From the NCBI GenBank assembly GCA_015257795.3, contig CP072208.2, positions 270,001 to 302,000 of the forward strand: a DNA stretch of 32,000 bases, given 5' to 3'. The notes beneath the pieces were generated by a model, which saw nothing but the letters and a program-made list of their open reading frames with translations, was not told the origin of the DNA and did no database searches. Source of the stretch: Candidatus Nanogingivalaceae bacterium. GTDB lineage: Bacteria > Patescibacteriota > Saccharimonadia > Saccharimonadales > Saccharimonadaceae. Below, piece after piece: positions 1 to 32,000 of this stretch (positions are counted from its first letter, which is position 1; every line of letters begins with the position of its first letter). Both the position numbers and the translations under genes were made by a program.

Positions 1-26
1 ATCAAGTCGGCTTTTTTCTTTGCCAT
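1..26 (-). CDS. 5' end of an unidentified gene leaving the window (MAKKKADL...)
   Basis: ATG at 26..24 on the minus strand with AAAGGA a few nt upstream and a consensus promoter at 87..115. Only 8 codons are visible. Confidence 0.3.
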
Positions 27-86
27 TTCTATCCTTTCTGTGGTAATAGCGGCTTGCGCCTCCCAACATTGATTATTAACCTTTTA

Positions 87-115
87 ATTATAACAATTTT
101 TTGAGAAAAAGTCAA
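87..115 (-). promoter_or_regulatory. sigma70-type promoter for the left-edge gene
   Basis: Minus strand TTGACT (115..110), 17 nt spacer, TATAAT (92..87), with TGT immediately upstream of the -10 (extended -10). Confidence 0.5.
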
Positions 116-117
116 AA

Positions 118-2124
118 CTAAATTTTATTGCTAGAAAGAGTTTTGTTTTCGCTAGAACTCATTTTGACGTAATACGCCAATAAACTTATAACACCAAAAA
201 TTAAACCAAAAATAATCAAACTAAAGATGGAACTTTCAAAAATTGGTTGAGATAATCCGCCTAATATTGCTTGTCTGAAAGCGGTTAGCGAATAGTAAAG
301 CGGCATAAATGGCGCCATGTTTTGAAAAATTTGAGGTGTTGTCGCAATCGGGAACATTCCCCCGCTACTTGCAAGCTGTAAAATCATGAAAACAATTGAA
401 GCAAACTGGCCAACTCTGCCGAAAGCAAACATTAATGCATGAACAATCAAAAGGAATGAAAATGCCGAAACATAAGAACTCAAAACAAAAGAATTTATAT
501 CCGCAGGTGAAATGTTAAATATTCCGCTAAAAATAATTGTAAGAACTAGAGTTTCAGCTCCGGCAAAGCCAGCCATAATCCCTACCCTTGAAAGCCACCA
601 TTTAAGTGCTGAACAATTCTTTTTTGGCTTATTTTGGATCGGAAACGCAATATTAAACGAAATCGCCCCAACAAACAAACCTAATGCGATGAAATATGGA
701 GCCATCGCTTTTCCGTATGTTGCATCTCCAGAATTATTTGAAACTTCACTTTTAACTGGCGTTGCGATATTTTTAGCAGATTCATCCGAGAAATTAATTT
801 TCGAAAGTTTTTCTGCACCAGATGAAAGTTGTGAAGTTAATAGATTCGAGCCATCTTGTAGTTTTGTGGTGCCGGAATTTATTGTGTTTATTCCTGAATT
901 TAAAGTGTTAATTCCGCCCAAAAGTTGAGCTGTACTTTCAGGGATTTTTTGTTCACTGGTGTTAAATTCGTTCATTTTTGTTGAGAAAGTTGTAACTCCA
1001 GTTGAAAGCTGTTTTTCGCCCGATAGAAGTAAGTTGTGTGAATTTTGTATTTTGCGTGAATTTTGCGCCAAGCTTTGTGCGGCTGGAACAATTTTTTGCG
1101 AAAATTGCGTTTGCAAGTTTTGCGATTTTTTAGCATTTTTTTGGGCGTCAGCGGTAATATTTTTTGCCGAAATCGCCAACTCATCGGCAAGATTTTTAAT
1201 ATTCTGATTATTAGTTTGTTCAGCTAAAATGTGCATTTTTGCCACTTTTTGATTTAATTCCAATAAGTGTTCACTTTGATTTTTTGCATCAGAATTATCG
1301 CTTATCGCAGAATTTAGTGTGGTTAAACCATTCGAAAACTCTTCACTTTTGGCCGAAAAATCTTGTAATCCCTTTTGTAAGTTTTCGCTATTTTGGCTTA
1401 AAAGATTGGTTTTATTTGAAATTTCGGTTGCACTAAAAGCAAGTTTATTACTCGCTTCGGCCATTTTCTGGTTTGCTGAATTTAATTTTTCCGCGCCATT
1501 TTTTAGTTTTATAACTCCAGAATTTGCCGAATTTAAACTATTGCCTAAACTACTAATCCCGTTTGAAATTTGTTCTGAACCGCTCGCTGCTTTCGAAAAA
1601 CCGTTTTGAACATTCGAAAGTTGAGAAAGTAGAATCTTACTGTAGTTTTCACTAATTTGCGCTCGAACCTGTTCACTCAGTTTTTGTGCGGCGTTGGTTG
1701 AAATCATTTCACCAGATTTACTTTTCGAAACATTTGTTTTAAATGAAATATTCACTTTTTGCGGATTTTCTCCCAAAAAACTAACTGAATTTTTCGAAAA
1801 ATCTTTTGGAATATGTACAATCATGAAAGTGTCGCCATCGGTCAAATCTTTCTCGGCTGTTTTTAAATCCGTAAACTGCCAGTTTAAAGTTCTTGATTGC
1901 TTAAGGTTATTGCTAATTTTATTGCCAAGTTCAATATTTTGACCATTAAAAAGGACAGGTTCATCTTCATTTACTACTGATATCTTTAGGTTTTCGATTT
2001 TTGAATAAGGGTCCCAGATTGATGCCAAAAAAGTTCCAGCATAGATAACGGGAATAAAACTTACTATAAATAGAGTGGCTAGAAGCATACGATTTTGCTT
2101 TATTTTTCTAAAATATTTTTTCAT
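118..2124 (-). CDS. YhgE/Pip-family membrane protein (phage infection protein-like), 668 aa
   Basis: I prefer the ATG at 2124 (MKKYFRKIKQNR...) because GGAGGAAG lies just upstream. It has an N-terminal TM segment, an extracellular VVNEDEP-type region, a long Asn/Ser/Gln-rich coiled-coil repeat centre and a C-terminal 5-6 TM ABC-2-like domain. The track ORF extends to 2277 without an RBS. Confidence 0.75.
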   Translation of the reverse strand: MKKYFRKIKQNRMLLATLFIVSFIPVIYAGTFLASIWDPYSKIENLKISVVNEDEPVLFNGQNIELGNKISNNLKQSRTLNWQFTDLKTAEKDLTDGDTFMIVHIPKDFSKNSVSFLGENPQKVNISFKTNVSKSKSGEMISTNAAQKLSEQVRAQISENYSKILLSQLSNVQNGFSKAASGSEQISNGISSLGNSLNSANSGVIKLKNGAEKLNSANQKMAEASNKLAFSATEISNKTNLLSQNSENLQKGLQDFSAKSEEFSNGLTTLNSAISDNSDAKNQSEHLLELNQKVAKMHILAEQTNNQNIKNLADELAISAKNITADAQKNAKKSQNLQTQFSQKIVPAAQSLAQNSRKIQNSHNLLLSGEKQLSTGVTTFSTKMNEFNTSEQKIPESTAQLLGGINTLNSGINTINSGTTKLQDGSNLLTSQLSSGAEKLSKINFSDESAKNIATPVKSEVSNNSGDATYGKAMAPYFIALGLFVGAISFNIAFPIQNKPKKNCSALKWWLSRVGIMAGFAGAETLVLTIIFSGIFNISPADINSFVLSSYVSAFSFLLIVHALMFAFGRVGQFASIVFMILQLASSGGMFPIATTPQIFQNMAPFMPLYYSLTAFRQAILGGLSQPIFESSIFSLIIFGLIFGVISLLAYYVKMSSSENKTLSSNKI

Positions 2125-2174
2125 CTTCCTCCTAATAAAATAGTTGTATTTATCAACGATTACTCTATTGTATA

Positions 2175-2203
2175 AAATATTGTTGTAAAAGTCAACAATA
2201 TTT
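2175..2203. promoter_or_regulatory. 11-bp perfect inverted repeat, candidate MarR operator
   Basis: AAATATTGTTG (2175..2185), 7 nt spacer, CAACAATATTT (2193..2203). It overlaps the -35 and spacer of the marR-like promoter in the divergent intergenic region. Confidence 0.5.
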
Positions 2204-2211
2204 GGTATAAT
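2183..2211 (+). promoter_or_regulatory. promoter of the MarR-family gene, leaderless layout
   Basis: TTGTAA (2183..2188), 17 nt spacer, TATAAT (2206..2211), then only 6 nt to the ATG at 2218. No Shine-Dalgarno sequence. Confidence 0.5.
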
Positions 2212-2217
2212 TATTTT

Positions 2218-2643
2218 ATGGAAGAAAAGATTCTTGATTTGTTGCAAAAAATTAATACAATTTATCGCTCGGCACAAAAATATGCAACACGTGAGCTTTC
2301 GAAAAATGATATTTCAGCTATCGAGGCTGCAATTTTAACCAAGATTTGCAATTCTTCTGCTCCGCAAGATGAAATCTCTAAAGAAATAGGTGTTGATAAG
2401 GCTTATATTTCGCGAGTTTTAGCTAAAATGGAAGAGAAAAATTTTATTTTAAAGAAAAATTCACAGAAAGATAAGCGAATTCGTGAAATTGAAATTACAA
2501 AACTAGGTAAAGAAAAACTGAACATTCGGCAGCAAATTCTAGTTAAATGGTGTGAAGAAACCTTTGGCGATATTTCTTTAAAAGAGTTGAATCTATTAAC
2601 CGAAGTGATCGAAATTATTTCAAATAAGGCAAACGAAAAGTAA
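2218..2643 (+). CDS. MarR-family winged-helix transcriptional regulator, 141 aa
   Basis: Size and the wHTH core (QDEISKEIGVDKAYISRVLAKMEEKNFILKKNSQKDKRIREIEITKLG) are typical of MarR. It is divergent from the YhgE/Pip gene. Confidence 0.8.
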   Translation: MEEKILDLLQKINTIYRSAQKYATRELSKNDISAIEAAILTKICNSSAPQDEISKEIGVDKAYISRVLAKMEEKNFILKKNSQKDKRIREIEITKLGKEKLNIRQQILVKWCEETFGDISLKELNLLTEVIEIISNKANEK

Positions 2644-2679
2644 CCCTAAAATACATAGGCTTTGTTTTAAAAACTATAA

Positions 2680-2708
2680 TTGACTTTTTGGGTTGAATTT
2701 GATAAAAT
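2680..2708 (+). promoter_or_regulatory. promoter of tRNA-Glu
   Basis: TTGACT (2680..2685), 17 nt spacer, TAAAAT (2703..2708). The tRNA starts 10 nt later. Confidence 0.55.
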
Positions 2709-2717
2709 TAAAACATT

Positions 2718-2792
2718 GGCCTCATCGTCTAACGGTTAGGACATCAGGTTCTCATCCTGGCAATCGGGGTTCAATTCCCCGTGAGGTCACCA
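2718..2792 (+). tRNA. tRNA-Glu (anticodon CUC), CCA encoded
   Basis: Hand-folded cloverleaf: acceptor GGCCTCA/TGAGGTC (one G-U pair), D arm GTCT..GGAC with an AACGGTTA loop, anticodon loop TTCTCAT, T arm CGGGG-TTCAATT-CCCCG, then ACCA. Confidence 0.9.
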
Positions 2793-2804
2793 ATTTGATA
2801 ATTG

Positions 2805-2876
2805 AGACTGTTTTGTGAAAACGAAGCAGTCTTTTTTATATCCCTGCAGTAGGTACGATTCTGCAGGGATATTTTT
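2805..2876 (+). terminator. two tandem rho-independent terminator hairpins after tRNA-Glu
   Basis: AGACTG(TTTT)..(AAAAC)..CAGTCT followed by TTTTTT (2805..2838). Then ATCCCTGCAG, 11 nt loop, CTGCAGGGAT followed by ATTTTTG (2840..2876). Confidence 0.6.
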
Positions 2877-2962
2877 GTTGCTCCAACTGAGGCGATTTCG
2901 TATAGATCACCTCTGAGGACTAGCAAAACCTTTAAAATGTGAAACTTAACAACCTGGCTATA

Positions 2963-3940
2963 TCAATTAAAAATTTTATCACAGCAAGTAATGAGTTCAC
3001 GTAAGATTTCGTCATATTTCTCATAAACTCGAAAACCTGCCGCATAGGCATGTCCACCTCCACCGAAATAACCTGCAATATCCGCAGCGATTGGTGAATT
3101 TGTCCGAACTTTTCCGGTGAGTTTTCCATCCGGGTAGGTTTTTATTGCTACACAAGCTTCTACACCCTCAACCATTCGCATCTCATCGATAACTAAAACG
3201 CTAGGGTTATATTTATCAGAATACTCTTTAATTTCTTCCCAAGGGATATGTACTACTGCTAATTTTCTATCAAAAAAGTATTCAATTCGCTGAATTAATC
3301 GTCCTTTGTATTCTAGAATTTCAGGAGCTTTTTTAGATAATTCGCGACGTGATTCTTCTAGTTTAGCAGAACTTGCGCCGAGTTTTGTTAGTTCTCCAGC
3401 AACCTCAAAAGTTCGAGCTGAAGTGTTACTTGTTGAAAGTCCTAGGGTGTCGCTGAAAATTGCACCTAAAATATCTTGTGCAGCGGTTTGGTTTATTTTC
3501 CAATTAAGAGCGTTTGCGATTTCAAAAATAACCTCTCCAGTTGAGCTTGCTTCCTCTAGAACCAGTTCATGTTCGAATGTTATATCGGGTGTTGCATCAG
3601 TATGGTGATCAATCACTAAAACCGGAGTTTTTTCGAGTAGATTTTTATAAAGAGGGTCATCGACTATTTTCGAAAGCAATGTATTGCTTGTAGTGTCAAC
3701 AATTATGAAAAGATCAAATTTTTCATAAATCGAACTTTCTATTCTATCCCAACCGCTAAAATATCGTAAATATTTTGGAATATCTACAGGACAGAAAAGT
3801 TTAACACTTTTTCCGAGATCGCTCAAAATTTCTTCTAAAGCTAAAGCTGAGCCTAAACTATCACCGTCTGGATTTTCGGCTTGAATTACGCAAATTTTTT
3901 GTGAATTGTTTATTAATTTTCTTATGTTTTCGAATTTCAC
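2963..3940 (-). CDS. nrnA: DHH/DHHA1 phosphoesterase (NrnA-like oligoribonuclease/pAp phosphatase), 325 aa
   Basis: Motifs DGDSLGS, VIDHHTD and the C-terminal GGGHAYAAG (DHHA1). GTG start at 3940 overlaps the recR stop by 1 nt (TAGTG), with AGGAGA upstream. Confidence 0.8.
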   Translation of the reverse strand: MKFENIRKLINNSQKICVIQAENPDGDSLGSALALEEILSDLGKSVKLFCPVDIPKYLRYFSGWDRIESSIYEKFDLFIIVDTTSNTLLSKIVDDPLYKNLLEKTPVLVIDHHTDATPDITFEHELVLEEASSTGEVIFEIANALNWKINQTAAQDILGAIFSDTLGLSTSNTSARTFEVAGELTKLGASSAKLEESRRELSKKAPEILEYKGRLIQRIEYFFDRKLAVVHIPWEEIKEYSDKYNPSVLVIDEMRMVEGVEACVAIKTYPDGKLTGKVRTNSPIAADIAGYFGGGGHAYAAGFRVYEKYDEILRELITCCDKIFN

Positions 3941-4557
3941 TAAATCTCCTTTCTTCCTTCAAGTGCATGACTTAGAGTTATTTGGTCGGCATATTCCAAA
4001 TCGACACCAACAGGCAAGCCGCGAGCGAGACGTGAGATTATTAGATTTTCAAATCCTTTTTCACGCAAATAATTTTGAATGTAGAGCGCAGTACTTTCAC
4101 CTTCAACGCTTGCATTTGTAGCGATAATAATCTCCTCAACGCTATCGTTTGAAATTCTTTCCGCGAGTTCGTGAATATGTAGCTGATCGGGCGTGATTCC
4201 GTTAATAGGTGAAATCACACCGCCTAAAACATGATATGTTCCATTAAAATGTTTGGTTTTTTCGAGCGCAATAATATCAAGAGGCTCCTCAACGACGGCC
4301 ACAAGTTTTTTATTACGAGCTTCATCGGTATATAACGAAGAGAATTCTTCATCTTTTGAAATTAAAGCAAAAGTTTTTGGGCAAGTTTTTACATTTTTAT
4401 GTAACCCTAAAAGACTCTCGGCAATTTTTTCGCTTACTAGGGCGTTGTTTTTCAACAAATAATAAGCGTACCGTTCGGCAGTGCGCGATCCAACGCCAGG
4501 AAGTTTTTCGAGATTTTCAATTGTTTCAATTAGGGCTTTTGGTAAAACTTGCGACAT
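3940..4557 (-). CDS. recR: recombination protein RecR, 205 aa (zinc-finger cysteines missing)
   Basis: N-terminal HhH motif LPGVGSRTAERYAYYLL. Toprim core LVAVVEEPLDIIALEKT..YHVLGG..IIATNASVEGESTALY. C-terminal RLARGLPVGVDLEYAD. Confidence 0.9.
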   Translation of the reverse strand: MSQVLPKALIETIENLEKLPGVGSRTAERYAYYLLKNNALVSEKIAESLLGLHKNVKTCPKTFALISKDEEFSSLYTDEARNKKLVAVVEEPLDIIALEKTKHFNGTYHVLGGVISPINGITPDQLHIHELAERISNDSVEEIIIATNASVEGESTALYIQNYLREKGFENLIISRLARGLPVGVDLEYADQITLSHALEGRKEI

Positions 4558-4576
4558 TTTTCCCTTTCGAAGAAAA

Positions 4577-4873
4577 TTAAAGTCCTAGGTTTCCTAGCCC
4601 ACCCATCAAAGGCTGCATTTTTTCGGCTGCTGCTTTTTGTGCTTCTTCGAGGCCATCACGAATTGCAATTTGAATCCAATGTTCAAGCTCTTCGATATCA
4701 TCAAAATCGATTAATTCAGGGTCTAATTTTACACTTTTAACTTTTAATTCCCCTGTAAATTGAATTACCACTGCGCCCTCTCCAGCTTCAACTTCAATAA
4801 TCTCTTTTTTAAGTTCTTTTTGTGCTTTTTGAAGTTCGCGCACCATTTTCATTTGGTCTTTAATTCCTGCCAT
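4577..4873 (-). CDS. ybaB: YbaB/EbfC nucleoid-associated DNA-binding protein, 98 aa
   Basis: Typical size and sequence (MVRELQKAQKELKKE..VEAGEGAVVIQFTGELKV..KLDPELID..DIEELE..I..A...G). AAGGAG RBS. Immediately upstream of recR, as in most bacteria. Confidence 0.85.
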   Translation of the reverse strand: MAGIKDQMKMVRELQKAQKELKKEIIEVEAGEGAVVIQFTGELKVKSVKLDPELIDFDDIEELEHWIQIAIRDGLEEAQKAAAEKMQPLMGGLGNLGL

Positions 4874-4909
4874 AAAATCTCCTTTAAAATAAAACTTAAT
4901 ACTCTTTTA

Positions 4910-4938
4910 ATTCTATCAAAAAAACGGTTTAAAATCAA
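4910..4938 (-). promoter_or_regulatory. promoter of ybaB-recR-nrnA
   Basis: Minus strand TTGATT (4938..4933), 17 nt spacer, TAGAAT (4915..4910). Confidence 0.5.
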
Positions 4939-6362
4939 CTACGCGTTAAAACATAAAAACGATCAGAATTATCTTTACGGTTTGAAACCAAAATCTTTTT
5001 TACGTGGTATTTGTCTGAAATGTTTGTAGTTTTATAGGCTTCTTTCGAAACTACGATTTCGTTATCTTCGGCTGTATCTTTAACTTTAGCTTTACCCTGC
5101 CTCTCAAGAACTTTATAAAAATCTTCTTCATTTTTCGAGACTACCAAAATTCGGTTTGAATCAGTTTTTGTTAGAAGGATGTCTAGGTCCTGATTGAAAG
5201 CTGAAAGGATTTGTGGTGAGTATTGGTAACTCAAAGCGAAAACTGAGAGGTTTGTAATTAATAAATTAAAGACAAAAATTGAAGTTGGAATCAAACCAAA
5301 GAAACGTGCATAAGGGTTCTTTGGGAATAGTGCGTACCAAGTATCAATTAATCCCTGAAGTCCAGTAATCGTTAAGATTAATATAGGAGTAAATAAAATA
5401 GTAATAGTTGCGGTATTTGTTAAACAGACAAAGGCTAGGATTATTGTCCATATACTAATTAGATAGCTTCTTGCAGAGTGTCGAGCTGTCAATGCAAAAT
5501 AGAGTCCGATTAGGATTAAGATTGCTGTTGCTGGATTTACTACTGGAGAAAGCATTCCATTACTAATTGGGTTTGAAAATCCAATTAGGGATAGGCCAAG
5601 ATTTTTAATGTTTTCAAAAAAATCTAGCTTATTAGGTATTCCAAAGATGATCTTTAATATCGAAAGATCTTTAAGGATTGAAAATAGTAGCGGTGTTGTA
5701 ATTATTAAGAAGAGTGAAACACCTAAAATCTTCTGCGATTTCGGTGTTCTTTTTATTGTAAAACGTAGGTGCGGATGTGTTAAAACCGTAATTAAAAACG
5801 CTAAAACAATATAAGAACTTAGAGGTGTATAAAAACTCAAACCCAAAATTGTAATCAGAATAAAAATTTGGCGCTTTTTTGGGGTTTCTAGGAATTTCAT
5901 TCCACTCCATATGAGTAAAATTGGGTAAAAAATATAAAGTATCTCGCTTGTACCATTCTGGGCAATAAAGAAAAATTGACTGGATGTAATTGCGATAATC
6001 GAAGCTAGGATTGATGCACGTTTCGAAAACCACATTCCTGAAATTTTAGTTATGAAGACAAGTGAAAGTAGCGAAATTATAATTGATGGCAATTTGATCG
6101 AAAAATTACTTAAGCCAAAAATATCGATACTGATTTTTTGTAGGAGACGATACGGTAAGTCTATAATATTTTTTGAAAAAATATTTGAGAAATCTAAATT
6201 TACTGCACTTTTTGTGTTTTCAATTTCACCTGCAGTTAAGCCGTTTGGTGTAATAAATAAAGTGTAAATAATTATAGCTAAATAGCCGAGAGATAAAATT
6301 CCGATTCCAATTTGGTAACGAAATTTATAAATCCAAAAATCACTAATTTTTAATTTTTTCAT
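4935..6362 (-). CDS. polytopic membrane protein, GT-C (ArnT/PMT, GT39-like) glycosyltransferase candidate, 475 aa
   Basis: About 11-12 predicted TM helices followed by a soluble C-terminal domain of about 90 aa. This topology is typical of GT-C enzymes. No motif is strong enough for a firm family call. Confidence 0.45.
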   Translation of the reverse strand: MKKLKISDFWIYKFRYQIGIGILSLGYLAIIIYTLFITPNGLTAGEIENTKSAVNLDFSNIFSKNIIDLPYRLLQKISIDIFGLSNFSIKLPSIIISLLSLVFITKISGMWFSKRASILASIIAITSSQFFFIAQNGTSEILYIFYPILLIWSGMKFLETPKKRQIFILITILGLSFYTPLSSYIVLAFLITVLTHPHLRFTIKRTPKSQKILGVSLFLIITTPLLFSILKDLSILKIIFGIPNKLDFFENIKNLGLSLIGFSNPISNGMLSPVVNPATAILILIGLYFALTARHSARSYLISIWTIILAFVCLTNTATITILFTPILILTITGLQGLIDTWYALFPKNPYARFFGLIPTSIFVFNLLITNLSVFALSYQYSPQILSAFNQDLDILLTKTDSNRILVVSKNEEDFYKVLERQGKAKVKDTAEDNEIVVSKEAYKTTNISDKYHVKKILVSNRKDNSDRFYVLTRS

Positions 6363-6395
6363 TCCCTTGATTATACCATATTTAATTTTATAAAT

Positions 6396-7280
6396 CTACT
6401 TTAAGCTCCATTTTTCGCCGCCATTATTTAATGCTAACCCTTTGAGCTCAAGCATTGTGATTGCTTGATTAAATTCACTAGCAGAAAGCTTCGTTTGTTT
6501 AATAATTGTGTCACTCGAAGTTGTACCGTTTTTCGAAAGAAATTCTAAAATTACATTCTCCTCACTGGTGTCGCCTTTGAAAAGTTGTGTTTGTTTTTCG
6601 AAGCGGTTGGGGATTAGAAAATCAAGTAAATCTTCTACTGAAGTTAGCGGGTTAGCGCCATTTTTAATCAGCTGGTTACATCCCGCAGAAAGCGGTGATG
6701 TTATATTTCCTGGAACGGCAAATATTTCTTTGCCTTGATCTAATGCATGGTTGGCGGTCGATAACGTCCCGCTTCTGGATGCGGCCTCAATAATAACGAC
6801 AGCATCCGCAAGACCGGATACTATCCTATTTCGTGCTAAAAACTGCCATGGTCTAGCTGGTGTATTGTTTGGGTATTCGCTTAATATCGCTCCATTTGTT
6901 TGAAGGATTTTTTGACCCAAGTCTTCATGAGAACGAGGATAGATTTTATCAACACTATTCGCAAGAACAGCGATAGTTTTTCCTCCAGAGTTGATCGCAG
7001 CTCTATGGGCAATAGAGTCAATGCCCAGAGCTAAACCACTAACAACTACGATACCATTTTTTGCACACTCGCTTGCAATTTTTGTAGCAATTTCGCGTCC
7101 GTATGCGCTTGGTTTGCGCGTTCCGACAATTGCTACAGTTTTTACTCTTTTTGTGGGTAGTTTACCTCGCATAAAAAGCTTTTTTGGAGGGTCTGGTATG
7201 TGTGGTAGATCTCTTAAATAATCATAGTCTGAAAGGTTTATTTGAAATATTTCCATAAAATTATAAAATAGTGTTGACAT
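6396..7280 (-). CDS. dprA: DNA-processing protein DprA (Smf), 294 aa
   Basis: Rossmann-like core VAIVGTRKPSAYG...VVSGLALGIDSIAHRAA...AVLANSVDKIYP..H..L. C-terminal winged-helix-like tail. The start is uncertain (ATG 7280 or ATG 7256). Confidence 0.85.
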   Translation of the reverse strand: MSTLFYNFMEIFQINLSDYDYLRDLPHIPDPPKKLFMRGKLPTKRVKTVAIVGTRKPSAYGREIATKIASECAKNGIVVVSGLALGIDSIAHRAAINSGGKTIAVLANSVDKIYPRSHEDLGQKILQTNGAILSEYPNNTPARPWQFLARNRIVSGLADAVVIIEAASRSGTLSTANHALDQGKEIFAVPGNITSPLSAGCNQLIKNGANPLTSVEDLLDFLIPNRFEKQTQLFKGDTSEENVILEFLSKNGTTSSDTIIKQTKLSASEFNQAITMLELKGLALNNGGEKWSLK

Positions 7281-7357
7281 AAAACATAATTTATGATAAT
7301 ATATAAAGTATTGATAAAATATTTTAAAAATTTGTCAATGAAACTTCTATCTATTCG

Positions 7358-7642
7358 TTATAGTGTGCAATATATATCTGAATAATTCTTTACCCCTCCT
7401 TTTTTAAAATAAGAATCTTGATATTGCACATAATAACCTCTTTGACCGGCGAACCCTATGGTGAATTTTGGTGGGTTTTCAGCTTCGATTTTTTCGAGCC
7501 TTAGCGGGTGCGTCGAAGAGATAAAAAACCGTCTAAGCGATGCCCACCCGTGCTTAGGCGGTTTTTTATGTTGTAATATTAAAATAATTATGATTATTGT
7601 CAATGTGCTTAAGGTTAATATTATTCTTGAATATTTTAACAT
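7358..7642 (-). CDS. doubtful 94-aa ORF (one TM); possibly non-coding
   Basis: The ORF is open, but its middle is encoded by a 15-bp terminator-grade hairpin (7523..7567). No RBS is visible, and its ATG lies inside a promoter-like spacer. Confidence 0.2.
   Translation of the reverse strand: MLKYSRIILTLSTLTIIIIILILQHKKPPKHGWASLRRFFISSTHPLRLEKIEAENPPKFTIGFAGQRGYYVQYQDSYFKKGGVKNYSDIYCTL
7523..7567. terminator. strong bidirectional terminator-like hairpin
   Basis: AAAAAACCGTCTAAGC, 13 nt loop, GCTTAGGCGGTTTTTT. The stem is about 15 bp with one G-U pair, an A-run on the 5' side and a T-run on the 3' side. Confidence 0.5.
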
Positions 7643-7675
7643 AAGCGCTTAGTATTAGCAAGTTTTATATAAATT

Positions 7676-7714
7676 AAAAATTGTGCGACCTCGCAATAGA
7701 TTCGCACAATTTTT
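7676..7714 (-). terminator. rho-independent terminator after the 7740..8258 gene
   Basis: 13-bp perfect stem AAAAATTGTGCGA / TCGCACAATTTTT with a 13 nt loop. Confidence 0.6.
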
Positions 7715-7739
7715 AACTAATATAAATCTCTCAAATTTT

Positions 7740-8258
7740 TTAGAATGAAGCTTCGACTGCAGCCCAAGTCGTGTCTGTATTATCCTCAGGAATGATAATA
7801 GTAACTTGGTCGCCGGCTTGAAGTCGGAAATAGGTTACGCTTGCAAGCAAGACTTTGTATTCGTTTCCGCCTGCTTCTACAAAGAATGAACCATCATGAT
7901 TGATGAGAGTTCCGATAATTTGTTTTCGCGGAACAGGACCAATTTGTTTATAGATAAAACCACCATCTTCGTTAATTGTAAGTTTCAAAATATCGCCCTC
8001 CACAAGCTTTGATTTTGAAGCATAGTTTGCTGGAACGGGATAGTTTTTTCCATCTGGACCAATCATTGTTTGACCGTCAAAAACACCTTCTATAACTTTG
8101 CCCTGAGGGCTTTCGATTATTGAAGTGCTTGGAGCTGTTACGGTATTGTCGTCGCCGCTAATACTAATTAGCAACTCTTTGGCTGCAGCAAGATTCGTTT
8201 CCGCTTCTTGAATCAAGCTTTTTAGCCGTTTTACTTGTTTTTCTGGTAATTCAGACAT
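7740..8258 (-). CDS. conserved hypothetical protein, 172 aa (N-terminal helix plus two small beta-barrel-like modules)
   Basis: GAGGA RBS, its own promoter and terminator, and no stops. There is an internal repeat flavour (GD.LKLTI.. / GDQVTIII..). I recognise no family. Confidence 0.6.
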   Translation of the reverse strand: MSELPEKQVKRLKSLIQEAETNLAAAKELLISISGDDNTVTAPSTSIIESPQGKVIEGVFDGQTMIGPDGKNYPVPANYASKSKLVEGDILKLTINEDGGFIYKQIGPVPRKQIIGTLINHDGSFFVEAGGNEYKVLLASVTYFRLQAGDQVTIIIPEDNTDTTWAAVEASF

Positions 8259-8305
8259 ATTCCTCGCATTTTCCTTGTCTGTTTTCTTTTGATATTATCT
8301 TTTAG

Positions 8306-8334
8306 ATTTTAGCATGAAACACTTAAAAAGTCAA
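8306..8334 (-). promoter_or_regulatory. promoter of the 7740..8258 gene
   Basis: Minus strand TTGACT (8334..8329), 17 nt spacer, TAAAAT (8311..8306), preceded by TGC (extended -10). Confidence 0.5.
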
Positions 8335-8448
8335 TATATTTTAGTAATTTTAAGCTTTTTTTAAGTTTTCCACAATTTTTAATCTGTTAAACATTAAATG
8401 ATGTAATTTTTACAAAAATGTTTATGCTTATCGGGGGCAAAATACTTC

Positions 8449-8477
8449 TTGAATGTTGGCTTTGGGCATGATATAAT
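8449..8477 (+). promoter_or_regulatory. promoter of the pilin gene, leaderless layout
   Basis: TTGAAT (8449..8454), 17 nt spacer, TATAAT (8472..8477), then 6 nt to the ATG at 8484. No SD. Confidence 0.55.
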
Positions 8478-8483
8478 TGGGCT

Positions 8484-9032
8484 ATGAAAAAGCATAAACT
8501 TAATAAAGGTTTTACAATTATCGAGGTTGTGCTCGTTCTTGCAGTGGCTGGGCTGATATTTTTAATGGTGTTTCTTGCTGTCCCTGCTCTTGGGCGATCT
8601 CAACGAGACACGGCAAGGAAAAATGATGCCCGTAATCTTTTGGCGGCGGTTATTCAATTTAAGACTAATAATGGCGGTAGGGCCCCTTTTAATGGAAATA
8701 ATGATGCTTGGACAAAACTTAAGCCTTATTGGAACAGAAGCCAATACTTAAACGATCGTCCAAACGGTCATATCGACGATTTCGGCTCCTCTAACTCTGC
8801 TACAACTCAAATTGTTACATATAGCCGACTAGGTAGTTATTGGCATAAACCAGGCAGTTGGAATATCGTTCTCGGCACGGTCTGTGAAAAAAGTGATGGT
8901 GGTGGATACTATTTAAAATATGGCGGATCTGTTCCAGCTAAGGCTATCGCCGTACTAGTAGAGCTTGAAAGTGTGCAAACTGATGCTTATAGTGGTGGAT
9001 GGGGATATTGCATAGATTCAGAAAGTAATTAA
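8484..9032 (+). CDS. type IV pilin / prepilin with N-terminal cleavage-methylation signal, 182 aa
   Basis: MKKHKLNKG|FTIIEVVLVLAVAGLIFLMVF is a class III signal peptide (G-F cleavage site, Glu at +5, hydrophobic helix), followed by a globular domain. Confidence 0.85.
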   Translation: MKKHKLNKGFTIIEVVLVLAVAGLIFLMVFLAVPALGRSQRDTARKNDARNLLAAVIQFKTNNGGRAPFNGNNDAWTKLKPYWNRSQYLNDRPNGHIDDFGSSNSATTQIVTYSRLGSYWHKPGSWNIVLGTVCEKSDGGGYYLKYGGSVPAKAIAVLVELESVQTDAYSGGWGYCIDSESN

Positions 9033-9062
9033 AAATGGAAGAATAATTATTCTTCCATTTTA
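9031..9062. terminator. 30-nt perfect palindrome acting as a bidirectional terminator between convergent genes
   Basis: AAAATGGAAGAATAA|TTATTCTTCCATTTT (9032..9061). It starts at the pilin stop codon and encodes the last codons (KMEE*) of the minus-strand gene. Confidence 0.6.
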
Positions 9063-9547
9063 GTATTTTTGCGGTTTAGTTGGTTTCTAAGGATATCTCG
9101 TGCCCAAAAAATAGTTTCGAGCTCTTCGCTATCATGCCACTCTTCCGTTCCAAAATCCAAATAATGCGCACTCGCCACTTCAACGTTATCGCTATAAATT
9201 GTCAGATGTTGATTACCCATCCCAAAATCACCTACATTAAGGTCGTGGCTTTCAATTTCATATCTTCCATCGGAATATAATTCATAGGTTTGATCATAGC
9301 CTCCGCCATTATGCGCTAAATCTGGGTTATAGCTTTCATTCAGCTGCTCTTCATCAATGAGAGCAAGATTTGATAAATCTAGATCATCTATTGCTCTTTT
9401 AACATTTTCCGGTGATGATTCTAATGCGAAATATTCGTTATAAGATGGTTGGTTTCGAAAACCTTTATTTGCATTAAACGCCCATTTGGCGTAAGCGTTA
9501 TCTAAAAGATATTGTTGAGTTTTTGATTTGTTTAAGTTTTTTTCCAT
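9047..9547 (-). CDS. acidic hypothetical protein, 166 aa
   Basis: Clean ORF with AAAGGA before the ATG and a promoter at 9609..9637. It is very Asp/Glu-rich with no TM or signal peptide. I recognise no family. Confidence 0.55.
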   Translation of the reverse strand: MEKNLNKSKTQQYLLDNAYAKWAFNANKGFRNQPSYNEYFALESSPENVKRAIDDLDLSNLALIDEEQLNESYNPDLAHNGGGYDQTYELYSDGRYEIESHDLNVGDFGMGNQHLTIYSDNVEVASAHYLDFGTEEWHDSEELETIFWARDILRNQLNRKNTKMEE

Positions 9548-9608
9548 AAGATTCCTTTGATGAGATTTTATAACCTTCGCCTAAAGTCATCTCAAACTCC
9601 AGGTTAAC

Positions 9609-9637
9609 ATAATAACATAATAACACAATAAAGTCAA
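9609..9637 (-). promoter_or_regulatory. promoter of the 9047..9547 gene
   Basis: Minus strand TTGACT (9637..9632), 17 nt spacer, TATTAT (9614..9609). Confidence 0.45.
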
Positions 9638-9660
9638 TAGCTATAACATATTTTTACAAA

Positions 9661-9691
9661 AACAAAAATCGCCCATATTTTGAGCGATTTT
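9661..9691 (-). terminator. rho-independent terminator after rplL
   Basis: Minus strand AAAATCGC, 11 nt loop, GCGATTTT followed by TGTTTTT. Confidence 0.6.
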
Positions 9692-9730
9692 CGAAAATCT
9701 TAAATTAGGTCGATTAGTTTTATATTAAAA

Positions 9731-10096
9731 TTAAGCAAGCTCAACAGTTGCGCCAGCTTCTTCAAGTTTCTTTTTAGCTTCTTCAGCTTCATCTTTAGAA
9801 ACTTTTTCTTTAACTGGTGCTGGAGCACCGTCAACGATAGCTTTAGCTTCACCAAGTCCAAGACCTGTGATTTCTTTAACTGCTTTAATAACAGCAACTT
9901 TTTGAGCACCAGCGTCTTTCAAAGTAACTGTAAATTCTGTTTTTTCGTCAGCAGTGTCAGCAGCACCGGCGGTAGCGGCAACAGCAACAGCAGCTGGCTC
10001 GATTCCGTATTCCTCTTTGAGGTGTTCTTTCAATTCGTTAGCTTCAAGAATAGTCAATTTTACCAATTCTTCAGCCAATTTTTTAATGTCAGCCAT
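9731..10096 (-). CDS. rplL: 50S ribosomal protein L7/L12, 121 aa
   Basis: Unmistakable sequence: N-terminal dimerisation helix, Ala-rich hinge, and a C-terminal domain ending [45 protein letters not shown]. Confidence 0.95.
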
Positions 10097-10140
10097 TTTC
10101 GACTCCTTTAAAAATTAAATAGTTAATATCTTAAAATAAA

Positions 10141-10650
10141 TTAATTGGTTGCTTTTCGAAATTCCAAATCTTCGTTTGTAAGACCACCAGCAATCGCGTT
10201 GATTGGCGAAAGAAGTGTGTCCACGATTTGACCGATAAGTTGGTCTTTGTTTGGAAGTTCTGAAAGTGTTGTAACAGTTGCAGTATCCATTACGTCGCCA
10301 TTGTCGGCAAAAGCACCAACAAGTTTAAGATCTGGGTGAGTTTTTGCAAATTTACCCAAAACTTGAGCGGCAGCAATTTCATCTTCGTTTGAGATTGCAT
10401 AAACAAGTTGACCTTTTAGTGCAGAAGTATCAGATTCTTTTAGAGCTTCAACTTCTTGCATCGCAACTCGCACTAGGCGGTTTTTTACAACTTTGATTTG
10501 AACGCCAGCTTCACGAGCTTCTTTTCGAAGTTCTTGAAGGTCGGCAACTGTCAAACCTTTATATTCAGCAAAAGCTGTCATTTTTGCGTCTTTTAGAGCG
10601 GCGCTTAATTCAGCAACCAATTGGTTCTTTTTATCGCGTGATAATGCCAT
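10141..10650 (-). CDS. rplJ: 50S ribosomal protein L10, 169 aa
   Basis: MALSRDKKNQLVAEL...AFAEYKGLTVADLQELRKEAREAGVQIKVVKNRL. GGAG RBS. Immediately upstream of rplL. Confidence 0.95.
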   Translation of the reverse strand: MALSRDKKNQLVAELSAALKDAKMTAFAEYKGLTVADLQELRKEAREAGVQIKVVKNRLVRVAMQEVEALKESDTSALKGQLVYAISNEDEIAAAQVLGKFAKTHPDLKLVGAFADNGDVMDTATVTTLSELPNKDQLIGQIVDTLLSPINAIAGGLTNEDLEFRKATN

Positions 10651-10812
10651 AAAAACTCCTTTTTTGGTTAGTATTTTTTCGACCTAATTGTTAAGATTCT
10701 GGCGTTTTGAAAGCCTCCCTTCAAAACTCGTTGGCAGATTAATAGAAAAAGTATTCTCCTCGGTAGCGGATTAAGCCTGGCTAACGCGAGGCGGCTACTG
10801 TCTCTGGCAACT
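10651..10812 (-). promoter_or_regulatory. structured rplJ 5' leader (L10-leader-like autoregulatory element, tentative)
   Basis: A roughly 160-nt untranslated leader lies between the promoter and the rplJ RBS. It has nested stems (GUAGC...GCUAC enclosing CCUCG...CGAGG) and a GCCAGGCUUAAUCC segment. Its position matches known L10(L12)4-binding leaders. Confidence 0.4.
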
Positions 10813-10818
10813 TTTCAT

Positions 10819-10847
10819 ATTGTATCATAAAAAAAATAAAAAATCAA
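10819..10847 (-). promoter_or_regulatory. promoter of rplJ-rplL
   Basis: Minus strand TTGATT (10847..10842), 17 nt spacer, TACAAT (10824..10819). Confidence 0.5.
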
Positions 10848-10873
10848 TATAAAAACCCTCATTTTGAGGGTTT
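10840..10873 (-). terminator. terminator after the 75-aa gene
   Basis: AAACCCTCA, 3 nt loop, TGAGGGTTT (10853..10873), followed on the minus strand by a T-rich tract. Confidence 0.55.
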
Positions 10874-10884
10874 GCTTAAGGTGA

Positions 10885-11112
10885 CTATTTCACTCTGTAG
10901 ATTATGAGCGAATTAGCTACGATGTCTACGTCGTAAATCTGGCCAGCGCTTTCAAAGTGAAAGTAGGTTTGTGACCTACTTAGTTGGCAATATTTTTGAA
11001 TATAATCCCAAACATGGTTTGCCGTTTCCTTGGTAAATCTCCCTGAAGGATTATCTTTCGTTAAATCTTGTAGCTGTCGTAATGCGGCACCACTTATGTT
11101 GAAACTTGACAT
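10885..11112 (-). CDS. orphan hypothetical protein, 75 aa
   Basis: GAGGTG RBS 6 nt before the ATG. It has its own consensus promoter (11160..11188) and terminator. Confidence 0.5.
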   Translation of the reverse strand: MSSFNISGAALRQLQDLTKDNPSGRFTKETANHVWDYIQKYCQLSRSQTYFHFESAGQIYDVDIVANSLIIYRVK

Positions 11113-11159
11113 TTTTTCACCTCTTTTCTGAAAGTACTACTCGAGACGAGTGTTCTGTT

Positions 11160-11188
11160 ATTATACCATTTTTTTGCTAAAAAATCAA
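11160..11188 (-). promoter_or_regulatory. promoter of the 75-aa gene
   Basis: Minus strand TTGATT (11188..11183), 17 nt spacer, TATAAT (11165..11160). Confidence 0.5.
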
Positions 11189-11213
11189 GATAAAACCCCG
11201 CAGGTGAGCGAGG
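11186..11213 (-). terminator. terminator after the 114-aa gene
   Basis: Minus strand CCTCGC, 6 nt loop, GCGGGG, followed by TTTTATCTTGATTTTTT. It starts right after the stop codon. Confidence 0.4.
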
Positions 11214-11558
11214 TTAAGACTTGATGCGGTTTTTGTAAATCCTGAGATTTTCGCCCGCTTGACAATAAATCTCATAAATATCTTCTTCACATCTAATGAA
11301 ATAATAATACGCCGCATCGTTCAGGCCGGCTTTTTCAAAAATATCTAAAATTTCTACAAGTTTAATTGTTGTTTCACCAAAGATATTTGACCCTGCTACA
11401 AATTCGAACGATTCTTCTCCGCTTAGAAGGTTTTCGATTTTTTCGATAACCTCTTTCGCGGCCGACCCTTCGATTTTTACGGCTTTCGCTTGTTCGATTT
11501 TTGCCGAAAGCTGTTTTTCGCTTACGGCTTGATCGATTAATTTTACAAAAATGTTCAT
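11214..11558 (-). CDS. orphan acidic hypothetical protein, 114 aa
   Basis: GGAGG RBS with its own promoter and terminator. No TM segments. I recognise no family. Confidence 0.55.
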   Translation of the reverse strand: MNIFVKLIDQAVSEKQLSAKIEQAKAVKIEGSAAKEVIEKIENLLSGEESFEFVAGSNIFGETTIKLVEILDIFEKAGLNDAAYYYFIRCEEDIYEIYCQAGENLRIYKNRIKS

Positions 11559-11612
11559 AACGAACCTCCATAAGCTTTTGTATTTCGGCGAACCGAGAAG
11601 CTTATTGATAAA

Positions 11613-11641
11613 ATTTTATAATATTAATTTTAAAACTGCAA
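11613..11641 (-). promoter_or_regulatory. promoter of the 114-aa gene
   Basis: Minus strand TTGCAG (11641..11636), 17 nt spacer, TAAAAT (11618..11613). Confidence 0.4.
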
Positions 11642-11680
11642 GCTTGAGCGTATTAAAAAAGCCGCATTTTGCGACTTTAA

Positions 11681-12052
11681 CTATAAGGTGTGTTTATCCT
11701 TATAAAACGGCGGGGTTTCGAGATCATCTTTTGAGATTAAAGAGGGGCTTTCGTTTATACGAATTTTCTCTTCAATTCGCTCTGAAGTTCCTCTTGCTAT
11801 AATTTCGAAGTTTTTGGTTACCCAGATTGTAGTATTTTTAACCCAGATTTTTTCCATACTTCTTTTTTTAACCCCTTTAAGATAATTTATTTCTGCTGAA
11901 CCGTGAATTTCAACAATTTCTTTATCTAGATCATACGCTGATTTTGGGAAGATTGTTATTATCTTGTCGTTATCCATCTCAAGTTTTAAAGATGATTTAT
12001 TGTAGACGGCAGCAAGTAATTGCTCTTCTAGGGTTGCGTTTTTATAATCCAT
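11681..12052 (-). CDS. orphan hypothetical protein, 123 aa
   Basis: GGAGG RBS and a perfect consensus promoter at 12096..12124. A 12-nt palindrome AGGCTTAAGCCT (12073..12084) lies in its 5' UTR. Confidence 0.55.
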   Translation of the reverse strand: MDYKNATLEEQLLAAVYNKSSLKLEMDNDKIITIFPKSAYDLDKEIVEIHGSAEINYLKGVKKRSMEKIWVKNTTIWVTKNFEIIARGTSERIEEKIRINESPSLISKDDLETPPFYKDKHTL

Positions 12053-12095
12053 AAAAAACCTCCAAAAGTTCTAGGCTTAAGCCTTAATGTTTTTA

Positions 12096-12124
12096 ATTAT
12101 AACAGAAAAATGATAAAATGTCAA
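12096..12124 (-). promoter_or_regulatory. consensus promoter of the 123-aa gene
   Basis: Minus strand TTGACA (12124..12119), 17 nt spacer, TATAAT (12101..12096), with TGT extended -10. Confidence 0.6.
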
Positions 12125-12145
12125 TGTAACGTTTTTTAAAAAACC

Positions 12146-12174
12146 TTGAAAACCAAAAAAATTTTTGATATAAT
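12146..12174 (+). promoter_or_regulatory. promoter of tRNA-Gln
   Basis: TTGAAA (12146..12151), 17 nt spacer, TATAAT (12169..12174). The tRNA begins 10 nt later. It is divergent from the 12096..12124 promoter. Confidence 0.6.
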
Positions 12175-12184
12175 TGAAAGGTAT

Positions 12185-12259
12185 TGGGATGTCGCCAAGT
12201 GGTAAGGCAGCGGGTTCTGGTCCCGCCATTCGGGGGTTCGAATCCCTCCATCCCAGCCA
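12185..12259 (+). tRNA. tRNA-Gln (anticodon CUG), CCA encoded
   Basis: Acceptor TGGGATG/CATCCCA (U1-A72, as in bacterial tRNA-Gln), D arm GCC-AAGTGGTAA-GGC, anticodon stem GCGGG/CCCGC with loop TTCTGGT, T arm GGGGG-TTCGAAT-CCCTC, then GCCA. Confidence 0.9.
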
Positions 12260-12267
12260 AGATGAAA

Positions 12268-12296
12268 ATACGAGTTAATATGCTCGTGTTTTTTTT
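12268..12296 (+). terminator. rho-independent terminator after tRNA-Gln
   Basis: ATACGAG, 8 nt loop, CTCGTGT followed by TTTTTTTT. A second hairpin (GAGGCTCAC..GTGAGTCTC plus TTTTTATT) follows at about 12317..12352. Confidence 0.6.
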
Positions 12297-12541
12297 CTTT
12301 AGTAAAAGAACATAAAAAGAGGCTCACTTCCAGCTATGGTGAGTCTCTTTTTATTGTTTTAAATGAGGCGTTGTTGAGGTAACTTCTACAAAGCTTCATC
12401 GAGATAATAAGAACTCGACTCAAATTTGATCCTTAAAAATCTGGCAATTATTTAATAGAAGTCTTCCCTTTCGAAAGCAAGCTAATCAGTAATAATATAA
12501 GGCCTTAGCAATTAGATCAGGAAACTTCAAACTATAACCTT

Positions 12542-12606
12542 TAGTGAGCGATTCGAGCTGAAGATTAGAAGCCCACTCCCAACTCTTCGGCTCTGACCGC
12601 TCACTA
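12542..12606 (+). promoter_or_regulatory. long imperfect hairpin abutting a Shine-Dalgarno sequence (structured leader, function unknown)
   Basis: TAGTGAGCG (12542..12550) pairs with CGCTCACTA (12598..12606). An inner stem GAGCTGAAG / CTTCGGCTC lies between them. AAAGGAG follows immediately. No U-tract on either strand, so it is not a terminator. Confidence 0.35.
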
Positions 12607-12724
12607 AAAAGGAGTAAATTATTATGCAAAATACTAATGAAACCGAGTTTGAAAAAGAGCTTGAAAAAATCAAGAACTCTAAAATCGAACTCAAACCAAA
12701 AAAACAAAAACAAGGAGAAAAACT

Positions 12725-12901
12725 ATGAAAAATTTGAAAAAAGTAAATTACAAGAAAATTATTGAAACTGTTAAAACAATTGTTATCTATACAGCAATTG
12801 TGGCTGGTGTGGCTTTCTATCTTGGAATGAAACACGGCGGAGCTAATATAAAAGTAGATAACGACAAATTAGTTGAGACAATTCGAAATTTCAGTTTTTA
12901 G
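12725..12901 (+). CDS. small single-TM membrane protein, 58 aa (below the ORF-track cutoff)
   Basis: ATG at 12725 with AGGAG 7 nt upstream. The translation is MKNLKKVNYKKIIETVKTIVIYTAIVAGVAFYLGMKHGGANIKVDNDKLVETIRNFSF with a TAG stop at 12899..12901. The competing minus-strand ORFs are low-complexity shadows. Confidence 0.45.
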   Translation: MKNLKKVNYKKIIETVKTIVIYTAIVAGVAFYLGMKHGGANIKVDNDKLVETIRNFSF

Positions 12902-13046
12902 CTCCAGCGCCGTTTTCTTAACTTTTTCTGCCATATTTCCTATTTAAATTTACTATTACAAATTAATATTACTGGTAAATAGTCGAGCTATACAAAATAA
13001 TTAGGTAATATTGACTTTTGGCTATTTTGTAGTATTATTGAAGTAT

Positions 13047-13100
13047 AAAAGAACGGTGTAGCCCCTCGTTTTGGTCGAGGCATTAGCAGCCGTTCTTTTA
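13047..13100. terminator. compound bidirectional terminator hairpin
   Basis: AAAAGAACGG (13047..13056) pairs with CCGTTCTTTT (13090..13099), enclosing an inner CCTCG-TTTTGGT-CGAGG hairpin. It sits directly 3' of the interrupted minus-strand gene. Confidence 0.5.
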
Positions 13101-13103
13101 CTT

Positions 13104-13982
13104 TTATTTACTGATTACTTTTAAAATAGCTTCAATATTGTCATCTCCTCCAGCACCTTCTTTTCTAGTAATAAATCCGCTTTCTGGTTCTGAAAATGCA
13201 ATAGTTGCTCCGACTGTGAGTATCTTATCTTTTTCTTCAGGATTGCCTATTGTTTTATAGACGGCGTGCAGAGCCCTTAATACATTTCTGCGATGGATTG
13301 AGGACTGCTCTAAATGCTTTTCTGCAAAGTAATTTTTTCTAATAAATAACGGAATTTGAACATAAGCTATAATTATTGAACCTTTTATAATAAGTACTAA
13401 AGTTTTTAGATTGTCCGCTGCGGCTTTTTTTATATCGTTAGCCAGCAACCCTTCAATTATCGGAAAATTAAAGATTTGAATATTTAGAAGAGATGCAACA
13501 ATAATAACAAATATAACAACAGATACAGCTAATCCTATTAACCAATTTCTTGATTTCTTTTTATGTTCTTCAGCTTCTTCATTAAAATCATTAGCATAAG
13601 CTTCTAATATCTCAGCACCAGATAGAGTATCTGCGACTCTTTTAATTTCATTTATTCTTTCTTCACTTTCTTGAATTTCTTCTTTAAAATCTCTAATTTT
13701 TTGCGAAAATTCACTGATAATTTGCTTTGAATCTGCTCTATATATAGCGTAGTTAATATAGATTGTATTTAATGCATTCTGGTGATTACCCGCACTGGAT
13801 ATATAGTAGTTAAAGTTATCCTGAAGATAATCTAATTAATTCAAAGCTTCTGTATTTGATAGAGTCTGAAGAAACTCTTCATCGTCTAAAGCATCTGCTA
13901 TATCATTATAATATTGCTTCATTGAATCGGTTGATTGCCCTTTTGCATAACCCCTAATTGATTGAGATAATTCTTTGAACAT
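13104..13982 (-). pseudogene. 2-TM coiled-coil membrane protein gene interrupted by one in-frame TAA (292 codons if read through)
   Basis: ATG at 13982 and the track ORF 13104..13448 are in the same frame. The only stop between them is TAA at 13838..13836 (codon 49). The reconstructed protein has an N-terminal helical/coiled-coil region, two TM helices (WLIGLAVSVVIFVIIVASLL, LKTLVLIIKGSIIIAYVQIPLFI) and a C-terminal soluble domain. Confidence 0.6.
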
Positions 13983-13988
13983 ATCTAA

Positions 13989-14017
13989 AATATAGTATAA
14001 AATGAACTAAATGTAAA
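13989..14017 (-). promoter_or_regulatory. promoter of the interrupted gene, leaderless layout
   Basis: Minus strand TTTACA (14017..14012), 17 nt spacer, TATATT (13994..13989), then 6 nt to the ATG at 13982. Confidence 0.45.
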
Positions 14018-14076
14018 ATTATTTATAGTAAGAATAAAGTTATTTCAAAGATAGGGTAATTTTAGTGAGAGGTTCT

Positions 14077-14310
14077 TTATTTTTCTATTTCGAAAATCTT
14101 AAATCTTGATTTTGTGCCAGTTTTTAGGGAGACTCGGCTTTTCGAAACGTCAAATTCTTTCGCTAAAAGTTTAATTACCGCCAAATTTGCTTTTCCTTCA
14201 ATTGCTGGCTCACGAACAAAAATCTCAAAAAATTCGCCGGTTTCATCTTGCGACTTTTGAATGAGATTTCCCTTTTTCGAATTTGGTTTAATTTTGCAAC
14301 GAATCTTCAT
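14077..14310 (-). CDS. DUF167 (YggU/UPF0235) family protein, 77 aa
   Basis: MKIRCKIKPNSKK....EIFVREPAIEGKANLAVIKLLAKEFDVSKSRVSLKTGTKSRFKIFEI matches the DUF167 pattern (P..GKAN..L...LA..l.v.ks.v.l..G..sR.K). I prefer the ATG at 14310, which overlaps the tgt 3' end by 23 nt. Confidence 0.75.
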   Translation of the reverse strand: MKIRCKIKPNSKKGNLIQKSQDETGEFFEIFVREPAIEGKANLAVIKLLAKEFDVSKSRVSLKTGTKSRFKIFEIEK

Positions 14311-15559
14311 CTCTTTGTGTTTCAAAATCCTTTGCGCGTTCTTCACCATAGTATTCATTTAAAAATTGGCGCTTATATTCAAAAAACGTGTCATTTTCGA
14401 GGCTTTCACGAATTTTATCAACAGTGTTAATTACGAAAAATTCATTATGAATTGAGGCAAGCGTGCTGGCAAGAATTTCGTCTGCGCGGAAAAGATGATT
14501 TATATAAGCTTTTGTGAAATTTTGACAAGTATAGCACTCACATCGTGGATTAATTGGTGTAAAATCTTCTTTAAATTTAGCATTTTTAATATTAATTCGC
14601 CCAGAATAAGTGAAAATTGCACCATTTCGTGCTTGGCGAGTTGGCGCTACACAATCGAAAGTATCGATACCAAATTCTACGCCCAAAAAGAGATCGGCAG
14701 GTTGCGCGCCCATTCCTAACAAATGTCGCGGTTTTTCTTCGGGCAAGGTTGTGTTTACCCAAGTTAGAACTTCGGGAATTTCTTCAGGTTGAAAAATTCC
14801 ACCAATTCCAAAGCCATCAAAATCTCTCGAACCCAAAAAACTTGCACTTTCTTTTCGAAAATCTTCTTCTCGAGCACCTTGAACAACCGCAAATAATGCT
14901 TGCAAATTTTCGCCTTTTTCGAAGTGCTCAGTATTTAATTCGTTATGGCGTTTTAAGCATTTTTCAGCCCAAAAATGAGTTTTATCGAGCGCAGATTTAA
15001 TTTGTTTTCGGCCTGCAAGTGGCGAGGTTAATTCGTCGAAAGCCATGTGAATATCCGCACCAATTTTGTGCTGGAGTTCCATAGAAATTTCGGGTGACAT
15101 AAAAATTCTCTCACCTGAAATATGTGATTTGAACCAAACTCCATCTTCACCAACTTTTGCGAGCTGGTTTGAATTGTTTTTTGCAAGCGAAGAATCGCCT
15201 TTCGAAATATGTGAAGTAGCATCAATCCCCTTTTTGTAAGCCATTCCAAGTGAAAAAACTTGAAAACCGCCCGAGTCGGTAAAGGTTGGTGCGCTCCAAT
15301 TCATGAACTTATGGATTCCGCCAGCCTTTTGAAGGATATCTGCACCAGGTCGAAGCATTAAGTGGTAAGTGTTAGCAAGAACAGCTTGGGCGCCAGTTGA
15401 AAGAATTTGCTCAGGCGTCATCGCTTTTACGGTTGCATTTGTTCCGCCGGCGATATAGGCGGGAGTTTTAATTTCTCCGTGCGGTGTTTTAATCACGCCG
15501 GTACGGGCTAATGTTCCGTTTAAGCGGGTTTTAATTTCGAAGTTTAAAGCTTTTTTCAT
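14288..15559 (-). CDS. tgt: queuine/preQ1 tRNA-ribosyltransferase (tRNA-guanine transglycosylase), 423 aa
   Basis: Motifs TPHGEIKTPAY, LANTYHL, TDSGGFQVFSL, GIGG, LLGMG and the zinc site CECYTC....H. Confidence 0.9.
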   Translation of the reverse strand: MKKALNFEIKTRLNGTLARTGVIKTPHGEIKTPAYIAGGTNATVKAMTPEQILSTGAQAVLANTYHLMLRPGADILQKAGGIHKFMNWSAPTFTDSGGFQVFSLGMAYKKGIDATSHISKGDSSLAKNNSNQLAKVGEDGVWFKSHISGERIFMSPEISMELQHKIGADIHMAFDELTSPLAGRKQIKSALDKTHFWAEKCLKRHNELNTEHFEKGENLQALFAVVQGAREEDFRKESASFLGSRDFDGFGIGGIFQPEEIPEVLTWVNTTLPEEKPRHLLGMGAQPADLFLGVEFGIDTFDCVAPTRQARNGAIFTYSGRINIKNAKFKEDFTPINPRCECYTCQNFTKAYINHLFRADEILASTLASIHNEFFVINTVDKIRESLENDTFFEYKRQFLNEYYGEERAKDFETQRDEDSLQN

Positions 15560-15566
15560 CTGTAAA

Positions 15567-15595
15567 ATTATACCATATAGTTATTTTTTTTACAA
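15567..15595 (-). promoter_or_regulatory. promoter of tgt, leaderless layout
   Basis: Minus strand TTGTAA (15595..15590), 17 nt spacer, TATAAT (15572..15567), then 7 nt to the ATG at 15559. No SD. Confidence 0.5.
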
Positions 15596-15597
15596 TT

Positions 15598-15625
15598 TAA
15601 AAACCGCCCCGAAGAGCGATTTTTA
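15598..15625 (-). terminator. rho-independent terminator after rplK
   Basis: Minus strand AAAAUCGCUC-UUCG-GGGCGGUUUUU (UUCG tetraloop, two G-U pairs). Confidence 0.6.
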
Positions 15626-15632
15626 TAATATA

Positions 15633-16058
15633 TTATTCGGCAATTTCAACACCCATTGAGCGTGCTGTTCCGGCGATAGTTTTCATAGCGCCTTCGATTG
15701 AAACTGCATTTAGGTGATCCATTTTAGCTTCAGCAATTTCTTGCAATTGAGCTTTTGTAATTTTACCAACTTTGTCAGTTTTTGAATTTCCTGCACCTTT
15801 TTGGATTCCTGCTCGTTCACGAATCATATCGTCAACTGGTTGACCAAGTGATTTCCAAGTGAATGTTCGATCTTCGAAAACTTGAAGGTGAACAATTACA
15901 TCTTTACCCATCATGTCTTTAGTTGCTTCATTGAATGGGTTGATGAAATCCATCATGTTTAGTCCCCATTGACCAAGCGTTGAACCAACTGGAGGACCTG
16001 CTGTTGCACGGCCAGCTGGGATTCGAAGTTTCAAATTTCCAATAACTTTCTTTGCCAT
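15633..16058 (-). CDS. rplK: 50S ribosomal protein L11, 141 aa
   Basis: MAKKVIGNLKLRIPAGRATAGPPVGSTLGQWGLNMMDF...KSLGQP is a canonical L11 sequence. Confidence 0.95.
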   Translation of the reverse strand: MAKKVIGNLKLRIPAGRATAGPPVGSTLGQWGLNMMDFINPFNEATKDMMGKDVIVHLQVFEDRTFTWKSLGQPVDDMIRERAGIQKGAGNSKTDKVGKITKAQLQEIAEAKMDHLNAVSIEGAMKTIAGTARSMGVEIAE

Positions 16059-16161
16059 ATTTTCCCTTTAAATAATTTTATACTTGATAATTCAAGTGCG
16101 TAACATATCAATATTACCATAAAATTTTTAAAATTTCAATAGTTATTTTAAATATAACCTA

Positions 16162-16193
16162 TTGACTTATTTTTAAAAATGTTGTATTATAAT
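16162..16193 (+). promoter_or_regulatory. promoter of the 16261..16773 gene
   Basis: TTGACT (16162..16167), 17 nt spacer, TATTAT (16185..16190), overlapping TATAAT (16188..16193). Confidence 0.5.
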
Positions 16194-16260
16194 ATATGCG
16201 ATTAATTCGCATAGCCTTTCGTTTTTCGAAAGAGCACATTAAAAATTTGGAGGTAAAAGA

Positions 16261-16773
16261 ATGTTAAAATTCACAAAAAACTTTAATTCAAACGGGGTGG
16301 AATATTGGCGTGAGTATAACAGCGTATTTTCAAGTGAAAATATTCTTTTTGTGCCAATTGATGCGATTGGGCTAAATCCGCAATTAGGTAGTCTACCAAG
16401 ACACCTTTTCCGAAACTTAGGGTTAAAGATCTTAAAGATTTCCTGGAAAGATGGCGCTAAAACATTGAGAGTTGAAAATATTGAAAAAATCATGCCCGTA
16501 CACGGTTGTAAACGTGCATCGATTGCGCAAGGTTTAGATAATGTCACTGTTCAATCTGCGATCGAACGCGCTATTGCGAATTTGTTTTTCACGATCGCAA
16601 AAGATCCTAAGGGTGATTTTTTCCATTCGAGTGGTCAATTTTTCCATAAAGTTAAAATGAATAAAGACTTTTTCGTTTCCGAGAACGATTCAGCCATTGC
16701 ACATAACGTAGTAGAGATTGTGCGCGGTCGCGAACATTCTTCTGTGAAAAACATAGATCTAATTAAAGTTTAA
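16261..16773 (+). CDS. hypothetical cytoplasmic protein, 170 aa
   Basis: GGAGG RBS 7 nt before the ATG, with its own promoter and a GC-rich terminator. I recognise no family. The antisense ORF 16239..16547 is a shadow. Confidence 0.6.
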   Translation: MLKFTKNFNSNGVEYWREYNSVFSSENILFVPIDAIGLNPQLGSLPRHLFRNLGLKILKISWKDGAKTLRVENIEKIMPVHGCKRASIAQGLDNVTVQSAIERAIANLFFTIAKDPKGDFFHSSGQFFHKVKMNKDFFVSENDSAIAHNVVEIVRGREHSSVKNIDLIKV

Positions 16774-16782
16774 CCTCCATTT

Positions 16783-16805
16783 CCCCGGTTTCGCGCCGGG
16801 GTTTT
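16783..16805 (+). terminator. rho-independent terminator
   Basis: CCCCGG, 7 nt loop, CCGGGG followed by TTTT. Confidence 0.7.
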
Positions 16806-16808
16806 AAT

Positions 16809-16837
16809 TTGAAATGAAATTATTTTTTTGTTATAAT
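16809..16837 (+). promoter_or_regulatory. promoter of the secreted beta-helix protein gene
   Basis: TTGAAA (16809..16814), 17 nt spacer, TATAAT (16832..16837), with TGT extended -10. Confidence 0.55.
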
Positions 16838-16871
16838 AGATATTTGTTAAACATAAGAAGAAAGGAAAAAA

Positions 16872-18815
16872 ATGAGTATATCTAAAAGAAATGCTTTTTT
16901 AGTTACTAGTATGGCTCTAGGTCTATCTGTGACGTCTACTCCTTTAGTTCATGCTGAAACAGCAGCTCAGTATGCAAACAAATATGGAGCAAACACTAAC
17001 TATTCTCGATATGAGAGCGTTGATGGGGTTTTGAATAACGCAGAAATTATAAGTAGTCGAAAATTCGATGATCTTGCAAATGAAGCTTCTGGCAACTCTT
17101 ATGTTAATGTCAAGCCTGGTGGAAGTGTAACTTTTACTGCTAAATCTGGAGCTGACGCTTTAAGTTTAAGATTTTCGATTCCTGATGGAAAAATGGGAAA
17201 AGCTACAGCTTTAATCAATAATGATGATGAAAAAGCTAAGACTTTTGACCTTGATTCAAAGTATGGTTGGCAATATATCGACGGGGATGTTGCATATAAT
17301 GAAAATGCAAAAAATCGTCATGCACGATTTGGCTTTGATGAAGTTCATGGTTTCTTCGGTAATCATGTAAATAAGGATGATAAAATTACTATTAAAAACG
17401 ATAGCAATGAAAACCTTGGTTTAGATTTTATTGAATTAGAAAATGTTGAAGCGCCTAGAAAACAGCCTGAAAATAGCATTTCTCTAGAAGAATACAAGAT
17501 AAAACCTGGTGATGATATTACCGAAAAGCTAAAAAGTGCCATCACTGACGCTAAAAAGCAAAAAAAGGTACTTTATATTCCTGAAGGATATTATAATATT
17601 AGCGAGAAAATTGGTATAGAGGCGCCAGAAGGACTAGAGATTACCGGAGCTGGAATTTGGTATACACAACTACACTTTACTAGTTCTGCTAAAGGTGGTG
17701 GCGGTTTTGATGCGGGAAACAATTCAAACAATCTCAATATCAACAATTTCTACCTTTCATCTGAATTAATTTCTCGTCGTGATGATACACTAGACAAAGC
17801 TCAATATAAAGCTTTTGCTGGAAACTTCGGAGGAAATTCGAAACTTTCAAATCTATGGATTGAGCATTTTGAATGTGGTGCTTGGATTGGTGACTACGAA
17901 GATAGTAAAACAATGAAATACACTAAAAACCTCATCATTGAAAACAACCGTATTCGAAACAATCTTGCAGATGGTGTTAACTTAGTTCAAGGAACAAAAA
18001 ATAGTATTGTTCGAAACAACAATTTTAGAGGAAATGGTGATGATTCTGTAGCTTCTTGGGCAACAAAAGATAATGATTCTGAAAATACAGAAAACAACAC
18101 TTTTGAGCATAACACCATTGAGCTTGGTTGGCGAGCTGGTGGAATTGGTATTTTTGGCGGAAATGGCCACAAAATCCTAAATAATCACATCAAAGACAAT
18201 CGCGGCGGTGCTGGAATTCGAGTTTCAACAGTATTTGCAGGTTACGGTTTCGGAGACAACACCCTAGGAACGTTAATTAAAGACAACTGGATTGAAAATT
18301 CTGGAACATCTAACGATTTCTATGGCAACTCACGAGGTAGTCTAGACTTCGAAAAGAAATACGGTGATCTTTCGAATATCAAGGTTGAAAATACAACGCT
18401 CGTAAATCAAGCTATGCAAGATATGAGTAAAAACTTCGATCTTGATGGTAAGGTTGATATCTCAAATACTATTCACAAGAATCCAGATGAGAATAACCGA
18501 AATATTATCTTTAATATTAACCAAGTTACAAATAAGAGCATTTCGGTGAACGAAGACTTTAGCTTGTATTACTATAATGGTGAAACGACAGCTAATGGAA
18601 TTTCAACTCGTTTATGGTTGCCAAAATCTGCGAATATTAATATCACCCCAGAGATGACGCATTCATATAACAATGATAAAAAGAAAGTTTATAACTTTGC
18701 TAATGGTGATATTCCAAGTTTCCTTCCCGAATCAACTAATTTCTTGAAAGATTATAATTATTTGGGTGAGCAAGAATATAAAGGAAACGTGATTCGTTTT
18801 TGGCAAGCTAAATAA
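16872..18815 (+). CDS. secreted right-handed beta-helix glycoside-hydrolase-like protein with N-terminal beta-sandwich (architecture like GH87 alpha-1,3-glucanase/mycodextranase, tentative), 647 aa
   Basis: Sec signal peptide (MSISKRNAFLVTSMALGLSVTSTPLVHA|ETA). A CBM-like domain of about 170 aa ending LGLDFIELEN. Then parallel beta-helix coils (NNRIRNNLADGVNL, NSIVRNNNFRGNGDDSVA, NTFEHNTIELGWRAGGIGIFGG, HKILNNHIKDNRGGAGIRV, IKDNWIENSG). Confidence 0.7.
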   Translation: MSISKRNAFLVTSMALGLSVTSTPLVHAETAAQYANKYGANTNYSRYESVDGVLNNAEIISSRKFDDLANEASGNSYVNVKPGGSVTFTAKSGADALSLRFSIPDGKMGKATALINNDDEKAKTFDLDSKYGWQYIDGDVAYNENAKNRHARFGFDEVHGFFGNHVNKDDKITIKNDSNENLGLDFIELENVEAPRKQPENSISLEEYKIKPGDDITEKLKSAITDAKKQKKVLYIPEGYYNISEKIGIEAPEGLEITGAGIWYTQLHFTSSAKGGGGFDAGNNSNNLNINNFYLSSELISRRDDTLDKAQYKAFAGNFGGNSKLSNLWIEHFECGAWIGDYEDSKTMKYTKNLIIENNRIRNNLADGVNLVQGTKNSIVRNNNFRGNGDDSVASWATKDNDSENTENNTFEHNTIELGWRAGGIGIFGGNGHKILNNHIKDNRGGAGIRVSTVFAGYGFGDNTLGTLIKDNWIENSGTSNDFYGNSRGSLDFEKKYGDLSNIKVENTTLVNQAMQDMSKNFDLDGKVDISNTIHKNPDENNRNIIFNINQVTNKSISVNEDFSLYYYNGETTANGISTRLWLPKSANINITPEMTHSYNNDKKKVYNFANGDIPSFLPESTNFLKDYNYLGEQEYKGNVIRFWQAK

Positions 18816-18820
18816 AAGCC

Positions 18821-18854
18821 AAAAAAAAGACAGTTCGAACGAGCTGTCTTTTTG
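18821..18854 (+). terminator. rho-independent terminator
   Basis: AGACAGTTC-GAAC-GAGCTGTCT (9-bp stem), an A-run on the 5' side and TTTT on the 3' side. Confidence 0.75.
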
Positions 18855-18894
18855 TATATTCACCCGTTCTCCACTAGAATAGACTTAAAGAGTG

Positions 18895-18923
18895 TTGACT
18901 CAGCATTGAAGGCATGTTATACT
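18895..18923 (+). promoter_or_regulatory. orphan consensus-like promoter with no protein gene downstream
   Basis: TTGACT (18895..18900), 17 nt spacer, TATACT (18918..18923), with TGT extended -10. Confidence 0.45.
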
Positions 18924-18929
18924 GAAATA

Positions 18930-19120
18930 GTTGTTCTTTTTTAGAACAGCATAGTTCTTTATACTATACTTATTGCATTTATTTTTCAGAAAATCGATAA
19001 GATAAAAAATCATCTAAATACTGGTCATATCTAGATGATTCGGATGCGATAGGCGTAGTAAGGTTTTATATTATGTTTAACGACGCTTTTTGTAATATTT
19101 CTTGCGTCGTTTTCTTTTTG
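18930..19120 (+). ncRNA. candidate small RNA of about 190 nt (promoter-to-terminator unit), unknown family
   Basis: It lies downstream of the 18895..18923 promoter. Internal hairpins are GTTGTTCT/AGAACAGC and a 9-bp AATCATCTA/TAGATGATT stem. It ends at AACGACGC, 17 nt loop, GCGTCGTT followed by TTCTTTTTG. There is no convincing ORF. Confidence 0.3.
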
Positions 19121-19167
19121 TCTTATTTTTTGGCTTTTGTTTTCAATATTTTTTATAAAAACTAAAC

Positions 19168-19200
19168 AATAAAAAAGCGAGTCAGATAAACTGGCTCGCT
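19168..19200 (-). terminator. rho-independent terminator after nusG
   Basis: Minus strand AGCGAG, 13 nt loop, CTCGCT followed by TTTTTTATTGTTT. Confidence 0.65.
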
Positions 19201-19272
19201 AAATATTAAACGAAATAACTAAACTGTTATGCGTTATGTTAGTCAATAACCATCTTTTTTGTTTGATAGAAA

Positions 19273-19815
19273 TTAGATTTTTTCGATTTGAAGAATATCA
19301 AGCTCAACTGGTGTTTCGCGACCAAACATTGAAACCATCACTTTAATCTTACCTTTTACGGCATCAATTTCAGAAACTGCACCTTCAAAACCTTTGAAAG
19401 GTCCGTCAATAATGTTAACGATTTCACCCTCAGAGAAGTTAATATCAAACATTGGCTCTTCAGCGCCCATTCGGCGGCGAATTTCGCGCATTTCTTTTTC
19501 TGAAACTGGTGTTGGTGAATCCGAGCCGATAAATCCAGTCACACCTGGCGTATTTCGAACTACAAACCAAGTTTCTTCGGTAAGTTTCATTTCAACCAAA
19601 ACGTAGCTTTGCAAGATTTTTCGTTCAACAACTTTACGTTTACCGTTTTTTACTTCAATTTGCTTCTCTTTTGGTACGAGCGTATCAAAAATTTTATCTG
19701 CCATATCCACACCTTGAATTCGTTGGCGAAGATTTTCAGCAACTTTATCTTCATATCCCGCTAGGGTTGTAATTGCATACCAGTTTCGGGAATCATCATA
19801 TCGTTTTTGTGCCAT
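19273..19815 (-). CDS. nusG: transcription termination/antitermination factor NusG, 180 aa
   Basis: WYAITTLAGYEDKV NGN domain and a C-terminal KOW motif (GEIVNIIDGPFKGFEGAVSEID..KGKIKVMVSMFGRETPVEL). Confidence 0.95.
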   Translation of the reverse strand: MAQKRYDDSRNWYAITTLAGYEDKVAENLRQRIQGVDMADKIFDTLVPKEKQIEVKNGKRKVVERKILQSYVLVEMKLTEETWFVVRNTPGVTGFIGSDSPTPVSEKEMREIRRRMGAEEPMFDINFSEGEIVNIIDGPFKGFEGAVSEIDAVKGKIKVMVSMFGRETPVELDILQIEKI

Positions 19816-19831
19816 AATTACCTTTCTAAAA

Positions 19832-20215
19832 TTATTTGATTAATGCTTTAAAGATCCAGTTAAATAGTCCGTCGAGCAACAAGATTAAAACTGAAAAAGC
19901 AACCGAGAAAGCAATAACTGCGCCAGTCATCTTCCAGGTTTCTTTACGAGTTGGCCAGCGAACAAGTTTTAATTCTTTCCAAGAAGCTGCAAGATATTTT
20001 GCAAGCGCAACAAAAGGAAAACCGATAAATTTGAATGGTTTCGCTAAAACACGCAATAATTTTGGTGCGGGTTTTTTTGCTTTTTTCTTCGTATTAACGC
20101 CTGAAACCTTTGCGGCGTATTTACTCATTTTAGGTTCTTTCGAAACTTCTTTTACAGGCTTCGAATCTGTATCTTTCGCTTTAACGCGAGTGACTTTGGT
20201 CTCTTTTTTAGCCAT
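19832..20215 (-). CDS. secE: preprotein translocase subunit SecE with a Lys-rich N-terminal extension, 127 aa
   Basis: C-terminal ELKLVRWPTRKETWKMTGAVIAFSVAFSVLILLLDGLF is the canonical SecE TM segment. It is immediately upstream of nusG. Confidence 0.85.
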   Translation of the reverse strand: MAKKETKVTRVKAKDTDSKPVKEVSKEPKMSKYAAKVSGVNTKKKAKKPAPKLLRVLAKPFKFIGFPFVALAKYLAASWKELKLVRWPTRKETWKMTGAVIAFSVAFSVLILLLDGLFNWIFKALIK

Positions 20216-20230
20216 TTTTCTCCTATTCCA

Positions 20231-20253
20231 AAATTAAAAAGCCTATTAGGCTT
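20231..20253 (-). terminator. terminator after the histidine kinase gene
   Basis: Minus strand AAGCCT-AAT-AGGCTT followed by TTTAATTTT. Confidence 0.5.
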
Positions 20254-20306
20254 GATATGTCAAGTATAGCACACTTTTTTTAAAAAAGCAAAAATAATAC
20301 AAAGAA

Positions 20307-21608
20307 TTACTTTGAGGCTTTAGGTAGCTCAAAAAAGAATCTTGAGCCGTGATTTAACTTGCTTTCAACTTGAATTTTTGTGCCTATTTTTGCGGCTAAT
20401 TTTGAAGAAACATAAAGGCCAAGGCCGGTTCCACCAGTCTCACGCGTACGCCAATCTTCACTGCGATAAAATTTTTCGAAAATTCGTTTCTGATCGCTTG
20501 AACTTATGCCAATCCCAGTATCTTTAATTTCGAAAATAACACCTTTTGGTGAGTTTCTAAAACAAATCTCGACGGAACCCTCACGAGTATACTTTAAAGA
20601 GTTTGTAATGAAATTTTGTAATAATTCTTCAAGGTAAAGCTTGCTTGTTTTTACGCTATTTAATTTATTGTCAAGGTTTAAGTTTAGTGACAATCCTTTT
20701 TCAGCGGCTGATTTATGATACTTATTAAATAAAGACTCTGCAAGTTCTTGTGGATGGATAATTTCGGTTTGGTGGTTAATTCCTCTTTCAACTTTCGAAA
20801 GCGCAGAAAGGTCGTTTACCATTGTTGCAAGAAATGTATTTTGCTTGTAGGCTGTTTCAGCTGTTGTTTCAAGAAGTTTTGAAGGTGCTTTTTTCTGAAT
20901 TAGTAAACGAAGATTACTTAAAGAACCCTCTAAAATTGCCACCGGGGTTCGAAGTTCATGACTAACTACACTAATAAACTCATCTCGCTCTTCGTCGAGA
21001 GTCTTTTGTTTTGTGATGTCGCGCAAAATTACAACAAATTTTTTTGAACGTTCACGATTTTTTTTGCCTGAAGATTCGCGGATTCGAATAATCTCGATTT
21101 CAATTCGTAGCTTTTCGTCATCTTTCGAAAGAATTAAGTCGTTGGTTGAAAAATATGGTTTTCCGATTCGAAAAATTTCTTGCATATCAAAGATTTCAGT
21201 ATTGATTTTTGAGAGTTTGCATATTTTCGAAAGATTTTTGCCAACAATTTGTTTATCTTCATCTAATAAATCAAGAGTTGCAGAGTTATAAAGTTCAACT
21301 CTTCCGCGCGAGTCAACACTCAAAACAGCGTCAGTTAAGCTGTTGATGATTGTAAGAAGTCGGTTTCGTGTATCTTCACTTTTTTTGTGAGTTTTAAACA
21401 TTTTTGTTTGTATTTGTCGTTGTCGAATTCCGAAAATTATAAAAGCCAGATTTAACGCAAAAATTGTAAAAAGTATAGATATGAATTCATTAATTTGAAC
21501 TGAAGAGGTGATAAAAATAATTATAATCTCAGACAAAGCAATGCTAACCCCAAGGGCTATTTTGATAAAAACTTCATCTTTAGGACTAAAATTATGCTTA
21601 TTATCCAT
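20307..21608 (-). CDS. sensor histidine kinase (2 TM, PAS, HisKA, HATPase_c), 433 aa
   Basis: H-box SHELRTPV, N-box LLQNFITNSLKYT, G-boxes DTGIGI and GGTGLGLYV, and a PAS-like LLTIINSLTDAVLSVDSRGRV. I prefer the ATG at 21608 over the TTG at 21644. Confidence 0.85.
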   Translation of the reverse strand: MDNKHNFSPKDEVFIKIALGVSIALSEIIIIFITSSVQINEFISILFTIFALNLAFIIFGIRQRQIQTKMFKTHKKSEDTRNRLLTIINSLTDAVLSVDSRGRVELYNSATLDLLDEDKQIVGKNLSKICKLSKINTEIFDMQEIFRIGKPYFSTNDLILSKDDEKLRIEIEIIRIRESSGKKNRERSKKFVVILRDITKQKTLDEERDEFISVVSHELRTPVAILEGSLSNLRLLIQKKAPSKLLETTAETAYKQNTFLATMVNDLSALSKVERGINHQTEIIHPQELAESLFNKYHKSAAEKGLSLNLNLDNKLNSVKTSKLYLEELLQNFITNSLKYTREGSVEICFRNSPKGVIFEIKDTGIGISSSDQKRIFEKFYRSEDWRTRETGGTGLGLYVSSKLAAKIGTKIQVESKLNHGSRFFFELPKASK

Positions 21609-21615
21609 AAGCAAT

Positions 21616-21644
21616 ATTATACGCTGAAAGAGTCGAAAAAGCAA
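21616..21644 (-). promoter_or_regulatory. promoter of the histidine kinase gene, leaderless layout
   Basis: Minus strand TTGCTT (21644..21639), 17 nt spacer, TATAAT (21621..21616), then 7 nt to the ATG at 21608. Confidence 0.45.
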
Positions 21645-21647
21645 TTT

Positions 21648-21672
21648 AAAACCGCAAAGAATCTGCGGTTTT
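21648..21672 (-). terminator. rho-independent terminator after dnaB
   Basis: AAAACCGCA, 7 nt loop, TGCGGTTTT, symmetric (works on both strands). Confidence 0.6.
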
Positions 21673-21676
21673 AAAA

Positions 21677-23035
21677 TTATTCGTTGTGTGTTCGATCGAG
21701 CGACATAAATCGAAGGCGTTCTGGATGGAAGTAGAGCTCGATAGTTCCAACTGGTCCATGACGGTGCTTTGCTAGGATTAGGTCGGTAATATTCTCTCGC
21801 TCAGTTTCTGGGTTATAATAGGCTTCTCGATAAAGGAACATCACAATATCGGCGTCCTGCTCGATAGAACCAGATTCACGGAGGTCGGCAAGCTGTGGAA
21901 TTTTTGGATCACGACTTTCGACTGAACGACTAAGCTGTGAAAGCGCAATTACAGGCACGTTTAACTCACGCGCGAGCAATTTTAGCCCACGAGAAATTTC
22001 AGAAACCTCTTGTACGCGGTTAGCTGAAGATTTAGCAGAACCGCTTCCCTGCATGAGCTGGAGATAGTCAATTACAATCAAACCAAGTTCACCGTTGTGC
22101 GCGGCGCGTCGAGCTTTTGTTCGCATTTCAAGCACACTCACGCCGGGCGTGTCATCAATATAGATTGGCGCTTCAGCCATTTCACCCATAGCATCAGCAA
22201 GTTTTGCGAAGTCTTCATCGCTCAAATTCCCGGTTCGAATATTCCAAGAATCAACCCCGGCTGCATCGGCAAGCATACGATCAACGAGCTGCTCTTTACT
22301 CATCTCAAGGCTGAAGAAAAGTACAGATTTTTTTTCGATAGTAGCAATATTATAAGCAAGGTTAGTTACAAAGGTTGTTTTTCCCATCGCCGGACGTGCC
22401 GCCAAGATAATCAAGTCGGATCGTTGTAGTCCTGCAGTTTTATTATCAAGATCGCGATATCCGGTTCGAATTCCACGAATTGCACCTTTATTTTTATAAA
22501 GCTCATCTAATCTTTCGAAAGAGTCATTTAAGATGTCTTCCATTGAAGATAGATCTTGCTTCAAGCTTGCGTCTGAAACACCAAAGAGTTCAGCTTCACT
22601 TTGTCCTAAAAGCTGAGGAACGCTCAAGTCCTCGTTAAAGGCTAGCTCTGTAATGTCACCACCAGCCTTAATTAGGCGCCTTCGGACTGCGGCTTGTGCG
22701 ACAATTTCAGCGTAAGATTTTGCGTGTGATGCGGTTGGAACGTAATTTGTCAGTTCCGCCAAATAGCTCGCCCCACCAACAGCATCAAGCTCTTCGCGTT
22801 TTTTAAGCTCATTTGTAAGTGTTAATAAGTCTACTGGTTGATGATGTTCATAAAGTCTAATAATCGCCGCAAAAATCGTAGCGTGGCGTTTGTCATAAAA
22901 ATCAACCGCCTTTACGATTTCGGCGATATCAATCAAAACTTCTTCATCAATCAAAATAGCACCGATCAAGCTCATCTCGGCATCTAGATTTTGTGGTGGA
23001 ATTTTTCCACCTATTTTAGTATTATCTTTATTCAT
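21677..23035 (-). CDS. dnaB: replicative DNA helicase DnaB, 452 aa
   Basis: N-terminal PPQNLDAEMSLIGAIL, Walker A ARPAMGKTTF, Walker B LIVIDYLQLM, and the SRGLKLLARELNVPVIALSQLSR motif. Confidence 0.95.
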   Translation of the reverse strand: MNKDNTKIGGKIPPQNLDAEMSLIGAILIDEEVLIDIAEIVKAVDFYDKRHATIFAAIIRLYEHHQPVDLLTLTNELKKREELDAVGGASYLAELTNYVPTASHAKSYAEIVAQAAVRRRLIKAGGDITELAFNEDLSVPQLLGQSEAELFGVSDASLKQDLSSMEDILNDSFERLDELYKNKGAIRGIRTGYRDLDNKTAGLQRSDLIILAARPAMGKTTFVTNLAYNIATIEKKSVLFFSLEMSKEQLVDRMLADAAGVDSWNIRTGNLSDEDFAKLADAMGEMAEAPIYIDDTPGVSVLEMRTKARRAAHNGELGLIVIDYLQLMQGSGSAKSSANRVQEVSEISRGLKLLARELNVPVIALSQLSRSVESRDPKIPQLADLRESGSIEQDADIVMFLYREAYYNPETERENITDLILAKHRHGPVGTIELYFHPERLRFMSLDRTHNE

Positions 23036-24521
23036 CGATTTTTACCATTTCTCCACCCCCCATTAAATCCTGCACACTCGCAATCTCTGGATCATTGGCC
23101 GGTTTTGCAGTTTCAAAAACCTCAATAGCCCAGCCTCCTGCGTTAATTTTTTTCAATGCTTTTCCTATTGAAGCCTGCGCTTTTGCTTTTTCGAGTTGCT
23201 TTTTCTTAAAAGGAAAGCCCGTATAAATTTTAATTTTACCATTTTCGAAAGCGTAGCCAGATTGTTTTAAGATCGTCTGAATACCTTTATCTTCTTCATT
23301 GACGGCGTTGCAAAAATCTCCCCATTTGAATTCGCGAGCTTCACCTAAATCTTCATTTTCAAGCAAAATTTCGGTTGCTTCAACTTCTTTTTGTGGAGTT
23401 TTAGTTTTTGGAGTTTCGACTTCTTTTTCTTTAGGAGGCTCTTCATGCTTCATTTTTTCATTTGGCGGATTCTTGAAAGTTTCGTTTTTGGCTTTTGGTT
23501 GAGTTGTTGTTTTCTGCGCCTGAACGGGTTTTGGTGAAGATAAAATTTGTTGTTTTACTGGTGTAATTTGAGGTACAAAATCTGGTCGAATAAAAATCGA
23601 AAGAAGTTCCATTTCAATAAAGTTTGATTTTTCTGCTCGTGTGAGTGGAACTAATAATTGTGAAAGATACGGTTTTACACCAACATTTTCGGTAATAAAA
23701 TTTAAAAGCTGGCTAGCGAAATTTTTTAAATCTACGCCAGAATCCCGAATTCCTCGCACAATTTCAAGAACTTCGTTCGCATTTTGACTTTCGAAAGCTG
23801 AAATTAAGGCGTTAATCTGTGTTTTTGATGCCAGACCGAGGGTTTCTTCAAGTAGTTTTGCTGTAATTTCTTCACCATCCTTCGAAATGCTTGAGATTTG
23901 ATCAAGCAAAGAAATGCTATCACGAAAACTGCCTTCACCACGCTCAGCGATAATTTCAATCGCTTCTTTCGAAATTTTGATTTTTTCGTTTTTAGCGATA
24001 AATTCTAGATGTTTGCAAACATCTTCCTTTGAAATAAATCGGAAAACGAAACGTTGTGTTCGGCTAATAATTGTGGCTGGCAATTTATGGGCATCGGTTG
24101 TGGCTAAGATAAAAACAGCGTGTTCTGGCGGTTCTTCGAGTGTTTTAAGTAAAGCATTAAAAGCAGCTTTTGAAAGCATATGAACTTCATCGATAATATA
24201 AACACGGTATTTAGCAGAAAAAGGTGCAATTTGTACATTGTCGCGAAGCTGGCGAATATCATCAACACCGTTATTGCTGGCGGCATCAATCTCAATAATA
24301 TCTGGGTGATTTTCTTCTTCTGAATATGGTAGATTGTTAATCTCATGTGCTAAAATTCGGGCAATCGAAGTTTTACCAACCCCGCGTGGACCTGTAAAAA
24401 GATATGCGTGAGCAATTCTGTTTTGCTTTAGGGCACTTTCAAGAACGGTTGTGATGTGGTTTTGCCCTACAACCTCGCTTAATTTTTTACTACGATATTT
24501 TCTATATAATGCCTTGCTCAT
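23028..24521 (-). CDS. dnaX: DNA polymerase III subunit gamma/tau, 497 aa
   Basis: YRKYRSKKLSEVVGQ, Walker A GPRGVGKTS, DEVHMLS, SRTQRF. Pro/Lys/Glu-rich linker and a C-terminal domain. It overlaps dnaB by 8 nt (ATGAATAA). Confidence 0.9.
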   Translation of the reverse strand: MSKALYRKYRSKKLSEVVGQNHITTVLESALKQNRIAHAYLFTGPRGVGKTSIARILAHEINNLPYSEEENHPDIIEIDAASNNGVDDIRQLRDNVQIAPFSAKYRVYIIDEVHMLSKAAFNALLKTLEEPPEHAVFILATTDAHKLPATIISRTQRFVFRFISKEDVCKHLEFIAKNEKIKISKEAIEIIAERGEGSFRDSISLLDQISSISKDGEEITAKLLEETLGLASKTQINALISAFESQNANEVLEIVRGIRDSGVDLKNFASQLLNFITENVGVKPYLSQLLVPLTRAEKSNFIEMELLSIFIRPDFVPQITPVKQQILSSPKPVQAQKTTTQPKAKNETFKNPPNEKMKHEEPPKEKEVETPKTKTPQKEVEATEILLENEDLGEAREFKWGDFCNAVNEEDKGIQTILKQSGYAFENGKIKIYTGFPFKKKQLEKAKAQASIGKALKKINAGGWAIEVFETAKPANDPEIASVQDLMGGGEMVKIDE

Positions 24522-24529
24522 TTAATTAT

Positions 24530-24558
24530 ATTTTAGCAGTTTTAAAGTTAAAAATCAA
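24530..24558 (-). promoter_or_regulatory. candidate internal promoter of dnaX, near-leaderless
   Basis: Minus strand TTGATT (24558..24553), 17 nt spacer, TAAAAT (24535..24530), with TGC extended -10. Then 8 nt to the ATG at 24521, with no SD. Confidence 0.4.
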
Positions 24559-25477
24559 ACAAGCTCGTTTGTCGTTTTGGTAATTCTAGCTCGATATTTT
24601 CTGGTAAAAACTTAATTTTATAACCTATAAATTTTCGAAGCGGTAAAGCAATAATCTCATTTTGCTGTTCGGCTAGTAATATGTATCCGATCTGGGCTTT
24701 TAGAATCCCTGAAAAAATTAGAAAATTGTCACTTTGAACGCAATCTGTAGCCAGAATAACTTCTTTAGGTAGAAAACTATTATCTTTCATGTAAAATTTA
24801 TCTAAATTTAACGGCTGGTTTTTTTCGAAATTCACTTTTTGAATTTGTTCAATTTTTTCCCGTGCAGCAAGGAGTTTCTTTTCGGCTATTTTAAAATCGA
24901 ACTTTCGTTCAAGCGTTTTTAGTTTTCCGCTTGCTTTTACGTTTTCGCAAAAATCTGGCATTTTTGAAATTTTTTCTTCATAACTACGAGCGATATTGGC
25001 GCTGGAAAATTCGCCCAGAATTAACGCCGCGCGAGCGCCTTGTTCAAGTAATCTAGCAATACCTCGCCCAGAAAAGCTGATGCCAACTTTAATTATTTCG
25101 TCCGAAAAATAGGCCAGATAAACAAAATGCGGTTGCAAATTTCGAATTTGTTGTTGTGAAGAAACCTCGCTCGAATCTACGTTATAAAAAGCAGGGTTAA
25201 AGCCTGTACGTTGCTGGCATTTTGGGCATTGAGTATATTTTTTCTCAAGAATAATTTTATCTGGACAGATGAAATCTTCACCAGTCTCTAAGTTGTGCCA
25301 GCCAATGCAGAAGCGCTGCGAAAGATCAATTTTTATGGTGAGTTTTTCTTCAAAATTTGGTGAAAAATTTAATATTTCTTCGGATTTTAAGTCTGCTAAC
25401 TTCCAGCGTGGATTCTGACATTTATCAAAATCCACGCGTGTTAAAATGAATTGTTTATCTAGAAATAGATTATTCAT
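24548..25477 (-). CDS. hypothetical protein with Cys-rich zinc-ribbon-like segment and a T5orf172/GIY-YIG-like core (possibly DUF2797-type), 309 aa
   Basis: The motif C..WH......FIC followed 14 residues later by CPKC resembles a Zn-ribbon. It is followed by HFVYLAYFSDEIIKVGISFSGRGIARLLEQGA. The family assignment is from memory only. It overlaps the upstream gene by 8 nt (ATGAATAA). Confidence 0.6.
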   Translation of the reverse strand: MNNLFLDKQFILTRVDFDKCQNPRWKLADLKSEEILNFSPNFEEKLTIKIDLSQRFCIGWHNLETGEDFICPDKIILEKKYTQCPKCQQRTGFNPAFYNVDSSEVSSQQQIRNLQPHFVYLAYFSDEIIKVGISFSGRGIARLLEQGARAALILGEFSSANIARSYEEKISKMPDFCENVKASGKLKTLERKFDFKIAEKKLLAAREKIEQIQKVNFEKNQPLNLDKFYMKDNSFLPKEVILATDCVQSDNFLIFSGILKAQIGYILLAEQQNEIIALPLRKFIGYKIKFLPENIELELPKRQTSLFDF

Positions 25478-27776
25478 TGATATTGATTTTAGCTTTTTCG
25501 AATTTCAAAGCTATTATAATTGAAAGTGTTGTTAGTCCAGCAGCTCCCAGTAAGCACAGTGTCGTAATAATATATCCGTTAACTCCTGTGTTTGGAGCTG
25601 AAAGGTGTTTTGCGCCATTACTATTTTCAGCATTTTTATCTGCTTTTGATGTAGCGGCATTATTAGCTGGAGCTGGTGTATTTTGAGGAGCATTTGGTGC
25701 GGCTGGCACATTTGTATTTGCTCCTGTGTTTGTAGAATTATTATTTGTACCTGTATTTGAATTATTTACTGGAGTTGGAGTTACAGGTGTAGGTGTAGGT
25801 GCTACAGGAGTAGGATTTACTGGAGTTGGAGTTACAGGTGTAGGTGTAGGTGTAGGTGTAGGTGTTACGGGTTGGTTTTGGTCTTTCTGAACAAGTTTAA
25901 TGTTATCAATATTGATAGCTGAATTGTAAGTATATAGACCTATTCGACCTTGATTTATTGGAGAATTATCAGTAACTGAAGCAAGCTTCTTTCCGTTTAC
26001 TGTAACTTCGAAAGTATTTCCTTTTCTTTCAATCTTAAAGTTTTTAGGTGAATTTGCTGGAAAGGCATCAGTTCCTGTTGCTAAAATTTCAGGATTATTT
26101 GGATTGCCGTTTCTTTTAGCTAAAACCCAACCGTTTTCACGAGGTGCCAAGTAGTAGAAGTGGTTGCTATCTGTATAATTCCAAACGATCCATTCTGTTT
26201 CCCAATTCTTTGGTGTTGCTGAAAGTTGTGTCAAAGAATTGATTGTGCCACTATAAGTAAAGTCTTTGTCTAGTGTTTTTCCGAGCATTAATGATGCTGA
26301 ATCTTGACCTGGTTTTGATGAAAGGTTTAGAGTTTTGTTTCCACCGTTTGAAGCAACAGACACATTACCGTAAACTAGTTCCCAATCGGCAAATTTTTTA
26401 CCATAATTAAATGTTGATCCGCTTGTGTAATTTTCGAAATTATCTTTTTGATCTTTTCCTGGAGTTGCAGGAGGAATAGAAATAGCCTGATCGCCTTTAG
26501 CTACTGGGCCAACAGTTGTGCTATCTATATTTTCTTCATGAGCAGCGTCGTCATCGTAATAAGCGTGAACTTTTACGGTTTTACCTAAGTAGTCTTCAAT
26601 TACTGGAAGGTTAGCAGAAGTGTTTCCGATAACTACTTGACCACCAACAGTCCAAGTATATTGAATTTTCGAAGAAGAAAGACCGTCTTTATCACTAACT
26701 TTTGCTGTAAGTGTTGAGCCAACTTTTGGATCGCCTTCAATAGTAACAGTACCCGTATTATTAGCTTGAATTGTTCCGTCTGTGATTTGAACAGGCGCAC
26801 TAATATGACTTTCAACTTTATTTGTATTGTCAACGTAAGTTATTCGAACGGTAACTGCTTTGCCCTTTTCGTTTGCAGTAGAAACGAATGTTGAATTTGT
26901 TGCCCCAGAAATATCTTGACCAGTTAATAACCACTGGTAACCAGTTATTTGTTTAACGCCGTCTTGGTCGTTAATTTTTGCTGTAAGTGTTGAACCGATT
27001 TTTGGATTTCCTTCAATAGAAGCAATTCCACCATTGTTTACCGTTCCTGTGATGTTTGCAGTATCATCAACAACAATATCGTCCGCAAGAACGCGTGCGT
27101 CTTCTGAATAGATTCCAACTCGACCGCTGTTGTAAGGATTTTCATTATCAACAACAGTTGCAATAGTTTGACCATTTATATCAACTTGAATAGTATTGTT
27201 CTTCTTGCTAATTTTGAAATCTTTAGTTGAAGCTAGAGGCCAGCTTTCGTTTCCGGTCGCCATAAACCTTTGACCATTTGTGTATTTTGGGTCACGTTTT
27301 CCTAATTCCCAACCGTTTGCACGAGCTACAAAATAATAGTAATGGTCGTTATCAGTGTGATTCCAAACTACCCATGCTGTTTCCCAGGCGTTTGGAGTTG
27401 CGCCAGTTCGAAGTTGCTCTTCGGTAGAAATTTTTCCGCTATACGTAAAGGTATCACCAACAGGACTTCCAACTACCATAATTGAAGAGGTGTCTGTTGG
27501 GCCAGTATGTGCTATTGGGGCGAGTTCTAGGGCGTTTCCAGCACCACCGTTTGGTACAATTTTTGCTTTTCCGTATCCGGTAAATAAGACGTTCCATTTA
27601 CCGAAAGAAGCGTTGTCTTTGTATTCTGCTCCTTGTGGATATGATGAAAAATCATCACTTTGAATTATTTGATTAACTTGTTTTGTCTTTTGCGTAGCGC
27701 TGATTGCAACAAAAGCACCAACACAAATTAAGCCACCTGTGGCTAATGATAAAATTACTTTTTTATGTAAGTTCAT
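25470..27776 (-). CDS. cell-wall-anchored surface protein: signal peptide, LamG/ConA-like domain, 2 Ig-like repeats, second LamG-like domain, Pro/Thr linker, LPXTG-like sorting signal; 768 aa
   Basis: ATG at 27776 with a GGAGGG RBS. Signal peptide MNLHKKVILSLATGGLICVGAFVAISA. Duplicated cores NAWETAWVVWNHTDNDHYYYFVARANGWELGKRDP and KNWETEWIVWNYTDSNHFYYLAPRENGWVLAKRNG. Ig-like repeats IEGNPKIGSTLTAK and IEGDPKVGSTLTAK. C-terminus has SAPNTG, a hydrophobic helix and KFEKAK. Confidence 0.8.
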   Translation of the reverse strand: MNLHKKVILSLATGGLICVGAFVAISATQKTKQVNQIIQSDDFSSYPQGAEYKDNASFGKWNVLFTGYGKAKIVPNGGAGNALELAPIAHTGPTDTSSIMVVGSPVGDTFTYSGKISTEEQLRTGATPNAWETAWVVWNHTDNDHYYYFVARANGWELGKRDPKYTNGQRFMATGNESWPLASTKDFKISKKNNTIQVDINGQTIATVVDNENPYNSGRVGIYSEDARVLADDIVVDDTANITGTVNNGGIASIEGNPKIGSTLTAKINDQDGVKQITGYQWLLTGQDISGATNSTFVSTANEKGKAVTVRITYVDNTNKVESHISAPVQITDGTIQANNTGTVTIEGDPKVGSTLTAKVSDKDGLSSSKIQYTWTVGGQVVIGNTSANLPVIEDYLGKTVKVHAYYDDDAAHEENIDSTTVGPVAKGDQAISIPPATPGKDQKDNFENYTSGSTFNYGKKFADWELVYGNVSVASNGGNKTLNLSSKPGQDSASLMLGKTLDKDFTYSGTINSLTQLSATPKNWETEWIVWNYTDSNHFYYLAPRENGWVLAKRNGNPNNPEILATGTDAFPANSPKNFKIERKGNTFEVTVNGKKLASVTDNSPINQGRIGLYTYNSAINIDNIKLVQKDQNQPVTPTPTPTPTPVTPTPVNPTPVAPTPTPVTPTPVNNSNTGTNNNSTNTGANTNVPAAPNAPQNTPAPANNAATSKADKNAENSNGAKHLSAPNTGVNGYIITTLCLLGAAGLTTLSIIIALKFEKAKININE
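25765..25866. repeat. tandem and microsatellite-like DNA repeats encoding the (P-T/V) linker
   Basis: The 37-nt unit TTTACTGGAGTTGGAGTTACAGGTGTAGGTGTAGGTG occurs at 25765..25801 and 25816..25852. A (GGTGTA)n run lies at about 25838..25866. Confidence 0.6.
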
Positions 27777-27810
27777 TTTCCCCTCCGAAATTAAAAACTT
27801 AATACATATA

Positions 27811-27839
27811 ATTTTACCACAAAGCGATTGTGCTTTCAA
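27811..27839 (-). promoter_or_regulatory. promoter of the surface protein gene
   Basis: Minus strand TTGAAA (27839..27834), 17 nt spacer, TAAAAT (27816..27811). Confidence 0.55.
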
Positions 27840-27843
27840 GTTG

Positions 27844-30800
27844 CTAGAAATCTTCTAAAATAGCCTTGGTTAGGGTGAAGATATGGGATGATCCTCTTTT
27901 TACCTTTTTATAGAGTGGCACTTCTTTCAGGTTATGAGATATCGCAAACTCTTTAACTAGCTGGTTTTCGAACTTCTTAATTCCTTTTAGGCTCTCTTCA
28001 GAGAATTTTGAAATATCATCGTCAAAATCGAATTTTTTAATTTTTTCGAAAACAGCTTGAATCAACAAATTAGTAAAATCTGCGCGCAATTTGTTTGCGG
28101 GAGTTTCGAAATCAATGGAATGGCTTGCAATATCACCATCTGCATTTGGCTGAACAAATTGTAATATTCCAGATTTAACTTTATAGCCAGAGAATTCTTT
28201 CGAGTTTTCGACCATAAATTTATAGAAAAATAGTTGCTGTTCGTATTTGTAAATTTTTGAATTTACAACAATTTTACTTCTATCTTTTGAATCCAAAGGT
28301 ATCGAACCTGTTTTCCAGTCTAAAATTGTAATCTCTTTATTGTTTTTATCGATAATTAGCAAATCAACAGTTCCAGTTAAGTGTGCATCTCCAAGCATAA
28401 TTCCCTTTGAGTGGAAATTTTCTTCTGCACGGTTTCCCTTTTGGAATAGTTCGCTTTTTGTTGAGAATATTTTTTCGACAGATTCAGCTGCGGTTTTTAA
28501 GATTTTTGTTCTGTCTTCATTTGTTAAAACGTATTTCGAAATATCCTTTTCGAGACCTCTAATAATGTTTTGACTATCGAAAAATCCGTTTTGATTTAGC
28601 TCATTTTGGGCTTTTCGAAAAGCGTTATGGGCTAAGTTTCCAGCAATGCTATTTATGGAGTATCCTTGCGGAAAGCGCAAAATTATATTCTCGAAAAAGT
28701 TAATAGGTCCGCCGTATTCGACATCTATAAAATTATTCAAGTGCGTGGCGCTAATTGCGTAATTTTCAAGACGATTCTTTAATAAGTCTCGCATTGAATC
28801 ATTTTTTGGTCTATAAAAATCATGCCAGCTGGTTTGAATGTCTAATTCTTTAGCGTCGTTTTCTTCAAGCTCAATTTTTTGGAATTTTTCAGGCAAAAAG
28901 CTAGCAACAAAGAATTTTTCGTCTTCCGTTTCTTTTTCGTGCTCGTCAAAGAATTCTAGCCGAGTATTTTTCTCGCCAGAAAAGCTCATCAAATGATTTG
29001 TCATATAGAGATGTGTTTTTGCGCGCGTAATTGCTACAAACAACAAACGCAATTTGGTATCTTTTCCTTCATCCGAGATTGGTATAAATTCAAGATTTTT
29101 TGGAAAACGAACGCTTTGAAAATTATTGCTTTTTCCGTTCCAAACTCGATTATTGGTATCAATCATGAAAACGTGCGAAAACTCCAAACCTTTCGCCTGA
29201 AAGGCTGTCATTAATTGAACTGCATCGTCAGTTGCTTTGTGAGGGTTTGTATTAATTATCCGCATTCCTGCGTTTTCATAATCTTTAGCAAATGCCGCAA
29301 GGTCTCGCAATGAATTTGAATGCTCTCGTGTGAATTCTCGCAAATTTTCGCGCAAAACAATCAAATTAGATAAAGTATCATAATAACTTTCATCAGAATC
29401 TTGGCTAAATAGTTTTCGAATTGGGCTTTCGAAAATTTCGCTAGCATCATGTTGGCTAGAATTCTCTACAATTTCTCCTTTTTTGAAGTTCCATTTTACG
29501 CTACCGAGCAGTATATCAAGGATAGACTCAAGGCTATAACTGTCAATTTTTTGAGATAATGAAATAATAAACTCTACAATTTGCGAAATATTTTTATCTT
29601 CACAAAACAGGCTTTCTGGGAGCCAAGAATTTACAGTTTCTCGCTTAGAGTTAATTTTCCAACTTAATTTCCAGATTTCAACAGGATTTAGTTTCCAGAA
29701 ATTAAAGCTTAGAATTTCAGGAAAAAGCGCATTTACTTTATCTAAGTCATTGTCTGAAATTGCAATAATAAGTTGTGAAATTTTAATTAGCGAACTAATA
29801 ATCTCGTCTTCAAAAATATTCTCTTTTTTCTCGTAGGAAACGGCTATTTCTTGGCGTTTTAAATATGGCGCAAGCATTTGTAAAGGGTTGTGTTTTGGCG
29901 CAAGCACGGCGATTTCTTTCGGACTAACTCCGGATTTTATTAAGTTTGAAATTTCATCCGCAATCCAGCCGAATTCTGAAATTTGACTCAAAAAATCTTT
30001 TCGAACAAGATAGGGACTTTCGAATTTAGAATCATCAAAAGCTTCAATATTTTTATCAATTCGTGTTGGTAAGTTTTCATTTAGTCTGCTTTCGATTTGT
30101 TCTGCAATATTTTTAGCAGAATATAAAATTTCACTTCTCGAACGGTAGTTTATTCTTAAATTAATAACTTTTGTATCTTTATAACGATGATAGAAATCGA
30201 GCATGTTTGAGCTTTTAGCGCCCTGAAAGGCCATAATTGCCTGGTCGTCATCACCAACAGCTAAAATATTTGGCCGACCATTAAAAATCTCATTGTCCGT
30301 GAGAAGTTCAACAAGTCTGCTTTGCGCGGCGTTAGTATCTTGATATTCATCCAAAAGAATAAATTGATATTTTTCTTGAAGCGACAATTTTAATTCTGTT
30401 TTTTGCTCGATAGTTTTAATTGTTTCGAGGATCATATCATTATAATCAAACATACCCTTATTATGTAGGGCTTCCTCATATTTTTTGTAAAAATCGGCAA
30501 ATTCTTGGATTTTTAAGTTCGTATAAAAATCTTTTGGTAAACGTCCTTTTTCGTTTTTTATTCCGAAAAAATCATTTCGAAAACTAGTGAAAGGTTTTGT
30601 TGAGAATTTTTCGGCATTTTTATTTTCTTCAAGAAGTTTTTCAAGCGCTTCGAAAGTGTAAAAAAGATTTGGCTTAACTTTTGGATGAGCTGGCGTTACA
30701 TCTTTTAGAACTTCGGCTAGCGCGATAAGGAGATTTTCATAAAATTCAGGAAAAACAGTTTTTTTAGAAATGCCTTTTTCTTCAAGCACAGAAAAATCGA

Positions 30801-31365
30801 TTTCTTCTTCGTCTAGTTTTTTGAGTAGTTTTTTATCCAATTCAACATTTTGTTTTGCAATTTTTGCTAGCATTTCAGGGGTAATTAACGCCTGTTTTGC
30901 ATGTGAAATTGCCGTTGTTAGGCTACTGATATTATCTTTTTTTAGGCGAGAGCTATCATCGAGATTGTTTTTTAAACTCTCTAAAATCTTAAAAATATTT
31001 AAATCATCGGCTAGGCTATCGAGGTCTTTATCTAGAAAATATTCACGATAATTATTGATAATTTCATTTGCAAAACCGTGATATGTGAAAATTCCAATTT
31101 TATACGAATCAGTTCCAATAAATTGCGAAAGACGCTCGCGCATATTTCGGGCACCAGCTTCCGTAAAAGTCATCGCTAGAATATTTTCCGGCGAAGTGTC
31201 GGTTTTTTGCAAAATGTTTGCAATGCGGGTTGAAAGCAATTGAGTCTTTCCCGTTCCTGGCCCCGCAATAACCAAAACTGGCCCCTCAATTGTGTCTACA
31301 GCCTTTTTTTGCTCGGGATTTAACATCTTATACTTTTTTTCGAAAATTTTCTGAAAATCGTTCAT
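27844..31365 (-). CDS. UvrD/PcrA/AddA-like SF1 helicase fused to a C-terminal PD-(D/E)xK (RecB-family) nuclease, 1173 aa
   Basis: Walker A VIAGPGTGKTQ, motif II ILLDEYQDTN, AVGDDDQAIMAFQGA, YRS, and late helicase motifs LMTAFQAKGLEFSHVF and LLFVAITRAK. Nuclease motifs are GTVDLLII, ILDWKTG and QQLFFYKFM. TATAAT (31377..31372) lies 6 nt before the ATG. Confidence 0.85.
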   Translation of the reverse strand: MNDFQKIFEKKYKMLNPEQKKAVDTIEGPVLVIAGPGTGKTQLLSTRIANILQKTDTSPENILAMTFTEAGARNMRERLSQFIGTDSYKIGIFTYHGFANEIINNYREYFLDKDLDSLADDLNIFKILESLKNNLDDSSRLKKDNISSLTTAISHAKQALITPEMLAKIAKQNVELDKKLLKKLDEEEIDFSVLEEKGISKKTVFPEFYENLLIALAEVLKDVTPAHPKVKPNLFYTFEALEKLLEENKNAEKFSTKPFTSFRNDFFGIKNEKGRLPKDFYTNLKIQEFADFYKKYEEALHNKGMFDYNDMILETIKTIEQKTELKLSLQEKYQFILLDEYQDTNAAQSRLVELLTDNEIFNGRPNILAVGDDDQAIMAFQGAKSSNMLDFYHRYKDTKVINLRINYRSRSEILYSAKNIAEQIESRLNENLPTRIDKNIEAFDDSKFESPYLVRKDFLSQISEFGWIADEISNLIKSGVSPKEIAVLAPKHNPLQMLAPYLKRQEIAVSYEKKENIFEDEIISSLIKISQLIIAISDNDLDKVNALFPEILSFNFWKLNPVEIWKLSWKINSKRETVNSWLPESLFCEDKNISQIVEFIISLSQKIDSYSLESILDILLGSVKWNFKKGEIVENSSQHDASEIFESPIRKLFSQDSDESYYDTLSNLIVLRENLREFTREHSNSLRDLAAFAKDYENAGMRIINTNPHKATDDAVQLMTAFQAKGLEFSHVFMIDTNNRVWNGKSNNFQSVRFPKNLEFIPISDEGKDTKLRLLFVAITRAKTHLYMTNHLMSFSGEKNTRLEFFDEHEKETEDEKFFVASFLPEKFQKIELEENDAKELDIQTSWHDFYRPKNDSMRDLLKNRLENYAISATHLNNFIDVEYGGPINFFENIILRFPQGYSINSIAGNLAHNAFRKAQNELNQNGFFDSQNIIRGLEKDISKYVLTNEDRTKILKTAAESVEKIFSTKSELFQKGNRAEENFHSKGIMLGDAHLTGTVDLLIIDKNNKEITILDWKTGSIPLDSKDRSKIVVNSKIYKYEQQLFFYKFMVENSKEFSGYKVKSGILQFVQPNADGDIASHSIDFETPANKLRADFTNLLIQAVFEKIKKFDFDDDISKFSEESLKGIKKFENQLVKEFAISHNLKEVPLYKKVKRGSSHIFTLTKAILEDF

Positions 31366-31392
31366 GGCTATATTATACTAAAAAAATAAGCT

Positions 31393-31418
31393 AAAAAAAA
31401 GAAGCTCGTTCGAGCTTC
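31393..31418 (-). terminator. rho-independent terminator after the 126-aa gene
   Basis: Minus strand GAAGCTC-GAAC-GAGCTTC followed by TTTTTTTT. Confidence 0.7.
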
Positions 31419-31426
31419 GAGAAGTT

Positions 31427-31807
31427 CTATTTGTGATTAAAGACATACTCCATCTTTTTAATAAAATTATTTAGGCTTTTGTTCGCCTCAAGGAATAGTG
31501 TTTTAGTATTAAAACTGTGTAGTTTTTGTTCAACACAGCGTTCGGTAAAAACATTGTTATCAAATGCTAGAACAACAACACGTTTATTCACTAAGATTTC
31601 CAGTTCTGAACTACTTCGTAAAGAAAGACCAAGTTCACTATCTGTGTATTCGATATCGAGCTCAAACTCAAGCTCACCATATTTATAAGTGGCCTTAATC
31701 TTAGATACTGGTTGTACTTCTTCCCGTGTAATTTTAAAACCAGATTTAATTTTAAAACCAGATTGTTCCAATAGCAACTTAATCGTTTTCGTGTCAAATT
31801 TTTTCAT
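31427..31807 (-). CDS. orphan hypothetical protein, 126 aa
   Basis: I prefer the ATG at 31807 (MKKFDTKTIK...) because AGGAGG lies 7 nt upstream. It contains an 18-nt tandem duplication (SGFKIK/SGFKIT). Confidence 0.55.
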   Translation of the reverse strand: MKKFDTKTIKLLLEQSGFKIKSGFKITREEVQPVSKIKATYKYGELEFELDIEYTDSELGLSLRSSSELEILVNKRVVVLAFDNNVFTERCVEQKLHSFNTKTLFLEANKSLNNFIKKMEYVFNHK

Positions 31808-31860
31808 AAAAACCTCCTGAAAAGTACTATAAAGTAAAATTATAACATTTAAAAGGCGAA

Positions 31861-31893
31861 AAAACAAGAAAAAACCCGATATAATATCGGGTT
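31861..31893 (-). terminator. rho-independent terminator after the right-edge gene
   Basis: Minus strand AACCCGATA-TTA-TATCGGGTT followed by TTTTCTTGTTTT. Confidence 0.7.
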
Positions 31894-31902
31894 AGGAATA
31901 AG

Positions 31903-32000
31903 TTAAAACTTGCGACAGTGTTTCTTGAATTCATTCTCGATATCATCAAAGAAATTATTCGCCATTTCTTTGCATTTTTTTAGCAAATCCGTTGTGGCTC
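31903..32000 (-). CDS. 3' end of an unidentified gene entering from the right edge (...ATTDLLKKCKEMANNFFDDIENEFKKHCRKF*)
   Basis: An open frame runs from the window edge to TAA at 31905..31903, followed by a good terminator. Only 32 codons are visible. Confidence 0.4.
   Translation of the reverse strand, partial: ATTDLLKKCKEMANNFFDDIENEFKKHCRKF

Follow-up and report, generated by a model that had tools for sequence, protein, structure and literature searches.

Does the palindrome TTTCGAAA, with its core TTCGAA, which recurs at about one copy per kb both within genes and in spacers of the 32,000-nt stretch of DNA analysed here (the window), merely reflect base composition and codon usage, or is it an element in its own right and, if so, of what kind? 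A comparison over 20.3 kb shows 100% identity between the window and the genome of Saccharibacteria G6 strain JB003 from human saliva; clade G6 Saccharibacteria are tiny mouth bacteria of the candidate phyla radiation. We examined about 7% of the genome and a second region of 21 kb from the same species, and found no earlier report of a G6 TTCGAA palindrome in the literature.

Abundance and placement of the copies

An exact recount of the window yields 79 copies of TTCGAA and 37 of TTTCGAAA, bearing out the roughly 75 and 35 counted by hand in a first-pass annotation. All motif coordinates quoted there are right, including the octamers outside genes at 9689–9696 (non-coding, directly beyond the 3' end of rplL), 12469–12476 (non-coding) and 16224–16231 (upstream of rplK, outside the gene set and overlapping only an unsupported 102-aa ORF), as well as those in the DUF167 gene at 14088–14095 (T-TTC-GAA-A, encoding F-E) and in tgt at 14853–14860 (TTT-CGA-AA) and 15200–15207 (TT-TCG-AAA), whose three phases hold up by arithmetic on the gene coordinates. 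Further octamers lie within dprA (6531–6538), rplJ (10154–10161), secE (20138–20145), dnaB (22513–22520), dnaX (23243–23250, 23789–23796 and 23967–23974), the histidine kinase gene (20474–20481, 20528–20535, 20793–20800, 21123–21130 and 21225–21232) and the addA-like gene (28044–28051, 28104–28111, 28534–28541, 28613–28620, 29427–29434, 30575–30582 and 31338–31345), and the others occupy 799–806, 1591–1598, 1723–1730, 1792–1799, 2297–2304, 3668–3675, 5043–5050, 6021–6028, 9453–9460, 14140–14147, 24823–24830 and 26432–26439. For the histidine kinase gene, about 10 copies of the core in 1.2 kb had been reported; the recount gives 8 in 1338 nt.

The core without the full octamer was recounted at 1331–1336, 1613–1618 (21 bp past the copy at 1592), 3572–3577, 3929–3934, 4566–4571, 6597–6602, 10524–10529, 11403–11408, 11804–11809, 12882–12887, 14276–14281, 14918–14923, 15536–15541, 15873–15878, 16022–16027 (in rplK, found in all 4 lineages compared), 17837–17842, 17953–17958, 18010–18015, 18348–18353, 18371–18376, 18834–18839, 19554–19559, 20160–20165 (21 bp past the copy at 20139), 20948–20953, 21083–21088, 21167–21172, 22234–22239, 22465–22470, 23881–23886, 24634–24639, 25141–25146, 25497–25502, 26007–26012, 26668–26673, 26843–26848, 27407–27412, 27967–27972, 29415–29420, 30000–30005, 30019–30024 and 30649–30654. 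One more, at 12237–12242, lies in the T-loop of tRNA-Gln (12185–12259) and is accounted for by the tRNA itself. The hexamer occurs at 2.8 copies per kb with Poisson-like spacing (CV 1.0–1.1), and its density is 2.6 per kb in coding versus 1.7 per kb in non-coding DNA, intergenic and promoter DNA not being preferred.

How many copies should be expected varies with the null model chosen. The mononucleotide expectation, put at about 11 hexamers and 1 octamer in the first-pass annotation, was computed as 10.8 and 1.1, respectively. Dinucleotide-preserving shuffles gave 23.0 ± 4.7 (maximum 36) and 4.1 ± 2.4 (maximum 12), and synonymous-codon permutation of 30 ORFs gave 26.6 ± 4.4 (maximum 40) and 7.9 ± 2.6 (maximum 18), against 71 and 33 copies observed in genes. 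The observed counts lie above every shuffle maximum, and the claim of enrichment thus survives the very shuffles proposed for refuting it. The excess is real, but the 7-fold and more than 30-fold enrichments originally given shrink under fair nulls to about 3-fold for the hexamer and 4- to 9-fold for the octamer. Similarly, the assumed composition was accurate for G and C (17.9% and 17.7%, against about 18% each) but not for A and T (29.7% and 34.7%, against about 32% each). TTTCGAAA is the commonest 8-mer in the window and TTCGAA the sole outlier among the 64 palindromic hexamers, an enrichment opposite to the avoidance usual for restriction-enzyme sites, as had been pointed out. Under a maximal-order Markov model there is no single outlier word, the excess growing stepwise through TTTCG, TCGA and the like, and CpG is over-represented generally (o/e 1.23). 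Composition and codon usage do not account for the abundance of the motif.

Structure, distribution and conservation of the palindrome

The core TTCGAA is strict, and about 70% of the copies have a preceding T and a following A. In the three motif-bearing species, half-sites are coupled 2.05-, 1.81- and 2.05-fold for the hexamer and 3.47-, 3.47- and 3.69-fold for the octamer, versus only 0.3- to 0.9-fold for the hexamer in sister lineages. Given this statistical link between its halves, it is the whole palindrome that builds up. The coupling, the use of all three codon phases (26/21/24 across genes) and the excess over synonymous-codon shuffles together place the enrichment at the level of DNA itself, as first proposed. 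At synonymously permissive sites, the motif occupies 255 of 567 (about 45%). The longer palindromes GATTTTCGAAAATC (9686–9699), GCTTTTCGAAAAGC (28610–28623) and TCTTTCGAAAGA (at 21121 and 22511) had been placed correctly, but they do not belong to the motif as such: past the octamer, the flanks are no more complementary than marginal frequencies predict, so these are chance extensions. Distances between copies show peaks at around 21, 42 and 63 bp, in steps of two helical turns; the 21-bp signal is only about 2.5-fold over a null drawn from permissive amino-acid contexts, and part of it is due to one tandem repeat.

Comparison with related genomes, suggested in the first-pass annotation, revealed a lineage-specific motif that is present in some close relatives and missing from sisters. 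Among 80 genomes, enrichment is confined to the window, L001 and L002, and three related species share the same motif statistics. At least three sister lineages do not have it, nor do some 70 further bacteria that were sampled; L007 and the L133 and L134 lineages are not enriched, L007 being nested among motif-bearing species. The L002-type genomes are the richest in the motif. In strain-variable islands, TTCGAA falls to about 1 per kb and octamers are nearly absent, with G+C unchanged; two viral contigs reach 6–8 TTCGAA per kb from half-site richness alone, with the halves uncoupled.

From one motif-bearing species to another, copies keep their positions at about twice the rate of other hexamers (20 of 44 copies versus a background of 24.6%, p = 0.002; in another comparison, 12 of 39 versus 11.9%, p = 0.0014), and 3 of 34 copies are kept in motif-less L007. 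The dnaB octamer, for example, is retained in L001 and L002 and reads CTTTGAGC in L007. Whole octamers stand where motif-less relatives differ at 2–4 positions, amino-acid changes included. Polymorphism within the window's own species affects 21 of 468 motif nucleotides, where codon position predicts about 40, and the outer motif positions are 1.3% variable versus 3.9% in WWCGWW control sites. Segregating sites are mostly exchanges of TTCGAA with TTTGAA or TTCAAA (25 of 31), loss-like and gain-like alleles standing at 20:10. Copies in phase 2 (T-TCG-AA) are unprotected at the synonymous site (11 of 24 polymorphic versus 19 of 61 other TCG codons), and the deamination-type neighbours TTTGAA and TTCAAA are not depleted (0.89, 0.99 and 0.72, versus 1.02 and 0.66 in controls). 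In conspecific contigs, identity to the window shifts by segment (e.g., 98.3% and then 99.9% in L087), which may be a trace of recombination. Conservation and low polymorphism are equally compatible with selection and with biased repair or conversion.

Candidate explanations

On the best explanation, TTTCGAAA is the functional counterpart, in clade-G6 Saccharibacteria, of cyanobacterial HIP1: a highly iterated palindrome specific to its lineage. Tentatively, we regard it as the site of a putative resident sequence-specific enzyme, probably a methyltransferase, with marked copies favoured in natural transformation or repair. The target would be that of a dimeric enzyme, most plausibly a putative TTCGAA DNA methyltransferase, and marked copies would be favoured during DNA uptake, recombination or repair in G6 bacteria, which we take to be naturally competent. 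Such favouring would constitute a molecular drive, possibly strengthened by selection, that builds and maintains copies against steady CpG-to-TpG mutational loss. There are precedents: methylated HIP1 lifts natural transformation of Synechococcus more than 100-fold (10.1101/2024.09.10.611283), Campylobacter uptake requires methylated self DNA (PMC8468864), and TTCGAA is a type II motif fully 6mA-methylated in Sporosarcina, the known TTCGAA methyltransferases producing N6-methyladenine (PMC5930826). Saccharibacteria are naturally competent via ComEC, as demonstrated for clade G1 rather than G6 (PMC10187176). As annotated, DprA, a prepilin-type protein, RecR and an AddA-like helicase-nuclease are all encoded in the window, and the same species has a type IV pilus operon; DprA, the prepilin gene and the operon count in favour of a link to uptake. 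The search for a TTCGAA-specific methyltransferase, also advised in the first-pass annotation, turned up no methyltransferase of any kind and no motif-binding protein in the approximately 47 kb in and around the window; elsewhere, it uncovered one candidate locus with conflicting signals, discussed below.

Somewhat unlikely, in our estimate, is that function-free copies pile up as a side effect of methylation-directed mismatch repair (Elhai's ratchet) or short-patch repair, mutations that create a methylatable site being preferentially fixed. This has been proposed for HIP1 and alternate HIPs, whose abundance tracks the occurrence of cognate methyltransferases (PMC4390886), and it would fit both the HIP1-like laxity of the outermost positions and the patchy spread among sister species, as expected if an enzyme is gained or lost; biased repair also predicts positional conservation and low polymorphism equally well. 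However, a ratchet should level off, evenly spread, at about 1 per kb, unlike the density and Poisson-like spacing observed, and neither the undepleted TTTGAA and TTCAAA nor the replacement of 2–4 differences by whole octamers agrees with it.

We consider it unlikely that the cognate system is the candidate mentioned above, a type II restriction-modification locus that lies close to XerD and the pilus operon and whose methyltransferase would mark TTCGAA. The locus encodes a DUF262/HNH endonuclease and an EcoRI-methylase-family protein, identified as an amino-methyltransferase by its NPPF motif, a class that matches the 6mA made by known TTCGAA enzymes (PMC5930826). It occupies one syntenic site in two motif-rich species, that of JB003 (L139/L140) and that of JB002 (L136, L145 and L146), has no counterpart in the motif-less L134/L135 lineage or in L133, and is decayed in L137/L138, where motif density is intermediate; in L132, it lies on a 3.3-kb island (G+C 0.35) with 10 TTCGAA, the remainder of that locus not being enriched. 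Nevertheless, two independent assemblies show a +1 frameshift (T6 to T7) in the methyltransferase gene of the JB003 species, whose endonuclease is intact, and the C-terminal variable segment is wholly different between the two motif-rich species. The nearest non-G6 relatives, together with L138 and L132, reside in genomes where TTTAAA, not TTCGAA, is the avoided word (TTTAAA counts 0/35, 0/21, 0/10, 0/9, 2/27 and 6/25), and homologues of 60–66% identity (L141 and L142) occur in genomes without TTCGAA enrichment. Moreover, the association is based on few independent contrasts, and an active endonuclease would be expected to select against its own site. The distribution of the locus goes part of the way with that of the motif, but other findings are at odds with its being the cause.

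A classical, methylation-independent DNA uptake sequence, for which Neisseria and Pasteurellaceae are the model systems, would be recognized by a pilus-associated receptor and accumulate through uptake-biased recombination. Although the frequency of about 1–3 per kb, the presence in all frames inside genes, the sparsity in variable islands, the competence of Saccharibacteria (PMC10187176), the pilus-related genes and dprA, and the possibly recombinational identity shifts would all fit, we deem this decidedly unlikely: known DUS and USS are oriented, non-palindromic 9- to 12-mers with a monomeric receptor, whereas in G6 the palindrome itself is enriched, an 8-mer discriminates weakly in a 64% A+T genome, and the motif-bearing lineages have no receptor candidate of their own. 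A dimeric enzyme or binding protein is a better match for the palindrome than a classical oriented uptake sequence.

Dimeric binding also underlies a reading to which we give little credence, namely, that the motif was selected for chromosome organization, either through binding by an abundant nucleoid-associated or regulatory protein or as a structural T-tract/CG/A-tract junction. A chromosome-structure role was once proposed for HIP1 (PMC5861425), and the 21-, 42- and 63-bp peaks and the YbaB/EbfC nucleoid protein encoded in the window point the same way; yet the 21-bp signal is modest and partly one tandem repeat, overall spacing is Poisson-like, YbaB is universal rather than lineage-specific, and copies are sparser in non-coding DNA. 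A target-free mutation bias or codon-pair preference for T-rich/CG/A-rich contexts, already disfavoured and hardly credible, would suit the gradual Markov excess, the general CpG excess and the viral contigs, but not half-sites coupled 2- to 3.7-fold in all three species and uncoupled in sisters and viral contigs, the use of all codon phases with an excess outlasting synonymous shuffling, the conserved and under-polymorphic copies, or the lack of the motif in islands of equal G+C.

Comparison with HIP1

Collectively, enrichment, lineage specificity, positional conservation, low polymorphism and scarcity in variable islands lead us to conclude that the G6 element behaves like HIP1, the highly iterated palindrome of cyanobacteria, and the analogy drawn in the first-pass annotation was apt: this is an enriched DNA-level palindrome, kept in place and specific to its lineage. 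Both motifs are loosest at their outer ends (in G6, T/A at 70% around the strict hexamer). Given that composition and codon usage fail to explain it, TTTCGAAA emerges as a second, independent instance of the puzzling highly iterated palindromes of the cyanobacterial type.

Abundance and anatomy of the palindrome

An exact count places 79 copies of TTCGAA and 37 of the octamer TTTCGAAA in the 32,000-base window (A 29.7%, T 34.7%, G 17.9%, C 17.7%), close to the roughly 75 and 35 that the first-pass annotation had counted by hand, and every coordinate given there proved right on recheck. A mononucleotide model predicts 10.8 hexamers and 1.1 octamers. Dinucleotide-preserving shuffles yield 23.0 ± 4.7 (maximum 36) and 4.1 ± 2.4 (maximum 12), codon-order permutation 18.0 and 2.5, and permutation of synonymous codons in 30 ORFs 26.6 ± 4.4 (maximum 40) and 7.9 ± 2.6 (maximum 18), the last to be compared with the 71 hexamers and 33 octamers in genes. 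Shuffles matching the observed counts, which the annotation had named as grounds for abandoning its claim, did not appear: 79 and 37 lie far above the dinucleotide and synonymous-codon expectations, and the finding therefore passes this test. As in the HIP palindromes of cyanobacteria, the excess goes beyond composition and codon usage, with the dinucleotide, synonymous-codon, codon-order and half-site nulls all exceeded, and the octamer, with 37 copies in 32 kb and 69 in 47.4 kb, attains the density of at least about 1 per kb that marks a HIP. It is the commonest 8-mer in the window, in L001 and L002, loci from two further motif-bearing species, and in L136 and L139, loci from the XerD region of the JB002 and JB003 species, respectively. 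Among all 64 palindromic hexamers, TTCGAA is the sole outlier, with an observed/expected ratio of 3.4 versus 1.9 for the runner-up. Maximal-order Markov scoring of the window brought out no single outlier word, because the excess is distributed across nested words, and was dropped in favor of codon-aware shuffles and a test of half-site independence.

The counts of TTCG, CGAA and CG in the window predict 38.6 copies of TTCGAA, against the 79 observed (z = 6.5), and among all NNCGNN words it is the only outlier under half-site independence. The octamer is coupled likewise (37 observed, 11.0 under independence), and each of the other TTTxyAAA words has at most 13 copies in the window. The logo shows a strict hexameric core. 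In 69–70% of copies this core is preceded by T and followed by A (positions −1 and +1), T/A is weakly preferred at ±2, and no signal lies farther out; the flank analysis of the window copies revealed no information outside ±4. The first-pass annotation had also presented longer palindromes as a feature. Flank complementarity does not exceed what marginal frequencies predict, and the 12- to 14-nt palindromes are therefore chance extensions rather than part of the motif. The copies within ORFs (71 of the 79) are spread over the codon phases as 26, 21 and 24 and encode F-E, (L/I/V/F)-R-x or x-S-(K/N). This location, together with flanks lacking conservation or added complementarity, speaks against a REP/MITE-type extragenic repeat; a Chi-like hotspot, strand-oriented and non-palindromic, was likewise rejected, the motif being a palindrome without orientation.

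At short range, within 47 kb of contiguous sequence, the spacing between copies is Poisson-like (CV 1.0–1.1), which rules out even spacing. Pair distances peak at 21–23, 42–44 and 63–65 bp (16, 10 and 7 pairs, with about 2.8 expected per bin), and pairs phased at about 21 bp lie in the window at 1592/1613, 20139/20160, 18348/18371 and 30000/30019. The 21-bp excess is only about 2.5-fold over a null derived from permissive amino-acid contexts, and a 21-bp tandem repeat at 9582–9666 of L002, with the motif in every unit, supplies part of the signal. The phasing, although present, was thus not retained as a property of the motif, since the protein-level null and this one repeat match most of it. 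The TTCGAA at 12237–12242 is the T-loop of a tRNA-Gln (12185–12259); the hexamer falls within the common T-arm consensus, so tRNAs by themselves account for a few copies in each genome.

Lineage distribution and persistence of copies

Positions 11677–32000 of the window match CP076102.2 at 100% identity. This record is the 691,584-bp genome of strain JB003 (Saccharibacteria clade G6, HMT-870, "Nanogingivalaceae"), assembled from human saliva (PMC8386444), in which, by coordinate arithmetic, the window occupies about 269.9–301.9 kb. In the DnaB neighborhoods of 80 species-representative genomes, enrichment besides that of the window was found in only two, L001, from a Ca. Saccharimonas MAG (67 TTCGAA and 36 octamers in 21 kb), and L002 (G+C 0.44; 88 and 47 in 21 kb); the same neighborhoods showed none in nine other Saccharibacteria, including L007 (CAURWW01), or in about 65 other bacteria. 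By protein distances, the motif-less L007 nests among the motif-bearing species, not outside them. Hexamer coupling is 2.05, 1.81 and 2.05 in the three motif-bearing species and 0.3–0.9 in sister lineages, and octamer coupling in the three is 3.47, 3.47 and 3.69. A second region, around XerD and about 200 kb away, which was found through a JB003 protein sequence in the supplement of the genome paper, confirms the pattern: the JB003 species has 43 TTCGAA and 20 octamers in 21 kb; in the JB002 species, an 11-kb stretch contains 26 and 18 and a 21-kb stretch 59 and 32; and the XerD region of two other G6-family lineages shows no enrichment. The feature is real, strong and lineage-specific. A literature search found no mention of the motif, of methylation or of restriction in G6 genomes, and within the searchable literature the motif is unreported so far. 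In L134/L135, from a prevalent G6-family species that lacks the motif (G+C 0.33), CTATAG (23 versus 9.5) and TAGCTA (26 versus 13.6) are in moderate excess.

One of the approximately 65 unrelated genomes sampled, an Ardenticatenaceae MAG outside both cyanobacteria and Saccharibacteria (L069, JACKBX010000009.1), carries 37 copies of ACGGCCGT in a 21.3-kb locus, where 0.4 are expected and it is the commonest 8-mer. HIP-like palindromes may therefore be sporadic across bacteria, and commoner than the cyanobacterial literature implies. A viral scan also turned up two catalog contigs, L118 (IMGVR_UViG_3300044959_000237) and L129 (IMGVR_UViG_3300020567_000331), with 6–8 TTCGAA per kb. Both have CpG observed/expected ratios of 1.7–1.9 and are rich in TTCG/CGAA half-sites; half-site coupling is absent, so they represent a different phenomenon and were set aside as candidate motif-rich phages. 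They contain many overlapping ORFs on both strands, which points to an unusual composition or another genetic code, and L118 bears a long 24/48-bp tandem array at 9178–11983.

Copies in the window persist at orthologous positions more often than other words. In L001, 20 of 44 are kept as TTCGAA, versus 24.6% for all hexamers (p = 0.002), and in L002 12 of 39, versus 11.9% (p = 0.0014), so that at the hexamer level conservation exceeds that of control words, as in HIP elements (45% vs 25%, 31% vs 12%); in the motif-less L007, only 3 of 34 are kept. Codon-level conservation inside and outside the motif shows a like but underpowered trend (TTC 0.69 vs 0.38, p = 0.04). At conserved Phe-Glu positions, the three motif species have TTTCGAAA and motif-less relatives have, for example, CTTTGAGC; thus, octamers were built by several substitutions, some of which altered amino acids. 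Across the three species, TTCGAA occupies 255 of 567 synonymously permissive positions.

Ten further contigs of the JB003 species (94–99.4% identical) provide a within-species view; the DnaB and RecR proteins of the species are represented in 118 and 1,109 assembly blocks, respectively. Polymorphic motif nucleotides number 21 of 468, versus about 40 expected by codon position. The outer positions vary at 1.3%, versus 3.9% in other WWCGWW sites, and the central CpG varies much as elsewhere (10.9% vs 9.6%), giving a center-to-outer ratio of 8.5 versus 2.0–2.5 in controls. Among the segregating sites, 25 of 31 are TTCGAA <-> TTTGAA/TTCAAA, and minor alleles are loss-like in 20 cases and gain-like in 10. 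Phe-Glu positions use TTC-GAA 26 times and TTT-GAA 12 times, yet TTT prevails among Phe codons overall (326, versus 142 TTC). Across strains of the species, phase-0 copies (TTC-GAA) are strongly protected at the synonymous site, which is polymorphic in 2 of 26 compared with 8 of 19 controls with TTC followed by G, and phase-2 copies (T-TCG-AA) are unprotected (11/24 vs 19/61). Strain-variable islands of like G+C contain 0.6–1.7 TTCGAA per kb and a single octamer in approximately 13 kb in all, compared with 2.8 and 1.45 per kb in the core. One motif-poor, strain-variable hotspot spans 10651–14076 of the window, between the DUF167/tgt genes and rplJ, where it splits the rplK-rplJ-rplL cluster; other strains have SNase/ArfC, DnaJ or Phage_Mu_F-like genes there, and rplA (L1, 356 aa) lies elsewhere, just upstream of the window start (locus L090, 14530–15600).

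Some force creates copies and holds them against mutational loss, and selection and biased repair or conversion are both compatible with the data. We favor, with confidence somewhat short of an even chance, a HIP-like element: a resident enzyme with sequence specificity, probably a methyltransferase, would act on it, and the copies so marked would be preferred in transformation, recombination or repair. The narrower proposal that, in a CPR bacterium, TTTCGAAA serves natural transformation as a methyl-marked signal for self-recognition and for uptake or recombination is possible but distinctly less likely. A functionless repair ratchet would also accommodate copies built and held by biased repair; we consider it rather unlikely. 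A VSP/deamination signature was sought and rejected, as TTTGAA and TTCAAA show no depletion. A 5-methylcytosine footprint was also considered, given that the 25 of 31 segregating sites are CpG transitions and that the center-to-outer ratio is raised. It was set aside: the contrast is weak (outer positions p = 0.04, center like other WWCGWW sites), and the one enzyme that comes into question belongs to the amino-methyltransferases.

A candidate restriction-modification locus

No DNA methyltransferase was found in the approximately 47 kb around the window, and the window ORFs left without assignment gave nothing relevant against NCBIfam. A methyltransferase motif search across the G6 DNA examined returned one match, a false positive in a secreted protein, and the entries listed in the supplementary pangenome tables include no DNA methyltransferase. 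A type II restriction-modification locus was found in several G6-family lineages, close to XerD and a type IV pilus operon. It pairs an EcoRI-methylase-family amino-methyltransferase (NPPF motif) with a DUF262/HNH endonuclease and is flanked by a glycosyltransferase and ThrRS (L139 9867–10813 and L140 in the JB003 species, L136 10001–11026 in the JB002 species). Both of these motif-rich species have the locus, and two motif-less lineages lack it; it is decayed where motif density is intermediate, and one lineage without the motif carries it on a small island in which the motif is frequent. Its distribution thus tracks the motif in part.

That this locus is the agent, a possibility compatible with the enzyme-target reading favored here, is nonetheless improbable. 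Two independent assemblies of the JB003 species show a +1 frameshift in the methyltransferase gene, at a T6-to-T7 tract; the endonuclease gene is intact, and the frameshift could reflect phase variation or decay. The C-terminal variable segment of the enzyme is unlike between the JB003 and JB002 species and looks like a swapped specificity module, judging from the alignment. Homologues with 60–66% identity occur in genomes without TTCGAA excess, and TTTAAA is nearly absent from genomes with the nearest relatives (0/35, 0/21, 0/10, 0/9, 2/27 and 6/25 observed/expected; L208/L220 as one contig, L201, L152, L138 and L132). Because the genomes of the closest relatives outside G6, as well as L138 and L132, avoid TTTAAA, the clade may be DraI-like in specificity. 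These four observations, the frameshift, the C-terminal difference, the TTTAAA avoidance and the homologues without excess, therefore make the locus a lead, not a finding. In columns 278–333 of alignment A1 (L136, L145, L132, L139 and L142), the core and the anchors are conserved and the C-terminal segment is wholly different in each lineage.

Site avoidance was discarded as a guide to restriction-modification specificity, since nearly all loci are mildly depleted in both CTTAAG and TTCGAA. By hand sums of the tables, the observed/expected ratio of TTCGAA is about 0.65 in 78 control loci and about 0.38 in methyltransferase-homologue loci; it is alike in both methyltransferase clades, so avoidance does not discriminate. 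The TTTAAA avoidance is the clearer signal and leads away from TTCGAA. Known TTCGAA methyltransferases produce 6mA (PMC5930826).

Known counterparts of the motif

The Neisseria DUS and Pasteurellaceae USS resemble the motif in occurring about once per kb, inside genes, in a lineage-specific manner and scarcely in variable or acquired DNA; correspondingly, the strain-variable islands here are motif-poor. As in organisms with DUS or USS, competence and pilus genes are at hand: the window encodes DprA and a prepilin-type protein, the JB003 species also has PilB/PilC-type genes, a prepilin peptidase and pilin genes, and Saccharibacteria of clade G1 are naturally competent via ComEC (PMC10187176). 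DUS and USS, however, are oriented, non-palindromic words of 9–12 nt that a receptor recognizes without methylation, and TTTCGAAA is a perfect palindrome instead of such an oriented 9- to 12-mer. An uptake sequence independent of methylation is accordingly a doubtful reading. Campylobacter takes up only methyl-marked self DNA (PMC8468864), and the RAATTY/CtsM system of Campylobacter jejuni, with its short, A+T-rich and symmetric motif, could by analogy resemble TTCGAA as a methyl-marked self tag. Unlike TTCGAA, RAATTY is degenerate, and hyper-iteration beyond composition is not reported in those parts of the RAATTY literature that we consulted.

The hexamer itself is shared with the BstBI/AsuII isoschizomers and with M.SspP37I/M.SspP33I, which yield 6mA (PMC5930826; 10.64898/2026.06.24.734251). 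Restriction targets are normally avoided, whereas TTCGAA is enriched at least 3-fold, and an avoided restriction target was rejected on this ground, the enrichment being 3.4-fold. A site for a nucleoid protein is very unlikely, and pure mutation bias is barely credible.

For 30 years, the function of HIPs has been debated almost wholly around a single motif of a single phylum; like behavior is now seen in ultra-small bacteria that depend on a host, and with a motif that is A+T-rich and unrelated. Near relatives with and without the motif have only about 650–730 genes each, making the hunt for the enzyme or receptor practical. Should the palindrome be a self-recognition signal, it would be the first of its kind in Patescibacteria; it would also be a second HIP system, one that evolved independently, and its patchy presence in sisters with 0.6–0.7-Mb genomes would make the responsible genes findable by presence/absence comparison. 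If transformation uses the motif as a mark of self DNA, the motif would be a guide, too, for designing DNA in genetic work on uncultivated Saccharibacteria.

The nearest known counterpart is HIP1 (GCGATCGC), with the alternate HIPs of cyanobacteria. These palindromes are octamers built on a strict hexamer core; they occur about once per kb in all frames and are tied to cognate methyltransferases (PMC4390886; PMC5861425). HIP1 and its alternates share with TTTCGAAA the strict core and looser outer bases, and HIP1 likewise reaches at least about one copy per kb as the most frequent 8-mer, occurs in coding DNA (all frames) and non-coding DNA, is conserved in position above control words and is patchy across related genomes. 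In contrast to HIP1, TTTCGAAA is A+T-rich with a CpG center, belongs to an epibiotic CPR bacterium with a 0.69-Mb genome and not to cyanobacteria, has Poisson-like short-range spacing and is paired with a candidate locus rather than an established cognate methyltransferase; its over-representation is 4–9-fold against fair nulls, versus 15–300-fold for HIP1 (PMC5861425). HIP1 abundance co-varies with DNA-transfer genes, and methylated HIP1, alone among such palindromes in having this effect demonstrated, raises natural transformation more than 100-fold (10.1101/2024.09.10.611283).
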